Assembly: GCA_038257845.1 (NCBI GenBank)
Contig: JBBSQL010000011.1
Span: forward strand, 9,152 to 73,151
DNA length: 64,000 nt
Origin: Chitinophagales bacterium
Lineage (GTDB): Bacteria > Bacteroidota > Bacteroidia > Chitinophagales > Chitinophagaceae
Reading direction: 5' to 3'
Numbering within the stretch: the first letter of the stretch is position 1; each line of letters begins with the position of its first letter. A model generated the notes under the pieces. The model was not told where the DNA came from. It saw nothing but the letters and a program-made list of their open reading frames with translations, and searched no databases. Both the position numbers and the translations under genes were made by a program. Shown piece by piece: positions 1-64,000 of this stretch.

Positions 1-453
1 AATCATGATTTGACATACAAAACAGTTTCCCATGAAAAATCCATTGATATTTTTTATGAATTATACCATGCAAAAACGCCGCATGTAAGTAAAGAAACTT
101 TTTCGAATTTTAAAAAGCTCAGTGATCATTTAAATGTTTCAGGCAATGTGCATTGCCGTGAAGTCATCAATGCAAAAAATGAAACTGCCGCGATTGCATT
201 ATTCCTGCAGGATGGAAACCGGCTTTATAATATGATGAATAGTACACCGGATACCGGGCGAAAAATTTCCGCCAATCATTTTTTAATGGATAAAGTGCTG
301 GAGGAATTTTGTAGTAAAAACCTGGTCTTTGATTTTGAAGGATCTGACATTCCCGGCATCAAAAGTTTTTATGAAAATTTCGGCGCTACGCTGCAACCAT
401 ACACCAGCCTGCATTACAACAGGTTGCCGGGACCGTTGAAGTATTTTAAATAA
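1..453 (+). CDS. C-terminal part of a GNAT/FemAB-like acetyltransferase-fold protein (5' end outside the window)
   Basis: The frame is open to the window edge. The tail ...FDFEGSDIPGIKSFYENFGA... resembles FemAB/GNAT-like family C-termini (recalled, not searched). Confidence 0.45.
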   Translation, partial: NHDLTYKTVSHEKSIDIFYELYHAKTPHVSKETFSNFKKLSDHLNVSGNVHCREVINAKNETAAIALFLQDGNRLYNMMNSTPDTGRKISANHFLMDKVLEEFCSKNLVFDFEGSDIPGIKSFYENFGATLQPYTSLHYNRLPGPLKYFK

Positions 454-619
454 TTATTTATGTTTATGTCGCCTCCGATATTGCCGGTCAGGCGACACGG
501 CAATGGCGTTTAAAAAATAACCCCACATTCCTGCGGGGCTATCATCACTTTCAACTCTTTCAAAAAAATCAAAAAAATCAAAAATCAAAAAGTTTTCTTT
601 ATTCCACATCATACTTTTT

Positions 620-2314
620 CTACTCCACTACCAACTTCACGCGGCCGGTGAAATCCCCGCTCTTTAAAAGCAAATTGTAGGTGCCTGCGGCTATACTGCG
701 CGGCAAATCAAAACTCAGGGATTGCCTGCCACCCGTGTATTCTATGGCTTTTTCAAATACGCGCTGGCCATTGATCGCGGTAAGTATTAATGTATATTTT
801 CCCACAGCTAAATTGTTCATGTCGAGTGTGAAATGTTTGTTCTGCACGGGATTGGGATATACCCGGAAGCCATTTGGATTATTATCGCTGAAATTAATTT
901 TAACCGTATTGGTATAACTTGTTGCACCATCTTTTTCCCAAACTTTTACGCGGTAAAAATTGGACCCATTCAATGGCTTGCTGTCTGTGTATGCATATTT
1001 ATTTTCCGGCTCATTATTGTCGCTCGCTTCAACATTTCCCAGGCCAATAAAATTCACTGCATCACCGGAACGCTCGACTGTATATTTATCAATATTTATT
1101 TCATTCAAACTTGTCCAGGTGAGATCAACAACATGCCCATTCGCGGCGGCTTTTAAATCGGTGATGGTAACAGGCAACACAATCGCACCGGGATTCACTA
1201 CGGAAAAACGTGTGAAACTATCAATACGTGTAGGCTTACTTATATTTGTATATTCTCCATAAATTTCTGTGTTCGTTAGTGCGCCTACGAAATTTTTACG
1301 ATCTGCACCTTGTGCTAAAGCAATGAATCCATTATTCAATGGCTCATAATTTTTTTGAACCAAAGCACATTGGGCATAATCAAAACCCGGATATTCTACT
1401 TCATTTTGTGTAGAAGGATATAAGCCAGTTGTACGTTTTGTAAAAAATAAACGCATATTTGACATTCCTTTTTCCAGGGGTGCATTGGTTTTTACATACC
1501 AGATCCTGTTTACATGCCAGGTAGTGGAAACACCATTTACAACGGTCTTTCCAATGTCGCCAATATTAACGATGACCGTAAAATTAGCGGCTGCTGAATA
1601 ATTATTCAACATCATTCGGTTGGGCGATGGTATTCCACCTGTAATAGCAGGTATATATGTAGCGCCAATAGGAAAATATGTATCAGTATTTGCTAAATTA
1701 ATAATGCGGAAACCCAGGTTGCCGTTATAAGGCGTTGTTGCAGAAGCGCCATCTGTAATGGGTATTCCCATTGAATCGCAGGTGGCAATATAACTATCAG
1801 TATAAAGAGTGGCACCACCTGATTCACCAAGGCCGGTCCCCGGCATTGAAATTGTGCCGGTGTTTTCCCAGGTAAATAAATTGGCGCCTGTTGTAATTAT
1901 TCCTTTTACTAATGTAAGATTCTTTTTCGTGAATACATTTTTATACATAAACACCAAATTGGTCGTGGTTGTTTTTGAAAGCGTCAGGTTATTTAAAAAA
2001 AAATTCTCAGCGCCATTCAATCTAGTAACTGCATTATTTCCCTGCAAAATTAATGTACCGGAACTCGTAGGTGTGCCATAAGCCATGCCCGCCTGGTCAT
2101 TTTTGAAACTGCCATCGAGATAAAAAAATCCATTGTTGAAATAGCTGGCCGTACTCGAATTTTCTATATCCCCTTTTACATACACATTTCCGCTGATATA
2201 CATATTGCCCTTGTTGTAAACTTGTGCCTGCAAAGGATTTTCAAAGATCAATAATAAAATAGCCGCACAGAAAAGTGCTGCCATTTTCTTGCTAAAAAGT
2301 AAATATGTTTTCAT
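620..2314 (-). CDS. Secreted protein with a T9SS type-A C-terminal sorting domain
   Basis: A signal peptide starts at the internal ATG (MKTYLLFSKKMAALFCAAILL...AQ). An Fn3-like module (DLTWTS...YRVKV) is followed by YPNPVQNKHFTLDM...GRVKLVVE, typical of a Por secretion tail. Confidence 0.8.
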   Translation of the reverse strand: MKTYLLFSKKMAALFCAAILLLIFENPLQAQVYNKGNMYISGNVYVKGDIENSSTASYFNNGFFYLDGSFKNDQAGMAYGTPTSSGTLILQGNNAVTRLNGAENFFLNNLTLSKTTTTNLVFMYKNVFTKKNLTLVKGIITTGANLFTWENTGTISMPGTGLGESGGATLYTDSYIATCDSMGIPITDGASATTPYNGNLGFRIINLANTDTYFPIGATYIPAITGGIPSPNRMMLNNYSAAANFTVIVNIGDIGKTVVNGVSTTWHVNRIWYVKTNAPLEKGMSNMRLFFTKRTTGLYPSTQNEVEYPGFDYAQCALVQKNYEPLNNGFIALAQGADRKNFVGALTNTEIYGEYTNISKPTRIDSFTRFSVVNPGAIVLPVTITDLKAAANGHVVDLTWTSLNEINIDKYTVERSGDAVNFIGLGNVEASDNNEPENKYAYTDSKPLNGSNFYRVKVWEKDGATSYTNTVKINFSDNNPNGFRVYPNPVQNKHFTLDMNNLAVGKYTLILTAINGQRVFEKAIEYTGGRQSLSFDLPRSIAAGTYNLLLKSGDFTGRVKLVVE

Positions 2315-2324
2315 ATACAAAAAT

Positions 2325-3056
2325 TTAATTTTGTTTGGTCGTATCTGCTGCCATCGCATTTGCGACGGCTAAATTATTTTTTGCCTGGTCAAAATCAGGT
2401 GTTTCTTTTATGGCTTCTTCAAAATTGATGACCGCACTTTTTTTATCTTTTAAATCCAAATAAGCAAGGCCTAAAAGATTGTGTACGGCCGCGCGTAATG
2501 AAACGAGCTGCAGGGTTTTTTCCTGCAGTTTTGCCATGCGTACCTGTGTGCTGTCATTCGGTGGAATCATTGCCAGCACTTTATTTCCCGTAACAACTGC
2601 TTCCCCCAGCCGGCGAATTCCATATTCCAATTGCAATTGTTCCATGCCATATACCGGGTTTTTGGTTCGTGTAAAAAGATCCGTGTACGCATTGATGGCT
2701 TCAATGGGTTCATTGAGATTTTTTGCCGCAAGGCCTTTTATCTGCATGCGGATTTCTGTGTACCCTTTTTGCGACAGCAACCGATCGGCTAAAATATATG
2801 CCGGGTTGAATGCATTGATCTGTGTATATAAAATTGCGAGTGTGTCTTCATATTTTCCATATTTCACAGAATCCGCCGCGATGAGATAATGCAATGACTG
2901 TATGGCTGTGCCAAGGTCATTTAAGGAAAGTGCATTTTGATATACTTTTAATTGCACCAATGCCGGATCGGGTGTTTTGGTTTGTGCCCGTAAAGCATTG
3001 GTGCCGCTGCAAAGCAGCGCTGTGATCATTAAAGAAAAAATGAGTTTTCGATGCAT
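2325..3056 (-). CDS. Secreted tetratricopeptide-repeat protein
   Basis: Signal peptide plus repeated A/L/Y-rich TPR-like helices (LGLAYLDLKDKKSAVINFEEAIKETPDFDQAKNNLAVA). An 11-nt gap separates it from the downstream gene. Confidence 0.65.
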   Translation of the reverse strand: MHRKLIFSLMITALLCSGTNALRAQTKTPDPALVQLKVYQNALSLNDLGTAIQSLHYLIAADSVKYGKYEDTLAILYTQINAFNPAYILADRLLSQKGYTEIRMQIKGLAAKNLNEPIEAINAYTDLFTRTKNPVYGMEQLQLEYGIRRLGEAVVTGNKVLAMIPPNDSTQVRMAKLQEKTLQLVSLRAAVHNLLGLAYLDLKDKKSAVINFEEAIKETPDFDQAKNNLAVANAMAADTTKQN

Positions 3057-3086
3057 TTTTTTTGTATAAAAATGTGTGCTTATTAT

Positions 3087-5276
3087 TTAATCTTTTTTCG
3101 GTACAGGTGGCGTGTTATTATTTTTATCGGTACTGTTTTTATCCTGGAATGTTTTTAGCAACTGCGGATCTTCTGGTGTAGCTTTTTTAACCGATGATTT
3201 TGAATTTCCTTTCATAGGATTCTTTCCCATACCGATTAAATTATTGTCCATTTGAGACATCTCTTTTGCTTCCTGCGGACCTGGACCGGGTGGCATGCGT
3301 ACATCAGCATTTTTTGACAGTAGAGTTTTACCATCTTCTTCAAATTCGTCTGCCCTGTTGCCGACAGTATGCCAGAAAAAAGCCACATTGCTTTTTCCAC
3401 CCTGCAATTCCACCACGTCAAATCCATCACCATTTACATTGGTTACAAATACACCTTTACAATCACCATTGAGTTGTATAAAAACACGCAGTGGATGTTT
3501 TTCATTCACTGTAATATTTTTTGCATAAACAGCATCAATTTTGATATGCGCTTGTCCATTTACCAATACGCCTTTTCCATAATCTTCAAACAAAATCTCA
3601 GGCGCTTCGGGTGCAAAAAAGTTTACACGTTGGTTTTTTGTATCTTTTACTATGGTTGCAACTGTACCTGTACCATTTATTTTATATTGAGTAGCATTTA
3701 TTTGCGCTCCAACATAAGCATAAGTTGTAGCTGTATAGGGTGCATTAGCGGAAATACGTGTAGCAAAATAACCACCTGCATAATATCTATTTCCAACTGG
3801 AAACCCGCCGCCACCCCCGGTTCCATTGTCTCCATAATTTGCAAAGCCCGCTACACCAATTACCGTTCTATTGTCAGTCTTTATACCATTTCCCGTAAAG
3901 GAACCCCCTGCCCCCCCGGTAGGATATAAAGTTATAGGTATCGGTGCATCACTAACTTGTGAACCAAAAACGCCTGCTGCGCCGGGAGCTCTATAAGCAT
4001 TAATTCCAAAAACGCCTGCACCAGTAGAATTTGCGGTATAACCTATAACACCTGCATCATCTCCAATTCCATAGATCCCATAAACATCTGAAGTGCCATA
4101 AACACCAATATCCAAAAGGGTTCCAGAAGCTAATGTAGTACCACCGGCACCAAAACCTGTAACCCCAGCACCCCATCCAGCTGCATTATAAGTACCATAA
4201 ACCCCCTGCTGAAATACTGAAGTATTATCATTTAAACCATATACCCCATAACCACTAGCACCATCGCTTTCTCCATAAATACCATAACCTGCGGCCCCTG
4301 TATTGTTTCCCCATAAACCTCGGCCACCACCAGAAGTAGAATAACCAAAGCCACCTACAAGTGTTCCTACTAATGAAGCACCACTTCCCTGGATAACAAA
4401 GTTCGTATTCAATCCCACATTATTCCCACCGGCATACAAGCCGGTACCACTAGCATTGGTGTTTAAAGCAACTACACCATAACCATTTCTAGTAGGTCCT
4501 GCCGCATAAGCCTGTGCAGATAAGCCTTCCACACCGATACCGTTTCCGTTCGTACCGGAAACAGCTGAGTTTTGTCCCAAAATAGCAATACCCGCTGCAT
4601 TGCTGTTGGTACCTTTTACACCATTACCAAGAGATTGAATGGTTGTTCCCAGTACACCAATTCCTCCAAGTATCCCGGCCACTGCTGTGTTTTGTCCCAC
4701 GATAGCAGTATTGGCTGCAGTTGTTGTAGTTACTGCGAGCTGTTGCGTGATCAACGAGTTTTGATTGATACCAATTTGCCCGGTATTGCTAATGCGCATG
4801 CGTTCTAAATTAAATGTGCGCACGGCAAAATCCACATTATCTATTGTACCGAGAAAGTTGGCTCCGGGCGCTGCGTAGGTTCCGGGAACTGTAGCACTGT
4901 TTCCCGTAAGCAGCCAGTCGGCATTTGCGCCGTTTTGCAAATAGTTCCATTTTGCAGTTGCCCAGTAATAAATTCCGATACCCGAACCGCCGGTGGTGGC
5001 GGCATTACTGTTATATACAAACATGCCATTAACCGGCGTTGCGCCGGCGAGTCCCCAGGTAAGGATATTACCAATAGAAATTCTTGGTAGTAAAATACCC
5101 TGGTTAGTTGCTTCCACTTCAAGCATAGAACTTGCGTCAATGATAGTCGGGTTATTGCCCACTTTCATTTGAGCGAAGCTTTGCGTATGGCCGAAGCAAA
5201 ACGCTACAACTATTGCCAGCAGGGATTTTGCGCCGTGCATAGCATTTTTTTGTTTATGTAAAATTTGAGATTTCAT
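3087..5276 (-). CDS. Secreted glycine-rich repeat protein (putative beta-helical surface or fibre protein)
   Basis: Signal peptide. The N-terminal module MKVGNNPT..LEVEATNQGILLPRI recurs in Bacteroidota surface proteins. About 350 aa follow of degenerate G-x-G-[VI]-[YF]-G repeats. No T9SS tail is visible. Confidence 0.7.
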   Translation of the reverse strand: MKSQILHKQKNAMHGAKSLLAIVVAFCFGHTQSFAQMKVGNNPTIIDASSMLEVEATNQGILLPRISIGNILTWGLAGATPVNGMFVYNSNAATTGGSGIGIYYWATAKWNYLQNGANADWLLTGNSATVPGTYAAPGANFLGTIDNVDFAVRTFNLERMRISNTGQIGINQNSLITQQLAVTTTTAANTAIVGQNTAVAGILGGIGVLGTTIQSLGNGVKGTNSNAAGIAILGQNSAVSGTNGNGIGVEGLSAQAYAAGPTRNGYGVVALNTNASGTGLYAGGNNVGLNTNFVIQGSGASLVGTLVGGFGYSTSGGGRGLWGNNTGAAGYGIYGESDGASGYGVYGLNDNTSVFQQGVYGTYNAAGWGAGVTGFGAGGTTLASGTLLDIGVYGTSDVYGIYGIGDDAGVIGYTANSTGAGVFGINAYRAPGAAGVFGSQVSDAPIPITLYPTGGAGGSFTGNGIKTDNRTVIGVAGFANYGDNGTGGGGGFPVGNRYYAGGYFATRISANAPYTATTYAYVGAQINATQYKINGTGTVATIVKDTKNQRVNFFAPEAPEILFEDYGKGVLVNGQAHIKIDAVYAKNITVNEKHPLRVFIQLNGDCKGVFVTNVNGDGFDVVELQGGKSNVAFFWHTVGNRADEFEEDGKTLLSKNADVRMPPGPGPQEAKEMSQMDNNLIGMGKNPMKGNSKSSVKKATPEDPQLLKTFQDKNSTDKNNNTPPVPKKD

Positions 5277-5312
5277 AATTGGCTGTGGTTATATGTTGTA
5301 TTATTTTTTAAA

Positions 5313-5913
5313 GGCTTGGGGGTTGGGGATTATATGTGTTGACCTGATCATGGGGATGCAATTATTTTGATTGCGGCGAATTCAAAAATAAAGATAGTTA
5401 AAATAATGAAAGAAAGAAATTAAGATTGGATTAAGAATGTTTGGGGTCGGGGGTTGTTGATAGCAGTATGTGGTCGGATGAAATTGTTTTAGGTTTGGGT
5501 TGTTTAAAGTATGCAGAGCAAAATTGAAATTGTTTTGGGTTTGGGGTTTGGGGTGTTAATAGTAGTTAGATCGAAATTGGAATTGTTTTGGGTTTGGGGT
5601 TTGGGAAGCAGGCGGCTGAGCGAAGTCGAAGCCGTTGTTATGGGTTTGGGTTTGGGGTGTTTAAAGCATGCAGATTAAAATTGAAATTGTTTGGGGTTTG
5701 GGAAGCAGGCGGCTGAGCGAAGTCGAAGCCGTTGTTATAGGCTTGGGATGTTGATATTAGTTAGATCGAAATTGTAATTGTTTCTTGTTTTGGGTTTGGG
5801 TTTGGGGTGTTTAAAGCATGCAGATTAAAATTGAAATAGTTTTGGGTTTGGGGGGTGATAGCAATTAAATCGAAATTGGAATTGTTTCTTCTTGGGGGTT
5901 TGGGTTTTTTTTC
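5313..5913. repeat. G-tract satellite array A1 (about 10 units, period 45-59 nt, mostly 46)
   Basis: Units start at about 5439, 5486, 5532, 5585, 5637, 5689, 5734, 5780, 5839 and 5885. Each reads GTTTTGGGTTTGGGG(TTTGGGG)-variable 16-20 nt-AAATTG[A/G]AATT. Confidence 0.9.
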
Positions 5914-5985
5914 ATTAACCTTTAACCATTTTCCATTTACCATTAACCATTTACCATTAACCATTAACCATTAACCATTTTCCAC
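5914..5985. repeat. Imperfect heptanucleotide tandem array H1 (CCATTAA)n
   Basis: Sequence is cattaacc tttaacc attttcc atttacc attaacc atttacc attaacc attaacc attaacc attttcc. Confidence 0.9.
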
Positions 5986-6324
5986 TGTTAGCTGATTCCA
6001 AATACCCCATACCTCACGGCTAAAATCAATACACAAAACGTTCCTTCGGAACGATCTCTCAATAATAGAATTCTCCTACCCACAAAACGTTCCTACGGAA
6101 CGATACTTCCATCATATAATTTTTCTACCTCTATGAATATAGAGACAAGCCCACGAAATGTTCCTCCGGAACTTGCTAACTTTCTCCACGCATTTTTTGT
6201 TTTCAAAAATGACTGAATGTGATGAAGCAAAACCTTATTCACCTTAGAAGAAAAATCAAAACACAGGAAACACCAACCTTATTAGTTTATTAGCTTATTA
6301 AAAATCGAAATGTGCATAACAGTT
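5986..6324. other. Conserved non-coding segment U1 (paralog of 8198-8455)
   Basis: It aligns end to end with U2: tgttagctgattcc[a/t]aataccccatacctcacggctaaaatcaatacacaaaac ... cacgcattttttgttttcaaaaatgactgaat ... caccaaccttattag ... aaatgtgcataa. U1 has an extra 50-nt hairpin unit. No conserved ORF on either strand. Confidence 0.8.
6039..6172. repeat. Three tandem GTTCC-N3-GGAAC hairpin units
   Basis: cgttccTTCggaacg (6039-6053), cgttccTACggaacg (6088-6102) and gttccTCCggaac (6160-6172). Each is preceded by cacaaaa[c/t]; on the minus strand each is followed by TTT[T/C]GTGGG. Confidence 0.8.
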
Positions 6325-6526
6325 GTTTTGGGTTTGGGTTGTGGATAGTTGTAAGAACGAAAATGGAATTGTTTTGGGTTTGGGGTTTGGGAAGCAGGCG
6401 GCTGACGGACTTGAATTGAGCGACTTGCATTGAGCGGAGCCGAAGTGAGCCGAAATGAGCCGAAGCCGTTGTTTTGGGTTTGGGTTGTGGATAGTTGTTA
6501 GAACGAAATTGGAATTGCTTCTTGTT
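6325..6526. repeat. G-tract satellite array A2 (3 units, one carrying an 80-nt GC-rich insert)
   Basis: Units begin at 6325, 6371 and 6471. The insert gaagcaggcggctga...gagccgaagccgtt lies at 6391-6470. Confidence 0.85.
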
Positions 6527-6590
6527 CATTTATCATTAACCATTAACCATTAACCATTAACCATTAACAATTATCCATTAACCATTAACT
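6527..6590. repeat. Heptanucleotide array H2 (CCATTAA)n, abutting and overlapping the ndh stop codon
   Basis: Sequence is catttat cattaac cattaac cattaac cattaac cattaac aattatc cattaac cattaac. The ndh stop (6585-6587) lies in the last unit. Confidence 0.9.
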
Positions 6591-7859
6591 CTTATCCCCC
6601 GGCCTGATAATTAATCTCAGCGTGGGATCATTGGTAACGAAAGACCAGAACCAGCTAAAAGCGAGTTTGACTTTATTGCGGAAACCGGCAAGCGGTAAAA
6701 TATGTATGAACAACCAAACCAGCCAGGCAAAAAATCCCTTGAAGAAAATTTTCGGCAGATCGGCCACGGCCTTGTATTTGGAGATGATGGCTAAACTACC
6801 TTTATCATTATAAGCAAATGGTATCAATGCTTTTCCTTCCAGCATGCGTTGCATATTTTTTCCCAATAAATTTCCCTGCTGAATGGCTACCTGCGCGAGT
6901 TGCGGATGGCCTTTCGGAAAATTTTTATCAGATAATTGCAAACAAATATCACCGATGGCAAATATGTTTTTGGTTTGTTCTACTTTATTAAATTCATCCA
7001 CTAAAAGGCGGTTGCCGTGGCCGGTTGTTCCTTCGGGCAAACCGGGAATTACATGGCCCGTAACACCGGATGCCCAGATCAATGTATTGGTAGAAATGGT
7101 CTTGCCATCGCTCAGTGAAACGATGCCCTGATCATAACTTTTTACGGCGGTGTTCATTTTTATTTCCACGCCCAAATGCGTTAAGACCTTAAAGGCTTCT
7201 GCCTGTGATTTTTTACTCATCGGTCCGAGTAAAGCACTGCCTGCATCCACGAGATGAATACGGACATCTCCTGCATTTATTTCGAGGTATTCTTTAGAAA
7301 CAATATTCTTACGCATTTCTGCAAGCATGCCCGAAATCTCAACGCCAGTAGGGCCTCCGCCGGCAATGACGATATTTAATTCCTGTTGTTTTTCTGCGGT
7401 CGTAGCAGCACGGGAAGCTTTTTCCAGGCTTAGTAAAAGATGGTTGCGCAGGTTGATGGCATCATTGATATTTTTCATGGGCATGGCATTTTTTTCCACG
7501 TCCTTCATACCGAAATAATTGGTTTGTGCACCAATGGCGATCACTAAAAAATCATAGCCCAGGTTGCCGGTATCTGTAACGATATAATTTTCTTCCGGGA
7601 AAATACGCAGGATTTTTCCCATGTGAAAATGAATATTTTTTTTCTCCTGGAACATGCGCCGGAAGGGATAACTAATATTGGATGGCTCTATAAATGCCGT
7701 GGCTACCTGGTATAAGAGGGGCGGGAAAAAGTGATAATTATTTATATCAACAAGTGTTATGTCCAGGTTCTTATTACGTGAAAGTTTTTTAATCAAATTC
7801 ACGCCGGCAAATCCGCCGCCGGCTACTACTACTTTTTTTGGGGGTGTTTTCATTTTCAT
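6585..7859 (-). CDS. ndh: Type II NADH:quinone oxidoreductase (NDH-2, FAD/NAD(P)-binding)
   Basis: KKVVVAGGGFAG and IVIAGGGPTGVE dinucleotide folds plus the IFAIGD motif. Length is typical. Start chosen at MKMKTPP; the ORF-track start at 7889 is less likely. Confidence 0.9.
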   Translation of the reverse strand: MKMKTPPKKVVVAGGGFAGVNLIKKLSRNKNLDITLVDINNYHFFPPLLYQVATAFIEPSNISYPFRRMFQEKKNIHFHMGKILRIFPEENYIVTDTGNLGYDFLVIAIGAQTNYFGMKDVEKNAMPMKNINDAINLRNHLLLSLEKASRAATTAEKQQELNIVIAGGGPTGVEISGMLAEMRKNIVSKEYLEINAGDVRIHLVDAGSALLGPMSKKSQAEAFKVLTHLGVEIKMNTAVKSYDQGIVSLSDGKTISTNTLIWASGVTGHVIPGLPEGTTGHGNRLLVDEFNKVEQTKNIFAIGDICLQLSDKNFPKGHPQLAQVAIQQGNLLGKNMQRMLEGKALIPFAYNDKGSLAIISKYKAVADLPKIFFKGFFAWLVWLFIHILPLAGFRNKVKLAFSWFWSFVTNDPTLRLIIRPGDKS

Positions 7860-7886
7860 CGAAATTTTATATAAACAAAATCTATG

Positions 7887-7894
7887 CAAAGGTA
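7887..7894 (-). promoter_or_regulatory. Bacteroidota -7 box TACCTTTG (TAnnTTTG) for ndh
   Basis: Exact match to TAnnTTTG, 28 nt upstream of the ndh ATG. It sits between the gene and satellite array A3. Confidence 0.5.
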
Positions 7895-7906
7895 GGACAG
7901 AAAATT

Positions 7907-8152
7907 GTTTGGGGTTTGGGGTGTTTAAAGCAGTTAGATCGAAATTGGAATTGTTTTGGGTTTGGGGAGATTAAAGCATGAAGATTAAAATTGAAATTGT
8001 TTGGCGTTTGAGTTGTTCATTGCACCGGGGTCAAAATTGAAATTGTTTGGGGTTTTGGTTGTTGATAACATCGGGATCAAAATGGAATTTGTTTTGGGTT
8101 TGGGTGTTGAAAGCAATTAGATCGAAATTGGAATTGTTTCTGGTTTCTTATA
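7907..8152. repeat. G-tract satellite array A3 (5 units plus a terminal unit, period exactly 46 nt)
   Basis: Unit starts are 7907, 7953, 7999, 8045, 8091 and 8136. Confidence 0.9.
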
Positions 8153-8197
8153 CATTAACAATTAACCATTAACAATTAACCATTAACAATTAACCAT
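8153..8197. repeat. Heptanucleotide array H3 (alternating CATTAAC/AATTAAC)
   Basis: Sequence is cattaac aattaac cattaac aattaac cattaac aattaac cat. Confidence 0.9.
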
Positions 8198-8455
8198 GTT
8201 AGCTGATTCCTAATACCCCATACCTCACGGCTAAAATCAATACACAAAACATTCCTACGGAACGATACTTCCATCATATAACTTTTCTACATAGAAATGA
8301 TCCTCCGGAAAATGCCAACTTACTACACGCATTTTTTGTTTTCAAAAATGACTGAATTTTTTGAGGCAAAACCTGATTAACCTTAGTAGATAAAAACAAA
8401 CACCGGAAACACCAACCTTATTAGCTTATTAAAAATTGAAATGTGCATAATAGTT
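8198..8455. other. Conserved non-coding segment U2 (paralog of 5986-6324)
   Basis: See U1. Same orientation, about 85-90 percent identical by eye, and it carries one good and one degenerate GTTCC/GGAAC hairpin (8250-8264, 8301-8309). Confidence 0.8.
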
Positions 8456-8583
8456 GTTTGGGGTTTTGGGTGTGGATAGTACGAGAATCAAAATGGAATT
8501 CGTTTTGGGTTTGGGGTGTTGATTGCAGTTAGTACAAAATTAAAATTATTTCTGTTTTCTGGTTTTTTGTTTCAGTATGTTAG
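8456..8583. repeat. G-tract satellite array A4 (2 units plus a degenerate terminal unit)
   Basis: Units begin at 8456 and 8502, followed by a degenerate tttctgttttctggtttttt. Confidence 0.8.
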
Positions 8584-8640
8584 CCATTTACAATTAACCA
8601 TTAATCATTAACAATTAACCATTATCCATTAACCATTTTA
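8584..8640. repeat. Heptanucleotide array H4, abutting the stop of the response-regulator gene
   Basis: Sequence is ccatttac aattaac cattaat cattaac aattaac cattatc cattaac catttta, immediately before the stop at 8643. Confidence 0.85.
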
Positions 8641-8642
8641 TC

Positions 8643-9074
8643 CTAAATAATAAACGACCCCACGGTAAACGGATAGCTGTTATTGGCAGCATTGAATTGA
8701 AAAAGATCCAGTATTTTTTTGCGCAGTTTATGAAATTCTATTGGCTTATGAAAAAATGCGGTAGCGCCCATGGCTTTAGTTATGGCAATGGCTTCCTTAT
8801 CATTTGTTGTTGTAAAAATGATGACGGGAATATCAATAAATTTTTTATTTGACTTCATGGCAGCCAGGCATTCGATGCCATTCATCAATGGCATATTCAG
8901 GTCGAGAAAAACCACGTCAGGAATAAATGTTTTTAATTTTTCAAGCGCTTCTATTCCATTATTGGCGATCTCGTAATGCATAGTGGCATCAATTTCCTGT
9001 AAAGCATTTGTAAAAAGTAACTGGTCATCCGCATCATCGTCAACCATTAATACATTCTTATGTCTGAGGGGCAT
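8643..9074 (-). CDS. Stand-alone response regulator (receiver domain only)
   Basis: Contains VLMVDDDADD...DVVFLDLNMPLMNG...K. No output domain. It lies downstream of the kinase gene. Confidence 0.85.
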   Translation of the reverse strand: MPLRHKNVLMVDDDADDQLLFTNALQEIDATMHYEIANNGIEALEKLKTFIPDVVFLDLNMPLMNGIECLAAMKSNKKFIDIPVIIFTTTNDKEAIAITKAMGATAFFHKPIEFHKLRKKILDLFQFNAANNSYPFTVGSFII

Positions 9075-9125
9075 TGTTTAAATTATGCTTCTAAATTAAA
9101 CTAAGTTGACTAAAAAAAATATAAA

Positions 9126-10535
9126 TTATTTTCCAGGAAAATATATTTCGAAAGTTGCCCCATTGCCAGGTTCAGATCTTGCTGTAATAAAGCCATTATG
9201 ATTGAGCATGATCTTCTGGCAAAGAGCCAGGCCGATACCGGTACCGGTATATGCTTCCCGGCCGTGAAGGCGCTGAAATAATTCGAATATCCGTTGTGCA
9301 TATTTTTGATCAAAACCAATTCCATTGTCGTGAAAACTGATCTTCCAGTATTGCTGGTTTAAATATTTTTCCATCCCATTATCACCAATCTGTGTTTTTT
9401 CCGCGGTGATCACAATTTTACACGGCTCATCTTTTTTTGCATACTTAATGGCATTGGAAATAATATTGGTAAACACCTGGACTATTTGCAGTTCTACACC
9501 TTCAATTTCAGGAAGAGGCCGGGATTCTATGTGTACATTTTTAGTTTCAATTGTTTCCGATAAATTTTCTTTAGCTTCATTCAGTACTTTATCCAGGCGA
9601 ATGGGAATGAAGGGAATATTTTTCACATTGGTACTGGAATAGCTCAGCAATGCAATAATGAGTTCCTGCATGCGCGCCGCCGCATTATTGATGCGCACCA
9701 TATAATCTTGCGCTTTTTCAGACAATGTATTTTTTTCCTGGTTGATGATGAGGTTGCTGAAGGATTGAATTTTTCGCAAAGGTTCCTGGAGGTCATGAGA
9801 AGCCACATAGCTAAAGGAAGAAAGTTCCGCATTATTCAATGACAATTCCCGGTTCATATCATGCAAATTATTTTCTGCACGTACCCGTAATTGTATTTCT
9901 CTTTTTAACCTGAAATAAGCAAAGGTCACAATGAGTATTCCAATAATTGAAAATATTAAACTATAAAATGGCGTGATGAAAGCAGCCTGGTTGCTAGTAA
10001 TTGTTTTGATGTCGAGGGCTTTATTTTCATAACTGCTCATTTGCGCAATCAGGCTGCGTGAATGATTCATTATATTCCTGCCATTATTCAAATAAGTTCT
10101 TCTGTCAAGAGGTATAGTATCTTCATTTAATATTTGATTGGGTAAGGTAGAAAAAATCCTGTAGCGGGTAGCTACAAGGCTTTTCAGTACTTCAAAATTT
10201 CCATGTTGCTCACTATCACCGGCTAAAGAAATTTCCAGGCTATCAAGCAATTTATTTATTTTTTCATGTGAGCCAATAAATGGTTTTAAAAAATCACTGT
10301 CGTGGGTAAGCAGGAAACCCCGCTGGCCAGTTTCCGCATTGAGCAGGGAAATAAGAATTTGGTTTAAACGAAGGTTTACTTCTTTATTGTGTGCAATGGA
10401 AGCATTGATATTGTTCAGGGAAATGATCCGGTTATAAGAAATAAAAGTAACTGCCAGCATTACGATGAGCAAAATGCCGAAGAGCAGGTTAGGCAATATG
10501 AGCCTGGCTTTTTGAATATGCAAAATGAATTGCAT
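9126..10535 (-). CDS. CHASE3-domain sensor histidine kinase
   Basis: One TM helix, a CHASE3 hallmark (NAETGQRGFLLTHDSDFLKPF), a second TM helix, an H-box (ASHDLQEPLRK) and an HATPase domain (GTGIGLALC). Start set at the ATG giving MQFILHI; the track start at 10583 is TTG. Confidence 0.85.
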   Translation of the reverse strand: MQFILHIQKARLILPNLLFGILLIVMLAVTFISYNRIISLNNINASIAHNKEVNLRLNQILISLLNAETGQRGFLLTHDSDFLKPFIGSHEKINKLLDSLEISLAGDSEQHGNFEVLKSLVATRYRIFSTLPNQILNEDTIPLDRRTYLNNGRNIMNHSRSLIAQMSSYENKALDIKTITSNQAAFITPFYSLIFSIIGILIVTFAYFRLKREIQLRVRAENNLHDMNRELSLNNAELSSFSYVASHDLQEPLRKIQSFSNLIINQEKNTLSEKAQDYMVRINNAAARMQELIIALLSYSSTNVKNIPFIPIRLDKVLNEAKENLSETIETKNVHIESRPLPEIEGVELQIVQVFTNIISNAIKYAKKDEPCKIVITAEKTQIGDNGMEKYLNQQYWKISFHDNGIGFDQKYAQRIFELFQRLHGREAYTGTGIGLALCQKIMLNHNGFITARSEPGNGATFEIYFPGK

Positions 10536-10608
10536 TTTTTTTAAAAAACTAGGCTGCTGAGCTGGTGTGGTTTCCTGGTTCAAAGCAAAAGTTATGACAC
10601 GAAATTAT

Positions 10609-10647
10609 AAAAAAATCAACAGCGGTTTGAAGGCTGTTGATTTTTTT
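10609..10647 (-). terminator. Rho-independent terminator after the DUF2383 gene (bidirectional shape)
   Basis: The stem atcaacagc/gctgttgat is flanked by A7 and T7 runs. Confidence 0.75.
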
Positions 10648-10662
10648 CCATTATTAAAAACC

Positions 10663-11127
10663 CTATTCGCGGTCATCACGCAAAGATTTAACTTTGTCAT
10701 GCGCCGATTTTAAAGAATTTTTCTGAGACTGAATCATCTCTGCCTGGTATGCAGGCAAATCTTCTGCAAGTGCATCGTGATAAGCTTTCTGGGCTGCATC
10801 TTCTCCAAATTCACAACTGGCCAAAATAGAGTTTGAATCATGCCCGGTAAAAGCTGCTTTCACTGCCATCCAACCTCTATAGATTTTACCACTGGTTGTT
10901 GAATCATCCTCCATTGTACCGCCAAGGGTTTGTACTTCATTACCCAACTCATTCCTGATTTTCCTGCTTTGATCAATAAAACTTAAAAATAGTTGGTTTA
11001 AATTTTCTTTCAATAGTGCATTATCTACTTGCTTCAGGTCTTCTAATGCGCGTTCATAACCTTGTATCCTGTCATTATTGATCTTCACGAGATCATTTAA
11101 GATTTCTATGTTGTCTTTTGATTCCAT
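10663..11127 (-). CDS. PA2169/DUF2383-family four-helix-bundle (ferritin-like) protein
   Basis: LNDLVKINNDRIQGYERA...GKIYRGWMAVKAAFTG...CEFGEDAAQKAY matches the DUF2383 pattern as recalled. Confidence 0.75.
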   Translation of the reverse strand: MESKDNIEILNDLVKINNDRIQGYERALEDLKQVDNALLKENLNQLFLSFIDQSRKIRNELGNEVQTLGGTMEDDSTTSGKIYRGWMAVKAAFTGHDSNSILASCEFGEDAAQKAYHDALAEDLPAYQAEMIQSQKNSLKSAHDKVKSLRDDRE

Positions 11128-11388
11128 AATTAATTATAATTTATTTCAATCAGTAAAGAAAAATATATGCCAGTAATTCATTTAAGATTGAAGTATTTTG
11201 GTTTTAAGATTTTAAATCATGCATGCCTGTAATATTCGATTTATATATTTTTGATTTGTAATAAAAAATATAAAGCGCTTTTGACTGCCGTATAAAATTA
11301 GGTAGCAAAAAATTCCCGCATCAGAGGATTTGAGTATTTTTTTCCCCGTTGTAAATTGCTTTTAGAAAAATTTTCACCTAAAAATTTA

Positions 11389-11404
11389 AGGCTTTTCATT
11401 TGAG
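11389..11404 (+). promoter_or_regulatory. Stress-box (-24/-12-type) AGGCTT-TTCAT-TTGAG
   Basis: GG-N8-TTG geometry. It starts 66 nt upstream of the ATG at 11455. Confidence 0.35.
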
Positions 11405-11454
11405 TAGTAATCTCATTGTAAATTTTTATAAAAATCTAATATAAAACTAAATCA

Positions 11455-11934
11455 ATGGCTAAGAAAAAAATCAAGAAAAATTTTTTCGAAAGTTTTTCAG
11501 CAAAAGTTACGAATGCAACTGGCAGTACACCGGCATTCATTATTGCATGTGCCCTCGTAGTTGTTTGGGCTGCAACAGGGCCCATTTTTAATTACTCGGA
11601 AACCTGGCAACTGGTGATCAATACCGGCACCACAATCATCACCTTTTTAATGGTGTTTTTAATTCAAAAATCCCAGAATAAAGATTCCATGGCCATACAA
11701 TTAAAACTCAATGAACTCGTGGCTTCCAATGATCTTTCGAGCAACCGGCTGGTATCGGTAGAAGATCTTAGTGAAGATGAGATGAAAATAATTCGTAAAT
11801 ATTATGAACGCCTGAGTGATTTAACGCAGAAAGATAATGATATGCAAGTGTCTCATTCTATTGAGGAAGCAGAAAACCGGTACAATCAAAAAAAAGCAGG
11901 GAGGGAAAAGAGATCACATCCCAGGGAAAAATAA
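11455..11934 (+). CDS. Low-affinity iron permease family protein (Fet4-like, bacterial short form)
   Basis: GSTPAFIIACALVVVWAATGPIFNYSETWQLVINTGTTIITFLMVFLIQKSQNKDSMAIQLKLNELV is the family signature. Confidence 0.8.
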   Translation: MAKKKIKKNFFESFSAKVTNATGSTPAFIIACALVVVWAATGPIFNYSETWQLVINTGTTIITFLMVFLIQKSQNKDSMAIQLKLNELVASNDLSSNRLVSVEDLSEDEMKIIRKYYERLSDLTQKDNDMQVSHSIEEAENRYNQKKAGREKRSHPREK

Positions 11935-11937
11935 TTT

Positions 11938-11953
11938 TGGTATAAAGCTTGAA
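11938..11953 (+). promoter_or_regulatory. Stress-box TGGTAT-AAAGC-TTGAA
   Basis: It starts 63 nt upstream of the ATG at 12001. Confidence 0.45.
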
Positions 11954-12000
11954 TATTTTTTATAACAGAATTAAAATTTAAAAAAATAAAACCTAAGAAA

Positions 12001-12600
12001 ATGGCAAAAGCATCGAACACAAAAAAAAGTACAAAAAAATCGGCAGAAAAAAAATCTACTGACACAAAATCAAATGGAAGAATGGGCGTGGGCGCGAATG
12101 ATTCCATGCTCCGGGATTTTTTCATTGACGAACTGAAAGACATTTACTGGGCGGAGAAGCACCTGGTGAAAACCTTACCAAAGATGATGAAAGCATCAAC
12201 CTCAGCAGAATTAAAGAGTGCATTCAAGGATCATCTTGATGTGACCAAAACGCATGTAACCCGCCTGGAACAAGTGTTTGAGGCATTAGGAAAAAAAGCA
12301 CAGGCCAAAAAATGCGAAGCCATGGAAGGCATTACCAAAGAAGGAGCATCCATTATTGAAGATACGGATGATGGCACAGCCACACGCGATGTAGGATTGA
12401 TTTTAGCAGCGCAAAAAGTAGAGCATTATGAAATTTCTACCTATGGCGGTTTGCATCAATTAGCCATTACACTTGGTCATCAGGCAGTGGCTGATTTATT
12501 GGAACAAACGCTTGGTGAGGAAAAAGATGCAGATGCCTTGCTCACTGAAATTGCAGAGAATAATGTAAATTATGAAGCTGCTGAAGAGGTAGAAGCATAA
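12001..12600 (+). CDS. DUF892 (YciE/YciF-type) ferritin-like stress protein with a Lys-rich N-terminal tail
   Basis: FIDELKDIYWAEKHLVKTLPKM...CEAMEGITKEG...AAQKVEHYEISTYG matches the YciE/YciF pattern. Confidence 0.85.
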   Translation: MAKASNTKKSTKKSAEKKSTDTKSNGRMGVGANDSMLRDFFIDELKDIYWAEKHLVKTLPKMMKASTSAELKSAFKDHLDVTKTHVTRLEQVFEALGKKAQAKKCEAMEGITKEGASIIEDTDDGTATRDVGLILAAQKVEHYEISTYGGLHQLAITLGHQAVADLLEQTLGEEKDADALLTEIAENNVNYEAAEEVEA

Positions 12601-12629
12601 ACTATAAGCCCGGCATATACTAAAAAAAA

Positions 12630-12656
12630 GGGAAATCAAATTGGTTTCCCTTTTTT
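12630..12656 (+). terminator. Rho-independent terminator
   Basis: The stem gggaaa/tttccc is followed by T6. Confidence 0.75.
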
Positions 12657-12685
12657 AAATTTTCAATTTTATTTTATAGCATGTA

Positions 12686-12701
12686 CGGCATGAAATTTGA
12701 A
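12686..12701 (+). promoter_or_regulatory. Stress-box CGGCAT-GAAAT-TTGAA
   Basis: It starts 49 nt upstream of the ATG at 12735. Confidence 0.45.
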
Positions 12702-12734
12702 TTTTATCGTATAAGTAACTAAATAAAAATTTAC

Positions 12735-13241
12735 ATGAGCAAGAAGAATTTATTTGATGAGGAAGGGATTGATAAGCTGAGAGAAATGGTGGATAAAATT
12801 GACATTTGTTTATTTTGTACATACCCGCAAACATCAGATGGCGCTACGTGTACGCCCATGAGTGCACAAGAAGTAGATGATGATGGAAATGTTTGGTTTT
12901 TCAGCGGTAAGAACAGTGATAAAAATAAAGAGATCGAAAAAGATGGTAAAGTACAATTATTTTTTTCACATCCATCCCGTAGTAGTTACCTGGTTTTGAA
13001 TGGTGAGGCTGAAATAAGTTTTGATAAAGCAAAAATTGATTATCTCTGGTCGCCACTTGTAAAAGCCTGGTTTAAAGATGGCAAAGATGACCCGAATATC
13101 TCGCTTATAAAAGTAAAAACAAATAGTGCTTATTATTGGGATGTGGAAGGCAGCCGCATGATTAATTTTTTAAAAATGGCCGCTTCAGCAGTCGTTGGCC
13201 AAAACCTGGTGGACAGTGAAGAAGGGAATATTAAAGTATAA
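12735..13241 (+). CDS. General stress protein 26-like (pyridoxamine 5'-phosphate oxidase fold)
   Basis: DDDGNVWFFSGKNSDKNKEIEKDGKVQLFFSHPSRSSYLVLNGEAE...YYWD is typical of the family. Confidence 0.8.
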   Translation: MSKKNLFDEEGIDKLREMVDKIDICLFCTYPQTSDGATCTPMSAQEVDDDGNVWFFSGKNSDKNKEIEKDGKVQLFFSHPSRSSYLVLNGEAEISFDKAKIDYLWSPLVKAWFKDGKDDPNISLIKVKTNSAYYWDVEGSRMINFLKMAASAVVGQNLVDSEEGNIKV

Positions 13242-13274
13242 CTGGTTTTATTTTTTTAAAACATATAATTTTAT

Positions 13275-13306
13275 AAATGCGCAACTTTTATGCGCATTTA
13301 TTTTTT
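13275..13306 (+). terminator. Rho-independent terminator
   Basis: The stem aaatgcgca/tgcgcattt is followed by a T-run. Confidence 0.7.
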
Positions 13307-13317
13307 AAATTCACAAA

Positions 13318-14280
13318 ATGAAATTTCATTTTAATAAAAAATCAATCATTAGCTGGTGGAAAATTTTGAAAGCAGCCTTTACGGGTTTCAATAACGATAA
13401 AGGCATGAAGTTGAGCGCTTCACTGGCTTATACAACTATTTTTTCATTGGGGCCAATGCTGCTTTTTATCATGTCCATTGCCAGTATTTTTTTCGGACAG
13501 CAAGCAAGTGAAGGAAAGGTCTTTGCACAACTCAATGGCTTCCTGGGCGCAAGTGCTGCCCAGCAGGTGCAGGATGTTATTGAAAATATTAATTTGTCAG
13601 GAAAAACTCATTTCGCACTCATCATCAGCACGATCACATTATTGGTAGGAGCTACAAGTTTATTTGTAGAAATACAGGACTCATTGAATATGATCTGGCG
13701 GGTAAAACCCAAACCCCAAAAAGGCTGGTTGCGTTTTTTAAAAAATCGTTTACAATCCGCATCACTGATCATTTCGCTTGGTTTTCTATTAGTTGTTTCC
13801 TTAGTTATAAATGGTATGGTGGATGCATTCAGCAATATGCTTTCAAGATATTTTTCTGATGCAACTGTATTGGTGATGAATGGTTTTAATTTTTTACTGA
13901 CAATGGCGATCATCACTGTTTTATTTGGGATTATTTTTAAAGTATTACCAGATGCGAAAATCAGTTGGAAACATGTGCGGGCCGGCGCTTTCTTCACAGC
14001 CATCTTGTTTATGATCGGCCGCTTTCTGATTGGTGTGTATATCAAAAATGCAGCGGCAGTTTCTATGTATGGTGCGGCCGGTTCTATTATCGTGATATTG
14101 GTCTGGGTTTATTATACTTCTGCAATTTTATATCTTGGTGCTGAGTTTACAGAGGCTTATACAGAAGCCAGCGGGAGTAAAATAAAACCCGAGGATTTCG
14201 CGGTGCATGTGGAACAAAAAGAAGTGGAGAAAAAAGTGGATGTGTTGCCGCCCCAGCATGAGGAATTGAAGGAAAAGTAA
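13318..14280 (+). CDS. YihY/BrkB family membrane protein
   Basis: About six TM segments. The N-terminus F..F..D.....SASLAYTTIFSLGPMLL is the family hallmark. Confidence 0.8.
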   Translation: MKFHFNKKSIISWWKILKAAFTGFNNDKGMKLSASLAYTTIFSLGPMLLFIMSIASIFFGQQASEGKVFAQLNGFLGASAAQQVQDVIENINLSGKTHFALIISTITLLVGATSLFVEIQDSLNMIWRVKPKPQKGWLRFLKNRLQSASLIISLGFLLVVSLVINGMVDAFSNMLSRYFSDATVLVMNGFNFLLTMAIITVLFGIIFKVLPDAKISWKHVRAGAFFTAILFMIGRFLIGVYIKNAAAVSMYGAAGSIIVILVWVYYTSAILYLGAEFTEAYTEASGSKIKPEDFAVHVEQKEVEKKVDVLPPQHEELKEK

Positions 14281-14401
14281 ATTTTGGGGAAGAAAAAAAT
14301 CATCACCCAATTCAGGCAGCGATGCATTTATTTACCATTTCCACAAATATTTATTTTTGTGGAATCATTGGCCCAATTGCTTCTTAGGAAAAACAATCCT
14401 T

Positions 14402-15223
14402 ATGGAAGCAACTCAATTTTTACAAAGCAATTTCCTCGATATTTTATTTGATGGAAAAAATAAAGACTACGGTGCGTATGAACTTCGTGTTCATTATAAA
14501 CGCAGGTTATTGTATGCACTGATCAGTATTGCCATAATCAGTGCTGGCTTTTCAAGCATGTTATTTTTTCCATTTAAAGCAACACCTCTTCATACAATGT
14601 ATGTTGGCCCTGAAGTGCATTTAACTGCTGCTACGGAGAAACGGGATAAGATCATTGAAGTGAAACCAAAGAAACAAACAAGTGTTGTTACTAAAAAAAC
14701 AATTATTACAATACCGCTCATTGTGAAAGAAAGAGTGATTGAAAAAATAAGTGATTTACCCGATGAAACCATCATCCCGGTTTCAAAAATCATTGGTGTT
14801 GGTGAAGGAAATAACCAGGTATTCAGCAATAATGCACTACCGGAAAAAACCGGTGTGGCAATAATACCTTTACCGAAAACTGTAAAAAATTTTGATTCAT
14901 TGTACACTACGGTGCAAGTGCAAGCGCAATTTCCAGGCGGACCGGCCGCATGGCAAAAATACCTGGAACGCAACCTGGACCTGGATATCCCGATGCGAAA
15001 TGGTACACCTACAGGAAAATATACCATTCATATTTCATTCATCGTGGATAAGGAAGGGAATATTTCTAATGTGTCTGCGTTGAATGATCCGGGCTTTGGA
15101 CTTGCTTCAGAAGCTATTCGCGTCATTCGAAAAAGTAAACAATGGTTGCCTGCTATACAAGATGGACAGCATGTAAAATATATGCAGGTGCAGCCGGTTA
15201 CTTTTGTAATCAATGATAATTAA
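14402..15223 (+). CDS. TonB-family energy transducer
   Basis: N-terminal anchor with the YGAYELR motif. The C-terminal TonB domain reads VQAQFPGGPAAWQKYLERNL...GKYTIHISFIVDKEGNISNV. Start set at the ATG giving MEATQFL. Confidence 0.8.
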   Translation: MEATQFLQSNFLDILFDGKNKDYGAYELRVHYKRRLLYALISIAIISAGFSSMLFFPFKATPLHTMYVGPEVHLTAATEKRDKIIEVKPKKQTSVVTKKTIITIPLIVKERVIEKISDLPDETIIPVSKIIGVGEGNNQVFSNNALPEKTGVAIIPLPKTVKNFDSLYTTVQVQAQFPGGPAAWQKYLERNLDLDIPMRNGTPTGKYTIHISFIVDKEGNISNVSALNDPGFGLASEAIRVIRKSKQWLPAIQDGQHVKYMQVQPVTFVINDN

Positions 15224-15277
15224 TGTCGGGGAAATTTCGGTCATGGAATTCTTTCTATTATCAATTTTAATTTTCTT

Positions 15278-15346
15278 TTGTTCCAGCGGAACAACTTATG
15301 GGTAACATACTGGATACATTTTATATAACGCGTTCCGGAGGAACGC
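15278..15346. repeat. Two further GTTCC-N3-GGAAC hairpins (same family as 6039-6172)
   Basis: ttgttccAGCggaacaa (15278-15294) and gcgttccGGAggaacgc (15330-15346), each with a 7-bp stem and 3-nt loop. The trailing ..TT[A]TGGG and ..ATCGTGCC resemble the trailing motif of the U1 copies read on the opposite strand. Confidence 0.7.
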
Positions 15347-15534
15347 ATCGTGCCGGATGTCAGGACTTTCTAACCATGAAAAATTTCTTCAGAACTATCT
15401 TCTCACATCAAAGTTAACAGACCGGCAATATCGGAGACAAATTTTTTAAAAGAATATAATAAAGAAATTATTGGTCAGGCGACCAAAAATGGCTGTCTGT
15501 CTTCGAGTAAAAAGGCTGGTTACCGATTAAAGAA

Positions 15535-15550
15535 TGGTATAGCATTTGCA
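15535..15550 (+). promoter_or_regulatory. Stress-box TGGTAT-AGCAT-TTGCA (full GG-N10-GC match to sigma-54 geometry)
   Basis: It starts 35 nt upstream of the ku ATG at 15570. The ORF-track TTG start at 15546 is actually the TTG of this box. Confidence 0.5.
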
Positions 15551-15569
15551 ACTTTTTACCAAAAAAAGT

Positions 15570-16346
15570 ATGAAAGCAATTTGGAGCGGTTCTATTGGTT
15601 TTGGCCTTGTAAATATTCCCATAAAGATTTATAGCGCCATTGAATCAAGCGATATTGATTTGGATATGCTGGATAAAAAGGATTATTCTAATATTCGTTT
15701 TAAACGCGTGAATGAACATACAGGAAAAGAAGTTGCCTGGGAAAATATTGTGAAGGGTTATAAAATGGATGATAAATATATTGTGCTGACTGATGAAGAT
15801 TTTGAAAAAGCCAGTCCTGAAAAATCTAAGATTATAGAGATTAGTGAGTTTGTAAATGAAAAGGAAATTGATAGCATATATTATGAAACGCCATACTATA
15901 CTGCGCCTGAAAAAAATGGTGCAAAAGCGTATGGTTTATTACGTGATGCTTTAAAAAAATCCGGTAAGGCCGGGCTAGGAAGTTTTGTGTTACGCAGCAA
16001 AGAAAGCCTTTGTCTGTTGAAAGCAATGGATGATGTTATTGTATTAAACAAGATCCGGTTTGCACAGGAAATCAGGGATACAAGCGATTTGAATATTCCT
16101 GTTTCAAAAAGCAAACCCGCGGAATTGAAGATGGCCGAACAATTAATTAATCAACTGACGCATAAATTTGATATTGAAAAATATAAAGACACTTATTCGA
16201 ATGAATTGATGAAACTCATCAAAGCAAAAGCGAAAGGCAAAAAAATCTCCGCGCCAAAAATGAAAGTGGTTCATTCAACTGCGAAAGATCTGATGTCGCA
16301 ACTCAAGGCCAGCCTTGAAAATAAAACAACACGAAAAGCATCCTGA
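15570..16346 (+). CDS. ku: Ku protein (non-homologous end joining)
   Basis: [23 protein letters not shown]... is the canonical bacterial Ku N-terminus. The tail is Lys-rich. Confidence 0.95.
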
Positions 16347-16347
16347 T

Positions 16348-16938
16348 ATGGCGCTGACAAAATATAATAAAAAAAGAAATTTTAAAGAAACCAGCGAGCC
16401 TGAAGGAAAAGCAGATACGCAATCAGGTTTTCGTTTTGTTGTACAACGCCATCATGCTTCGCAATTACATTATGATTTTCGTTTAGAACTGGGCGGTGTT
16501 TTAAAAAGTTGGGCGGTGCCTAAAGGCCCATCACTTGATCCAAAAGATAAACGTCTCGCCATGATGGTGGAAGATCATCCGGTAAGTTATATCCATTTTG
16601 AAGGTGATATTCCTGAAGGAAATTATGGCGCAGGATATGTAACCGTTTGGGATAAAGGGAAATTTTTCCCTGTTGATAAAGATCATGAAAAATTAACGGA
16701 GAAGCAAGCCCTGTCAGCATTACACAAAGGTGAATTGAAGTTCTCCCTGAAAGGAAAAAAACTGAAAGGAGAGTTTGTATTGGTCCATTTAAAAAATGAT
16801 ACAAAAAATAATAATAGCTGGCTATTGATAAAACACAAAGATGAATTTTCAAAAACGCCTTACAATTCTGAAGACCTTGTGAGTGCGGCCGTAAAAAAAG
16901 TTGGCGAAAAAAAAAAAGAAAGAAAACGTAACACTTAA
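16348..16938 (+). CDS. ligD: LigD 3'-phosphoesterase (PE) domain protein
   Basis: FVVQRHHASQLHYDFRLELGGVLKSWAVPKGPSLDP is the PE-domain signature. The ORF ends 21 nt after an A11 run, with the ligase ORF open in the +1 frame. Confidence 0.9.
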   Translation: MALTKYNKKRNFKETSEPEGKADTQSGFRFVVQRHHASQLHYDFRLELGGVLKSWAVPKGPSLDPKDKRLAMMVEDHPVSYIHFEGDIPEGNYGAGYVTVWDKGKFFPVDKDHEKLTEKQALSALHKGELKFSLKGKKLKGEFVLVHLKNDTKNNNSWLLIKHKDEFSKTPYNSEDLVSAAVKKVGEKKKERKRNT

Positions 16939-18892
16939 AAAAGCAGTGAGTCTGCGTTCACCTTCTGCAAAAAAATATACAAAGTTTTACAAACCCATGC
17001 TGGCAACACTTGTAGATAAAGCATTTAATGATGCGGAATGGATCTATGAAATTAAATGGGATGGTTATCGCGCAATTACAGACTGGCAGGATGATAGGCT
17101 TAAATTATATTCACGCAACGGTTTATCATTTTCTGATAAATTTCCACAAATTGCAGAAGCACTAACATCATTAAAACATGATGCTGTATTGGATGGAGAA
17201 ATTGTTTTAATGGATAAAGAGAACAGGCCGAGTTTTCAAAAGTTGCAGCATTATGAAGAGAATAAAGAGCTGCCACTATTATATTATGTTTTCGATCTTT
17301 TATTTTTAGATAAAAAAGATATTCGCCATTTACCATTGCTCGAAAGAAAAGAATTATTAAAAAAATTATTAGAAAAAAATAATCATGGCATCATCCGTTA
17401 TTGTGACCACATAGAAGAAAAGGGTATTGCATTTTTTGCATCAGCAAAAAATGCGAACCTCGAAGGTATTATGGCAAAAAAAGCAGATAGCAATTATACT
17501 TGTAATACGCGGAGTAAAGAATGGCTGAAAATAAAAAACATCAACAGCAGGGAAGGAATCATCGTTGGGTATACAAAACCTCGAAACAGCCGGAAATACT
17601 TTGGTGCATTGGTTTTGGCACAATATGAAAATAATGAATTAATTTACATGGGCCACACAGGAACAGGCTTTGATGAAAAAACTTTAAAGGAATTATGGGA
17701 AAAAATGCAACCGCTTATTACCCAAAAATCTCCATTTAAAGAAAAAGTAAAAGTGAATATGCCGGTGACATGGATCAAACCCAAACTGGTATGTGAACTG
17801 AATTATACAGAAATGACAGAAGATGGGTTAATGCGCCACCCGGTATTCCTGGGTTTACGCTTTGATAAAAGTAAAAGTGAAGTAAACAAATCAATCGAAA
17901 TGCCTGCTCACATAAAAAAAGGAAAAAATATTATGGTGGAAAAAAAGAAAGCAAATATCAAAGCCCCGGTTGAAAAACCTGGTGCTGATGATAAAAAAGT
18001 GAAAGTGAATAATCATACACTATCACTAACAAATTTGAATAAAGTTTACTGGCCAAAGGAAAAATTCACGAAAGGTGATTTGATCAATTACTATGAAAAG
18101 ATTTCACCGTATATTTTACCTTATCTCAAAGGCAGGCCATTGTCATTGAAAAGAAATCCAAATGGAATTTTGGATGATGGATTTTTTCAAAAAGATTTTG
18201 GCGCGCAGGCCCCGGCATGGATTCCAAAAGCGAAAGTGGAATCTGACTCGAATAAAAAAATCATTGAATACATAATGTGTGAAAATAAAGCCGCATTAAT
18301 GTACATAGCGAATCTTGGTTGCATTGAAATTAATCCCTGGAATTCATTATACAAAAAAATGGATTTTCCAACATACATGATCATTGATATTGATCCATCA
18401 GATAAAAATAGTTTTGATGAAGTGATCGAAACCGCGCTTGCTGCGAAAGACTTGCTGGATGCGGCTGGAGCTGAATGCTATTGCAAAACTTCCGGTGCTA
18501 CAGGCCTGCATGTGTATGTGCCGATGGGTGGAAAATATGATTATGAGCAGGTGAAAAATTTTGGCCATTTAGTCGCGCATTTAATTTCGTTACGCGTTCC
18601 AAAATTCACCAGCCTGGAAAGGTCTTTATCAAAACGCGGTAAAAATATTTACGTGGACTTTTTACAAAACCGTCGCGGGCAAACACTTGCTTCCACGTAC
18701 AGTGTGCGGCCGCGCCCGGGCGCAACTGTTTCCACGCCACTGGAATGGAAAGAAGTGAAAAAAGGTTTACTTCCATCGCAATTCACCATTAAAAATATTT
18801 TTGACAGGTTAGAAAAGAAAGGCGATTTATTTACACCAGTTTTAAAGAAAGGAATTAATTTAAAAACATGCCTGGCAAAACTGGAAGCATGA
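16901..18892 (+). CDS. ligD: LigD ATP-dependent ligase plus polymerase/primase domains (start uncertain; probably one gene with 16348-16938)
   Basis: Ligase motif I is EIKWDGYR. The C-terminal half is the LigD polymerase domain (MIIDIDPSD, GLHVYVP). The only candidate starts are TTG at 16901 and the ATG giving MLATLV at 16997. Confidence 0.9.
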   Translation: MAKKKKKENVTLKKAVSLRSPSAKKYTKFYKPMLATLVDKAFNDAEWIYEIKWDGYRAITDWQDDRLKLYSRNGLSFSDKFPQIAEALTSLKHDAVLDGEIVLMDKENRPSFQKLQHYEENKELPLLYYVFDLLFLDKKDIRHLPLLERKELLKKLLEKNNHGIIRYCDHIEEKGIAFFASAKNANLEGIMAKKADSNYTCNTRSKEWLKIKNINSREGIIVGYTKPRNSRKYFGALVLAQYENNELIYMGHTGTGFDEKTLKELWEKMQPLITQKSPFKEKVKVNMPVTWIKPKLVCELNYTEMTEDGLMRHPVFLGLRFDKSKSEVNKSIEMPAHIKKGKNIMVEKKKANIKAPVEKPGADDKKVKVNNHTLSLTNLNKVYWPKEKFTKGDLINYYEKISPYILPYLKGRPLSLKRNPNGILDDGFFQKDFGAQAPAWIPKAKVESDSNKKIIEYIMCENKAALMYIANLGCIEINPWNSLYKKMDFPTYMIIDIDPSDKNSFDEVIETALAAKDLLDAAGAECYCKTSGATGLHVYVPMGGKYDYEQVKNFGHLVAHLISLRVPKFTSLERSLSKRGKNIYVDFLQNRRGQTLASTYSVRPRPGATVSTPLEWKEVKKGLLPSQFTIKNIFDRLEKKGDLFTPVLKKGINLKTCLAKLEA

Positions 18893-18908
18893 TAATTTTT
18901 TAGCAAAA

Positions 18909-19988
18909 TTATTTTTTCAGAATTTTCATTAGTACTTGTTCTTCAGCGGTGAGGCCGGACCGATCATCATCTTTTTCTATTTTATCCAATTCCTTTAAAT
19001 ACTTCACCAGCTTTTCTTCTTCATATAATTGGATGAGCCCTGGATGCACATAAAACTTTTTACAAACTGTACGCGTATTACCTAATTTTTTACTAACTAT
19101 ATCCAGCACTTCAACGATATTTTTTTTCTTTTCTGCTTCCGTTACCGCATCACCGATAGAACGAAAGGCATGCAGCGCGTGCAGTGTGCCGGCCCATGTC
19201 CTAAAATCTTTTGCAGTAAAATCATGGCCTGTTTTATCTTTGATATATTGATTGACAGCACCGGAATCAATTGATTTTCTGTTGCCTTCTTCATCATAAT
19301 ACTGAAACAATTCTCTTCCGGGAATATCCCTGCAATCCTTGACTATTTTCGCAATTTTTTTATTTTGCAGGCTGATGGAATGATATACTCCTTTCTTTCC
19401 TTTGAATGAAAATGTAACTGTATTTTTTTCAATTTTTGCATGCCTGTCTTTCAATGTAGTAAGCCCATACGATCCATTTGACTTTTCATATTCAATGTTA
19501 CCGATACGGATATATGTTCTTTCCATCAGGCTCAAAATTGTTGCAAGCACTTTTTCTTTATTCAAATTCTTCGTGGAAATATCTTTCTCCATGGCAAGCC
19601 GGAGTGCTGGTAATGCTGTACCAAATTCATATAAGCGATGATATTTTGTTTGATTCCGCAAAACATGCCATAAGCTATGATACCTGTACTGCTTGCGTTT
19701 GCGGAGATCGAGGCCGGTTGCCTGGAGATGGCCATTTTCAGCAGGACAAATCCATACATTTTCCCAGGAAGGTGGAATAGCTAATTTTTGAATTCGGCCA
19801 AGTTTATCCTTATCCCTGATGACTTTTTCATCAAAAACATACATATACGCAGTCTTTTTTTTGATCCGGTTAATACCGGGCTCTGTATCGTGTACATATA
19901 CCAGGTTGACAAGATTGGCTGCTTTTTCATAATCCTTATCAATCTTTAAAAGTTTTTTATGTGTTATGCGTGGAATGAGTTCATTCAT
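18909..19988 (-). CDS. Type IB DNA topoisomerase (poxvirus/eukaryote-like bacterial TopIB)
   Basis: IPPSWENVWI, RIGNIEYEKSNGSYGLTTLKDRH, FSFKGKKG, TAKDFRTWAGT and CKKFYVHP (catalytic Tyr context) are present. Confidence 0.9.
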   Translation of the reverse strand: MNELIPRITHKKLLKIDKDYEKAANLVNLVYVHDTEPGINRIKKKTAYMYVFDEKVIRDKDKLGRIQKLAIPPSWENVWICPAENGHLQATGLDLRKRKQYRYHSLWHVLRNQTKYHRLYEFGTALPALRLAMEKDISTKNLNKEKVLATILSLMERTYIRIGNIEYEKSNGSYGLTTLKDRHAKIEKNTVTFSFKGKKGVYHSISLQNKKIAKIVKDCRDIPGRELFQYYDEEGNRKSIDSGAVNQYIKDKTGHDFTAKDFRTWAGTLHALHAFRSIGDAVTEAEKKKNIVEVLDIVSKKLGNTRTVCKKFYVHPGLIQLYEEEKLVKYLKELDKIEKDDDRSGLTAEEQVLMKILKK

Positions 19989-20013
19989 GGTAATAAATGA
20001 TTTAAATCTTATT

Positions 20014-20046
20014 CAAAAAAAGATGCTCTGAATATGGAGCATTTTC
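20014..20046 (-). terminator. Rho-independent terminator after the DUF6496 gene
   Basis: On the minus strand the stem atgctc/gagcat is followed by T7. Confidence 0.7.
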
Positions 20047-20069
20047 CCATGATTGCTTTGGCCATCAAT

Positions 20070-20258
20070 TTATTTTTTGCTATTGGAACTTTTCTTTGGG
20101 ACTTTTGCGTCTTCATTCCTGGCTTCTGATAAGCCGATCGCAATTGCCTGTTTTTTACTGGTAACTTTTTTTCCACTTCCTGTTTTCAATTTCCCCTCTT
20201 TCATTTCTTCTATATTATTTTTTACTTTTTCATGGCTCTTCTCTGAATATTTTGCCAT
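20070..20258 (-). CDS. DUF6496-family small basic protein
   Basis: EMKEGKLKTGSGKKVTSKKQAIAIGLSEAR is the family core as recalled. Confidence 0.7.
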   Translation of the reverse strand: MAKYSEKSHEKVKNNIEEMKEGKLKTGSGKKVTSKKQAIAIGLSEARNEDAKVPKKSSNSKK

Positions 20259-20299
20259 AAAAATTATTTGAATGAAAAATAATATTGAGAAAGAAATAA

Positions 20300-20315
20300 A
20301 ACAAATTCTTTGCCA
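20300..20315 (-). promoter_or_regulatory. Stress-box TGGCAA-AGAAT-TTGTT
   Basis: It starts 57 nt upstream of the ATG at 20258. Confidence 0.45.
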
Positions 20316-20364
20316 ATAATGCTTTTGAAGATTTTTACGGGTAATGGTTTTATACCGCGGGTTT

Positions 20365-21825
20365 TTAAAAGGATATAATAAACAATGTCCCTTTATGAGG
20401 TGAAGATTTTACTTCAATAAAGCCTTTATGTGATTGAATGATATTCAACGCAGAAGCAAGCCCAAGGCCCATTCCATTACGTTTAGTTGTAAAATATGGT
20501 TCAAATAATTTAATAATGTTTTCATCTGAGATGCCGCAACCATTATCCTGGAAATGAATGATGTATTTGCCATCTTCTGCAAACAATTTTATGCTGAGCA
20601 GCCCGCTGTTTTCCGGCATCGCTTCCACCGCGTTTATAATGATATTTAAAAAAGCAATTTGTAATTTTTCCGGATCTCCATTCAGCCATGCATCTTCCTG
20701 CAAATAACTTTTTTTAAGTTGTATATTTTTTAATTTAATGCGGTCCATTGCATTGGCAATGGTTGATTCCAATACAGATTGCAGTGTTATTTTTTGTTGT
20801 ACAATATCAGTGGGTTTAGATGAATTCAGCAATTCGGAGATTAGGCTATTGATACGGTTACTGTTTCGTTTGATGATATCGAGAAATGATCCGGTATCTT
20901 CATTATCTATTTCTGATACAAGTTGCTCAACAGACAAATTAATATTGTTTAAAGGATTACGTACTTCATGTGCGAGCGTACGTATGAGTCGTTCGGCAGC
21001 TTTTAATTTCTCTGCCTGTAATGTTGCTTTTTCAGCATTTTTTAAAGAGGTAATATCATGCATGATACCCTGGATATAGGTTTCTTCCTGGTCATCCTTT
21101 TCGATGGTCATTGATAAAATACAGTTGATCTTTTCTTTATCCTTTCTACAAAGAATAGTTTCCATATCAGAAACTACTTTCTTCGTTTCAAGCAATTCGC
21201 GGATTTTAGTTTTTTCATCTTCATTAAGAATCAAATCATATAAACTGAGTTGCAAAAATTCTTCTTTTGAATAACCAAAAATTGTACTGGTAGCTTCGTT
21301 CACATCTTTGAAACGTACTTCATTGTCTGCAATAAATACACTGTCTTTGGAGCGTTCAAAAATGTTTCTGAATTTTTGTTCATTTACTTTTAACGCTTTT
21401 ATAAATTCAAAACGGCCGAGTGCATACCGGATACAACGTTCCAACTTTTCAGGTGTCATGTCAGATTTCACGAGGTAATCAACCGCGCCTGCTTCCATGG
21501 CAAGAATATCTATTTCCTGTGTACCAACGCCGGTTAGTAAAACCATAGGTTCTTCGCATCCATTACCGATGGCTTCGCTGATGAGATCCAGGCCCGTTTT
21601 TTCGCCGAGGCGAAAATCAACTAAATAAACATCGTGTGTTGCTTTACATATTTCATCCAGGGCATGCTTGTAATTGGAGCTCCATGAAACGCTGCAGGTA
21701 AAACCATTGGCCATATTATTGATCTGGCTACAGGTCAAAATATAATCGTCTTCATCATCATCAATCACGAGAATATTTATATCTTTTTTCAGTGCCACTT
21801 TACTGAATGTTTTAAATGTATTCAC
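20365..21825 (-). CDS. Hybrid sensor with N-terminal receiver, PAS and histidine kinase domains
   Basis: REC (ILVIDDDEDD...DVYLVDFRLG), PAS (FIADNEVRFKDVNEA), H-box (LAHEVRNPLNNI) and HATPase (GMGLGLA) are present. A GTG start overlaps the upstream stop (GTGA). Confidence 0.85.
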   Translation of the reverse strand: MNTFKTFSKVALKKDINILVIDDDEDDYILTCSQINNMANGFTCSVSWSSNYKHALDEICKATHDVYLVDFRLGEKTGLDLISEAIGNGCEEPMVLLTGVGTQEIDILAMEAGAVDYLVKSDMTPEKLERCIRYALGRFEFIKALKVNEQKFRNIFERSKDSVFIADNEVRFKDVNEATSTIFGYSKEEFLQLSLYDLILNEDEKTKIRELLETKKVVSDMETILCRKDKEKINCILSMTIEKDDQEETYIQGIMHDITSLKNAEKATLQAEKLKAAERLIRTLAHEVRNPLNNINLSVEQLVSEIDNEDTGSFLDIIKRNSNRINSLISELLNSSKPTDIVQQKITLQSVLESTIANAMDRIKLKNIQLKKSYLQEDAWLNGDPEKLQIAFLNIIINAVEAMPENSGLLSIKLFAEDGKYIIHFQDNGCGISDENIIKLFEPYFTTKRNGMGLGLASALNIIQSHKGFIEVKSSPHKGTLFIISF

Positions 21826-22148
21826 TTGTTTTTTCTAATGTATTTATTACTGTCTGTATCTTCTGCTACTTTTTCTGTAGCAGCAAATGCTCCGGCAGAA
21901 CCATCTGATAGAAGTTCATCTGTTCCTGCATTTTTCCTGGCACCATACGTTTTATTTTCCGGGTTTGGCTCTGAATTATTCAATTCCATCCCGGCATCTT
22001 TTTCATCTTTTTTATTTGCCGGTTTTATGATCTCTTTTTTTGCCGGCAGATTTGGATAGCCGGGAAAATCCTGGTCAATCTTTCCATCATTGGACTTTTG
22101 CACTTCCTTCTCATCCGTGATCGGTATATTATTTTTTTGCTCCATCAT
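21822..22148 (-). CDS. Small low-complexity (likely disordered) protein with a DFPGYP motif
   Basis: The ATG start gives MMEQKNN. Rich in K/E/D/N/P with DQDFPGYPNLPAKKE and GSAGAFAATE motifs. Its stop overlaps the start of the hybrid kinase. Confidence 0.55.
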   Translation of the reverse strand: MMEQKNNIPITDEKEVQKSNDGKIDQDFPGYPNLPAKKEIIKPANKKDEKDAGMELNNSEPNPENKTYGARKNAGTDELLSDGSAGAFAATEKVAEDTDSNKYIRKNK

Positions 22149-22207
22149 AAAGTTTTTTGCTGTAGAAAAATATGGGCATCCTGTGTAAATTTTTCCCAAT
22201 ATACACT

Positions 22208-22245
22208 AAAAAAAGGTACACTTCTAATTTCATGTACCTTTTTCT
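22208..22245 (-). terminator. Rho-independent terminator after the DUF4142 gene
   Basis: The stem ggtaca/tgtacc is flanked by A7 and T5. Confidence 0.7.
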
Positions 22246-22263
22246 AATGGTGATAATTGCCAA

Positions 22264-22860
22264 TTATTTCATCATGTCTTTTATTGACTTTGCTTTATCC
22301 AGGTGTTGTTGAAGTGTGGGCAAAGTGATCATAGCAAAACTTTTCAAATCACTATCCTTACCATTGTCACCTTCCTTTTTAAATAAACTTATTGCATCAT
22401 TATGATCGTCCACCATCATTTTAATATACGCTTTATCAAAATCATTCCCGGTTTTCTTTGCCAGGTCATTCACTGCATTCTGAGATTTATCACTCATGGC
22501 AGGTGGTAATGCAATATTCTTATTTGCTGCGAAAGCTTTTAATTTATCATTCGCTGCGGTATGGTCTTTAATGATCATCGCTGCATAGTCCTTCACTTTC
22601 TGACTGGACGCATTTTTATCAGCAAGCTGGCTTGCTGCAATTTCAGTCATGCCACCATTCGCAGCTTCTACCGCAAAGTCTGCATCGTCTTTATCTACCA
22701 TCATTGTGTTCATAGTAGTACTATCATTGGCTACTTTTGCCATACTATCATTCACATCCTTTGTACTGTCCACGGTATCTTCACCGGAAGTACCGCTGTT
22801 GCAGGATTGGATCGTATAAATTCCCAACAACATACTGAAAGCCAAAATTATCTTTTTCAT
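22264..22860 (-). CDS. DUF4142 lipoprotein
   Basis: Lipobox (IQSC). DADFAVEAANGGMTEIAASQLA...KDHTAANDKLKAFAA...MVDDHNDAISLF matches the DUF4142 pattern. Confidence 0.8.
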   Translation of the reverse strand: MKKIILAFSMLLGIYTIQSCNSGTSGEDTVDSTKDVNDSMAKVANDSTTMNTMMVDKDDADFAVEAANGGMTEIAASQLADKNASSQKVKDYAAMIIKDHTAANDKLKAFAANKNIALPPAMSDKSQNAVNDLAKKTGNDFDKAYIKMMVDDHNDAISLFKKEGDNGKDSDLKSFAMITLPTLQQHLDKAKSIKDMMK

Positions 22861-22903
22861 AAATAATTGATTTAATTTAAAATGATTAATTGATCATGAT
22901 CAA

Positions 22904-22919
22904 AACAAAGAATAAGCCA
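22904..22919 (-). promoter_or_regulatory. Stress-box TGGCTT-ATTCT-TTGTT
   Basis: It starts 59 nt upstream of the ATG at 22860. Confidence 0.4.
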
Positions 22920-23140
22920 ATTCTGCATATTCAATTCAATCATATTATACAGTACAAGAATGTGCTGTTTCTGTGCAGAAAGATTTATTGACAGCATTTT
23001 TCCCCACTTGTAGATTTGATTACCCGATTTATAAATAAAAATTCACAAAATAAAATCTTCAATACATAAAAAACTTTTGGCAGGAAATTTTCTTTGTTGT
23101 GAACTGTAAGCACATTTATTCATCAAAAACTTATTTTTTT

Positions 23141-23287
23141 ATGAGAAGTATCTTGTATATCATCGCTGTAGTCCTTGTGATTGGTTGGCTTTTAGGCTTT
23201 TTTGTATATGGTAGCACTGGCCTGATACATATTTTAATTGTATTGGCTATAATATCACTTATACTTGGACTGATACAAAAATCCTGA
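23141..23287 (+). CDS. lmo0937-family small membrane protein
   Basis: MRSILYIIAVVLVIGWLLGFFVY...IHILIVLAIISLILGLI has two TM helices and the typical family layout. The ATG is internal to the track ORF. Confidence 0.7.
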   Translation: MRSILYIIAVVLVIGWLLGFFVYGSTGLIHILIVLAIISLILGLIQKS

Positions 23288-23304
23288 GCATAACACCGGA
23301 TTTT

Positions 23305-23332
23305 AAAAAACTGCCGACTGGCAGTTTTTTTT
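23305..23332 (+). terminator. Rho-independent terminator
   Basis: The stem ctgcc/ggcag is followed by T8. Confidence 0.7.
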
Positions 23333-23394
23333 GTTTGACACAAAACCTTCTTTCAATTTTTTTCGAATATATATCATCAATATATTTTTCAATT

Positions 23395-23410
23395 TGGTAT
23401 AAGAATTGAA
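23395..23410 (+). promoter_or_regulatory. Stress-box TGGTAT-AAGAA-TTGAA
   Basis: It starts 40 nt upstream of the ATG at 23435. Confidence 0.45.
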
Positions 23411-23434
23411 AATATTATTTTCAAACAACTTGTT

Positions 23435-23932
23435 ATGGAAAAAAATTTAAACAACGACCTGGTTTTTCTAAATGAAAAAATTCATGAAATCGGCAGTGCT
23501 TTATTTTTTCCGGACAATAGGAACCACTTTCGATACCCTGCTTCCATTATAAATATTGCACGTATAGATGCAGCAGGTAATCTTTGGTTCTATGTTTACC
23601 AGCCCTGGACAAGTGAAGAAGCATTGCAAAATGGTTTCCCTGTAACAATGGATTTTTTCAGAAAAGGAAAAGACTTTTCAATCAAAGTGCAGGGCTCAGC
23701 TACTATTCACCAGGAACTGGACAAATCACTGGAAGTGCCACAATGGATGTCTTCGATTCAATCAAAGGATTATTTATTGGTATGCGTAAAAATGTGTTCC
23801 GCAGAATATTTTGATTACAATCAACAATCAACTATAAGTCTTTTTCAAAAACTGAAAGTTTCATGGCAGAATTGGATGTATTCACTGAAACCTCATTATA
23901 AGTATTTCAATTTAATACCAATAACCAGGTAA
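23435..23932 (+). CDS. Hypothetical protein, possibly with a PNPOx/GSP26-like fold
   Basis: Weak resemblance to the 12735 product (IHEIGSALFF..., AAGNLWFYV). The ORF has its own box and a tidy end. Confidence 0.4.
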   Translation: MEKNLNNDLVFLNEKIHEIGSALFFPDNRNHFRYPASIINIARIDAAGNLWFYVYQPWTSEEALQNGFPVTMDFFRKGKDFSIKVQGSATIHQELDKSLEVPQWMSSIQSKDYLLVCVKMCSAEYFDYNQQSTISLFQKLKVSWQNWMYSLKPHYKYFNLIPITR

Positions 23933-23947
23933 ATGAGGAATTGAATT

Positions 23948-25636
23948 TTATTTGACTGTTTGCTTAAATCCATCCAGCAGCGTTTTCCAGATAAGATTAA
24001 AAAAAGATTTATGAATATCGCGCTCTGACGAAGCAGTCACCGTACGCACATTACCATCATTTCCCGGATTTGATTTATGAATAATAAATGTATTGGCAAT
24101 AAATGACAAAAATCCTTTTTTCGATTGTTCACCATTATCATTGCCTTTTTTAAGAATTATAATATGCAGGTCATTGTATAAAAATTTTAATTGACCGGAA
24201 CAAATTTTGTCATCTCCCTTAAAATCAAAAGAAAGGCTTTTCACAGTTCCGTCATCTATTTTAAATAAACCCAAGGGTTCGGTTACAGGATCTAATTTTT
24301 TTGCATCCATCGCACCCATATCACCACTTACTGAAAATGCACCCGTACTTGCTTCATTCAGGTTAAATAAAAATTGTGCATTTATTTTCGCGGCATTCAT
24401 CAAATCACTACTGGCTTTTATTTTCATAATTGGACTGGCAGCAGTTTTGGGATTATTATTGATATTTGAAATAAACCCATTGATATTATTAAAAATCATT
24501 TTTCCCTGAAGTTTGGAATCAGGATTATTTTCTTCATAAGCCAGGTCAAGATTGCTGATAATGATAGAATCCAGTGAAACTGGTAAGTCTAATTTCATCA
24601 GCATTTGTTGCGGATAATTTCCGACTTTTGATTTTGGAAATGGCGGCAGATTCCTGTCTGCATAAATTGCAAGCTTTCCATTTTGTAAGATCATATTTTT
24701 GGCAGAGAATCCTTCATTAGATACAAAGGCCCACCAATCTATATCATGTAAAGAAACGTGTTCAAAGCTTGCGGTATAACGCTCTTTGAGATATGGCATT
24801 TTTGAAACAAACGCATCTTTACCATCCCTGGGTGCGAAAGCAATGGTATCAATATTCACAGTTTTGTTGGCAGCATTGATATATATAGAATCCATACTGA
24901 TTATATACAAACTATCAGATGTAGGAAATTTGAATTTCCCCAAAGTGATGGCTGCATTTTTTGCATACATAAAACGCGTGGAATCAAATTGCGTGAGCGA
25001 ATCAATCAACAGATCTTCAAACTGCATATTTACTTTGTCAAACCGTCTTGTGCTTTCTTTATCACTACTGATAAAATTATGATGTATTACTTCCATATTT
25101 TTAATGGCCAGTTTTTGCAGGGAAAAACGATTTAATAATGTGGAAATACGTTGGTAAACCGTTTGTATGCTGGCGGTATCTTTTATGGTTTTCAGTGAAT
25201 CATTTTTTTCATGATAAATTTCCAGCGTAGGATTATTGAGATAAATAATTTTCAAATCAATTTTTTTATTGGAAAGAAAATCTTTAAAATCCAGTCCGTC
25301 TATCGCCAGCGTGGTCAAAGAAAAATCAAAAATATCGACAGGTTTCAGATGCATTGAATCCAAATGCAAAAGCCGTGTGGAATCAGGGAATATGCGCACA
25401 TTTTTCAATATTACCGTACCGCCATAGATATCAGACTTTAATGAATCATAAGTTAATTGATATAAACCATCAGAACCATTTGAAACTATTTCCTGTAATT
25501 TTTCTTTAATGAGTGGATTAAAATCCTGCAGATTCCTGGCTTTAAAATAGAACAAACCTGCGACAATAAGGATTGCCAGGCCCGCAAAAAAAATGATCCA
25601 CTTTTTATGTACTTTAAATTTTTTTGATGTATTCAT
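23948..25636 (-). CDS. Membrane-anchored hypothetical protein (562 aa)
   Basis: N-terminal TM helix (WIIFFAGLAILIVAGLFYF) followed by a large beta-rich soluble part. The family is not recognised; an AsmA-like assignment is only a guess. Confidence 0.55.
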   Translation of the reverse strand: MNTSKKFKVHKKWIIFFAGLAILIVAGLFYFKARNLQDFNPLIKEKLQEIVSNGSDGLYQLTYDSLKSDIYGGTVILKNVRIFPDSTRLLHLDSMHLKPVDIFDFSLTTLAIDGLDFKDFLSNKKIDLKIIYLNNPTLEIYHEKNDSLKTIKDTASIQTVYQRISTLLNRFSLQKLAIKNMEVIHHNFISSDKESTRRFDKVNMQFEDLLIDSLTQFDSTRFMYAKNAAITLGKFKFPTSDSLYIISMDSIYINAANKTVNIDTIAFAPRDGKDAFVSKMPYLKERYTASFEHVSLHDIDWWAFVSNEGFSAKNMILQNGKLAIYADRNLPPFPKSKVGNYPQQMLMKLDLPVSLDSIIISNLDLAYEENNPDSKLQGKMIFNNINGFISNINNNPKTAASPIMKIKASSDLMNAAKINAQFLFNLNEASTGAFSVSGDMGAMDAKKLDPVTEPLGLFKIDDGTVKSLSFDFKGDDKICSGQLKFLYNDLHIIILKKGNDNGEQSKKGFLSFIANTFIIHKSNPGNDGNVRTVTASSERDIHKSFFNLIWKTLLDGFKQTVK

Positions 25637-25742
25637 ATATTTTAATTGCTATGCTGAAAATATTATCGCGGGAAGATTGCAATCCGTTTTCAAACCTAAA
25701 CTATTTAATTAGTAAGTAAACAGATTCTTACTTATTTTATGC

Positions 25743-25758
25743 TGGCATTATTTATGCC
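25743..25758 (+). promoter_or_regulatory. Stress-box TGGCAT-TATTT-ATGCC (GG-N10-GC)
   Basis: It starts 49 nt upstream of the ATG at 25792. Confidence 0.4.
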
Positions 25759-25791
25759 CCATTTTCGAATCATATAAAATAAAAAATCATT

Positions 25792-25977
25792 ATGGACAAC
25801 AATGTAATACACACCGGCTCTATGAATACCGGTACAGAAAATTCACCAGGTAATTCCCATGAAATCATTTTGCAAAGACTGGAAGAAATCAATAACCGGT
25901 TAAAGAAAATTGAAGAACATTTATTCGTGCCGCTGATCAATGATGATGAGGATAAAAAAGATGCTGTTAAACCTTAG
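25792..25977 (+). CDS. Small hypothetical protein (61 aa, coiled-coil-like core)
   Basis: The ORF lies between an upstream box and a strong downstream terminator. No family recognised. Confidence 0.45.
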   Translation: MDNNVIHTGSMNTGTENSPGNSHEIILQRLEEINNRLKKIEEHLFVPLINDDEDKKDAVKP

Positions 25978-25991
25978 TTTGTTTTCATGAT

Positions 25992-26035
25992 AAAAAAAGT
26001 AGCCGTGTAATATAATTCCACGGCTGCTTTTTTTT
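25992..26035. terminator. Bidirectional terminator between convergent genes
   Basis: The stem agccgtg/cacggct is flanked by A7 and T8. Confidence 0.75.
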
Positions 26036-26045
26036 AAACAATTTT

Positions 26046-26606
26046 TCATTCTTTTTTAGCAAACAGGTCTTCAAAGAAATGCACCATTGCAGAAACCGGC
26101 CCTTCCATTTTATTGGTTTCATCATCAATGGCATTGTCATTTACAATATTTCCCAAATGCAGATCCGGTGGAAGATGTACAAGTATATGATGCCTTTGCG
26201 CTGCAATAAAAGCAGCTACTTTATCATCCTCCGCTTTTTCACCAACAGAAGATTTTATCATAGTTATTGCTGTTGCAGCAATAGAAGACATTTCATCAGA
26301 AGTTGTATCTATATTCTCATCACCATACCTGCTCACAGCCCACACAACTTCGCTTTTTTTATCACCAAAAATTACGGATAGAATATTCCCGCTATTCGCT
26401 GAATTCATTAATGAAGCAGCTCCGGCCGGCTTACTCCCCATTTCATAAATCCCGACTAAAACTGTAATGGCTGCAACCTGGGTAAAATGATTTGCATCTT
26501 TAGCCAGCCACAATTCTCTTTTGCCCTGGGGAGCATTTGGATCAATTTTTTCAAAGGGTGCAAAACCCATTTTTTCCTGTAAAGCGGTTACAATATTTTC
26601 GGCCAT
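26046..26606 (-). CDS. Hypothetical protein (186 aa)
   Basis: A clean ORF with coding-like composition. No family recognised. Confidence 0.55.
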   Translation of the reverse strand: MAENIVTALQEKMGFAPFEKIDPNAPQGKRELWLAKDANHFTQVAAITVLVGIYEMGSKPAGAASLMNSANSGNILSVIFGDKKSEVVWAVSRYGDENIDTTSDEMSSIAATAITMIKSSVGEKAEDDKVAAFIAAQRHHILVHLPPDLHLGNIVNDNAIDDETNKMEGPVSAMVHFFEDLFAKKE

Positions 26607-26786
26607 AATTTTGCATTTAAATGTATCTCTTATAAAATTCCGTGAAAAAGGTGTGTATAAAAATTTTACCCACAGTGAGAATTAAATTCTACATATTGAT
26701 TTCCCATCATCAAAAAATTTTTTTCTTTTAAATTCAGTTCCATTTATGGTATTGTTTTTTCTGTGAAATACTAAATAGATCTTTCA

Positions 26787-27116
26787 ATGAAAAAAGTTTT
26801 GATCATAGATGATGAAGAAGACCTGGGTGTAATCCTCACAAAATATTTCACCAAAAAGAAATACCTGGTATATGTCTCTTATACAATCGAGGAGGGAATG
26901 AAAATCCTGGAAACAGAACAACCCGATTATGTCTTCCTGGATAATAATTTACCGGATGGTTCCGGGTGGATTAAAGCGAATTATATACTTTCAAAATATC
27001 CCAACACACAGCTCAACCTGATTAGCGCTTATAACGTCCCCAAAACATCTGCTACATGTTTTCGCATTCTCGAAAAACCCCTGAACCTGATAGAACTCGA
27101 TAAATTATTTGAATAG
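26787..27116 (+). CDS. Stand-alone response regulator receiver
   Basis: Contains KKVLIIDDEEDL...DYVFLDNNLPDGSG. No output domain. Confidence 0.8.
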   Translation: MKKVLIIDDEEDLGVILTKYFTKKKYLVYVSYTIEEGMKILETEQPDYVFLDNNLPDGSGWIKANYILSKYPNTQLNLISAYNVPKTSATCFRILEKPLNLIELDKLFE

Positions 27117-27295
27117 TTTTTACGCTTTTAATTCAATCTTTTTTTCTTTTTTACAGAAACAGGTCTTGCATTTTTCTGTTGTTCAGAATTGTTCTCATTA
27201 TTCAAAGAAGGCATTCCACCACTTTTATTCACAACTACCTGTTGTTCTTCAGAATTTACAATGCGCTTTTTTTTCATCATATAGGGTCAGTAATT

Positions 27296-27541
27296 TTAAA
27301 CATGTACCACGTCTTCGTCATCATCATATTCTTCCACCCTCCCCGTGATATTGTCTTTCAGGCTTTCATATTTATCACAAAGGCCATCAATGAAATCATT
27401 GAACTTTTCTTTCATATCGGAACCCTTAGAGGCAATTTTGTGACGGGTTTCTTCTCCTTTATCCGGGGCAAATAAAACGCCCAGTATTGCGCCTGCTGCT
27501 GCACCGGCCAATATTCCTGCAATTAATTTTCCTGCATTCAT
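27296..27541 (-). CDS. YtxH-domain protein
   Basis: AGILAGAAAGAILGVLFAPDKGEETRHKI is the YtxH signature. Confidence 0.8.
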   Translation of the reverse strand: MNAGKLIAGILAGAAAGAILGVLFAPDKGEETRHKIASKGSDMKEKFNDFIDGLCDKYESLKDNITGRVEEYDDDEDVVHV

Positions 27542-27592
27542 GTGTTTAAGTTTAAAATGTAAAAATTGATTTATGTAATTACCTTTTTGCTG

Positions 27593-27608
27593 TTCAAATA
27601 AGCTGCCA
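27593..27608 (-). promoter_or_regulatory. Stress-box TGGCAG-CTTAT-TTGAA
   Basis: It starts 67 nt upstream of the ATG at 27541. Confidence 0.45.
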
Positions 27609-27732
27609 AAAAGTAAAATTGAAGTAGAAATTTAAGAAATTTTTTTTACATATAAAAATTAAAGGTGATGAAACAGGAATTTAAGTGAATTAATTATTTG
27701 GCACAATTCTTTAAGTTAAAAAATAAAAAGAT

Positions 27733-27903
27733 ATGCTTAAAAAGAACCCGGAAATTTTTGCAGTTTTACTTGCCTTACCATTATTAAGCAGTTGTGATGC
27801 AATTGCAGGAATATTTAAAGCCGGCATGTGGACAGGATTTATAATCGTGGCAATCGTCATTGCAATAATCGTATGGATATTTGCAAAGATTTCAAAAAAA
27901 TAA
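27733..27903 (+). CDS. Small lipoprotein/membrane protein (56 aa, below the ORF-track cutoff)
   Basis: My own translation is MLKKNPEIFAVLLALPLLSSCDAIAGIFKAGMWTGFIIVAIVIAIIVWIFAKISKK. It has a lipobox (LLSSC) and a C-terminal TM helix. The competing minus-strand ORF 27711-27971 looks spurious. Confidence 0.55.
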   Translation: MLKKNPEIFAVLLALPLLSSCDAIAGIFKAGMWTGFIIVAIVIAIIVWIFAKISKK

Positions 27904-27912
27904 AGCAACGCA

Positions 27913-29328
27913 TTATTTTTCCTGTGCGTCTTCGAAGACTTTGATTTTATTATATAAAGTCTTGCGGTCAATCTTCAGAATTTCCGCTGCCTTCGTCTTA
28001 TTATTATTGACCTGTTTCAGCACATTCATGATCGTATTATATTCTGCACGACTGGCCGCATCTTTCAGATCCGTATTATCAAATGCATTTAGTTGTGGCA
28101 ATTGATCATAATTCGCTTCAGCAGAAATAATGGGCGTATTGGTGATTTCCCAGGGCAAGGTTTTAAGGGAAATTTTTTGTGTATCTGTCAGTAAGACTGC
28201 GCGACGTACCACATTCCTGAATTCACGCAAGTTTCCGGGCCAGGCATAATTTTCAAATGCACTCATCACTTCATCATCAAATCCTTCCACATTTTTTTCC
28301 AGTTCCTGGTTCGTCTTTTCAAGGAAAAATTTAGCGAATAAAGGAATATCAGCTTTTCTTTTTCTAAGTGGTGGAAGATTAATTGAAAATTCATTGAAGC
28401 GGTGATACAGGTCCTCCCTGAATTTTCCTTTTTTATAGGCTTCCTGTAAGTTTTCATTGGAAGCCACAATGATGCGTACATCCGTTGCCATTTCCTTATT
28501 TCCCCCAACCCTTTTAAATACTTTTTCCTGGATCACTCTCAGGAGGGAAGCCTGTATATCATAAGAAAGATTCGCTACTTCATCTAAAAATAATGTGCCT
28601 CCATTCGCAATTTCAAAATGGCCCTCTTTATCAGCCAATGCACCTGTAAATGCGCCTTTTACATGTCCGAATAATTCACTTCCTGCCAATTCCCTGGAAA
28701 GCGTACCGCAATCCATAGCAATAAATGGCATATTTTTTCTTTTACTTAAAGCATGAATTGTTTTGGCCATCACTTCCTTTCCAGTACCACTTTCGCCATA
28801 TAAAATAATGCTGTAATCTGTTGGCGCTACTATTTGTATTTGCTTATACAATTCGCGCGTTTCACCACTTTCACCTACTAAAAATTCATTATCATCATTG
28901 GGTATTTGTAAGCCTTCTTCTTTGACAGAAACCTGTGTTGGTTCTTTCATGTCCAGCTTAGATTGTAAGGCAGATTTGATAACACTCAAAACTTCATCCG
29001 GTATCAATGGTTTAGTAATGTAATCAAATGCGCCAAGTTTGATCACATCAACAGCCGTTTTTATATCAGAATAACCAGTAATGATCAGCACTTTGATACT
29101 GGCATCTATTTTTTTAATCTGAATTAAAACATCTTTCCCTTCTTTGTCGCCCAGGCGATAATCACATAAAACCAGGTCAGCTCTTTCTGATTTAATTTTC
29201 TCAATTCCCTTCGTACCGGAATAAGCAGTGTCCACCTCGTATCCATTTTTTCCCAGGAATTTTGATAATAAGGTGCACAAATCCGGGTCATCATCAATAA
29301 TTAATATTTTTCTCTGTTGTGCAGGCAT
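27913..29328 (-). CDS. Sigma-54-dependent response regulator (NtrC family enhancer-binding protein)
   Basis: REC (ILIIDDDPD...LVLCDYRLGD), AAA+ Walker A (GESGTGKE), a GAFTGA loop (VKGAFTGAL) and a C-terminal Fis-type HTH (AAEILKIDRKTLYNKI). Confidence 0.92.
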   Translation of the reverse strand: MPAQQRKILIIDDDPDLCTLLSKFLGKNGYEVDTAYSGTKGIEKIKSERADLVLCDYRLGDKEGKDVLIQIKKIDASIKVLIITGYSDIKTAVDVIKLGAFDYITKPLIPDEVLSVIKSALQSKLDMKEPTQVSVKEEGLQIPNDDNEFLVGESGETRELYKQIQIVAPTDYSIILYGESGTGKEVMAKTIHALSKRKNMPFIAMDCGTLSRELAGSELFGHVKGAFTGALADKEGHFEIANGGTLFLDEVANLSYDIQASLLRVIQEKVFKRVGGNKEMATDVRIIVASNENLQEAYKKGKFREDLYHRFNEFSINLPPLRKRKADIPLFAKFFLEKTNQELEKNVEGFDDEVMSAFENYAWPGNLREFRNVVRRAVLLTDTQKISLKTLPWEITNTPIISAEANYDQLPQLNAFDNTDLKDAASRAEYNTIMNVLKQVNNNKTKAAEILKIDRKTLYNKIKVFEDAQEK

Positions 29329-29496
29329 TATATGGAGTTTGCTTCGCGAAATTAATTGAATTAGCGAATTAAAAATAATAGAAAGGCATTTTTTTTACTG
29401 TAAGAAATGAAAAATGAAAAAATAAGGCGAAAACACCAATATATTCGTATATAAACAAACAATCATTGATTTTAGAAACTCTGCAAATTTAGCCAA

Positions 29497-29512
29497 TGGC
29501 AGAATAATTGTA
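29497..29512 (+). promoter_or_regulatory. Stress-box / sigma-54-like box TGGCAG-AATAA-TTGTA
   Basis: It starts 47 nt upstream of the ATG at 29544, in the divergent region next to the EBP gene. Confidence 0.45.
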
Positions 29513-29543
29513 GTTCTAATTATCTGATCTCTTAAAGTATGTT

Positions 29544-29912
29544 ATGAAAAATAATGATGATACAAAAGTGCTGATCGTTGATGATGAATCGGATGCCTGT
29601 TATTTACTGGAAAATATATTAAAAAGTCAAAATATAAAATCCACTTCCGCACATAACCTTTCAGAAGCCACCAAAGTACTTGCCCAAATAAAACCCACAA
29701 TTGTCTTCCTCGATAATCACCTCGAAGATGGACTGGGAATTGACTTTATACCTGAAGTAAAAAGTTTTTCACCGGATATAAAAGTGGTTATCATCACCGC
29801 GCAGGACAGTTCTGCATGGAGAATAAAAGCCATGAATAAAGGAGCAGATTCTTTTATTGGTAAGCCATTTACCAAGAACAAAATTTTCGAAACCATCCGT
29901 CAATTTATGTAA
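29544..29912 (+). CDS. Stand-alone response regulator receiver
   Basis: Contains KVLIVDDESDA...TIVFLDNHLEDG...K. No output domain. Confidence 0.8.
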   Translation: MKNNDDTKVLIVDDESDACYLLENILKSQNIKSTSAHNLSEATKVLAQIKPTIVFLDNHLEDGLGIDFIPEVKSFSPDIKVVIITAQDSSAWRIKAMNKGADSFIGKPFTKNKIFETIRQFM

Positions 29913-30115
29913 AAAAGCAATCGCGCTTTTTTATGATCAGCAAAAGTTGATGAAATTTCAGCACAACTTGTAGAAATTATTCCTCGCAAACTTCTTCCCG
30001 GCTTTTTTCCATATTTCCGTATCCGGCGACTTAAACCAATTTAATTTTTTGGCAGCATTTTTATATACTTAATTGTAGAAAAAAGACATTCATTAAAAAC
30101 TAAAAATTAAAAATT

Positions 30116-30307
30116 ATGGAACCCTGGAAATTAAAATTAAAAGGCTCATGGAATGAATTAAAAGGTAAAATGAAACAAGCTTATGCTGATCTTTCTGATG
30201 ATGACCTGAAATATGAAGAAGGAAAAGATGATGAGTTTATTGGTAAACTGCAACAGAAAACCGGTAAAACTAAAGAAGATATAAAAAATTGGATTGACAG
30301 TTTATAA
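30116..30307 (+). CDS. CsbD-family general stress protein
   Basis: [52 protein letters not shown] is the CsbD pattern. Confidence 0.85.
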
Positions 30308-30401
30308 ATGTCTTTAAAGCTCGATTGAAGTACATTAAGTGAAGAAAGAGCGTGGATGGCATTGGGTAAAAGGGCATTGGAATTAAATCCTCCTCATGTT
30401 T

Positions 30402-30436
30402 AAAAGCCCGGGTAAACTTTTTACCTGGGCTTTTTT
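30402..30436 (+). terminator. Rho-independent terminator after the csbD-like gene
   Basis: The stem gcccgggtaa/ttacctgggc is followed by T6. It lies inside the N-terminal extension proposed by the ORF track for rlmN. Confidence 0.75.
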
Positions 30437-30494
30437 ATTGTTTAGATCACAAAATGTTCCACCTCCTTTTGCAATCCACGCTTATCTTTGCAGG

Positions 30495-31547
30495 ATGAAT
30501 GAATTGCCAAATATTCGCCATTTGCCCTACCATGAAATTGAACATTGGGTACTGGAAAATGGAGAAAAAAAATTCCGCGCGAAACAATTGTACGAATGGA
30601 TCTGGAAAAAACACGCGAATAGTTTTGACTCAATGTCAAATATCAGTAAGGAATTGCGCCAAAAGTTACTTGAAAATTTCTCTTTTCCTGCATTAACCAT
30701 TCAGCAAAAACAAATATCTGAAGATGGTACAATCAAATACAAATTTGAAACAGCAGATCATCATTTTGTAGAAGGTGTGATCATTCCCACAGAAGAAAGG
30801 ACAACAGCCTGCATTTCTTCTCAAATCGGCTGTAGCCTGAGCTGCAAATTCTGTGCAACGGGTTATATGGAGAAACAACGCAGTTTGCTTTTTGATGAAA
30901 TCGTGGATCAGGTCACTTTAATGAATGGAGAAAGTGAAAAAAATTATGGAAAAAAATTATCCAATATCGTTTTTATGGGTATGGGCGAGCCCTTGTTGAA
31001 TTACAAAAATGTTTTAAGAGCGGTGGAGCGCATCACTTCAGAAGAAGGTCTTTTTATGAGCCCACGTAGAATCACGGTTTCCACGGCAGGAATTTCGAAG
31101 CAAATTAAAAAGCTCGGCGATGACCAGGTACGTTTTAAACTCGCGTTATCCCTGCATGCCGCCAATGATAAAAAAAGAAGCGCCATCATGCCGATCAATG
31201 AATCGAACAATATCAAATCACTCGTGGATGCACTGAATTATTTTTACCAGAAAACCGGCAATGAAATTACGTTTGAATATATCCTTTTTCAGAATTTCAA
31301 TGATTCACTAAAAGATGCGGAGGAGCTGGTAAAATTATATCGCCAGGTGCCGGCAGACCTGGTAAATATTATTGAATATAACCCGATAGATCAGATGAAA
31401 TTTTCAAAACCAAAAGAAGAAACAGTGAATGAGTTTATGCAATACCTGGATAGTCACCGGGTAAATGCAAGGCTTCGGCGCAGCCGCGGAAAAGATATAG
31501 ATGCTGCCTGCGGACAATTGGCCAATAAAAAAGTGGCGGCCATTTAA
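30495..31547 (+). CDS. rlmN: 23S rRNA/tRNA A2503/A37 C2-methyltransferase RlmN (radical SAM)
   Basis: FRAKQLYEWIWKK, the CSLSCKFCATG radical-SAM cluster and the GMGEPLLN motif are present. Start set at MNELPNIRHL. Confidence 0.92.
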   Translation: MNELPNIRHLPYHEIEHWVLENGEKKFRAKQLYEWIWKKHANSFDSMSNISKELRQKLLENFSFPALTIQQKQISEDGTIKYKFETADHHFVEGVIIPTEERTTACISSQIGCSLSCKFCATGYMEKQRSLLFDEIVDQVTLMNGESEKNYGKKLSNIVFMGMGEPLLNYKNVLRAVERITSEEGLFMSPRRITVSTAGISKQIKKLGDDQVRFKLALSLHAANDKKRSAIMPINESNNIKSLVDALNYFYQKTGNEITFEYILFQNFNDSLKDAEELVKLYRQVPADLVNIIEYNPIDQMKFSKPKEETVNEFMQYLDSHRVNARLRRSRGKDIDAACGQLANKKVAAI

Positions 31548-31582
31548 TTTCTAATTCCTGTTGAAAAACAGCAAACTATTTT

Positions 31583-32596
31583 ATGAGTAAAAAAGCATTT
31601 GAAAAATTCATTGCGCAACCTGTAAGCGGCGCGAAAAAAAAGGAAGCACTCCGCCAGGAAAAGAAAAAAGGCAAAGCACTTGCAAAAGAAGAAGGTGAAG
31701 CACTGCGTAAAGAAAAACTGGCAAAAGGCCAGCGTTACAAAAGAAACGATCCATTTGCTCCGAGGGGTACAAAATATGACAAGCCCGCGGAACATTTACC
31801 AAAAAAAATAACAACTGAAAAAACATCAACCACACAAAAATCTTCGGATGAATCTGGTGAAATTATGCCGTTGAATAAATTTCTCGCTCACGCGGGAATC
31901 TGCGGCAGGCGCGAAGCTGCAGCGCTTATTAAAGAAGGCTACGTATCCGTGAATGGAGAAATTAAAGATGAACCGGGATTTAAAGTTTCAGAAAAAGATA
32001 CCATCCATTTTAAGGGAAAACGCATTTACGTACACAAAAACAATGTGTATGTTTTACTGAATAAACCAAAAGATACAATCACCACAAGCAAAGATCCTCA
32101 AAACCGGAGAACTGTGTTTGATCTTATCGGGCGTGCAAGCACAGAAAGGCTTTTCCCTGTTGGCCGGCTGGATCGTAATACCACCGGCGTTTTATTGATG
32201 ACCAATGATGGTGAACTTGCCCAAAAATTAACGCATCCTTCTTTTGAAATTAAAAAAGTGTATGAAGTAAAATTGGATAAACCTTTGACAAAAAAAGATT
32301 TTGAAAATATTTTAACTGGCTTAGAACTCGAAGATGGTTCGGTAAAAGCAGATGCAATTGGTTATACAGATTTAAAAGACAAATCGGTTGTAGGTATTGA
32401 AATTCACAGTGGCCGCAACCGCATAGTCCGCCGGATCTTTGAAAAACTGGGATACGATGTCAAAAATCTGGATCGTGTAATGTTTGCAAACCTCACGAAA
32501 AAAAATGTGGATCGCGGCAAGTGGCGTTATCTCAATGAAAAGGAAGTGCGCCTTTTAAAATTTATGAACCAATCTTTTGTACGGGAAAAAAAATAA
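31583..32596 (+). CDS. rluB: RluB/RsuA-family pseudouridine synthase with an S4 domain and a Lys-rich N-terminal extension
   Basis: S4 domain (LNKFLAHAGICGRREA) and catalytic motif (VGRLDRNTTGVLLMTNDG). About 95 aa of K/E-rich sequence precede these. Confidence 0.8.
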   Translation: MSKKAFEKFIAQPVSGAKKKEALRQEKKKGKALAKEEGEALRKEKLAKGQRYKRNDPFAPRGTKYDKPAEHLPKKITTEKTSTTQKSSDESGEIMPLNKFLAHAGICGRREAAALIKEGYVSVNGEIKDEPGFKVSEKDTIHFKGKRIYVHKNNVYVLLNKPKDTITTSKDPQNRRTVFDLIGRASTERLFPVGRLDRNTTGVLLMTNDGELAQKLTHPSFEIKKVYEVKLDKPLTKKDFENILTGLELEDGSVKADAIGYTDLKDKSVVGIEIHSGRNRIVRRIFEKLGYDVKNLDRVMFANLTKKNVDRGKWRYLNEKEVRLLKFMNQSFVREKK

Positions 32597-32662
32597 TGCA
32601 TTAAAAATTAGAAAATTTTTCTTCCAATCCGAAATTCAAACCCGTAAAATAATTTCTTTACT

Positions 32663-33382
32663 ATGCATCTTTCCGCTGATGATATAATTTTTGAAAATGA
32701 AGATTTCGTCGTCATCAATAAACCCAGTGGCATGCACAGCATCCCGGACAGGATGCAAACACAGGTTTCACTAAAAGATATATTACGGGAGAAATATGGA
32801 GAAATTTTTACAGTGCATCGCATTGATAAAGAAACAAGTGGTGTAATTATTTTTGCAAAAAATGCAGCTACGCATGCAGCGCTTTCTGCTTTATTTGAGA
32901 AAAGAAATATTGAAAAATATTACATGGGGCTTGTGCATGGCCAGGTAGAGGAAACCGAGGGCAGCATTGATTTTTCCATTGCCGAACATCCGCTGAAAAA
33001 AGGCATGATGCAAGTGCATGCAAAAGGAAAAACTGCTTTGACAGATTACACGGTACTGGAAAAATTCAGGTCCTTTACCTGGTTATCTTTTATCATTCAT
33101 ACCGGCAGAACACACCAGGTACGTGTGCATATTTCTGAACTGGGCCACCCAATTGTCTGTGATAAATTGTATGGCATGGAAACGCCATTGCTCATTTCCA
33201 CTTTGAAAAAAAATTATCACCTGGCAAAAAAAGAAGATACTGAAAGACCGATTCTTTCGAGACTCGCCTTGCATGCTTCATCAATTAAATTTGAATTAAA
33301 CGGGCAGTCGTTTGATTTTGAAGCGCCCTTACCTAAAGACCTGAAAGCTTCATTGCAACAATTGAGGAAATGGAATAAATAA
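32663..33382 (+). CDS. RluA-family pseudouridine synthase
   Basis: Contains HRIDKETSGVIIFAKN and GRTHQVRVH. Confidence 0.85.
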   Translation: MHLSADDIIFENEDFVVINKPSGMHSIPDRMQTQVSLKDILREKYGEIFTVHRIDKETSGVIIFAKNAATHAALSALFEKRNIEKYYMGLVHGQVEETEGSIDFSIAEHPLKKGMMQVHAKGKTALTDYTVLEKFRSFTWLSFIIHTGRTHQVRVHISELGHPIVCDKLYGMETPLLISTLKKNYHLAKKEDTERPILSRLALHASSIKFELNGQSFDFEAPLPKDLKASLQQLRKWNK

Positions 33383-33387
33383 AAACT

Positions 33388-34542
33388 TTATTTTTTTACA
33401 GCACGTGCTTTTTGAACTGCACTTGTTCCATATTTATTTTTCACAGAATCTATTGCCCCATACAATTTTGATTTTTTTTCACCATCATCAAATAAATTCG
33501 CGTTGCGCACATTTGGCCTGAGATTACTTAACCGCACACCCAGTAAACGCACCTCATTTTTTTTCCTGTAATGCCTGTGAAAAAGCTGGATAGCCACTGG
33601 GATTACTTCATCATCACTGCAGGTAAAATCAATGGCAGCCTGCATTGTACTGGTTTCAAAATTGGCATACCGGATTTTTACGGCAACACATCCAGCCATA
33701 AAATTTTTTTTGCGCATCTGGAAACAAATTTTTTCAGTCATGCGAACAAGCTGGCTTAATAAAAAAGATTCATCACAGGTATTTTCATGAAAAGTATTTT
33801 CCGTGGAAATTGATTTTGCTTCATGCCAGGCATGTACTTCACCATGATGCAGGCCCTGTGCTTTTTGCCAAAGATCCATTCCCTGTTTACCCAACGTATT
33901 TTCAATTTCATCCGATGGTTTTTGCTGCATGTCACGGATAAAAAACAAACCCATACTTTTTAAAACTTCAGCCGTTTGTTTCCCAACGCCGGGAATCTTT
34001 GAAATTTGAAGTGGCGCTAAAAAGTTTTTTTCTTCGCCGGGCTGTACAAATAAAAAGCCATTTGGTTTCGCTTCATTCGTTGCCATTTTTGCGATTAATT
34101 TATTTGCACCCAGGCCAAATGAAATGGGTAACCCTGTTTCATCCATGATTTCTTTTCTGAGTGAGATGCACCATTCGAGCACATCAAAAAAGCGATCCAT
34201 ACCGGTGAGGTCCAAATAAAATTCATCAATACTCGCTTTCTCAACAAGCGGCGCTTTGGCCATGATTATTTCTGTGACCCATTTTGAGTGTTTGGAATAC
34301 GCATTAAAATCACCGGGGCAAACAATGGCATGCGGGCAAAGCAACATGGCTTTTTTCATGGGCATCGCGGAATGAATTCCAAATTTTCGCGCAGCATAAC
34401 TGCATGCAGCCACCACGCCACGGCCTTCTTTCCCTCCAACGAGAACAGGTTTATTTTTTAATAAGGGATTGTTGATTATTTCAACACTTACAAAAAAAGA
34501 ATCCAAATCATAATGGGCAATATATCGCTGCGGCATTTTCAT
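33388..34542 (-). CDS. dinB: DNA polymerase IV (Y-family)
   Basis: Contains YIAHYDLDSFFVSVE, SIDEFYLD and the KxIAKxAxxxxKPNG motif. Confidence 0.9.
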   Translation of the reverse strand: MKMPQRYIAHYDLDSFFVSVEIINNPLLKNKPVLVGGKEGRGVVAACSYAARKFGIHSAMPMKKAMLLCPHAIVCPGDFNAYSKHSKWVTEIIMAKAPLVEKASIDEFYLDLTGMDRFFDVLEWCISLRKEIMDETGLPISFGLGANKLIAKMATNEAKPNGFLFVQPGEEKNFLAPLQISKIPGVGKQTAEVLKSMGLFFIRDMQQKPSDEIENTLGKQGMDLWQKAQGLHHGEVHAWHEAKSISTENTFHENTCDESFLLSQLVRMTEKICFQMRKKNFMAGCVAVKIRYANFETSTMQAAIDFTCSDDEVIPVAIQLFHRHYRKKNEVRLLGVRLSNLRPNVRNANLFDDGEKKSKLYGAIDSVKNKYGTSAVQKARAVKK

Positions 34543-34614
34543 TTCGCAATAAATATAGCTCAATTATTATTCGGGTATAATTATAAAAAACATTTTTATT
34601 TTAACCAAAAATGA

Positions 34615-35844
34615 TTACCCGATTTTAGCTTTCAAATTTGTATCCAGCGCATCCAAAAATTCTTCTGTATATAAATAATCTTTCCCGTGCGTTACTTTAT
34701 TTCCATGAATACACACTGCAAGATCTTTTGTCATTTTACCACTTTCAACAGTTTCAACGCAGACATTTTCAAGCGTTCTGCAAAAATGAATAAGCGCATC
34801 ATTGCCATCTAATTTTCCACGAAATTCCAGGCCTCTTGTCCAGGCAAAAATGGAAGCGATCGGGTTGGTGGAAGTGGGATTGCCTTTTTCATATTCGCGG
34901 AAATGCCGGGTAACAGTGCCATGCGCAGCTTCGGCTTCCATGGTTTTGCCATCAGGCGTTACCAATGTACTTGTCATTAAACCGAGGCTTCCAAATCCCT
35001 GTGCCACTGTATCACTTTGCACATCGCCATCATAATTTTTGCAGGCCCAAACAAAATTGCCATGCCATTTTAAAGCACTGGCCACCATGTCATCAATCAA
35101 TCGGTGTTCGTAAGTAATACCGGCTTTGTCAAATTCTGCCTGGAATTCCTGCTTATATATTTCTTCAAAAATATCTTTGAAACGGCCATCATATTTTTTC
35201 AAAATAGTATTTTTTGTACTCAGGTATAATGGCCATCTTTTACTCAATGCCATATTAAAACAACTCCTGGCAAATCCCCTTATACTTTCATCTGTATTAT
35301 ACATGGCAAGCGCTACACCATCTCCCTCAAAATTATACACATTGAATTCCTGCACAGTGCCATCTTCTCCTTCAAAACGAATACTTAATTTTCCTTTTCC
35401 TTTGGTTACAAAATCCGTTGCACGATATTGATCACCAAAAGCATGACGGCCAATACAAATCGGCGCGGTCCAGTTGGGAACCAGCCGCGGTACATTTTCA
35501 CAAACGATCGGCTCGCGGAAAACTGTTCCGTCCAGGATATTCCGGATCGTGCCATTCGGGCTCCTCCACATTTGTTTCAAACTAAATTCCGAAACCCTTG
35601 ACTCGTCCGGCGTGATGGTTGCACATTTGATACCTACCCCATATTTTTTAATGGCATTTGCGGCATCAATCGTCACCTGGTCATTTGTTTCATCCCGGTG
35701 TTCTACCCCCAGGTCAAAATATTTTATATCAAGTTCCAAATAAGGTAAAATCAATTTTTCTTTGATGTATTTCCAGATCACCCTGGTCATTTCATCACCA
35801 TCCAATTCTACAACCGGGTTAGCCACTTTAATTTTTGCTGTCAT
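34615..35844 (-). CDS. icd: NADP-dependent isocitrate dehydrogenase (eukaryote-like subfamily II, 409 aa)
   Basis: Contains [38 protein letters not shown] and DGDVQSD. Confidence 0.95.
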
Positions 35845-36001
35845 TTGTTTTTATTTTAAAAAGGTAAAAGTAATTGATTCGTGTATTTTTCTTTTAAAGG
35901 AAAGCGCATTTAGGAAAAAAAGTAATAAAGATTATATGCTTTGAAGTTTTCTTCCTAATTTCCAATCATAAAACACCTGCCAAATTTACCATTATACTTA
36001 T

Positions 36002-36017
36002 TGGCAAATTTTTTGAC
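36002..36017 (+). promoter_or_regulatory. Stress-box TGGCAA-ATTTT-TTGAC upstream of grpE-dnaJ
   Basis: It starts 41 nt upstream of the grpE ATG. Its TTGGCA forms the right arm of the dyad TGCCAA-N17-TTGGCA (35978-36006). Confidence 0.45.
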
Positions 36018-36042
36018 CAAAGTGGTTGCAAAATAAATTATT

Positions 36043-36624
36043 ATGAATCAACATACAAAACGGCATAATGAAGATGATTTTTCAGAAGAAACGGCGGAAA
36101 ATTTTTCTCCATCTGACGAAAATGCAGCAACAGCGCAGCATTTAACAGAAGAAAATGAAGAAAAAGCATCTGCTGAAACTGAAAAATTAAAAAAAGAGCT
36201 CGAAGAACAAAAAGCAAAATACCTGCTTTTATATGCTGATTTTGACAATTATAAACGACGTACTGCCAGGGAAAGGCTTGAATTGGAACAAACAGCCGGG
36301 AAAAGAGTTATTATTCCTTTGCTTGATTTGATGGATGATTGTGACCGGGCGGAAAAATTATTGCTGGAAGGTGAAAAAAATGGCGATCAGCACCTGGAAG
36401 GTATTTTTTTAATTTTCAATAAACTTCGATCTATTCTACAGGCCCAGGGTCTGAAACCAATGGACAGCCTGCATACAGAATTTGACGTGGAAAAACATGA
36501 AGCCATTTCTCAAATACCGGCCCCATCTAAAGGTTTGGTCGGAAAAGTGGTGGATGTAATTCAGAAAGGGTACTTTTTAAATGATAAAATCATTCGATTT
36601 GCAAAAGTGGTTGTCGGAAATTAA
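36043..36624 (+). CDS. grpE: Nucleotide exchange factor GrpE
   Basis: YLLLYADFDNYKRRTARE is the GrpE signature. dnaJ follows. Confidence 0.92.
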   Translation: MNQHTKRHNEDDFSEETAENFSPSDENAATAQHLTEENEEKASAETEKLKKELEEQKAKYLLLYADFDNYKRRTARERLELEQTAGKRVIIPLLDLMDDCDRAEKLLLEGEKNGDQHLEGIFLIFNKLRSILQAQGLKPMDSLHTEFDVEKHEAISQIPAPSKGLVGKVVDVIQKGYFLNDKIIRFAKVVVGN

Positions 36625-36673
36625 ATACATCACAACCATTAAAATTAGTTTAACCGGCTAGCTCAGTTTATAT

Positions 36674-37822
36674 ATGAAAAGAGATTATTACGAAATATTA
36701 CAGGTTACAAAGACCTCGACGCCAGATGAAATTAAAAAGTCCTACCGAAAAGTGGCTATGCAGTTTCATCCTGACAGAAACCCCGGCGATGCTTCTGCTG
36801 AAGAAAAATTTAAAGAGGCTGCTGAAGCATATGAAATTTTAAGCGATCCTGATAAAAAAGCAAAATACGACCGCTTTGGACACCAGGCATTTTCCGGTCC
36901 GGGAGGACGCGGCGCCACGAATGTAAATATGGATGATATTTTCAGCCAGTTTGGAGATATTTTCGGCGATGATGTATTTGGAAGTTTTTTCGGCGGAAAC
37001 CGCGGTGGCGGAAGCAGAAGATCTTCCGGAACAAGAGGAAGTAATTTAAGGGTAAAACTTAAATTGAATTATGAAGAAATTGCTTCTGGTGTTACCAAGA
37101 CTATCAAGGTAAAGAAATATGTAAAGTGTGAAACTTGTAATGGCTCGGGCGCAAAGGATAAAAACAGTATGCAAACCTGTTCCACCTGTGGCGGAAATGG
37201 CCAGGTAAGAAAAGTGACCAATACTTTTCTGGGGCAAATGCAAACGGTTACCACCTGCCCAACCTGCAATGGAGAAGGAACGACAATTACTGCAAAATGC
37301 ACGTCCTGTAAGGGCGATGGCCGGATTTACGGGGAGGAAATGGTGAAAGTTCAAATACCTGCAGGTGTACAGGAAGGCATGCAATTAAGCATGAATGGAA
37401 AAGGAAATGCAGGAGAAAGAGGCGGTGCCGCTGGTGACCTGATCATTTTAATAGAAGAAGAACAACATAAAGAATTGCAGCGCGATGGGCAGAATGTAGC
37501 CTATGAATTATATATCAATTTCACCGACGCTGTTTTTGGGACAAACCTGGAAGTGCCTACAATTGATGGCCGGGCAAAAATTAAAGTTCCGGCAGGTACT
37601 CAAAGCGGAAAAATTTTCAGGCTGAAAGGAAAGGGTTTTCCGGATGTAAACAGCTATTCAAAAGGCGATCAACTGATCCATGTTAATGTATGGACGCCAC
37701 AAAACCTGACACGGGAGGAAAAAGACATGCTCGAACAATTGAGCAAAAGCCCTAATTTTCATCCCCAGCCTGATAAAAATGAAAAGAATTTTTTTGATAA
37801 AGTAAAAGAAGCCTTTTCTTAA
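36674..37822 (+). CDS. dnaJ: Molecular chaperone DnaJ
   Basis: J domain with HPD (FHPDRNPGD), a G/F region and four CxxCxGxG zinc motifs. Confidence 0.95.
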
Positions 37823-37843
37823 TATATTTTAAAGAAAGTTTTT

Positions 37844-37870
37844 AAAACCCCCGGAAATCCGGGGTTTTTT
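37844..37870 (+). terminator. Rho-independent terminator after dnaJ
   Basis: The stem aacccccgg/ccggggtt is followed by T6. Confidence 0.85.
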
Positions 37871-38028
37871 ATGCAGTTTATTGAAACCAGACATATAAAA
37901 TTTTATCAAAATTGATCTTTTGAAAGCGATTTATTAAACTGCCAATAAATTTCAAATAAATATTTTACCATTTATCCAATAATGTTACCGTCTGAGCTAT
38001 TGCCATGTACTATGTATTACATAGTATC

Positions 38029-38036
38029 TACTTTTG
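38029..38036 (+). promoter_or_regulatory. Bacteroidota -7 box TACTTTTG
   Basis: Exact TAnnTTTG match, 38 nt upstream of the ATG at 38075. Confidence 0.4.
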
Positions 38037-38074
38037 TCATGTAATAATTTTAAACAAGTACTAAATTAAATATC

Positions 38075-38518
38075 ATGAAAAAGATTGCAGTTTATGCCAC
38101 AATCGTCATTGTCTCTGTTTTGGGTGTTATTTTTTTTAATCCCATAAAAACATTTATCCTCCCGGAAAAACCCGAAGTAAAGGAAGTAAATTTAAATATT
38201 GGTACTGAAAAAAGATACGCGCTTCCGGTATATGCAAATGCGGTAGCTGATGTACAAATCACCATCACGAAATGGCATGGCAATACTCCTTCTTTATTAT
38301 GGGAAAAAACATTAAATAACATTCAATTGAAAGAAAATGCAGGTTTAGATAAAATCGAAGCTCAGTCTGTAACCATACCCAATATCAGCAACAGGAGAGA
38401 CCGCATCGTAGTTAAATACCTTGTTACTTATAAGGACCAGGGAAGTGAAGTGCAATTGGCCTATTATGCTGATTTAACAAAAGGAGACAAAGAAGATTCT
38501 GTGGATGTCACCATTTAA
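38075..38518 (+). CDS. Membrane-anchored hypothetical protein
   Basis: N-terminal TM or signal anchor. No family recognised. Confidence 0.55.
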   Translation: MKKIAVYATIVIVSVLGVIFFNPIKTFILPEKPEVKEVNLNIGTEKRYALPVYANAVADVQITITKWHGNTPSLLWEKTLNNIQLKENAGLDKIEAQSVTIPNISNRRDRIVVKYLVTYKDQGSEVQLAYYADLTKGDKEDSVDVTI

Positions 38519-38586
38519 AACCTGGATTTAAATTCATATCCCAGGATGACAGTCTCTACAATAAAATCATTTCCTATTTTTGTACA

Positions 38587-39096
38587 ATGAAAATGTTCAA
38601 ATGTGTTGCGCTGTTGTTTTTTATAAGCACAATACCAGTAATTGTAAAAGCGCAACAGTTGCCTCAAATCCCGGAAAATGCAGCTATGCGTACGACAGAA
38701 GACTTCGAAGCTGCGGAACCTCTTGTCATTGAATCCGCAACCTGGCTGATCAATACCGACCTTGACAAATACCCGCAGGAAAGAAAAAAAATAAATGAAT
38801 TTGTCTGGAAATGGGTCAGCGGAACCCCGGCCTTAACCATTGATATAACGGATGAACTAACCAAATTGTATGAGAACAATATCCAGTTACTCAATATCTT
38901 TTTAGCAGCTTATGCCGGTTATTATATTCAACATAAAACTGATTTTTCCAATCTTGCTGCCAGCCGCGAAGGTATTCATGCCATCCTCCTGGTATATAAT
39001 AAAGGCAAAGAAATTAAAAAAAATAAACAAATGGAAAAGATCTCCCGTTTGCCACCGGCTGAACTGGAAGCATATATTGTCGAAAAATTTAAATGA
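38587..39096 (+). CDS. Secreted hypothetical protein
   Basis: Signal peptide (MKMFKCVALLFFISTIPVIVKAQ). No family recognised. Confidence 0.55.
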   Translation: MKMFKCVALLFFISTIPVIVKAQQLPQIPENAAMRTTEDFEAAEPLVIESATWLINTDLDKYPQERKKINEFVWKWVSGTPALTIDITDELTKLYENNIQLLNIFLAAYAGYYIQHKTDFSNLAASREGIHAILLVYNKGKEIKKNKQMEKISRLPPAELEAYIVEKFK

Positions 39097-39210
39097 TTTT
39101 CCCAACAAAAACACAATTTTGAGGAAAATTTTTGAAACACCACGCGAAAAGTTTCTGTTAAATTTTTATTTTCCAATGCAAGCTCCTATCTTCGCGCTCC
39201 CAAAAATTAT

Positions 39211-39429
39211 ATGTCGAAACAGCCACTTATTAAACAGGACGGAATTATTCAGGAAGCATTAAGTAATGCAATGTTTAGAGTGAAGCTGGAAAACGGTCAT
39301 GAAATATTAGCCACAATCTCAGGGAAAATGAGGATGCATTATATCCGCATCTTGCCGGGAGATAAAGTTGGTGTGGAGATGAGCCCGTATGATTTGAGCA
39401 GGGGAAGAATAATTTTCAGGTATAAATAA
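39211..39429 (+). CDS. infA: Translation initiation factor IF-1
   Basis: The 72-aa protein [34 protein letters not shown]...ILPGDKV is canonical. Confidence 0.97.
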
Positions 39430-39502
39430 CCTGTTCATTAAACTTAAAATTTAAAATTGTTTTATTAATGCAGGTTGAACCTGTTTATAAAAAAAATAGA
39501 TC

Positions 39503-39619
39503 ATGAAAGTCAGGGCATCAATTAAAAAACGTAGCGTGGACTGCAAAATCGTTCGCAGGAAGGGCAGGTTATATGTAATTAACAAAAAAAATCCTCGCTT
39601 TAAGCAGCGCCAGGGATAA
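39503..39619 (+). CDS. rpmJ: 50S ribosomal protein L36 (38 aa, below the ORF-track cutoff)
   Basis: My own translation is [38 protein letters not shown]. It sits between infA and rpsM. Confidence 0.95.
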
Positions 39620-39649
39620 TCATTTATACACAAAAATCAAAGTTTTTAT

Positions 39650-40030
39650 ATGGCTCGTATAGCTGGTATTGATTTACCAAAAAACAAAAGGGGTGAAATA
39701 GGCCTTACCTATATTTATGGCATTGGCCGCTCAAGGGCAAGGGATATTTTGGATAAAGCAGGTGTTGGTTACGATAAGAAAGTGAATGAATGGGATGATG
39801 ACGAGCAAGGTGCTATCCGGAATGTTATCAGTAATGAATTTAAAGTAGAAGGCGCATTGCGCAGCGAAGTGCAAACAAGCATTAAGCGATTGCTGGATAT
39901 TGCCTGTTACAGGGGCTTACGCCACAGGAAAGGTTTACCGGTAAGAGGACAACGTACCCGTACGAACAGTCGTACCCGTAAAGGAAAGCGTAAGACAGTT
40001 GCTGGCAAGAAAAAAGCACCGAAGAAATAA
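39650..40030 (+). CDS. rpsM: 30S ribosomal protein S13
   Basis: Begins [14 protein letters not shown]...GIGRSRA. Confidence 0.97.
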
Positions 40031-40180
40031 AATTATACCAGGCTTGCATGTAAATGCTTGCCTGGTGTTTTTATACAAACCCCGGTTTTATGGATCGTTT
40101 TAATAAATTAAAACAGGAGTAAAACCAGGTAACCCGAAAAGGGTTCATTTAATAAAAATCAGATTACCTAAAAAAATCAA

Positions 40181-40585
40181 ATGGCTAAAGAACAAAAAGG
40201 CGGACAAAAAGCAACTTCCAAAAAAAGAATTGTAAAAGTAGATGCTTATGGTGAAGCACATATCAATGCTACATTTAATAATATTATCGTTTCCCTTACG
40301 AATAAACAGGGGCAGGTTATTTCCTGGTCCTCCGCAGGAAAAATGAAGTTTCGCGGATCAAAGAAAAATACTCCTTATGCAGCGCAGACAGCCGCGCAGG
40401 ATGCAGCTAAAATTGCCATGGATGCAGGCCTGAAAAAAGTGGATGTATATGTAAAAGGGCCCGGGTCAGGCCGTGAAGGAGCTATTCGCTCCCTGGCACA
40501 AAGTGGTATTGAAATTGCCATGATCAAAGACGTAACTCCAATGCCGCACAATGGTTGCCGTCCACCCAAAAAGAGAAGAGTTTAA
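40181..40585 (+). CDS. rpsK: 30S ribosomal protein S11
   Basis: Contains [16 protein letters not shown]...[11 protein letters not shown]. Confidence 0.97.
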
Positions 40586-40694
40586 TTTATTCAATATTTT
40601 TTCAAACCCATAAGGGTATTCTTAAACACGGGTAAGTTATTCATTTTAGATTTTTACTGATAGCTTACCGACATTAAAAAATCAAAAAAAATAA

Positions 40695-41300
40695 ATGGCA
40701 CGTTACACAGGACCTAAAACAAAAATTTCCCGCATGTTCGGGGAACCCATCCTGGGAAACGGGAAATGGCTGACAAAAAACAGCAATCCCCCAGGTATGC
40801 ATGGCGCTACACGTAAAAGAAAAACGCTGGGCGAATATGCACTTCAATTGAAAGAAAAGCAAAAGGCTAAATACACGTATGGCGTTTTAGAAAGGCAATT
40901 CCACAACACTTTTGACAAAGCAGCAAGGCTGAAAGGCGTTACCGGTGAAAACCTGATTCGCTTATTGGAAGCACGTTTGGATAACACTGTCTTCCGTCTT
41001 GGTATTGCTCCTTCAAGGCCGGCAGCCCGCCAGCTTGTAAGCCATAAACACATTATGGTAAATGATAGCGTAGTAAATATACCTTCTTACCAGTTGAAAC
41101 CAGGTGATAAGATCAGCTTTAAAGATAAGAGTGGTAACAATGCATCATTGACTAGTTTCATCAGGAGAAAGAATAATAAATTTACCTGGCTGGACTGGAA
41201 TGATAATGAAAAGAAAGGCACATTTGTAACATTCCCGGACAGGGAAAATGTTCCTGAAAATATCCGCGAACAATTGATCGTGGAATTGTATTCTAAATAA
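40695..41300 (+). CDS. rpsD: 30S ribosomal protein S4
   Basis: Begins MARYTGPKTKISRMFG and has an S4 domain. Confidence 0.97.
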   Translation: MARYTGPKTKISRMFGEPILGNGKWLTKNSNPPGMHGATRKRKTLGEYALQLKEKQKAKYTYGVLERQFHNTFDKAARLKGVTGENLIRLLEARLDNTVFRLGIAPSRPAARQLVSHKHIMVNDSVVNIPSYQLKPGDKISFKDKSGNNASLTSFIRRKNNKFTWLDWNDNEKKGTFVTFPDRENVPENIREQLIVELYSK

Positions 41301-41365
41301 AAGATTGAAAACCATTTTCAAAATTCCCGGGTTTAAAAATCCGGAAAAAAATTAAAAATAGATAT

Positions 41366-42367
41366 ATGTCAATATTGAATTTTCAAAAACCCGACAAAAT
41401 TGTTTTACAAAAAGTAACTGATTTTGAAGGCCAGTTTGAATTCCGTCCATTAGAACCAGGATTTGGTTTGACAATCGGAAACGCGCTTAGAAGGGTTTTA
41501 TTAAGCAGCCTGGAAGGTTATGCTATCATCGGTATAAAAATTGAAGGCATTGATCATGAGTTTGCCACTTTAAAAGGTGTTACTGAAGATGTAACGGAGA
41601 TGATCCTTAACCTCAAACAAGTTCGTTTCAAAAAATTGACAGACCAGGAAATCAGTACTGAAAAAATCACATTGAATATTCAGAACAGTACTGAATTCAA
41701 TGCCGGCATGATCGGAGAAGCTACACAGCTATTCCAGGTAATGAATCCAAATCAACTGATTTGCACACTGGATACTTCTGCCAGCATTCTTATAGAAATT
41801 ACCATTGGTAAAGGCCGCGGATATGTGCCTTCAGAAGAAAATAAAATTAAAGACACTCCATTTGGCTATATCCCAATTGATTCAATTCATACACCCATCA
41901 AAAACGTAAAATATTCTATCGAAAATTATCGTGTAGAGCAAAAAACGGATTTTGAAAAATTGATCCTGGAAGTAGCAACAGACGGTACAATCAACCCGGA
42001 AGAAGCAGTAAAACAAGCTTCCCGGATTATGATCCAGCACCTTATGATCATTACGGATGAGAATATCACTTTTGATAATAAGGAAGACAAAAAAGAGGAT
42101 GTGGTAGATGAGCAGGTATTGCAATTAAGGAAAATTTTAAAGACACCATTGGAAGACCTCGATCTTTCTGTACGTGCCTTTAACTGCCTGAAAGCCGCTA
42201 AGATCAATTCATTGAGCGAACTTGTTCAGTATGAGCAGGAAGACCTTATGAAATTCCGGAATTTCGGACAAAAATCATTGAGTGAAATTGAGCAGGTGCT
42301 TGGCGAAAGAGGGTTGCATTTTGGTATGGACCTTCCGAAACTGGGTTTAACTGATCTTGATAATTAA
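41366..42367 (+). CDS. rpoA: DNA-directed RNA polymerase alpha subunit
   Basis: The N-terminal domain has GNALRRVLLSS. The C-terminal domain has LDLSVRAFNCLKAAKI. Confidence 0.97.
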   Translation: MSILNFQKPDKIVLQKVTDFEGQFEFRPLEPGFGLTIGNALRRVLLSSLEGYAIIGIKIEGIDHEFATLKGVTEDVTEMILNLKQVRFKKLTDQEISTEKITLNIQNSTEFNAGMIGEATQLFQVMNPNQLICTLDTSASILIEITIGKGRGYVPSEENKIKDTPFGYIPIDSIHTPIKNVKYSIENYRVEQKTDFEKLILEVATDGTINPEEAVKQASRIMIQHLMIITDENITFDNKEDKKEDVVDEQVLQLRKILKTPLEDLDLSVRAFNCLKAAKINSLSELVQYEQEDLMKFRNFGQKSLSEIEQVLGERGLHFGMDLPKLGLTDLDN

Positions 42368-42462
42368 TATTTTAAAAATGGGGTTGGTTTAAGACATCAA
42401 CCCCTTTACTATTCACAAAATCCTGCAATTCCTGACACGGTGCAGGGTCATAAAAAACAGTC

Positions 42463-43227
42463 ATGAGACACGGAAATAAAAACAATAACCTCGGCCGGAA
42501 AAAAGCACACAGAGTTGCACTACTAAGTAATCTTGCCAGCCAATTGATCGTTCATAAACGTATTACAACAACTTTAGCCAAAGCAAAAGTTTTACGTACT
42601 TATATAGAACCACTTATTACAAAAACCAAACATTCAGAAAGCAGCCAGGATATTATGCACCAGCACAGGGTTGTATTCAGTTACCTGCAGGATAAAGAAG
42701 CAGTAAAAGAATTATTCACTGTAGTAGGCCCGAAAATCGCCAGCCGCCCCGGTGGTTATACCCGCATCTTAAAATTAGGAATACGGGTGGGTGATAATGC
42801 TCCGAAAGCGATGATCGAATTGGTAGATTTTAATGACGTTTATACAAAAGGCACTTCAAAAACTGAAGAAGGCAAAAAAACAAGACGTGGCAGAAGCGGT
42901 ACCAAAAAAGCTGTAACCACTAAACCTGTTGCTAAAAAAGAAACGCTTGAAACAGCAACAGAATCTACAACGGATGACCTGAAAAAAATTGAAGGTATAG
43001 GCCCTAAAGCAGAAGAAGCATTACAAGCTGCAGGCATTGATTCTTATGAAAAAATGGCTGCTTCAACACCGGAAGCATTAAAAGAAATTTTAGATGCTGC
43101 CGATGGACAATTTAATGCACAGGATCCAACAAGTTGGCCCGAACAAGCCGGTCTTGCCGCAAAAGGAAACTGGGATGAATTGAAAACTTTACAGGATCAT
43201 CTCATTGCAGGCAGAGAAGCTAAATAA
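42463..43227 (+). CDS. rplQ: 50S ribosomal protein L17 with a 130-aa C-terminal extension (basic linker plus HhH-like module)
   Basis: [25 protein letters not shown]...GGYTRILK forms the L17 core, ending near aa 123. A K/T-rich linker and [21 protein letters not shown]...[17 protein letters not shown] follow. Confidence 0.9.
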
Positions 43228-43248
43228 ACATGTTTTGAAAATAAAAAT

Positions 43249-43278
43249 AAAAAGCCCGGGAAATATCCGGGTTTTTTT
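43249..43278 (+). terminator. Rho-independent terminator after rplQ
   Basis: The stem gcccgg/ccgggt is followed by T7. Confidence 0.85.
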
Positions 43279-43327
43279 GTGTTCATACATTTCATATTTT
43301 TTGACATCCTGTCATGAATATATAAAC

Positions 43328-43343
43328 TGGTATTTTTTTTGCC
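43328..43343 (+). promoter_or_regulatory. Stress-box TGGTAT-TTTTT-TTGCC (GG-N10-GC) upstream of htpG
   Basis: It starts 50 nt upstream of the htpG ATG. The palindrome TGACA-TCC-TGTCA lies just upstream (43302-43314). Confidence 0.5.
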
Positions 43344-43377
43344 AAATTGTTTACACGTTTAAATCAAATAAAAATTT

Positions 43378-45288
43378 ATGCCCAAAGGACAAATTAAAGT
43401 ACAAGCAGAGAATATATTTCCCATCATCAAAAAATTCCTCTACAGTGATCATGAAATATTTGTGCGGGAATTGGTGAGTAATGCAGTAGATGCGACTCAA
43501 AAAATAAAAACCCTTTCTTCCATTGGTGAAGCAAAGGGAGAATTAGGTGATCTTCGGATTGATGTGATTTTAAATCCAACTTTAAAAACACTTACTATTT
43601 CAGATCATGGTGTTGGAATGACGAAAGATGAAGTGGAAAAATACATCAACCAGGTCGCATTCAGCGGCGCTGAAGAATTCCTGGATAAGTTTAAAGATGC
43701 CAGTATTATCGGTCATTTCGGCCTGGGATTTTACAGCGCTTTTATGGTCAGTGATGAGGTGGAAATATTTACCAAAAGCTTTAAAGATGAGCCAGCAATG
43801 CATTGGGTTTGTGACGGCAGCCCGGAATACGAACTGGAAGAAACAGAAAAAGCAGAACGCGGCACTTCCATCGTTTTACATATCAATGAAGAGAGCAAAG
43901 AATTCCTGGAACCTCACCGCATAGAAAGTATTTTGAATAAATTCTGCCGGTTTCTTCCTGTTCCCATTTATTTTAAAAATACCGATGAAAAAATTGAAGA
44001 AATAAAAGAAGGTGAAATTGGAGAAGCTAAAGAAGTAATTGAAGAAAAACCCATCAATAATACAAATCCATTATGGGTACAAAAACCATCTACACTAACT
44101 GATAAAGATTACCAGGATTTTTATAAAGAATTATATCCATTTAGTGAAACGCCACTTTTCTGGATCCACCTGAATGTAGATTATCCATTTCACCTCACGG
44201 GCATTTTATATTTTCCGAAGATCAAACAGAGTTTTGAAATACAAAAAGATAAAATCCAATTATATAGCAACCAGGTATTTGTAACGGATGAAGTGAAGGA
44301 TATTGTGCCTGAGTTTTTAATGCTGATGCATGGCGTGATAGACAGCCCGGATATTCCATTGAATGTTAGTCGCAGCTATTTACAGGGCGATCCGAATGTG
44401 AAAAAAATCAATGCACACATCACCAAGAAAGTGGCAGATAAACTCGAAGAAATTTTCAATAATGACCGTAAATCTTTTGAGGCAAAATGGGAAAGCCTGG
44501 GTTTGTTTGTAAAATATGGTATGATGACGGAAGATAAATTCCTGGAAAAAGCCATCCACTTTTTCGTCATGGAAACGACTGAAAAACCGGAAGGCCATTT
44601 TTATACTTTGGATGAATATAAAACTGCAACAGAAACTCTACAGAAAAATAAAGAAGGAAAGTATATAATTATTTATGCCACAAATCCTACACAACAGGAT
44701 GCTTATATCCAGGCTTGCGAAAAGTTTGGGTATAAAGTTGTAATGCTGGAAACACTTGTGGATACTGCGTTTATAAATGCGATGGAAATGAAATGGAATG
44801 ATGTTCATTTTGTTCGAGTGGATGCAGATATTCCTGAAAACCTCGTTGACAAAAATGAACAGGCCGAAAGTGTTTTATCAAAAGATGATACCGAGAAATT
44901 GAAAGCATTATTCACTTTTGAAATGCCGGGTTTGCATGTAAATACTGAAATAAAAGGTTTGAGTGAACATACGCCTCCGGTAATTGCAACGAGGCCTGAA
45001 TTTACGCGCCGTATGAAAGACATGGCCGCTATGAATGGCAATGGCATGTCATCATTTTACGCCCAAATGCCTGATGAAGTATCACTCACTGTAAATGGTA
45101 ATCATCCCGTTTATTCAAAAATTTTAAGTGAGGAAAATAAAGAACAGCAGGAAAAACAAGTGCGGAATTTAGCAGACCTCGCCTTGCTGTCGCAAGGCCT
45201 ATTAAAAGGAAATGAACTTACAGCATTTATTAGCCGCAGCGTAGAATTAATGGAAAATAATAGCAAGAAAATCATAACTGATATTTAA
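43378..45288 (+). CDS. htpG: Molecular chaperone HtpG (Hsp90)
   Basis: Contains LYSDHEIFVRELVSNAVDA and GHFGLGFYSAFMV. The 636-aa length is typical. Confidence 0.96.
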   Translation: MPKGQIKVQAENIFPIIKKFLYSDHEIFVRELVSNAVDATQKIKTLSSIGEAKGELGDLRIDVILNPTLKTLTISDHGVGMTKDEVEKYINQVAFSGAEEFLDKFKDASIIGHFGLGFYSAFMVSDEVEIFTKSFKDEPAMHWVCDGSPEYELEETEKAERGTSIVLHINEESKEFLEPHRIESILNKFCRFLPVPIYFKNTDEKIEEIKEGEIGEAKEVIEEKPINNTNPLWVQKPSTLTDKDYQDFYKELYPFSETPLFWIHLNVDYPFHLTGILYFPKIKQSFEIQKDKIQLYSNQVFVTDEVKDIVPEFLMLMHGVIDSPDIPLNVSRSYLQGDPNVKKINAHITKKVADKLEEIFNNDRKSFEAKWESLGLFVKYGMMTEDKFLEKAIHFFVMETTEKPEGHFYTLDEYKTATETLQKNKEGKYIIIYATNPTQQDAYIQACEKFGYKVVMLETLVDTAFINAMEMKWNDVHFVRVDADIPENLVDKNEQAESVLSKDDTEKLKALFTFEMPGLHVNTEIKGLSEHTPPVIATRPEFTRRMKDMAAMNGNGMSSFYAQMPDEVSLTVNGNHPVYSKILSEENKEQQEKQVRNLADLALLSQGLLKGNELTAFISRSVELMENNSKKIITDI

Positions 45289-45328
45289 TTTTTATTTTTA
45301 ATATCCACAGAACGCTTTCAAAAAGTTC

Positions 45329-45364
45329 AAAAAAAATAACCAGGCATCAACCTGGTTATTTTTT
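45329..45364. terminator. Bidirectional terminator between htpG and pckA
   Basis: The stem ataaccagg/cctggttat is flanked by A8 and T6. Confidence 0.85.
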
Positions 45365-45385
45365 AAATATTTATATGATTAGTAT

Positions 45386-46984
45386 TTATACAACTGGAGC
45401 AGCATCACGTATTTCCTGTGTAACACCAGATTCAAACTTTGCAAAATTCTTAATGAAATGTGTAGCCAGTTCATGTGCTTTTTTATCATATTCATTTTTA
45501 TCTGTCCATGTATTCCTGGGATTTAATAATTCTGAAGGAACCCCGGGGCAGGTTTTTGGCATTTCCATTTTAAAAATTGGATGTATTTCATAATCAACGC
45601 TATCAAGTTCCCCATTTAAAACTGCAGTAATCATAGCTCGGGTATATCCCAGTTTCATCCGGTTTCCAACGCCATAACCTCCGCCGCTCCAGCCGGTGTT
45701 TATCATCCATACATGCACATGATTTTCGTTCATTTTTTTACCCAGCATTTCTGCATAAAAACCAGGGTGCAATGGTAAAAAGGGTGCCCCAAAACATGCA
45801 CTGAAAGTAGCTTTTGGCTCTGTAACTCCAGCTTCTGTTCCCGCAACTTTTGCAGTATAGCCACTGATAAACTGGTACATTGCCTGTCCTGCAGATAACC
45901 TGCTAATAGGTGGCAATACACCATACGCATCACAAGTCAGGAGGAAAATGTTTTTAGGCAATTTACCAATACTTGGTTCCAGCGCATTGCTGATAAAGGG
46001 AAGCGGGTAACTTACGCGGGTATTTTCTGTAATTGATTTATTGGAAAAATCTATTTCATTTGTGCCTTCATAAAAAACAATATTTTCAAGTAATGCGCCG
46101 GGCCTTATTGCTCTGAAAATTTCAGGTTCTTTATCTTCGCTCAGGTCAATACATTTCGCATAACAACCTCCTTCAAAATTAAATACTGAATTATCTGTCC
46201 AGCCATGTTCATCATCACCGATCAATTTTCTTGCAGGATCTGCACTTAAAGTTGTTTTACCTGTGCCACTCAGTCCAAAGAAAATAGCAACATCGCCATC
46301 TTCGCCCATATTTGCACTGCAATGCATGCTTAAAACATTTTTATCATAAGGCAGTATATAATTGAGAATTGAAAAAATGCCTTTTTTAATTTCACCTGTA
46401 TAACCTGTGCCTCCAATCAAAACCATTTTATGTGTAAAAGATATAATGGCAAAATTTCCCTGGCGGGTTCCATCCACGGAAGGATCTGCAAAAAACCCCG
46501 GTGCCTGGATGATTGTCCAGCCTGGTGTAAAATTTTCAAGGCTGGAAGATTCCGGCCTTAAAAACATATTATAGGCAAAAAGGTTACTCCAGGGATTTTC
46601 ATTGATTACCCGGATATTTATCTTGTATTTTTCATCTGCACAGGCCGCACAATCACGCACCCATACTTCATCTCTTTTATTTAAATAATCAAGCAATTTT
46701 GATTTAAGCTGGAAAAAATATTTCTCATCAATCGGAATATTAAAATTATTCCAGTTCACTGATTTTTCTGTAATGGCATCTTTGACAATAAATTTATCTA
46801 AAGGGCTACGGCCTGTATATTTTCCAGTATTAATACAAAGTGCACCGGTATTGTTCAAGGTTCCCTGCCCCCTGTCAACCGCTTGCTGTGTAAGCGTTTC
46901 AGGGCTTTCCTGGTAAAAAATATTTTCGTTTGTTAATCCTGTTTCAATAAGTTGTGCTGACGGATAATTCTTAGATGCTGGCAT
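45386..46984 (-). CDS. pckA: Phosphoenolpyruvate carboxykinase (ATP)
   Basis: Contains the FFGLSGTGKTTLS kinase-1a motif and IGDDEHGW. Confidence 0.96.
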   Translation of the reverse strand: MPASKNYPSAQLIETGLTNENIFYQESPETLTQQAVDRGQGTLNNTGALCINTGKYTGRSPLDKFIVKDAITEKSVNWNNFNIPIDEKYFFQLKSKLLDYLNKRDEVWVRDCAACADEKYKINIRVINENPWSNLFAYNMFLRPESSSLENFTPGWTIIQAPGFFADPSVDGTRQGNFAIISFTHKMVLIGGTGYTGEIKKGIFSILNYILPYDKNVLSMHCSANMGEDGDVAIFFGLSGTGKTTLSADPARKLIGDDEHGWTDNSVFNFEGGCYAKCIDLSEDKEPEIFRAIRPGALLENIVFYEGTNEIDFSNKSITENTRVSYPLPFISNALEPSIGKLPKNIFLLTCDAYGVLPPISRLSAGQAMYQFISGYTAKVAGTEAGVTEPKATFSACFGAPFLPLHPGFYAEMLGKKMNENHVHVWMINTGWSGGGYGVGNRMKLGYTRAMITAVLNGELDSVDYEIHPIFKMEMPKTCPGVPSELLNPRNTWTDKNEYDKKAHELATHFIKNFAKFESGVTQEIRDAAPVV

Positions 46985-47008
46985 AAACGTTCATTTTTGA
47001 TGGAGCTG

Positions 47009-47016
47009 CAAAGATA
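47009..47016 (-). promoter_or_regulatory. Bacteroidota -7 box TATCTTTG for pckA
   Basis: Exact TAnnTTTG match, about 25 nt upstream of the pckA ATG. Confidence 0.5.
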
Positions 47017-47166
47017 TTTCATAGTGTTGAAATATAAACTAACAAACAATAGTTTTTTAAATTTCTAAAGGTGTTCCGTTTGACAATTTTTAAAAAAAAT
47101 GTACACTTTTAAAAATATAATAAAAAAATTGACTTAGCAGGAGATTTTCAATAAACAGGGCATATT

Positions 47167-48045
47167 TTACGCTCCAAGATAGACATGTAATTTTCTCCGG
47201 GAAGGCCGCGAATTTTTTATTTTTAAAATCGCTTTATCTTTTATTTGGCGCACTCTTTCCGTTGTTAAATTCAACTTCCGGCTAATTTCTCCGAGGCTTA
47301 AGGGGTTTTCCAACCCCAAACCAAAAAAATCAGATACAATTTCCTTTTGTCTCGCAGACAGCAAACTTAATATATGTTGTATATCTTCTTTTAATGATTC
47401 CGTGTATGCAAGGTTGTCATCCACACTTTTGCAATTCCGGTCTTCCATCAAATCATATAAGTTGCTTTCTTCTACATTTAAAAGCGGTGCATCAAAGCTT
47501 ACATGCCTGTATGTGAGCTGCAATGCAGATAATATTTCATCTTCATTCATTTTAAGGCTCGCTGCCAGTTCCTGTGCTGTCGGTTCTCTTTCATTGACCT
47601 GCATGAGCTTTTCAATACCAGCATTGATATGTGAGTTAAGTGTTATTTTATTGAGCGGAAAGCGCACCATCCTGCTTTGATCGGCAATGGCTTGAATAAT
47701 TGATTGACGAATCCACCACACAGCATAGGAGATGAATTTAAAGCCTTTTGTAAAATCAAAGCGTTTAGCAGCTTTTATCAAGCCCACATTGCCTTCATTA
47801 ATCAGGTCTGACAAGCTCAGGCCATGTTTCTCATATTGTTTTGCAACCGAGATCACAAACCGGAGATTGGCATTCACCAATTGCTGAAGTGCATTTTCAT
47901 CCCCGGATTTAATGCGCTTTGCCAGCTTTGCTTCTTCATGTGGTTGAAGCAATTTAAATTTAGCTACTTCAGCCATGTACTTAACGAGGCTGATTGTCTC
48001 ACGACTTGTAATTGATTTGGTGATAAGTAATTTTCGCATTCCCAT
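47167..48045 (-). CDS. RpoD-like sigma-70 family factor (Bacteroidota short SigA type; primary versus secondary not decidable)
   Basis: Region 2 is ANLRFVISVAKQYEKHGLSLSDLINEGNVGLIKAAKRFDFTKGFKFISYAVWWIRQSI. Region 4 is LGEISRKLNLTTERVRQIKDKA. Confidence 0.88.
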   Translation of the reverse strand: MGMRKLLITKSITSRETISLVKYMAEVAKFKLLQPHEEAKLAKRIKSGDENALQQLVNANLRFVISVAKQYEKHGLSLSDLINEGNVGLIKAAKRFDFTKGFKFISYAVWWIRQSIIQAIADQSRMVRFPLNKITLNSHINAGIEKLMQVNEREPTAQELAASLKMNEDEILSALQLTYRHVSFDAPLLNVEESNLYDLMEDRNCKSVDDNLAYTESLKEDIQHILSLLSARQKEIVSDFFGLGLENPLSLGEISRKLNLTTERVRQIKDKAILKIKNSRPSRRKLHVYLGA

Positions 48046-48283
48046 GTGATTTCATTTTAAGATGAAAAATTCTATTTCAGTTCTTTATAGAAATTTTTCC
48101 ATTGGGAGGAAATGCTAAGAATATGCAAAATATGCTTTTTTATTTATTTTTTCAAAAAAAACATTTTCAGTACTAAAAATACTCATTTCAGCCTCATTTA
48201 TATAAAATGTAAAAAGGAATTGAAATAATATTTTGATGGTAATTATTATTTAATACTTTGCAGCCCAACTGAAGATAGAAAAA

Positions 48284-48673
48284 ATGAAGAACATGGCTAA
48301 GAAACAATTATTTACTTTAGAATACCCGGTACGCTGCTCCCCTGCAATATTGTATGAATTTCTATCTACCCCGGCAGGTCTGCAGGAATGGTTTGCGGAT
48401 ACCGTGGATGAGCGGGACAATGTTTTCAGTTTTATATGGGAAGGTTCAACTGAAAAAGCGGAAGTTGTAGGGAAAGAGCAGGATAAATTTATCCGTTTTC
48501 GCTGGCTACTATCTCCTAAAGAAGAATATTGGGAATTCCGTATTGATAGCAGTGAAGTAGCTAATCAAACGATTTTGGTGGTTAATGATTTTGGTGAAAA
48601 AAGTGATATAAAAGATCAATCCCGGCTTTGGGATTCACAATTCAAAGATTTATTTCACCGCCTGGGCAGTTAA
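48284..48673 (+). CDS. START/SRPBCC-like small protein
   Basis: SPAILYEFLSTPAGLQEWFAD has an AHSA1/START-like N-terminal pattern. Confidence 0.6.
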   Translation: MKNMAKKQLFTLEYPVRCSPAILYEFLSTPAGLQEWFADTVDERDNVFSFIWEGSTEKAEVVGKEQDKFIRFRWLLSPKEEYWEFRIDSSEVANQTILVVNDFGEKSDIKDQSRLWDSQFKDLFHRLGS

Positions 48674-49269
48674 TATTGCAGCATCATCAATATCTCTTTG
48701 AAATTTTCCCTGAAAAATAATGGTATTGAATGCCAGTCTGAGAGGTCAATTTTCTTTGCAATCTTAAAAAAAGGTTTTTCCAGATTTAAACTAAAAATCT
48801 TTTCCTCTCTATTACAATCCCGCAATAACCGGTAATGATTTTTTTCTATTGAATGTTCCCATTCATTGCCCGACATTCCTATCAACCAGTCATCACTTTG
48901 TTTTGCTGCCAGGATCTTTGGCACATAGACAATTTTATACTTGCCTTTGAGATGTAATGTAATACTGCAAAAATTTCCCCACCAGAATAAACTACGCACG
49001 GCAAATACATGTTCTTTGGAAAATATTCCCGGAAAATCCAGGATCACATAAGGAAGGCCTTCATGATTTTCACCCCGCGATATCTTCTGGAAATCAAGTG
49101 AAACTGGCACTTCCAAATTCGTCAGGCAATATTGTATATCAGTTCGGTATTCACTGCTGAGTTCTGCAAAAAATATTTTCACTTTCTCTATTATTTCATT
49201 CTTTAATAATAAGATTTCTTTATTTCCTGCCAGTTCATATTCCGCAACCGAAAGATTTATATTTGCCAT
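48670..49269 (-). CDS. Hypothetical protein (199 aa)
   Basis: A clean ORF from the ATG giving MANINLS. Its 3' end overlaps the convergent gene by 4 nt. No family recognised. Confidence 0.55.
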   Translation of the reverse strand: MANINLSVAEYELAGNKEILLLKNEIIEKVKIFFAELSSEYRTDIQYCLTNLEVPVSLDFQKISRGENHEGLPYVILDFPGIFSKEHVFAVRSLFWWGNFCSITLHLKGKYKIVYVPKILAAKQSDDWLIGMSGNEWEHSIEKNHYRLLRDCNREEKIFSLNLEKPFFKIAKKIDLSDWHSIPLFFRENFKEILMMLQY

Positions 49270-49301
49270 AATTATATATTTAAAATAAAGAAATATCCCC
49301 A

Positions 49302-50747
49302 TTGATTAAGAAGCTTGATATACTTGTATTGCGTTCATTCATTGGGCCATTCCTGGCTACTTTTCTCATTTCATTATTTGTATTAATTCTCCAGTTTTTC
49401 TGGTTATATATTGATGACCTCGTAGGCAAGGGCCTTGATCTCAGCACGCTGGCATATCTGACCTCTTTGGTTGCAGTTACCTGGGTGCCTCTTGCTTTGC
49501 CATTGGCATTGTTACTTTCATCCATCATGGCATTTGGAAAACTCGGTGAAACGTTTGAATTAGTTGCCTTAAAATCCGCTGGTGTGCCACTTATCCGTTT
49601 TATGCGACCTGTTTTTATTGTGACAATCATATTGAGTATTGTGGCTTTTTTCTTCGCGAATAATATTATTCCTGTAGCAAACTTAAAGTTAAACACGGTG
49701 AAATATGATATCCTCGTTGCCAAACCTGCATTCGATATCAAAGAAGGTGTTTTTTATGATAAAATAGAAGGTTATATAATTAAAATCGGGAAAAAAGATA
49801 AAGATGACAGTACCATTCGCAATGTCATTATCTGGGAAAAAACATTTGGCCTGCAGGACAATTTTATGACGGCAGAAAGTGGCATCATGAGTATCACACC
49901 GGATAAAAAATTTTTAAGATTTACAATGCATAATGGCTGGAATTACCAGGAAAACGGGAATCGCTATAATCCCAATACAGAATTTATCAGGCTTGGATTT
50001 AAAGATTATGTCAAAGAGTTTGACCTGAGTAGTTTTAAGATGAATAAAACTTCTGACACGGCATTTAAAGACAATCCTCAAATGCTGAGCATCCGGCAAC
50101 TTAATCATGCAATTGATTCCTTAGGTGACATTCATCAACAATTTGGGGCAACACTACAAAAGCAGGCCGCGCCATATCTTTCCTTCCTCCGGTTAAAAGA
50201 CAGTGCCTGGCCAAATACTAATTCAATTCATGGTGAATCCATTTCTCAAATCATCCCGGATACTTTAAAAACCATGATTTTTAATCGGGCAATTGCACAA
50301 GCCAGTAGTACCAAAAGTTATATAGATCTGCTGGCAGTGGATTATAAAAGCCGCCTCGAAACAGAAAGAAAATACTGGATTGAATGGAACAGGAAATTTA
50401 CACTTTCTGCGGCCTGCATTGTTTTATTTTTAATTGGTGCACCATTGGGTTCAATTATTCGTCGTGGCGGTTTGGGAACGCCGCTGGTATTTGCCATTGT
50501 ATTTTTTGTGTTATTTAATATGCTGAATACTTTTGGTGAAAAATTTGCCAAAGAAGGCGTTACAAGTCCCTTTACAGGAATGTGGCTTTCTGCAATGGTC
50601 TTAGTGCCCATTGGATTATTTCTAACAGTTAAAGCGATGCGGGATTCGCAATTATTTAATAAAGAATATTATTTCCGTTTTGCCAGGCGGCTAAGAAGAA
50701 TTGGACTTAAAACAGGATTGATAAAAGACAATGCTCCCATTAAATAA
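49302..50747 (+). CDS. LptF/LptG-family LPS export permease
   Basis: MIKKLDILVLRSFIGPFLATFLISLFVL is the YjgP/YjgQ N-terminus. It has 6 TM segments with a large periplasmic loop. The apparent start is TTG. Confidence 0.8.
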   Translation: MIKKLDILVLRSFIGPFLATFLISLFVLILQFFWLYIDDLVGKGLDLSTLAYLTSLVAVTWVPLALPLALLLSSIMAFGKLGETFELVALKSAGVPLIRFMRPVFIVTIILSIVAFFFANNIIPVANLKLNTVKYDILVAKPAFDIKEGVFYDKIEGYIIKIGKKDKDDSTIRNVIIWEKTFGLQDNFMTAESGIMSITPDKKFLRFTMHNGWNYQENGNRYNPNTEFIRLGFKDYVKEFDLSSFKMNKTSDTAFKDNPQMLSIRQLNHAIDSLGDIHQQFGATLQKQAAPYLSFLRLKDSAWPNTNSIHGESISQIIPDTLKTMIFNRAIAQASSTKSYIDLLAVDYKSRLETERKYWIEWNRKFTLSAACIVLFLIGAPLGSIIRRGGLGTPLVFAIVFFVLFNMLNTFGEKFAKEGVTSPFTGMWLSAMVLVPIGLFLTVKAMRDSQLFNKEYYFRFARRLRRIGLKTGLIKDNAPIK

Positions 50748-50773
50748 ATTTTCTTTACATTAATTTAAAACAG

Positions 50774-51772
50774 TTGCAAAAAGCAGTTCAAAATTTGGGG
50801 GTGCAAAAATGGATAACATTTGTTTCCGTCTTGCTTTTCATTGCCAAAATGGGGGCATATTACCGCACCAATTCTACGGCGGTGTTATCGGATGCATTGG
50901 AAAGTGTGGTAAATGTAATTGCAGGAATTATCGGGCTTGTGGCATTATATGTGGCAGCAAAACCACGGGATGCCGATCATCCTTATGGCCATGGAAAAGC
51001 AGAATTTATTTCTGCAGCAGCGGAAGGCGCATTAATTATTTGTGCCGGTTTTTTTATTTTATACGAAACAGTTATACATTTCATTGAACAAACACCGGTA
51101 TTGCATATTGATGAAGGGCTTTACATCATTGCAGCAACCGCGGTTATAAATCTTATTGCAGGACTTTATTGCATTCGTATTGGTAAAAAAAATAATTCCC
51201 TTGCCTTGCATTCCTCCGGCAAACATTTATTGCTGGACACGGCCTCTACCTTACTTATTATTCTTGCACTGGGTGTCATGTATTTTATCAAAATTTACTG
51301 GATTGATAAAGCAACATCATTGATTATGGCTATTATTGTTTTGTACAACGGGTATAAAATAATCCGTAAATCATTTGCAGGAATCATGGATGAAGCGGAT
51401 GAGAAATTGTTGAAGAATTTGATCAGCCTCCTGAATGATAACAGGCAGGCAAAATGGATTGACCTGCATAACCTTCGTGTAATTAAATACGGCGCAGTGT
51501 TGCATATTGATTGCCACATGACAGTTCCCTGGTACCTGAATGTGCGGGAAGCGCATTCAGAAATTGATGCGTTAATTCATTTAATAAAAACGAAATTTGG
51601 GGATGCCGTTGAAATGTTTATTCATACAGATGCATGCATGGAATTTTCCTGCCCGATTTGCATGGTAGCGGATTGCCCGGTAAGATTACAGCCATTTGAA
51701 AAAAGCGTAGAATGGAGTATGAAAAATATAATTCCAAATCAAAAACATAGTATAAAGCAAACAGAAAGATAA
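50774..51772 (+). CDS. Cation diffusion facilitator family transporter
   Basis: Contains SDALESVVNVIAG and DHPYGHGKAEF, plus a C-terminal cytoplasmic domain. The start codon is uncertain (TTG). Confidence 0.85.
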   Translation: MQKAVQNLGVQKWITFVSVLLFIAKMGAYYRTNSTAVLSDALESVVNVIAGIIGLVALYVAAKPRDADHPYGHGKAEFISAAAEGALIICAGFFILYETVIHFIEQTPVLHIDEGLYIIAATAVINLIAGLYCIRIGKKNNSLALHSSGKHLLLDTASTLLIILALGVMYFIKIYWIDKATSLIMAIIVLYNGYKIIRKSFAGIMDEADEKLLKNLISLLNDNRQAKWIDLHNLRVIKYGAVLHIDCHMTVPWYLNVREAHSEIDALIHLIKTKFGDAVEMFIHTDACMEFSCPICMVADCPVRLQPFEKSVEWSMKNIIPNQKHSIKQTER

Positions 51773-51871
51773 ATTCATTATAAAGATAAAAGCAGTTTAT
51801 AACTGTGTGTTTAAAATATTCTATATTCGTCAACCATCGAAATCGTATTCTCAACTTTTAAAAATATATAT

Positions 51872-53242
51872 ATGGAAGCATGGAAAGATTACCAGGAAAA
51901 AAATAAAGACAGATTCCTGGAAGAATTATTGGAATTATTGCGCATCCCGAGTGTAAGCGCACGCAATGAAAATAAAAAAGATATGCTCACCTGTGCGGAA
52001 GCAGTAAAAAACAGGCTTACGGAAGCAGGCGCAGAAAATGTAAAAATTATTCCTACTACAGGCCACCCGGTTGTTTATGGAGAAAAAATAATTGATGCAT
52101 CCAAACCCACCGTATTGGTATATGGACATTATGATGTACAACCGGCAGATCCGCTGGAACTCTGGAATAGCGGGCCTTTCGAACCGGTGATCAAAGACGG
52201 TAAAATCTTTGCCCGTGGTGCCTGTGATGATAAAGGCCAATTTTATATGCATATTAAAGCGTTGGAAATAATGACAAAAACCAACAGCTTACCGGTTAAT
52301 ATAAAATTCCTCATTGAAGGCGAAGAGGAAATTGGTTCTGCACACCTGGCTGAATTTTTAGAAGAAAATAAATCCCTGTTGCAGGCCGATGTTATTTTGA
52401 TCAGCGATACTGCAATGCTTAGTATGGATACACCGAGCATTGATGTTGGAGTCCGCGGTCTTTCTTATGTAGAAATTGAATTGACAGGCCCTAACCGCGA
52501 CCTGCATAGTGGTGTGTATGGTGGCGCTGTGGCAAATCCAATTACTATTCTCGCCCAAATGATCGCATCGCTCCATGATGAAAATAATCATATAACCATT
52601 ACCGGGTTTTATGATGATGTAGTGAATTCAACAGATGAAGAAAGAAAAGCCATGGCCAAAGCGCCTTATGATGAGGAAGCCTATAAAGAAGATTTAGGGG
52701 TGAAAAATTTATGGGGTGAAAAAGGTTACACAACGAATGAAAGAACAGGTATCAGGCCTACACTGGAAGTGAATGGAATTTGGGGCGGCTATACAGGTGA
52801 AGGTGCTAAAACAGTTTTGCCATCAAAAGCAACTGCAAAAATTTCCTGCAGGTTGGTGCCGAATCAAAAAAGTCCAAAAATGACAAAATTAATAATGGAT
52901 CATTTGAAAAAAATTGCACCGGATACAGTTACTGTAAACATTTTTGAACATCACGGTGGCGATCCTTATATGACGCCTGTTGACAGCCTGGAATATGAAG
53001 CTGCTGCAAAAGCCATTGAAAAAACTTTTGGCAAAAAACCTATACCAGTTCGTGGTGGTGGAAGTATTCCGATTACGGCACTTTTTGAATCTGTATTAAA
53101 TTGCAAAACTGTTTTCCTGGGCTTTGGCCTCGACAGTGATAACCTGCATAGCCCGAATGAAAAATATGGTTTATTCAATTTCTATAAAGGCATTGAAACC
53201 ATTCCATATTTTCATCAGTATTATGCTGAAATGAAAAAATAA
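51872..53242 (+). CDS. M20-family dipeptidase
   Basis: Contains YGHYDVQPADP, RGACDDKGQ and EGEEEIGS metal-ligand motifs. Confidence 0.88.
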   Translation: MEAWKDYQEKNKDRFLEELLELLRIPSVSARNENKKDMLTCAEAVKNRLTEAGAENVKIIPTTGHPVVYGEKIIDASKPTVLVYGHYDVQPADPLELWNSGPFEPVIKDGKIFARGACDDKGQFYMHIKALEIMTKTNSLPVNIKFLIEGEEEIGSAHLAEFLEENKSLLQADVILISDTAMLSMDTPSIDVGVRGLSYVEIELTGPNRDLHSGVYGGAVANPITILAQMIASLHDENNHITITGFYDDVVNSTDEERKAMAKAPYDEEAYKEDLGVKNLWGEKGYTTNERTGIRPTLEVNGIWGGYTGEGAKTVLPSKATAKISCRLVPNQKSPKMTKLIMDHLKKIAPDTVTVNIFEHHGGDPYMTPVDSLEYEAAAKAIEKTFGKKPIPVRGGGSIPITALFESVLNCKTVFLGFGLDSDNLHSPNEKYGLFNFYKGIETIPYFHQYYAEMKK

Positions 53243-53291
53243 ATAGCTGGTTTATCCTGAAAATTTTTTTCGGAAAATTTTGAAGAAATGT

Positions 53292-53681
53292 ATGAATACA
53301 GTTCCCGCTAAAATAAGAATTGATAAATATTTATGGGCTATACGAATTTTCAAAACACGCACGCAAGCAGCAGATGCATGCAGCAAGGGTAAAGTAAAAA
53401 TGAATGGAAATTCGTTGAAAGCTTCTAAGATTGTTGAGATAAATGATCAATACGAAATAAAAACAGAAGCCCGAAAATGGCTTATAAAAGTTACCCGATT
53501 ATTGCAGCAGCGTGTTCAATTTTCAGAGGCTGTAAATTTTTATACGGACCTTACACCTGCTGAGGAAAAGAAAGAGGAAAGTTATGAAGCAACTGCATTT
53601 CATACCGGAAAAAGATTAAGTAAAATAGGCCGGCCAACAAAAAAAGAGCGACGAGGGAGGGATGACTTTTTCAATGATTAA
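53292..53681 (+). CDS. S4-domain RNA-binding protein (Hsp15-like)
   Basis: RIDKYLWAIRIFKTRTQAADACSKGKVKMNG. Confidence 0.75.
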   Translation: MNTVPAKIRIDKYLWAIRIFKTRTQAADACSKGKVKMNGNSLKASKIVEINDQYEIKTEARKWLIKVTRLLQQRVQFSEAVNFYTDLTPAEEKKEESYEATAFHTGKRLSKIGRPTKKERRGRDDFFND

Positions 53682-53687
53682 GATCAA

Positions 53688-54596
53688 TTATATTTTATCC
53701 ATTGAAAAAGTTTCCCGGATGCCTTCTTCAAAGAGAATAGGATCAAAATCCAGTTCATTGATTGCCCTTTGAATTTTCAAACCGGATTTTTGGGGCCTTA
53801 CTACTGGTTGTTTTAATTCTTCGCCTCTAACTTTTTCCAACAGGTCCGTATTTAAACCAAGTAATTTTGCTGTGGCAAATGCCATATCAGATGGCGACAG
53901 CGTTTCTTTTCCCGCAAGATGAAAAACACCTGTTTTATTTCTTTCAATGATGGCATTAATACCTATACAGAAATCACCAACAAAAGTAGGTGTCCGCTTT
54001 TCATCGGTTACTACTTTAATAGATTGATTTTTTTTCAGGCAATTTTTGATAAGTTGAATAAATCCACCTCTCGTACCTTCCCATACAGGCCCATAGACAA
54101 AAACAGGTCGTACAATTGTATAAGGAATAGTTGTAGCAGAAACAATTTTTTCCGCCATCAGTTTGGATTCTCCATAAAAATTAAGTGGTGCAGGAATATC
54201 ATTTTCTGCATGCGGGCCATTTTCACCAAAAACAAAATCGGTGGATAGAAATATGAAATGCACTTTTTTTCCCGGCGCAAGAGCAGAAGCCGCTTCCAAC
54301 AAATACCTTGTAGCTTCTACATTTATTTGCAAGCATTCTTCCCTATAAACATGACAATCATTCGGCTTACTCATCGCCGCATTATGAATGATCACATCCG
54401 GCATAATACTTTGTATTAATTCCTGAACGTTTTCTTTATTGGTTAATTCTGCTTCGCAATACACTACCTTTTCCGGGATATTTATGTCCCGGCAAAGTCC
54501 GCGCCCGCTGGTATAAACGTCTATATTTTTCTGTGAAAAGAAATGAGCCAAATGGCTACCTAAAAACCCATTTGCTCCCGTAATGAGTATTCGCAT
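53688..54596 (-). CDS. NAD(P)-dependent SDR, RmlD (dTDP-4-dehydrorhamnose reductase)-like
   Basis: Contains ILITGANGFLGSHL and the YGESK catalytic motif. Confidence 0.75.
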   Translation of the reverse strand: MRILITGANGFLGSHLAHFFSQKNIDVYTSGRGLCRDINIPEKVVYCEAELTNKENVQELIQSIMPDVIIHNAAMSKPNDCHVYREECLQINVEATRYLLEAASALAPGKKVHFIFLSTDFVFGENGPHAENDIPAPLNFYGESKLMAEKIVSATTIPYTIVRPVFVYGPVWEGTRGGFIQLIKNCLKKNQSIKVVTDEKRTPTFVGDFCIGINAIIERNKTGVFHLAGKETLSPSDMAFATAKLLGLNTDLLEKVRGEELKQPVVRPQKSGLKIQRAINELDFDPILFEEGIRETFSMDKI

Positions 54597-54626
54597 AAAT
54601 TCGAAGGTTTTTTAGTTTTGATTGAT

Positions 54627-55181
54627 CTACAATTCTTGATCCTCAGTATTTTCTGAATTTTCCGTACTCGTGTTTTCTTCACCTTCTTCGCCAAAGCCTT
54701 CCATGCCTTTTTCCAAATCATATTTTTCTTCAATATCCGCAAACTTACTACCCAAAAGACTTTTCGTGCCATATTGCGGCGGACCGATCCCTTCCGTGCG
54801 TGAGATAAACGGGTATGAATAATTCCTGTTTTCTTCTTTGGAAACATGAATTAGCTCAACCAAAAATGACCATTTTTTGCTAAAGTCATATAGATAAATA
54901 AATTTCTGGTTGGTATCACGAATTTCACTCCCTATGGTCGTTTGATCCATTAACAGCGGTTCCGCTTTATAATCCTTATCATATTTCAGGAGTGTAATTT
55001 CTCTGCCATGTAACCAATGGTCATTGCTGCGAAAAAAAGTTGCTTCGTGTTTGTCATCAAAACTGAAAGCGAGTAAAATAGCATTATGTAATTGGGAAAA
55101 AAACTGCTTATGATGGATCAATATATCACGGTAAACCGTATCGTCTTCTTCGAGGTAAATTCTGAATTTTAAAATGGCCAT
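54627..55181 (-). CDS. pRiA4b ORF-3-like (MM3350/IS1096 passenger TnpR-like) domain protein with an acidic tail
   Basis: LKFRIYLEEDDTVYRDILIHHKQFFSQLHNAILLAFSFDDKHEATFF matches the family N-terminal pattern as recalled. Confidence 0.6.
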   Translation of the reverse strand: MAILKFRIYLEEDDTVYRDILIHHKQFFSQLHNAILLAFSFDDKHEATFFRSNDHWLHGREITLLKYDKDYKAEPLLMDQTTIGSEIRDTNQKFIYLYDFSKKWSFLVELIHVSKEENRNYSYPFISRTEGIGPPQYGTKSLLGSKFADIEEKYDLEKGMEGFGEEGEENTSTENSENTEDQEL

Positions 55182-55261
55182 GCCTGTTTAATTATTTTAT
55201 AAAAATAGAGCACCAATATTACTGTACCGTTCAGCAAAAATGATGCGGGATAATATACAAT

Positions 55262-56716
55262 TTATTCAACGAGTTGCAAGTTTAAGTCTTTTGCTTTTTG
55301 TAACATAAAGGAATATGCGGCAGAATGGTTGTTTTCAATTTTACCATCAAGAATTGCTTCTCTGATGGCGTCTTTGATGAAGCCAACTTCCCGGCAGGGC
55401 TTTAGCCCAAATGCCTGCATGATCTCTTCTCCTGAAACAGGTGGCTGCCAGTTTCGTAAATGATCCTTTTCTTCCACCTCCTGCATACGCTGCCTGACGA
55501 TCGCAAAATTTTCCAGGAACTTTGCTTTTTTCATTTTATTCTTGCTGGTAATATCGGCATTACAAAGCAGCATCAGTTGATCAATATCTTCACCTGCATC
55601 CAGCAATAAACGACGAACTGCGCTGTCGGTAATATTTTCTTTCGTAAGGCTGATTGGCCGGAGATGAAGCAATACCATTTTCTGTACAAACCTCATTTTT
55701 TCATTCATGGGCAATTTTAATTGCCTGAAAATTTTAGGAACCATTTTAGCACCAACTACTTCATGTCCGTGAAAGGTCCAGCCGGCATTTTGATCAAATC
55801 GTTTTGTTGCAGGTTTGGCAATATCATGTAAGATCGCAGCCCATCTCATCCACAGGTCATTCGTTTTGGCTGCCACATTATCCAGCACTTGCAGTGTATG
55901 ATAGAAATTATCTTTATGGCCTTTCCCATCTACGTATTCTGCGCCATGCAAACGCATCATTTGCGGAAAGAAAATTTCCAGTAAGCCACTTTCACTCAGC
56001 AGGTGAAAACCTGTTGAAGGTTTTTTAGATAAAATGATTTTATTCAATTCATCCGTAATTCTTTCTATAGAAACAATATTGATCCTGTTTGCATTTTTTT
56101 GTATCGCCTGGAAAGTTGTTGCTTCAATTTCAAAATCGAGTTGTGCTGCGAAACGAATAGCGCGCATCATTCTCAATGGGTCATCAGTAAATGTTATATT
56201 GGGATCGAGTGGTGTTTTAAGTATTCTTTTTTCCAGGTCTTCCACCCCTTTAAAAGGATCCAGTAAATTGCCAAAATCATCTTCATTCAAACTGATAGCC
56301 ATAGCATTAATTGTAAAATCGCGGCGCAACTGGTCATCTTTTAATGTACCCGGAAGTACTTCTGGTTTTCTCGAATTGCTAGAATAGCTTTCTTTTCTTG
56401 CTCCCACAAATTCTATTTCATATTGAAGATTTTTATTTAGGACATTTATAAAATGTCTTGCGTTCAATTTAATTTGTGCAGTACCAAAAGTTTTAAAATG
56501 TGCTAATGCAGGTGGTGGAGAAAAATTTTTAGAAACAAGATAAGCGAGTTCTATACCATCCCCTACACAAACAATATCCAGGTCGCTTACAGGCCTTCCC
56601 AATATTTTATCCCGAACAAACCCGCCAATCAAATAGCAGGGCATTTTCATTTTTTGTGCGGATGTAGCAATAATTTTTAATAAATCTAATTCGATTTCCG
56701 AACATTCAATATCCAT
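55262..56716 (-). CDS. cca: CCA-adding tRNA nucleotidyltransferase / poly(A) polymerase family with an HD domain
   Basis: Contains [29 protein letters not shown] and HD (LHDIAKP). Start set at the ATG giving MDIECSE. Confidence 0.85.
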
Positions 56717-56787
56717 AGAACAAAGATACAGTTTCAATAGTAAGATTGGAAGCTGGTAAGTTTTGAATGTTTAATTAACTTTGAAAA

Positions 56788-57477
56788 ATGAGAATTGATG
56801 TCTTAACCGTAGTGCCGGAATTACTCGAAAGCCCTTTACAACATAGTATGATGAAAAAGGCGCAGGATAAAGGTTTGCTGGAAGTACATGTGCATCATTT
56901 GCGCCAATGGGCGTTGAATAAATATGGCCAGGTAGATGATTACCAATTTGGTGGTGGTGCCGGAATGGTAATGATGTGTGAACCATTGGCCAATGCCATT
57001 GAATTTTTACAAAGTTCCCGGAAATATGACGAAGTGATTTTTATGACACCCGATGGAGAAAAGCTGGAACAAAAAAAGTGCAACAAATTATCACTTGCAG
57101 AAAACCTGCTTATTATTTGCGGGCATTATAAAGGTATTGATCAACGGATCAGGGATCATTTTGTAACGATGGAAATTTCAATTGGTGATTTTGTTTTAAG
57201 TGGTGGGGAATTACCTGCAGCAATTTTAATTGATTCAATTGGCAGATTAATTCCAGGCGTTTTAAATGATGAAACATCTGCACTCACGGATTCCTTCCAG
57301 GACAATTTGCTTGCACCCGATGTATATTCAAGGCCTGAAAGTTTCCGGGGATGGAAAGTGCCTGATATTTTATTAAGTGGAAACCATCGTTTAATAGAAG
57401 AATGGAGAATGGAGAATGCTGAAAAAAAGACTGCATTGAAACGACCTGATTTAATTAAAGTGTCAAAAACAAAATAA
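56788..57477 (+). CDS. trmD: tRNA (guanine37-N1)-methyltransferase
   Basis: Contains MRIDVLTVVPELLESPL, DDYQFGGGAGMVM and GHYKGIDQR. Confidence 0.95.
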   Translation: MRIDVLTVVPELLESPLQHSMMKKAQDKGLLEVHVHHLRQWALNKYGQVDDYQFGGGAGMVMMCEPLANAIEFLQSSRKYDEVIFMTPDGEKLEQKKCNKLSLAENLLIICGHYKGIDQRIRDHFVTMEISIGDFVLSGGELPAAILIDSIGRLIPGVLNDETSALTDSFQDNLLAPDVYSRPESFRGWKVPDILLSGNHRLIEEWRMENAEKKTALKRPDLIKVSKTK

Positions 57478-57662
57478 CCATAAAAGGTTTATTGTGTCCG
57501 ATTGGGATATTTTTAAATCCTTATAATTTATTTAACTAATTATCATTACCCTACTTTTACATTGTGAAACGCTTAACAGCTTTCCCGTATATATCCAATA
57601 TCCAAACATTGATAAACCAGGCCGAAGATCGAAGTTGTAACTCCTGAAACTTAAAAACGGCT

Positions 57663-57697
57663 AAAAACAATCCTGCTTACCGGCGGGATTTTTTTTT
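57663..57697. terminator. Bidirectional terminator (etfA end; also the only terminator after trmD)
   Basis: The stem aatcctgc/gcgggatt is flanked by A5 and T9. Confidence 0.75.
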
Positions 57698-57701
57698 GTC
57701 C

Positions 57702-58658
57702 TTATAGTATCTTTTTAATTTCTGCAGTCAGTTTGGGCACTACTTCAAAAACATCACCCACAATTCCGTAATCTGCTGATTTAAAAAAGGGAGCTTCCGG
57801 GTCTTTATTAATCACCACAATTGTTTTGCTGCGATTTACACCTGCCAAATGTTGTATGGCGCCTGAAATGCCTAAAGCAATATATAAATCCGGTGCGATT
57901 TGAATTCCTGTTTGGCCAACATGTTCATGATGTGGCCTCCAGCCTGAATCGGCAACCGGCCTGCTGCAGGCAGTGGCTGCGTGCAATGTTTTTGCAAGTT
58001 CTTCCACCATTCCCCAGTTTTCAGGTCCTTTTAATCCTCTTCCAGCACTCACTACTATTGCTGCTTCTGTTAATGGCACTTCACCACGAACTTTGTTTAC
58101 CGAAACGACTTTTATTGTGGATGCTGGTACAGGAATATCTAATTGTATTAATTCCGCTTTTCCTGTTTCATTTTTTGTAGTATGAAAGCTATTAGGATTT
58201 AGGCTGATAATTTTAATATCTGTAAGTATTTTCACATTTGCAAAAGCTTTGCCACTGAAAACAGATTTTTTCACAACAAAGCCATCAGCTAATTCAGGTA
58301 GGGCAGTAGCACCGCTTACAAATCCTGCATTTAACCGCACAGCCACGCGTGGCGCAATCGTTTTTGCTGTAGTATTATGAGAAAAAATAATTTCTTTTGC
58401 CCCGGTTTCTTTAGCTGCATGTGCAATTACATGCGCTAAAACTGCAGCGTCAATCGTATTGAGTTGAGGGTTTTTCACCTGGTAAACTTTACTAATTCCA
58501 TATTGGCCCAAAGCCTCTGGGTTTTCATCAATTGTTCCCGTAATTATACCATTTGCTTCAGTTCCCAGTAATTTTGCCAGTTCTACACCATACGTCAATG
58601 CTTCAAATGAGGATTTTTTGATTTGACCTTCTGAATGATCTATATATATTAATACCAT
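57702..58658 (-). CDS. etfA: Electron transfer flavoprotein alpha subunit
   Basis: The C-terminal FAD-binding motif is VGQTGIQIAPDLYIALGISGAIQHLAG. Confidence 0.95.
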   Translation of the reverse strand: MVLIYIDHSEGQIKKSSFEALTYGVELAKLLGTEANGIITGTIDENPEALGQYGISKVYQVKNPQLNTIDAAVLAHVIAHAAKETGAKEIIFSHNTTAKTIAPRVAVRLNAGFVSGATALPELADGFVVKKSVFSGKAFANVKILTDIKIISLNPNSFHTTKNETGKAELIQLDIPVPASTIKVVSVNKVRGEVPLTEAAIVVSAGRGLKGPENWGMVEELAKTLHAATACSRPVADSGWRPHHEHVGQTGIQIAPDLYIALGISGAIQHLAGVNRSKTIVVINKDPEAPFFKSADYGIVGDVFEVVPKLTAEIKKIL

Positions 58659-58679
58659 ATTTTAGTTTTAAAAGATTGA

Positions 58680-59423
58680 TTAAATAACTTTTGCTTCTTC
58701 ATGTAAAAGCCTGACCAGTTCTGCCACATTATCCGCCGGTACCAGTTTCACCCCGGCTTTGGCTGGTGGCATATCAAAACTGATATATTGCGTAGTCACT
58801 TCAACAGGTGCCGGTTCCACAACTATTAAAGGTTTTGTGCGGGCAGACATGATGCCGCGCATATTTGGAATTCGTTGTTCAGCCATACCTTTTTGGCAAC
58901 TTACGACAAATGGCAATTTAACTTCCACCACTTCTTCCCCACCCTCAATTTCCCGGGGGATGGTGGCCGTTTCTCCATTTAAATCAAATTTTGTTGCCAG
59001 GGAAACATACGGATATTCCAGTAATTCACTGATCATTCCACCAACGGATGCGCTGTTAAAATCTATGGTTTCTTTACCCGTCATCACGAGATCATATTTT
59101 TCGGCTTTCGCAATTGCAGCAATTTGAGAAGCAATATTAAAAGAGCCCGCGTCAGCAGAATTTACCCGTGTAGCCTGGTCGCCACCCAGCGCAAGCGCTT
59201 TACGAATCACCGGGTCGCAATCCGCACCACCAACATTAATTAAATGAATAACAATGGCTGGATCTTTTTCTTTCAATTCAATGGCGCGCACCAATGCATA
59301 CCATTCATCATACGGATTAATGATCCATTGAACACCGGCATCATCAAATTTTGTGTTATTATCTTTAAAAGCGATGCGGGATGTAGTATCCGGCGTCTTA
59401 CTTATACAAACTAAAATTTTCAT
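58680..59423 (-). CDS. etfB: Electron transfer flavoprotein beta subunit
   Basis: MKILVCISKTPDTTSRI...INPYDEWYALVRAIELKE. Confidence 0.95.
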   Translation of the reverse strand: MKILVCISKTPDTTSRIAFKDNNTKFDDAGVQWIINPYDEWYALVRAIELKEKDPAIVIHLINVGGADCDPVIRKALALGGDQATRVNSADAGSFNIASQIAAIAKAEKYDLVMTGKETIDFNSASVGGMISELLEYPYVSLATKFDLNGETATIPREIEGGEEVVEVKLPFVVSCQKGMAEQRIPNMRGIMSARTKPLIVVEPAPVEVTTQYISFDMPPAKAGVKLVPADNVAELVRLLHEEAKVI

Positions 59424-59692
59424 AGTTAATGATTAAATTTTTTTGCAAAAAGCAAAAATTTACTTTGATTTTTATTGCCGCAAAGGTGCAAATAAAATTT
59501 GTATTTTTATCATTACAATACATAGATTAGCTTTTTGTTTTTATAATCGTCCTATATTTTTTTAAACTACAAATCCAATACGATAATAATGAAATGATAA
59601 ATTAATAGAGCGTTTGGCAAATCCATACTATATGATTAATTTTGATCCACACAACTTTTCACTTTTATACAACTTTTTTTAATTTTCAAAAT

Positions 59693-60823
59693 ATGGAAAC
59701 AGCAACTTCCGAAAAAAAAACTATTCAATCAAATATTGATTTTTTGCCTTTGCAGGGCACAGATTATGTAGAATTTTATGTGGGCAATGCAAAACAGGCG
59801 GCACACTTTTACAAGACTGCATTCGGTTTTCAAAGTGTTGCGTATGCAGGACCTGAAACCGGCATAAAAGATCGTGCAAGTTATGTGGTTCGGCAACATA
59901 AACTGACACTTGTTTTAACTACGCCATTACGTGCTAATAACGAAATTGCAGATCATATTTATAAACATGGAGATGGTGTAAAAACACTTGCTTTAATGGT
60001 AGAAGATGCCCGCGATGCCTGGGAACAAACGACCAGCCGCGGTGCTAAAAGTTGTATGGAACCTGTGTCTTTAAAAGATAATGATGGTGAAGTTGTACTG
60101 AGTGGTATACACACATATGGCGATACAGTGCATTTATTTGTAGAGAGAAAAAATTATAAAGGGGCTTTCATGCCGGGTTACTGCGAATGGAAAACGAATT
60201 ATAACCCACCGCCCTCCGGTTTGTTATATGTAGATCATTGCGTGGGAAATGTTGGTTGGAATCAAATGAATCCCTGGGTGAAATTTTATGAAGATGTAAT
60301 GGGCTTTAAAAATATTTTAAGCTTTGATGATGATGATATCTCCACAGAATATTCCGCATTGATGAGTAAGGTAATGAGCAATGGAAATGGATTTGTAAAA
60401 TTTCCGATCAACGAACCTGCTGAAGGAAAAAAGAAATCACAGGTGGAGGAATACCTCGAATTTTATGATGGTGAAGGATGCCAGCATGTGGCCCTTGCAA
60501 CAAATGATATTTTAAAAACTGTAACTGATTTACAAAGCCGCGGTATTGAATTTTTAAAAATACCTACGAGTTATTATGATGACTTATTGAGCCGTGTCGG
60601 TCACATTGATGAAGATCTTGAACCACTTAAACAACTCGGTATTTTGGTGGATAGAGATAATGAAGGGTATCTTTTACAAATCTTTACAAAACCCGTAGAA
60701 GACAGGCCCACCCTGTTTTTCGAGATTATCCAGCGGAAAGGTGCAAAGAGTTTTGGTAAGGGAAATTTCAAAGCACTCTTCGAAGCCATTGAAGGCGAAC
60801 AGGCTTTGAGAGGCAATTTATAA
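59693..60823 (+). CDS. hppD: 4-hydroxyphenylpyruvate dioxygenase
   Basis: Contains VEFYVGNAKQAAHFY, GCQHVALATNDI and FFEIIQRKG...GFGKGNFKALFEAIE. Confidence 0.93.
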   Translation: METATSEKKTIQSNIDFLPLQGTDYVEFYVGNAKQAAHFYKTAFGFQSVAYAGPETGIKDRASYVVRQHKLTLVLTTPLRANNEIADHIYKHGDGVKTLALMVEDARDAWEQTTSRGAKSCMEPVSLKDNDGEVVLSGIHTYGDTVHLFVERKNYKGAFMPGYCEWKTNYNPPPSGLLYVDHCVGNVGWNQMNPWVKFYEDVMGFKNILSFDDDDISTEYSALMSKVMSNGNGFVKFPINEPAEGKKKSQVEEYLEFYDGEGCQHVALATNDILKTVTDLQSRGIEFLKIPTSYYDDLLSRVGHIDEDLEPLKQLGILVDRDNEGYLLQIFTKPVEDRPTLFFEIIQRKGAKSFGKGNFKALFEAIEGEQALRGNL

Positions 60824-60838
60824 ATTGAAAATAACAAT

Positions 60839-60868
60839 AAAAACCATCTTGTTGAAGACGGTTTTTTT
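60839..60868 (+). terminator. Rho-independent terminator after hppD
   Basis: The stem accatctt/aagacggt has one mismatch and is followed by T7. Confidence 0.7.
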
Positions 60869-60984
60869 ATGCACCAAACTGCTTAAAAATAGATGGCATT
60901 TTTCATTTAAATTAAAAATTTTAAAAATAAATTTGGCTGCAAATATTTTTTGCTTATACATTTGCAATAGTTCTGTGACAAAGT

Positions 60985-61102
60985 ATTCTTATCAGGAAAG
61001 ACAGAGGGATTTGACCCGATGAAGTCTTGACAACCTACCCCGTGTAAAAATGGGATAAGGTGCCAAATTCAACCCAGGCCTGCGCCAGGGACAGATAAGT
61101 TA
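60985..61102 (+). promoter_or_regulatory. SAM-I (S-box) riboswitch aptamer
   Basis: P1 is cttatc...gataag. Conserved cores are AGAGGGAtttGaCCCgATGAAgtC, GACAACC and AAGGTGCCAAATTC. Confidence 0.85.
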
Positions 61103-61134
61103 GAAATAAAGCAACCTATTTTAAGTTTAATTGT

Positions 61135-61173
61135 ATGCTCTTCTGACTGCTCGTTTGAAGAGCATTTTCATTT
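61135..61173 (+). terminator. Riboswitch expression-platform terminator
   Basis: The stem atgctcttc/gaagagcat is followed by TTTTCATTT, 70 nt before the ATG at 61244. Confidence 0.75.
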
Positions 61174-61243
61174 CTATCCTCCTTGTTTTTTTGATAAAAT
61201 ATTTTTTCGCTGCGCTTAGTATTTATCAAAAAAAAAATTAAAC

Positions 61244-62419
61244 ATGAAAGAACAAACAAAAATCCTACACAGTATTCCTGTGGACCCGCTGACCGGCGCT
61301 ATTTCCACACCAATTTATCAAACATCCACATTTGTGCAGGATGAACCTGGTGTACACAAAGGTTTTGATTATTCAAGAACAAATAATCCCACAAGAAAAG
61401 TGTTGGAAGATTTGTGTACAACATTAGAAAACGGCAGTAATGGTTTTGCCTTTGCAAGTGGTTTAGCAGCTATCGATGCTGTTGCAAAATTGTTGTCTGT
61501 GGGAGATGAAATACTTGCCGTGGAAGATATTTATGGTGGCGCATTCCGATTATTTACACAGGTTTATGCAAGATTTGGTATAACAGTAAAATTCATTGAC
61601 ACAACAAATGCAGAAAATGTTTTTAACCAAATTTCAGAAAAAACAAAATTAGTTTGGATTGAAAGTCCTACAAATCCTACGCTAAAAATATCAGATATTG
61701 AAGCCATCTCAAAAATCGCAAAAGCCAATGGCAGCCTGCTTTGCGTAGATAATACTTTTGCATCACCCGCATCTCAGAAACCGATCGAACTTGGCGCTGA
61801 CATTGTCGTACACAGCGCGACAAAATATTTAGGCGGGCATAGCGATTTAATTGCGGGGATTGTTGTCACCAAAAACAATGAGCTGGGAGAACGCATAAAA
61901 TTTATTCAAAACGCATCCGGTGCTATTTTATCTCCTTTCGATAGTTGGTTGGTAATTCGAGGTATTGAAACGCTTACACTTCGTATAAAACAACATTCCG
62001 AAAATGCTTTAAAGATTGCGGAATATTTATCGGCAAATCCTTTGATTAAAAATGTCTACTACCCTGGTTTACCATCACATGCAAATTATGACATTGCATG
62101 TAAACAAATGAAATATCCGGGTGGTATTTTTTCTTTTGACCTTGTATGTGATGATAAGAATATTGCAAAAAAAATTGCTACGCATACAAAATATTTCAAA
62201 CTTGCTGAAAGCCTCGGTGGCGTAAAAAGCCTGCTGTGTATTCCGGCAGAAATGACGCACAAATCAATACCGCGGGATTTCAGATACAATAATGGAATCA
62301 CCGATTCGCTGATCCGTTTATCAGTTGGACTGGAAGATGCAGATGATTTGATCAGTGACCTGGAGCAGGCAATTGATTTTGCGTTTTCAACTGAAAAAAA
62401 ATTCATTCAACAATCATAA
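61244..62419 (+). CDS. Cys/Met-metabolism PLP enzyme (cystathionine gamma-synthase/beta-lyase family)
   Basis: It has the PLP lysine context HSATKYLGGHSD and the family N-terminus PIYQTSTF. Confidence 0.88.
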   Translation: MKEQTKILHSIPVDPLTGAISTPIYQTSTFVQDEPGVHKGFDYSRTNNPTRKVLEDLCTTLENGSNGFAFASGLAAIDAVAKLLSVGDEILAVEDIYGGAFRLFTQVYARFGITVKFIDTTNAENVFNQISEKTKLVWIESPTNPTLKISDIEAISKIAKANGSLLCVDNTFASPASQKPIELGADIVVHSATKYLGGHSDLIAGIVVTKNNELGERIKFIQNASGAILSPFDSWLVIRGIETLTLRIKQHSENALKIAEYLSANPLIKNVYYPGLPSHANYDIACKQMKYPGGIFSFDLVCDDKNIAKKIATHTKYFKLAESLGGVKSLLCIPAEMTHKSIPRDFRYNNGITDSLIRLSVGLEDADDLISDLEQAIDFAFSTEKKFIQQS

Positions 62420-62426
62420 AAATGAT

Positions 62427-63671
62427 ATGCAACAAAAAAAATTAAGCATTGGCTTATTTGGTTTCGGGTGCGTGGGGAAAGGATTGTATGACCTGCTATA
62501 TAAAGATGATACGCTTGCTTCTATTAAAAAAATAGTCGTGAAAACGCCGGATAAAAAAAGGCATTCAAACTTTTCTACTTTCAGTTTTGACCCGGATGAT
62601 ATTTTAAATGACGGAGAAATAAATCTTGTCATAGAACTGATAGATGATGCAGCAGCAGCTTTTATAATTGTTTCAACAGCTATGAAAAAAGGAAAGGCAG
62701 TGATTTCTGCCAATAAAAAAATGATCGCAGAAAATTTCAGGGAGTTATTGCATTTACAAAAAAAATATAACGTACCATTTTTGTATGAAGCATCTTGTGG
62801 TGCCAGTATTCCGCTTATTCGAAATTTGGAAGAATATTATAAAACATGTTCATTACAATCGCTCGAAGGTATTGTAAATGGCTCTACAAATTTTATTCTT
62901 ACTAAAGCATTCGAGCATAAAATCTTCTATCAAAATGCGCTGGAAGAGGCGCAGGCACTGGGTTACGCAGAAACAGATCCAATCCTGGATACAGAAGGAT
63001 TTGATGCTGCATATAAACTCACCATTTTAACGGCACATGCTTTTGGAAAATGTATTGAACCCTCAGAAATTTTCAGAATAGGTATCAATCAACTAAGGGA
63101 AACTGAGTTTCAGTATGCCCGCAGGGAAAAATTAAAGATCAAATTAGTTGCAACTTCCTGTAAGGATCATGAAGAAAAAATATATTGTATTGTGATGCCA
63201 AAATTCATTCAGGCGGATCATCCATTGTATCATGTAGATGGTGTGTTGAATGGTGTGGTCACGAAAGCACGTAATGGAGATGCGCACTTTTTTTCCGGTA
63301 AAGGTGCAGGAGCTTTGCCCACTGCTTCCGCTGTATTATCAGATATTTCAGCCATAGCACATAAATATAAATATGGCTATGAAAAATATTATGCCGGCAA
63401 TGTTCCCCGCACTAAAAATGATTTTTTTATGAGAGTGATGGTTTCATTTCCCATAGAAAAAAAAGAAGATATCCAATCATGGTTTTTAGCAATAGAAGAA
63501 TCTTTTTATAATAATGAATCGGGTTATTTCACTGGAATTATTTCTTTTAAAAATCTCCGTGAATTAAAATCGTTGCAGGAAGATATTTCTATTATTTTAT
63601 TTGATGTGTGCAATGAAAATTTTGATATCAATAAAGTTGAAATCCCTGAATTTGAATTGCAAACTATTTAA
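62427..63671 (+). CDS. hom: Homoserine dehydrogenase
   Basis: Contains GLFGFGCVGKG and GIVNGSTNFILT...AQALGYAETDP..D. Start set at MQQKKLSIG. Confidence 0.88.
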   Translation: MQQKKLSIGLFGFGCVGKGLYDLLYKDDTLASIKKIVVKTPDKKRHSNFSTFSFDPDDILNDGEINLVIELIDDAAAAFIIVSTAMKKGKAVISANKKMIAENFRELLHLQKKYNVPFLYEASCGASIPLIRNLEEYYKTCSLQSLEGIVNGSTNFILTKAFEHKIFYQNALEEAQALGYAETDPILDTEGFDAAYKLTILTAHAFGKCIEPSEIFRIGINQLRETEFQYARREKLKIKLVATSCKDHEEKIYCIVMPKFIQADHPLYHVDGVLNGVVTKARNGDAHFFSGKGAGALPTASAVLSDISAIAHKYKYGYEKYYAGNVPRTKNDFFMRVMVSFPIEKKEDIQSWFLAIEESFYNNESGYFTGIISFKNLRELKSLQEDISIILFDVCNENFDINKVEIPEFELQTI

Positions 63672-63684
63672 ATACTCCATTCAT

Positions 63685-63724
63685 AAAAAAAGCTCTTGAA
63701 AAAAAATATTTTTCAAAAGCTTTT
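63685..63724. terminator. Bidirectional terminator between hom and ssrA
   Basis: An AT-rich stem agctcttgaaaaa/tttttcaaaagct with one mismatch. Confidence 0.6.
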
Positions 63725-63725
63725 G

Positions 63726-64000
63726 TGGAGCTGAGGGGATTCGAACCCCTGTCCAAACAAGGCCGCCATAAGTTTTCTACATGCTTATTTCATTATTATT
63801 TTTCGATGCGGAAAAGGAAATGAACAAACCAACCCCGCACTTAGCCGGATGATCTTAAGCAGAGTTCACAGCATTGCCCTGCAGCATCCCGGATTTGATT
63901 TTGAGTCGGCGGCGGAGCGTGGTACCAGGAAAACCTGCTCTCGCGGCCCAAATGGTTACTTAATCACTGATTAAGCAGCCATGGCTAACTGTGTGTTGCC
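63726..64000 (-). ncRNA. ssrA: tmRNA (3' portion; the 5' end lies beyond the window)
   Basis: The reverse complement ends ...GGACAGGGGTTCGAATCCCCTCAGCTCCA (T-arm plus acceptor; CCA not encoded). The tag ORF end GGC AAC ACA CAG TTA GCC ATG GCT GCT TAA (..LAMAA stop) lies at 63971-64000. Confidence 0.88.

Follow-up and report, generated by a model that had tools for sequence, protein, structure and literature searches.

Two composite modules of non-coding repeat DNA bracket an NDH-2 gene

In the 64-kb stretch of DNA analyzed here (the window), the type II NADH dehydrogenase (NDH-2) gene, ndh, lies between two co-oriented composite modules, at 5313 to 6590 and 7903 to 8640, which raises the question of whether these modules act on the gene or have simply accumulated in its spacers. 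In + strand coordinates, either module consists of a satellite, a heptamer array, a U segment, another satellite, and another heptamer array; their sizes are unequal (1278 nt versus about 740 nt). The parts and the neighboring genes are as follows.

3087-5276, minus strand: PTL_trimer-family gene, 729 aa, which comes after module 1 (PF26696)
5313-5912 (start and end approximate), no strand: A1, G-tract satellite (TRF and repeat families)
5913-5985, no strand: H1, (CCATTAA)n array of ~10 units (repeat calls and 15-mer matches)
5986-6324, minus strand: U1, predicted truncated copy of a MITE-like element (aligned with U2, L046, L005, and L006; arm boxes; comparison with L133)
6325-6526, no strand: A2, satellite made of 'GTGGATAG'-subtype units (repeat families, alignment, and unitigs)
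6527-6590, no strand: H2, heptamer array (repeat calls and 15-mer matches)
6585-7853, minus strand: ndh, NDH-2, 422 aa (product P0002; Pfam Pyr_redox_2, 4e-42, and NDH2_C)
7887-7894, minus strand: candidate -7 box of the ndh promoter, TACCTTTG (read from the sequence)
7903-8152, no strand: A3, satellite of five units at an exact 46-nt period, next to the ndh promoter (repeat families)
8153-8197, no strand: H3, heptamer array in which CCATTAA and CAATTAA units alternate (repeat calls and 15-mer matches)
8198-8455, minus strand: U2, second U copy (alignment, arm boxes, and unitigs)
8456-8583, no strand: A4, two 'GTGGATAG'-subtype satellite units, then a T-rich spacer (repeat families and alignment)
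8584-8640, no strand: H4, heptamer array (repeat calls and 15-mer matches)
8643-9074, minus strand: stand-alone response-regulator (RR) receiver gene, 143 aa (Pfam)
9126-10583: CHASE3 histidine kinase (HK) gene, upstream of the RR gene (Pfam)

An earlier note on this DNA described the same composite architecture twice, in direct orientation, around ndh, and every component was located. It placed ndh at 6585 to 7859; the position holds, but the recorded product of 422 aa spans 6585 to 7853. It also had each module end exactly at the stop codon of a minus-strand gene. This is true of H2, the last unit of which supplies the ndh stop codon (6585 to 6587), with a like arrangement in sister-lineage assemblies, but H4 stops 3 nt short of the RR stop codon (8643 to 8645). 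In the window, a heptamer 15-mer has 25 matches versus 0.32 expected from the shuffle control, a satellite 18-mer has 16 versus 0.12, and a hairpin motif has 9 versus 0.12. The heptamer and satellite matches all (100%) fall inside 5313 to 8640, as do 7/9 of the hairpin-motif matches, the remaining two being both strands of a single 2-mismatch site at 15329 to 15347. No open reading frame of at least 20 aa keeps its frame and length between U1 and U2, in agreement with the claim that none survives comparison of the two copies, nor was any canonical G-quadruplex motif found.

A1, which adjoins the PTL_trimer-like gene on its upstream side, has a basic unit of ~46 nt and a higher-order repeat of ~150 nt and holds two GC-rich 30-nt inserts (GAAGCAGGCGGCTGAGCGAAGTCGAAGCCG). 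A2 is broken by a GC-rich insert at ~6392 to 6466, built of 14-nt and 10-nt micro-repeats. The 'GTGGATAG' satellite subtype is common to A2 and A4, and the modules can be aligned end to end, with a mean column identity of 79% between 5880 to 6600 and 8120 to 8645, which argues that the module was copied as a unit.

A duplicated module could also be an assembly artefact, produced when repeats collapse or are joined wrongly in a contig assembled from a metagenome. The window indeed comes from a soil metagenome, and the Logan unitigs of the source run, the one run that contains this DNA, are shattered in this region. A1 is backed by unitigs only up to 5593 and again from 5689 to 5852, at 3.7 times the base depth; Logan unitigs do not cover 5622 to 5688 and 5853 to 5912, and a 180-nt unitig at 44x versus the base of 12x (~3.7x) loops back into the GC-rich insert of A1. 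The number and order of units inside A1, as assembled, are therefore provisional. However, unitigs with 0 differences cover the junction between the PTL gene and A1, U1, A2, U2, A4, and most of A3 (7932 to 8150, with one 245-nt unitig spanning 7938 to 8150). U1 and U2 are distinct sequences, each backed by unitigs of single-copy depth, and a Logan contig of 8.9 kb reaches from the PTL gene into A1. The same junctions (satellite with ndh promoter, ndh stop codon with heptamers, and U-like sequence on both sides) recur in six assemblies, which stem from five or more other samples. Doubt about the assembly is confined to the interior of A1, and an artefactual origin of the duplication is very improbable.

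The earlier note regarded the direct repeats as a substrate for RecA-mediated deletion or tandem amplification of ndh, and this could be their purposeful or regular role, resulting in a varied dosage of a respiratory gene. Co-oriented repeats of ~260 to 340 nt do bracket a single gene, and their four longest exact matches are 39, 36, 32, and 30 nt; in Escherichia coli, exact matches of 30 to 39 nt reach or exceed the shortest length that suffices for RecA-dependent exchange. Overall identity, however, is only ~79%, and divergence this high causes a strong drop in homologous exchange. Besides, ndh is single in 13/13 related contigs, several of them too short to reveal a second copy, with neither loss nor duplication, and the source run yielded neither a hybrid U1/U2 unitig nor such a joint, a point on which unitigs are a weak test. 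With 39 nt as the longest exact match and no copy-number variant of ndh, the claim gained no positive evidence. Recombination between the modules is a weak possibility, and a regular role for it in ndh dosage is quite improbable.

The left-arm boxes of U1, TAATAAGC-AATAAGGTTGG (6273 to 6293) and CTAAGGTGAATAAGGTT (6231 to 6247), are followed by three hairpin units.

6039-6053, minus strand: hairpin c of U1, CGTTCCGAAGGAACG then TTTTGTG, terminator-like on the gene strand (motif and terminator scan)
6088-6102, minus strand: hairpin b of U1, CGTTCCGTAGGAACG then TTTTGTGGGTAG, terminator-like on the gene strand (motif and terminator scan)
6129-6172, minus strand: hairpin a of U1, GTTCCGGAGGAAC and ATTTCGTGGGC (sequence comparison)

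The GTGGG/GTAG tail of hairpin a is split by a 20-nt insertion, itself a small hairpin (CTCTATATTCATAGAG), which is a subfamily marker common to U1, L005, and L046. Compared with U1, U2 lacks this insertion and one 49-nt hairpin unit; it contains an intact hairpin at 8250 to 8264 and arm boxes at 8412 to 8432 and 8370 to 8386. The block 'CAGTCATTTTTGAAAACAAAAAATGCGTG' is 100% identical in U1 and U2 and is followed by terminator-like hairpins. On the minus strand from 5200 to 9200, the only terminator-like sites are three U hairpins, located after the RR gene and after ndh. The whole U folds modestly better than shuffles (z of about -2 on both strands), and its stems are short (6 bp).

The earlier note had raised the prospect that the element is absent elsewhere. 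This is not so: at least 120 contigs from soil metagenomes, matched by a 22-nt hairpin pattern, contain the core of U, a two-hairpin unit of ~80 nt, and the sister lineage has the architecture as well. The core has the layout TGTYCC-NNN-GGRACA, TTTYGTGGGTAG, a ~22-nt spacer, and CGTTCCGTAGGAACG with TTTTGTG. Generic units number 199 in 667 kb versus 0 to 3 in shuffles, and 129/138 copies (93%) among the matches listed are intergenic. The second hairpin, the stem of which stood outside the search pattern, is found with GTGGGTAG upstream in 118/132 contexts, mostly at a distance of 21 to 25 nt. This stem, which comes first in the unit, covaries, with 87 two-sided changes versus 29.9 +/- 4.9 in shuffles (0/500) and one pair that is UA in 50 cases and CG in 45. 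The two-hairpin unit is widespread between genes of soil Bacteroidota. The gene upstream of the family copies is co-oriented in only 61 cases versus 37, so that the element is not simply a terminator.

L133 and L130 contain several U-like copies each, and L046 contains a full one in a different gene context. In L133, nested inverted arms are found at 1799-1818/2167-2186 and 1836-1850/2136-2150. The sister-lineage copies (five assemblies) have terminal inverted repeats of ~50 nt and therefore look like MITEs; on sequence comparison, U appears to be a truncated copy of a MITE-like element of ~390 nt. Well-known MITEs with long terminal inverted repeats are, e.g., the Correia or ERIC/IRU-type elements. 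The sister-lineage element, the probable source of U, resembles MITEs in being ~390 nt long, non-coding, and present in several copies with nested ~50-nt inverted arms; unlike MITEs, U1 and U2 keep one arm only, and no parent transposon is known for U. Relatives at 87 to 89% NDH-2 identity already have hairpin units, or TAATAAGG-box repeats similar to the 5' half of U, downstream of ndh.

If ndh and its flanking repeats formed a mobile cassette, similar to a composite transposon and inserted between the RR and PTL genes, the neighbors of ndh should vary. They do differ among relatives, with RlmN in L001 and a catalase and a 579- to 591-aa oxidoreductase in L005, L007, and L130. However, these differences are accounted for by gain or loss of the catalase gene pair, and in L001, too, ndh is followed by a PTL_trimer gene (58% identical to that in the window), a TPR gene, and one further gene. 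In L129 (74% NDH-2 identity), 11 genes stand in the order of the window, including HK-RR-ndh-PTL_trimer, and the ndh spacers, of 230 and 295 nt, are plain and contain none of the module motifs; the HK-RR pair recurs in L005 and L130 as well. Hence, the modules arose by expansion of spacers that already existed and are not cassette ends. The HK-RR-ndh-PTL_trimer order is ancestral, with short, plain spacers in the ancestral state. As no transposase and no inverted ends are found around ndh either, and the cassette is contradicted by the gene order of L129, this origin is hardly credible.

In the sister lineage (L006 and L130 to L134, from five or more other samples), ndh has a mini-U and two satellite units upstream and heptamers at its stop codon. 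The two satellite units are homologous and stand at the place of A3; there is no counterpart of H3 at the corresponding place. The candidate -7 box TACCTTTG, which we take to be of the Bacteroidota type TAnnTTTG, is kept upstream of ndh in each of the seven related loci compared. The satellite begins 8 nt upstream of this box, and the sister lineage shows a like placement. The heptamer array at the ndh stop codon of L131 differs by exactly 35 nt (five units) from those of L130, L132, L133, and L134, with identical NDH-2; heptamer arrays thus alter their length by whole units among near-identical strains.

Such observations might indicate that the modules have a function, as cis-regulatory DNA or as small-RNA genes. 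The satellite next to the -7 box would bind a regulator or shape the promoter geometry, U would be a small-RNA gene with promoter and terminators of its own, and the heptamer number would tune expression, as in phase variation. The 8-nt distance in both lineages, the identity of 'CAGTCATTTTTGAAAACAAAAAATGCGTG' with terminator-like hairpins after it, the U-like copy of L046 in an unrelated context, the strain-to-strain variation in heptamer number, and the two-component pair and stress island adjoining the locus all fit this joint reading. However, relatives at 74 to 87% NDH-2 identity have the same -7 box without the satellite, and the TAnnTTTG box is found on neither strand of the satellite unit. 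The conserved 'CAGTCATTTTTGAAAACAAAAAATGCGTG' block is absent from L005 and from the sister-lineage mini-U, and U matched no Rfam family. Phase-variable repeats act between promoter elements or inside open reading frames, whereas these heptamers follow stop codons. A regulatory or small-RNA function is therefore unlikely.

The ndh spacers are better viewed as a lineage-specific pile-up of non-coding repeat DNA, an explanation that we consider probable, with a mosaic structure comparable to that of enterobacterial BIMEs and of BOX elements, the latter with the layout boxA-boxB(n)-boxC in Streptococcus pneumoniae (Croucher et al. 2011, PMC3049150). Like these, the ndh modules are extragenic mosaics of a few conserved modules, one of them, of ~45 nt, in variable tandem number, with hairpin-forming parts, non-coding and located mostly after gene ends. 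The sequences are unrelated, and the phylum differs. Unlike BIMEs and BOX, the ndh mosaic includes heptamer microsatellites, and in the DNA examined, its satellite and heptamer parts are seen only at ndh spacers, in this and the sister lineage. The two-hairpin core resembles REP/REPIN sequences (Nunvar 2010, PMC2817692; Bertels & Rainey 2011, PMC3116915; Di Nocera 2013, PMC3733652) in its short covarying palindrome and GTAG-containing tag, its abundance, its intergenic location with a mild bias to the 3' side of genes, and its frequent inverted doublets or tandem arrays. In contrast to REP, its unit pairs two different hairpins in a fixed arrangement, and its GTAG lies 8 nt 3' of the stem instead of directly 5'. 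The Bacteroidetes REPs reported are of the CGTC type only (PMC3733652). RAYT transposases go with REP/REPIN, but none cognate to the core was found in the fetched DNA, where the palindrome next to the sole Y1 transposase (Y1_Tnp) ORF differs from the U core. Intergenic heptameric simple-sequence repeats are found in Xanthomonas and Nostoc (Rehm et al. 2015, PMC4692102). As in these and other cyanobacterial repeats, the 7-nt tandem units at ndh lie 0 to 50 nt after stop codons, sometimes overlapping them, and they share with the Xanthomonas and Nostoc arrays the extensive length variation among close relatives. However, the ndh unit is AT-rich (CCATTAA/TTAATGG) rather than G-rich and is incapable of forming G-quadruplexes, and the window contains just four such arrays, all at ndh spacers.

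According to this pile-up explanation, the 46-nt satellite and the heptamer arrays would have grown via replication slippage and unequal exchange, and a block of heptamers, two satellite units, U, heptamers, and satellite would have been copied once, as a whole, into the other ndh spacer. The satellite-plus-U block upstream of ndh probably predates the split from the sister lineage. Against the pile-up, the 8-nt distance of the satellite from the -7 box, common to both lineages, is as expected of a cis-regulatory array, and the explanation does not account for satellites and heptamers piling up at the ndh spacers in particular. The U hairpins and U-tracts on the gene strand might serve as terminators or 3'-end stabilizers of the RR and ndh transcripts, a role predicted from a pattern match; in that case ndh, with a conserved -7 box of its own, would be monocistronic. 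Rare exchange between the copies would be a by-product, not a purpose. The repeats around ndh are most likely selfish or neutral DNA and not a gene-control device, and their effect on the cell would most likely be small.

The genes around the repeat modules all lie on the minus strand, in the following arrangement.

9126-10583, minus strand: CHASE3 histidine kinase gene
8643-9074, minus strand: stand-alone receiver gene (RR)
6585-7853, minus strand: NDH-2 gene (ndh)
3087-5276, minus strand: PTL_trimer-family gene, 729 aa (PTL)

The spacers on the two sides of ndh, 789 nt between the RR stop and the ndh start (7854-8642) and 1308 nt between the ndh stop and the PTL start (5277-6584), consist almost entirely of repeats. 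On the gene strand, each spacer runs from a (TTAATGG)n array through two satellite units of the GTGGATAG subtype to the unique segment U (260 to 340 nt), and then through a second heptamer array to a longer satellite run with a 46-nt period and C3-4A3 tracts. The satellite, heptamer, U, and GC-rich insert modules are present twice in a fixed order, with unit numbers that differ between the copies and between lineages. The insert (GAAGCAGGCGGCTGAGCGAAGTCGAAGCCG) splits satellite units at 6392-6466, 5606-5636, and 5703-5733, and its longer variant is built from 14-nt and 10-nt micro-repeats. In the source run, one unitig has the same G-tract and insert behind another upstream flank, and at least one further locus must therefore carry the insert.

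An earlier note had described two direct copies of a composite module around ndh. Its repeat parts were recovered at the same positions by Tandem Repeats Finder, a repeat finder, and mismatch-tolerant pattern searches, and the two modules (5313-6590 and 7903-8640) align end to end with 79% identity. The heptamer, satellite, and hairpin motifs have 25, 16, and 9 matches, respectively, against 0.32, 0.12, and 0.12 expected from shuffles. Taken together, these results confirm the observation. Within the 64-kb window, all motif matches fall at 5313-8640, except for a single hairpin-motif site with two mismatches at 15329-15347.

The window derives from a soil metagenome, and one public run contains 88% of its sampled words. 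In module 1, U with the adjacent satellite run A2, and in module 2, U with the run A4, are matched by Logan unitigs with 0 differences at a single-copy depth of ~10 to 16. Most of the satellite run A3 is confirmed by one 245-nt unitig, and the PTL gene/satellite run A1 junction by the end of an 8.9-kb Logan contig, both again with 0 differences. The strongest support for the assembly comes from independent assemblies of the sister lineage (~89% NDH-2 identity), six of which, from at least five other samples, contain the same junctions. A wholesale assembly artefact as the source of the duplicated module is therefore unlikely. Doubt over the assembled interior of A1 is nevertheless real: positions 5622-5688 and 5853-5912 have no unitig cover even at 85% likeness, and a 180-nt unitig at ~3.7 times the base depth loops back into the GC-rich insert of A1. 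The assembled number of units in A1 is thus provisional.

The history of the locus can be read from its relatives. L129, a contig with 74% NDH-2 identity, has the same eleven-gene order, including RR-ndh-PTL_trimer, with spacers of 230 and 295 nt that contain none of the module motifs. The gene order is thus ancestral, the ndh spacers were originally short, and the modules are later expansions. By the same comparison, ndh is not a mobile cassette bounded by repeats. Ordinary ndh spacers are also found in L001 and L008 (84 to 85% identity). In L005, three tandem hairpin units 3' of ndh resemble the center of the window's U1 and include its diagnostic 20-nt insertion, which is also found in L046 in a different gene context; in L007, the same position is occupied by tandem units with TAATAAGG boxes, as in the 5' half of U. 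The NDH-2 residues that follow the conserved “...IIRP” at the C terminus vary in every relative (GDKS, KENC, GKKEES, VDKDD, KKDS, and others), and in both the window (6585-6600) and the sister lineage the heptamer array provides the ndh stop codon.

A catalase gene and a gene for a 579- to 591-aa oxidoreductase lie between RR and ndh in L005 and L007 (87% identity) and in the sister-lineage contigs L130 to L132. The pair is thus present at 87 to 89% NDH-2 identity and absent from the window and from L129, and the difference amounts to the insertion or deletion of a block of two oxidative-stress genes. The catalase and the divergent NAD_binding_9 oxidoreductase genes occupy L130:1097-5074 and L005:5832-9772, for which the window counterpart is 7854-8642. 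A 579-aa open reading frame (ORF) of the window (620-2359) was considered as an orthologue of the L005 oxidoreductase and rejected.

The earlier note had proposed that recombination between the modules could delete or amplify ndh. Such an exchange is physically possible, but the exact matches between the modules are no longer than 39 nt, overall identity is ~79%, and the related contigs examined show neither loss nor duplication of ndh. No repeats were found after RR in the sister lineage, and so there is no sign that the catalase pair was lost by this route.

In all DNA examined, the satellite and the heptamers were confined to the window and its sister lineage, always at ndh spacers. Both are absent from the 120 listed metagenome contigs that carry the hairpin pattern, and an exact satellite 25-mer has 0 matches in 185,579 representative genomes (evidently not including the window's own genome) and 0 in JGI metagenomes. 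In the sister lineage, two satellite units abut the ndh -7 box, in the same place as in the window, and in both lineages a heptamer array begins in the ndh stop codon. The four heptamer arrays of the window have 6 to 10 units each, two of them being located at stop codons. The arrays are variable in length. One of five assemblies with identical NDH-2 is longer by five heptamers, with otherwise near-identical flanks that differ by a few single-nucleotide polymorphisms (SNPs): L131 (7258-7330) has exactly five more heptamers after the ndh stop than L130 (7258-7295). The sister lineage lacks an array corresponding to H3 of the window. Length change by whole units and the absence of H3 are the behavior expected of slippage-prone simple repeats. 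Intergenic heptamer repeats described in the literature are concentrated within 50 nt downstream of stop codons and differ among closely related bacteria (PMC4692102); the window arrays resemble such heptameric simple sequence repeats in having at least four tandem 7-nt units at stop codons and whole-unit polymorphism. A G-quadruplex reading of the satellite was rejected, as the modules contain no canonical motif (four G runs, each of 3 or more, separated by loops no longer than 12 nt), the units having two or three runs only.

The U segment has a different distribution. In the sister lineage, its hairpin core is part of an element of ~390 nt (L133, 1799-2186) bounded by nested inverted arms of ~50 nt, which consist of AATAAGCGAATAAGGTTAGA and TTTTCTACTAAGGTT and their complements. 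This arm-bounded element recurs several times around ndh, and the larger U-like element is found again in close relatives. The terminal inverted repeats around a short non-coding element resemble those of a miniature inverted-repeat transposable element (MITE); no candidate for a related transposase was detected. In contrast, U1 and U2 of the window retain only the left arm and the hairpins, lack the right arm, and are read as truncated copies of this MITE-like element. An nhmmer search with the 5' half of U against all fetched loci returned the window copies and a weak match in L046 (E = 0.42), and an exact U 27-mer, in that form only, has 0 matches in 185,579 representative genomes, which evidently do not include the window's own. 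In L046, a low-coverage metagenome contig, the 3' part of a tRNA gene lies on the opposite strand (1015-1103), directly 3' of a full U-like element, and the sequence that flanks the element on its 3' side (AATTTCTG..GAAAATTACA) is common to L046 and L005. In L133 (2503-3112), a pair of small ORFs that overlap (153 and 52 aa) is inserted amid the MITE-like copies 3' of ndh and may represent a small two-gene cassette.

The U core is one member of a repeat family with a wide distribution. A scan of JGI metagenomes with a 22-nt hairpin pattern (CGTTCCNNAGGAACGTTTTGTG) matched at least 120 contigs. Among the matches listed, a second hairpin and TTTYGTGGGTAG are found upstream in 118 of 132 distinct contexts, mostly at a distance of 21 to 25 nt, which defines the unit as a two-hairpin element of ~80 nt with 6-bp stems and loops of 3 to 4 nt. 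The upstream stem (stem A) lies outside the search pattern and covaries clearly. Here, 87 cells carry changes in both partners, compared to 29.9 ± 4.9 in shuffles (0/500); the compensatory pairs include GTTCC/GGAAC, GTCCC/GGGAC, GCCCC/GGGGC, and GTGCC/GGCAC, and pairing falls to 32 to 56% in slid-partner controls. A nearly invariant GTAG (110 to 118 of 119 per position) is found 8 nt 3' of stem A, and stem B is followed by TTTTGTG-CAA. Among the matches listed, 93% of the copies are intergenic, with a mild bias for co-orientation with the upstream gene (61 versus 37; 61/98). Inverted doublets or tandem runs are frequent, with up to 8 units on one contig, and a generic search finds 199 two-hairpin units in 667 kb, compared to 0 to 3 in shuffles. 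The covariance models of Rfam 15 detect nothing relevant at E ≤ 1 in window positions 4500-9500 or in 11 loci rich in two-hairpin units; the hairpin pattern has 0 matches in viral contigs and none in plasmids, and the hairpin sequence strings were not found in the searchable literature. A GGAACATTTTGTG string at 30448-30460 of the window was rejected as a member of the family. One of the metagenome contigs that bear the unit, L077, also encodes a Bacteroidales-type small SRP RNA (2162-2268; Rfam RF04183, 88.8 bits), in agreement with a Bacteroidota origin.

Like the REP/REPIN repeats associated with RAYT transposases, which are short imperfect palindromes of 20 to 40 nt, the two-hairpin unit has a palindromic stem preserved through compensatory changes. 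However, in the REP/REPIN-RAYT systems a GTAG or CGTC tetranucleotide stands directly at the stem end, whereas the GTAG of the two-hairpin unit is 8 nt 3' of stem A. When all the fetched DNA was screened by motif, one Y1_Tnp ORF was recovered (L055, 771-1415; Pfam E value of 1.6e-05), which is flanked by a palindrome, GACTACGGTGG...CCACCGTAGTC, different from the two-hairpin unit. The locus as a whole (L055:660-1570), with its RAYT-like ORF between long palindromes (GACTACGGTGGTTT...AAACCACCGTAGTC), lies outside the two-hairpin family and looks like a separate REP-RAYT system on a soil Bacteroidota contig. It is improbable, though worth stating, that the unit (hairpin, TTTYGTGGGTAG, 22-nt spacer, CGTTCCGTAGGAACG, and TTTTGTG) represents a repeat system that soil Bacteroidota actively maintain, not described before, for which the ndh modules are a hotspot. 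The unit would then be a single-strand element of the REPIN-like or IS200/IS605 style, with its own enzyme and with a cleavage tag that follows the hairpin at a distance of 8 nt, and it would seed satellite growth and change the promoter context at the ndh modules. The window modules also resemble BIME and BOX mosaics in combining distinct extragenic repeat types, one of them a tandemly variable module. Those mosaics are dispersed at many loci; within the 64-kb window, this one occurs only at 5313-8640.

Upstream of ndh, a TAYCTTTG box is found in all seven related loci examined, at 7894-7887 in the window; it fits the Bacteroidota -7 consensus, TAnnTTTG. In two lineages the satellite lies 8 nt from this box, and U1 and U2 share a fully identical block of 29 nt. 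Both observations speak for the main rival explanation, a regulatory or small-RNA role of the modules, which is nonetheless judged quite improbable. A sigma-70 promoter scan gave no more matches than in shuffles, folding of the whole U did not distinguish between the strands, and an exact look-up of two ndh start variants returned no record. A search for RNA runs that contain the locus likewise gave none. Nothing in these data indicates special regulation of ndh or dosage switching. By pattern match in the window, terminator-like sites downstream of RR and of ndh on the gene strand are limited to three U hairpins, which fit in orientation and in having a U-tract behind a GC-containing stem; they would probably terminate or stabilize the two transcripts.

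The overall reading of the ndh spacers that is considered probable, if by no means certain, is that slippage and unequal exchange would have enlarged the arrays around a MITE-like element already resident there. The module was copied as a block; a single segmental copy event would have placed the second module in the other ndh spacer, and the physiological effect would be modest.

The value of the finding is chiefly that of an annotation and a warning. Such repeat mosaics break short-read assemblies, in which ndh of close relatives is found on contigs of 1.5 to 3.4 kb that end inside repeats, and they are easily confused with regulatory RNAs or with mobile cassettes. The two-hairpin element has clear covariation and a conserved GTGGGTAG tag, is frequent in metagenomes of soil Bacteroidota, and is missing from Rfam; it is a useful by-product of the analysis and merits description as a family.

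Follow-up and report, generated by a model that had tools for sequence, protein, structure and literature searches.

A probable sigma-54-type promoter box shared by stress, DNA end-joining and chaperone genes in a soil Chitinophagaceae genome

Is the -24/-12-like element that recurs upstream of stress and chaperone genes in one Chitinophagales genome a promoter and, if so, which sigma factor would read it? The window analysed here is a 64-kb stretch of that genome, in which a sequence-only reading had listed 12 primary and 5 weaker sites. All of these are present in the sequence with the coordinates and strands claimed for them (Table 1), and the annotations of the boxed genes are borne out by Pfam and NCBIfam. 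In this genome of a soil Bacteroidota (Chitinophagaceae), about 15 genes that encode chaperones, small stress proteins and DNA end-joining functions have a sigma-54-type box in common, which is found again in related genomes.

Table 1. Boxes and putative regulatory genes in the window. Scores are from the Flavobacterium psychrophilum matrix; the GSP26, ku, DUF6496, lmo0937 and CsbD counts include the window; L numbers are related loci.
Feature	Position	Strand	Gene downstream, or domains	Bits	Box in relatives
CHASE3 histidine kinase (9126-10535) and receiver (8643-9074)	8643-10535	-	Pfam; island's left edge
Box TGGCATATATTTTTCT	11157-11172	-	DUF2383 (10663-11127)	8.9	Partly kept: L012, L015, L016; absent from most homologs of one comparison
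Weak box AGGCTTTTCATTTGAG, doubtful	11389-11404	+	Low-affinity Fe permease (11455-11934)	6.3
Box TGGTATAAAGCTTGAA	11938-11953	+	DUF892 (12001-12600), 63 nt away	10.8	[TCA]GGYA 30-100 nt upstream in 57/73 homologs
Box CGGCATGAAATTTGAA	12686-12701	+	GSP26-like, Pyrid_ox_like (12735-13241)	12.8	4/5 genes compared
Box TGGTATAGCATTTGCA	15535-15550	+	ku, 35 nt away, then ligD (15570-18892; Ku, LigD_N, ligase, Prim-Pol)	12.3	33-41 nt upstream in 6/8 genomes
Box TGGCAAAGAATTTGTT	20300-20315	-	DUF6496 (20070-20258)	9.7	6/6 genes compared; L106 also
Histidine kinase, candidate module sensor	20365-21714	-	Pfam: receiver-PAS-HisKA-HATPase
Box TGGCTTATTCTTTGTT	22904-22919	-	DUF4142 (22264-22860)	12.1	TGGC[GT]TATT[CA]TTTG in close relatives L002, L014 only
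Box TGGCAGGAAATTTTCT	23078-23093	+	lmo0937/DUF5670 membrane protein (ATG ~23141, end 23287; NCBIfam lmo0937_fam_TM)	5.7	TGGCA[GA] in 6/6 genes compared
Box TGGTATAAGAATTGAA	23395-23410	+	165-aa protein (23435-23932)	10.3	L002, L014
Box-like inverted repeat TGGCATTATTTATGCC, ambiguous	25743-25758	+	61-aa protein (25792-25977)		16-mer identical in L014 (protein 61% identical)
Box TGGTATTGTTTTTTCT	26747-26762	+	Single receiver (26787-27116)	6.7	L002, L014
Box TGGCAGCTTATTTGAA	27593-27608	-	YtxH (27296-27541)	11.6	TGGCA[GA] in L002, L007, L014, L015, L016, L048, L086
Box TGGCACAATTCTTTAA	27699-27714	+	56-aa protein (27733-27903)	12.6	TGGCACAATTCTGT kept in L014
NtrC-type enhancer-binding protein	27913-29328	-	Pfam: receiver (D56), AAA+ with GAFTGA, HTH_8
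Box TGGCAGAATAATTGTA	29497-29512	+	Single receiver (29544-29912), divergent from activator gene	12.2	8/11; orthologs (43-51% identical) in L002, L006, L008, L009, L011, L015, L016
Box TGGCAGCATTTTTATA	30050-30065	+	CsbD (30116-30307)	9.9	4/5; TGGCAG in L002, L030, L031
Box TGGCAAATTTTTTGAC	36002-36017	+	grpE-dnaJ (36043-37822)	14.1 (top score)
Box TGGTATTTTTTTTGCC	43328-43343	+	htpG (43378-45288)	11.0

Enrichment of the box upstream of genes

Over the whole window TGGYA-N6-TTG is only mildly in excess, with 13 matches observed and 8.2 expected. Eight of the 13 are sense-oriented and lie inside 7,856 nt of upstream DNA, where shuffling yielded a mean of 0.14 and a maximum of 3 matches (2000 shuffles) and the antisense orientation gave one. 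At other spacings (2-5 and 7-11) the same half-elements occur upstream 0-1 times; enrichment is thus seen at N6 only, and the fixed internal spacing claimed for the box holds. The boxes lie 34-67 nt before their ATG. One extra match, at 23319, corresponds to the hairpin that terminates the lmo0937 gene.

We also scored upstream regions with a matrix built from only 10 published F. psychrophilum sigma-54 promoters with mapped transcription start sites (TSSs), a source independent of the window sites. Sense-upstream DNA of the window holds 21 matches that score 8 bits or more, 14 of them 10 bits or more, with none at either threshold in antisense. The sites of the sequence-only reading score 8.9-14.1 bits, except for the lower-scoring Fe permease, lmo0937 and REC109 (receiver, 26747) sites, and the real F. 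psychrophilum sites themselves score 8.8-14.1 bits when each is left out in turn. The window's chaperone and stress boxes are indistinguishable. Across 100 independent related loci (891 kb), of which the metagenome loci carry no taxonomy and are not independent in phylogenetic terms, the matrix finds 1.11 matches per kb in sense-upstream DNA, 0.24 per kb in antisense and 0.12 per kb in coding DNA, and the median box-to-ATG distance is 53 nt. The boxes are real and far above chance level. Single sites can be chance because the motif is low in information, and half of the window's matches of at least 10 bits lie inside coding DNA.

Conservation of the box and its -12 position

Conservation at orthologous promoters, one of the checks that the sequence-only reading had set, was found in many related genomes for the DUF892, Ku, GSP26, lmo0937/DUF5670, DUF6496, CsbD, YtxH and receiver families. 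Boxed genes in relatives are again of stress type (DUF2383, YdaD-like SDR, KTSC, AHSA1, Fpg/Nei), and in the related genomes compared no box precedes kinases, TopoIB, BrkB or other island genes. The claimed Fe-permease box (AGGCTT) did not survive this comparison, being weak and not conserved in five homologs. The -24 element of DUF4142 is TGGCTT and not TGGCA, and the site at 25743 has ATG instead of TTG at -12 and reads as an inverted repeat, GGCAT-N5-ATGCC.

The box is found at stress and chaperone genes and is absent from housekeeping genes, as had been proposed. Of the latter, ndh, pckA and the 38075 gene are preceded by the TAnnTTTG element assigned to them, and infA is not. Box and TAnnTTTG are nearly mutually exclusive, the sole exception among boxed genes being one overlap at DUF892, where TAATTTTG overlaps the box.

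The consensus at orthologous promoters of related genomes is TGGCAYR-N3-WTT(G/T)A. Among 56 distinct DUF892 promoters the non-anchor columns are Y in 48/56, R in 51/56, T in 46 and T in 45, followed by G/T in 22/18; these promoters have no conserved column between -30 and -1 or between +16 and +44, and a -35/-10 arrangement is thereby excluded. The boxes share the GG-to-TTG spacing and the extended -24 element TGGCAYR with canonical sigma-54 promoters (TGGCACG-N4-TTGCW), but in place of the canonical -12 GC they have TT(G/T) and then A/T, with G in ~40-65% of sites and C rare. The mapped promoters of F. psychrophilum, from the same phylum, have the same box (TGG[C/T]A[T/C]-N5-TTG[A/T]), are mostly TTGA or TTGT and carry a -12 C in 1/10. 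Since they too lack this C, the boxes call for no new class of sigma factor. The sigma-54 geometry noted in the sequence-only reading is supported, and its suggestion that the box could belong to a divergent class of sigma-54 or to a different sigma factor becomes unnecessary.

Given the box, position and conservation observed here, we consider it probable (roughly 0.7) that the boxes are sigma-54 (RpoN) -24/-12 promoters in the usual Bacteroidota form, without a conserved -12 C. By the established sigma-54/NtrC mechanism, from which the closed complex, ATP-dependent firing and the activator and kinase steps are taken, sigma-54 RNA polymerase would bind the box as a closed complex and fire only upon ATP hydrolysis by an AAA+ enhancer-binding protein. 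The start of transcription would be expected ~12 nt past the -12 G/T, for 5' UTRs of ~10-40 nt; the DUF892 start is predicted near 11963. Speaking against this reading are the absence of rpoN from the window, the departure from the canonical -12 GC, and several boxes that sit a few nucleotides past the gene before them, where there is no room between genes for an enhancer. In the lack of a detected enhancer site, and of upstream intergenic space at many promoters, the window differs from canonical systems.

The candidate activator and rival readings

The GAFTGA enhancer-binding protein described from the sequence is indeed encoded amid the island, with boxed genes around it. We observed the domain content and synteny of this activator, the kinases and the receivers directly. 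The activator resembles the NtrC family in its domains and carries the motifs GHVKGAFTGA and GESGTGKE (Walker A), but stays below all NCBIfam equivalog cut-offs (NtrC, AtoC, ZraR and others). Orthologs with 60-91% identity occur in 15 Chitinophagaceae genomes, and homologs (49-65%) adjoin ku in L103, L106 and L107. Homologs of the PAS kinase, which has no box upstream, adjoin the activator in L004, L006, L007, L010, L011 and L103 (59% identical), and CHASE3 kinases are likewise found near ku and the activator in L103 and L106. In other genera activator, kinases and receivers travel with boxed stress genes. In three relatives (L105, L108, L109) rpoN itself lies 0-1.5 kb upstream of ku. The activator would be the likeliest one for the stress island and would receive its phosphate from the PAS and/or CHASE3 kinases encoded nearby. 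The two single-domain receivers would provide feedback, for instance as phosphate sinks, because the same promoter type precedes both.

It is unlikely that the boxes, while being sigma-54 promoters, are driven by other enhancer-binding proteins of the ~9-13 per genome and that the island's activator is a mere neighbour. In favour of it, DUF892-anchored loci with long flanks hold no homolog of an enhancer-binding protein, the activator gene has unrelated neighbours at several loci (L003, L005), and no common activator site was found upstream of the boxed genes. The only enriched upstream word, TGTAGAAAT, may be unrelated because it turns up in front of rpoN and at other places too. Against such a reading, the receiver divergent from the activator retains its box in seven relatives, the activator gene is itself boxed (TGGCA[AG]GATGTTT) in L006, L008, L009, L015 and L016, and 3/7 ku-anchored loci have homologous activators with their kinases and receivers no more than 10 kb from ku.

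We regard as quite improbable a second, specialised RpoN paralog, a divergent sigma-54 class that would read the stress boxes in place of the housekeeping sigma-54. Two rpoN genes are listed for 6/13 Chitinophagia genera (PMC12316311, Table S5), the -12 G is weaker in stress promoters than in the 10 flavobacterial sites, and rpoN is embedded in the ku/BrkB/DUF5670 neighbourhood of the three relatives L105, L108 and L109. However, F. psychrophilum, with only one sigma-54, shows an equally degenerate -12, and Ferruginibacter, the closest named genus, is listed with one rpoN (PMC12316311), yet loci from Ferruginibacter metagenome-assembled genomes (L007) carry boxed stress genes. The ku-adjacent RpoN is highly conserved (474 aa, beside tamB/omp85), which is compatible with a sole copy, and the indistinguishable chaperone and stress boxes also speak against two factors.

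That the box serves some DNA-binding regulator as its operator, or belongs to a sigma-70-family promoter (ECF or a sigma-A variant), is very unlikely: the perfect inverted repeat at 25743, the overlap at DUF892 and PM2 of B. thetaiotaomicron, an unassigned stationary-phase/oxidative-stress promoter motif (PMC7366714), favour it, but the motif is asymmetric, strictly gene-oriented and of one internal spacing, sits at a promoter-like distance, has no second conserved block 15-20 nt up- or downstream and matches TSS-mapped -24/-12 promoters from another class of the phylum, and PM2 is described with -10 and -30 elements, which is a different geometry.

Relation to published sigma-54 targets and general stress regulons

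The sigma-54 promoter reading would comprise two target sets. The first, grpE-dnaJ and htpG, probably has an activator other than the island's. In F. psychrophilum, SM4 (sigma-54) promoters were mapped at grpE-dnaJ, htpG, groESL, dnaK, lon and clpB, with the TSS 12 nt past the G of TTG and one promoter confirmed by mutagenesis (Guerin et al. 2021, PMC9723704); the two chaperone boxes, whose targets are common to both organisms, therefore reproduce published results. A PSSM survey likewise predicted Bacteroidota-enriched sigma-54 promoters before GroEL/ES, GrpE, DnaJ/K, IbpA, HtpG, ClpB and Lon and found RpoN in every one of the 13 Chitinophagia genera sampled (Carrera-Reyna et al. 2025, PMC12316311). 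The chaperone link is thus not new for the phylum, contrary to what the sequence-only reading had supposed.

The second set would be general-stress-like: DUF892, GSP26, ku-ligD, DUF6496, DUF4142, lmo0937, YtxH, CsbD, DUF2383 and small unknown proteins. It differs from the published F. psychrophilum regulon, which covers protein quality control, the envelope and gliding; CsbD, YtxH, DUF892, GSP26, Ku/LigD, DUF6496 and lmo0937 are all missing from the published selection (PMC9723704). No activator is assigned there, whereas in the window an NtrC-type activator, kinases and receivers are embedded among the targets. The COGs of CsbD, YtxH, DUF892, Ku and GSP26 are absent from the main text of PMC12316311, and that paper has no locus-level treatment of Chitinophagia stress islands.

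The gene content overlaps general stress regulons of other phyla, those of sigma-B, EcfG-PhyR (Alphaproteobacteria) and RpoS. In Bacillus and Listeria, CsbD, YtxH, GSP26/YdaG-like proteins, YdaD-like SDR and lmo0937 count among the classic members of the sigma-B type, and Ku/LigD of Sinorhizobium meliloti is under an EcfG-type general stress sigma factor. As in EcfG-PhyR, two-component sensing feeds the response. Stress-inducible Ku/LigD is described in S. meliloti (PMC6379672). The known regulons use sigma-70-family factors with partner switching or proteolysis, whereas the window's would be of sigma-54 type with an ATP-dependent activator; the resemblance is one of output, not of family membership.

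The literature searched yielded no report of sigma-54 control extending to end-joining and small general-stress proteins. Of the joint regulon once proposed as new, the chaperone part was already published and the end-joining and general-stress part is apparently new. Sigma-54 control of the general-stress-like set is what we newly infer, and this set looks like a regulon that is new and can be tested.

Distribution and probable sigma-54 identity of the boxes

All 17 sites of the sequence-only reading (12 primary and five weaker copies of the TGGYA-N6-TTG-type -24/-12 element, hereafter the box) were found at the positions and on the strands it gave, and its gene assignments agree with the domain and family annotation of the window genes. 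Among the products of the island (the stress-gene cluster) are DUF2383, a low-affinity Fe permease, DUF892, Pyrid_ox_like (GSP26-like) and BrkB proteins, Ku, the LigD phosphoesterase, the LigD ligase with Prim-Pol, and TopoIB. Further island genes encode DUF6496, a receiver-PAS histidine kinase, DUF4142, YtxH, two single receivers, CsbD and an lmo0937-family protein, and the annotated chaperones are GrpE, DnaJ and HtpG. The start codons of the boxed genes lie 34-67 nt 3' of the box.

Across the whole window, TGGYA-N6-TTG occurs 13 times versus 8.2 expected. This mild enrichment is barely significant; the informative tests are only those that take position and strand into account. Eight of the 13 matches lie in sense orientation within 7.9 kb of upstream DNA (0.14 in shuffled sequence, none of 2000 shuffles exceeding 3), and the antisense strand of the upstream regions holds one match. 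GG-N8-TTG is the sole enriched spacing in the window, with other spacings between 2 and 11 giving 0-1 matches each in upstream regions, and the same spacing is found in 56 distinct DUF892 promoters and in 89 unique sites from 100 loci. The motif by itself is unable to call single sites, because a matrix trained on DUF892 promoters yields 110 window hits of at least 9 bits (versus 44.5 in shuffles), many of them in coding sequence. The Fe-permease box (AGGCTT) was set aside, as it shows no conservation in homologs. A loose match directly after the lmo0937-family gene was also discarded, since it belongs to a hairpin (CTGCC..GGCAG), as its 3' arm plus the T-run, and is an intrinsic terminator rather than a promoter.

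The box shares its geometry and its extended -24 element with the canonical sigma-54 promoter (TGGCACG-N4-TTGCW) but departs from it at -12, and only there, in that G is weak and C is absent or rare. In the 56 distinct DUF892 promoters, the non-anchoring columns after TGGCA are Y (48/56) and R (51/56), followed by three variable columns, W, a strong TT (46 and 45 of 56), G or T (22 and 18) and mostly A. Among the matrix-selected sites the G rises to 57/89, and C is seldom seen. A sigma-54 promoter motif, SM4, has been defined in Flavobacterium psychrophilum by 5'-end mapping (Guerin et al. 2021, PMC9723704); one SM4 promoter was confirmed by mutagenesis, and the mapped transcription start sites (TSSs) lie 12 nt 3' of the G. 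Ten SM4 sequences taken from Table S2 of that paper, the sole input of our SM4 matrix, read TGG[C/T/A]A[T/C]-N5-TTG[A/T], and only one of the ten has C following the G. The -12 element of the box is unlike the proteobacterial consensus, yet it does not deviate from the validated sites of Bacteroidota. The divergent sigma class considered in the sequence-only reading is not needed, as C is likewise rare at -12 in these ten TSS-mapped promoters, and the interpretation that the boxes are sigma-54 promoters of the form ordinary in Bacteroidota, predicted here from sequence, is well supported.

Scores obtained with the SM4 matrix are consistent with this interpretation. The sites of the sequence-only reading score 8.9-14.1 bits, apart from three weaker ones at 5.7-6.7, and the SM4 sites themselves score 8.8-14.1 bits when each is left out in turn. 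At a threshold of at least 10 bits, the window contains 14 sense-upstream hits and no antisense hit in upstream regions. In 100 independent related loci (891 kb), hits per kb are 1.11 sense-upstream, 0.24 antisense and 0.12 in coding sequence, with a median of 53 nt to the ATG. The 5' UTRs predicted from box-to-ATG distances (about 10-40 nt) agree with the medians of 24-32 nt reported for Bacteroidota (PMC9723704).

The Bacteroidota sigma-A box TAnnTTTG precedes ndh, pckA and the gene at 38075, and is nearly mutually exclusive with the sigma-54-type box (12 genes carry TAnnTTTG alone, 21 the box alone under a relaxed pattern, and one both). The DUF892 promoters show no conservation in the 30 nt upstream of the box, nor from +16 to +44 downstream, which excludes a two-block sigma-70-type promoter. 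At the DUF892 promoter of the window, a sigma-A-type TAATTTTG overlaps the box, which could reflect either coincidence or dual promoter use. The organism's primary sigma factor is most probably the sigma-70-family protein encoded in the window.

Conservation at orthologous promoters

Comparison loci (L002 to L109, from related genomes and metagenomes) came from three sources: activator-anchored loci, 80 DUF892-anchored metagenome loci (51-82% identity) and seven Ku-anchored loci (71-78% identity). Conservation at orthologous promoters had been proposed as a check on the regulon, and the box is indeed kept across most of the families compared (see table). Upstream sequence long enough for the comparison was available for 73 DUF892 homologs, and in 57 of these [TCA]GGYA stands 30-100 nt 5' of the start. 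Further boxed genes of the relatives likewise belong to the stress type (DUF2383, a YdaD-like short-chain dehydrogenase, KTSC, AHSA1/SRPBCC, Fpg/Nei and DUF5670). In the window and the relatives compared, the box was never seen before the kinases, TopoIB, BrkB and three island genes of unknown function.

Features of the window and of related loci, with the occurrence of the box before homologous genes (window counted)
Feature	Position (strand)	Box in homologs	Remarks
Repeat fields flanking ndh on both sides	5300-6600; 7860-8650		dense, non-coding; TTGTTTTGGGTTTGGGGT repeated about 14 times, 46-53 nt apart, tail semi-conserved (..AGATCGAAATTGGAA); heptamer CCATTAA in runs
48-nt repeat unit	6032; 6081; 8243		CACAAAACGTTCCTACGGAACGATACTTCCATCATATAAYTTTTCTAC
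Overlap at DUF892 promoter	11932-11941 (+)		TAATTTTG overlaps TGG of the box
Terminator, rejected as box	23319-23332 (+)		TGGCAGTTTTTTTT
Activator gene	27913-29328 (-)		NtrC-type enhancer-binding protein
grpE-dnaJ box	36002		14.1 bits, SM4 matrix
Ribosomal protein L17	42463-43227 (+)		254 aa; C-terminal extension matches helix-hairpin-helix domain (HHH_5)
htpG box	43328		11.0 bits, SM4 matrix
Sigma-70-family protein	47167-48045 (-)		292 aa; regions 1.2, 2, 3, 4
SAM riboswitch	60986-61101 (+)		5' of Cys/Met PLP enzyme and homoserine dehydrogenase genes
tmRNA gene	63723-64000 (-)		cut by window end
rpoN near ku	L105:8539-9963; L108:7075-8499 (Puia); L109:7784-9208		474 aa; all three sigma-54 domains; ku 0-1.5 kb downstream
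Ku		6/8	33-41 nt from ATG
GSP26		4/5
lmo0937/DUF5670		6/6
DUF6496		6/6	also in L106
CsbD		4/5
Receiver divergent from activator		8/11	proteins just 43-51% identical
YtxH		most homologs

A conserved activator module and rpoN

The enhancer-binding protein with a GAFTGA motif that had been noted in the middle of the island is present, with its domains and motifs in place. This NtrC-class activator carries Sigma54_activat (2e-64), Response_reg with the phospho-acceptor Asp, and HTH_8, along with GHVKGAFTGA, GESGTGKE (Walker A) and DYRLGD, and matches no named equivalog. Orthologs of 60-91% identity occur in 15 Chitinophagaceae or related MAGs, including Ferruginibacter, Puia and Chitinophaga, which assigns the window to a member of the Chitinophagaceae. 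In the window the activator is flanked by boxed genes, and the single receiver divergent from it keeps its box across genera. The activator gene itself is boxed in five relatives (TGGCA[AG]GATGTTT, divergent from the receiver box, in L006, L008, L009, L015 and L016), a conservation that suggests autoregulation; no such box is present in the activator-receiver intergenic regions of the window and L002. A receiver-PAS kinase adjoins the activator in six loci (L004, L006, L007, L010, L011 and L103), and in L103, L106 and L107 a homologous activator (49-65% identical) is encoded no more than 10 kb from ku, accompanied by CHASE3 or PAS kinases and by single receivers.

Candidate activator sites were sought by comparing receiver-activator intergenic regions by eye and with discriminative k-mers, and both approaches gave TGT[AG]GAAAT. 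In five relatives, similar words occur 85-100 nt 5' of the receiver box; their enrichment is weak (8 versus 3 sequences, p=2.7e-5 over 188 tests). The word was not accepted as a firm activator site, as it also occurs within genes, upstream of rpoN and in the repeat at 6081 and 8243.

No rpoN was found in the 64-kb window. The gene is present in 13/13 Chitinophagia genera surveyed, six of which have two copies and Ferruginibacter one (PMC12316311). In three related loci (L105, L108 and L109), rpoN lies near ku in the conserved order GSP26 - omp85 - tamB <-> rpoN - (OMP beta-barrel) - ku - BrkB - DUF5670, in a neighbourhood that holds BrkB, DUF5670, TopoIB, LigD, MscS, DUF892 and GSP26. In L105, ku starts 37 nt after rpoN and lacks a box of its own. 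A homolog search with the ku-adjacent RpoN, made to see whether it could be a second paralog, returned only close relatives of at least 70% identity.

Under the mechanism we propose, the kinases would receive a stress signal and phosphorylate the activator, which would then act on the boxed promoters and open their sigma-54 closed complexes. The boxed single receivers would give feedback to the phosphorelay.

Chaperones, general stress and NHEJ

The link between chaperones and this promoter type, which the sequence-only reading took to be new for the phylum, has in fact been published for F. psychrophilum, in which SM4 precedes groESL, lon, dnaK, grpE-dnaJ, htpG, skp and clpB (PMC9723704), and the grpE-dnaJ and htpG boxes of the window reproduce that finding. 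Both boxes further agree with Carrera-Reyna et al. 2025 (PMC12316311), whose PSSM predictions show an enrichment of chaperone and protease COGs behind sigma-54 promoters in Bacteroidota; that paper cites Sabree et al. 2009 for sigma-54-dependent grpE and groES. In the window, htpG and its box lie directly 3' of the ribosomal/rpoA cluster.

For the remainder of the regulon, a limited literature search found no report of sigma-54 control of CsbD, YtxH, DUF892, GSP26, lmo0937, DUF6496 or ku-ligD in Bacteroidota, nor of a general stress response under sigma-54 in this phylum. The chaperone part is known; what appears to be new is the general-stress and NHEJ part with the conserved two-component/activator module that accompanies it, as predicted from comparative sequence data. 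The putative general-stress class is based on the gene content and common promoter type of the boxed genes and is a functional class rather than a homologous family.

To our knowledge, Bacteroidota lack RpoS, sigma-B and a PhyR-EcfG system, and we know of no general-stress master regulator described for them, nor did the literature searched contain one. With a candidate activator, kinases and putative feedback receivers encoded next to the boxed general-stress set, the sigma-54 module offers a concrete candidate for this missing regulator. In its full form, to which we tentatively assign a probability of about 0.4, the hypothesis is that sigma-54 and one conserved NtrC-type two-component module act as master regulator of the general stress response in Chitinophagaceae and perhaps in soil Bacteroidota more widely, matching sigma-B, EcfG and RpoS elsewhere. 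The regulon would cover NHEJ (ku-ligD) as well as ferritin-like stress proteins and small ones of hydrophilic or membrane type, the single-domain receivers would provide built-in feedback, and rpoN would have been recruited into the regulon neighbourhood in some genera.

Proteobacterial matrices lower the score of sites without the -12 C, so the phylum-specific consensus TGGCAYR-N3-WTT(G/T)A should help to annotate promoters. If the hypothesis is true, bacterial NHEJ would fall under an enhancer-dependent promoter, and the flavobacterial link between sigma-54 and chaperones would widen to make sigma-54 the stress sigma of the phylum.
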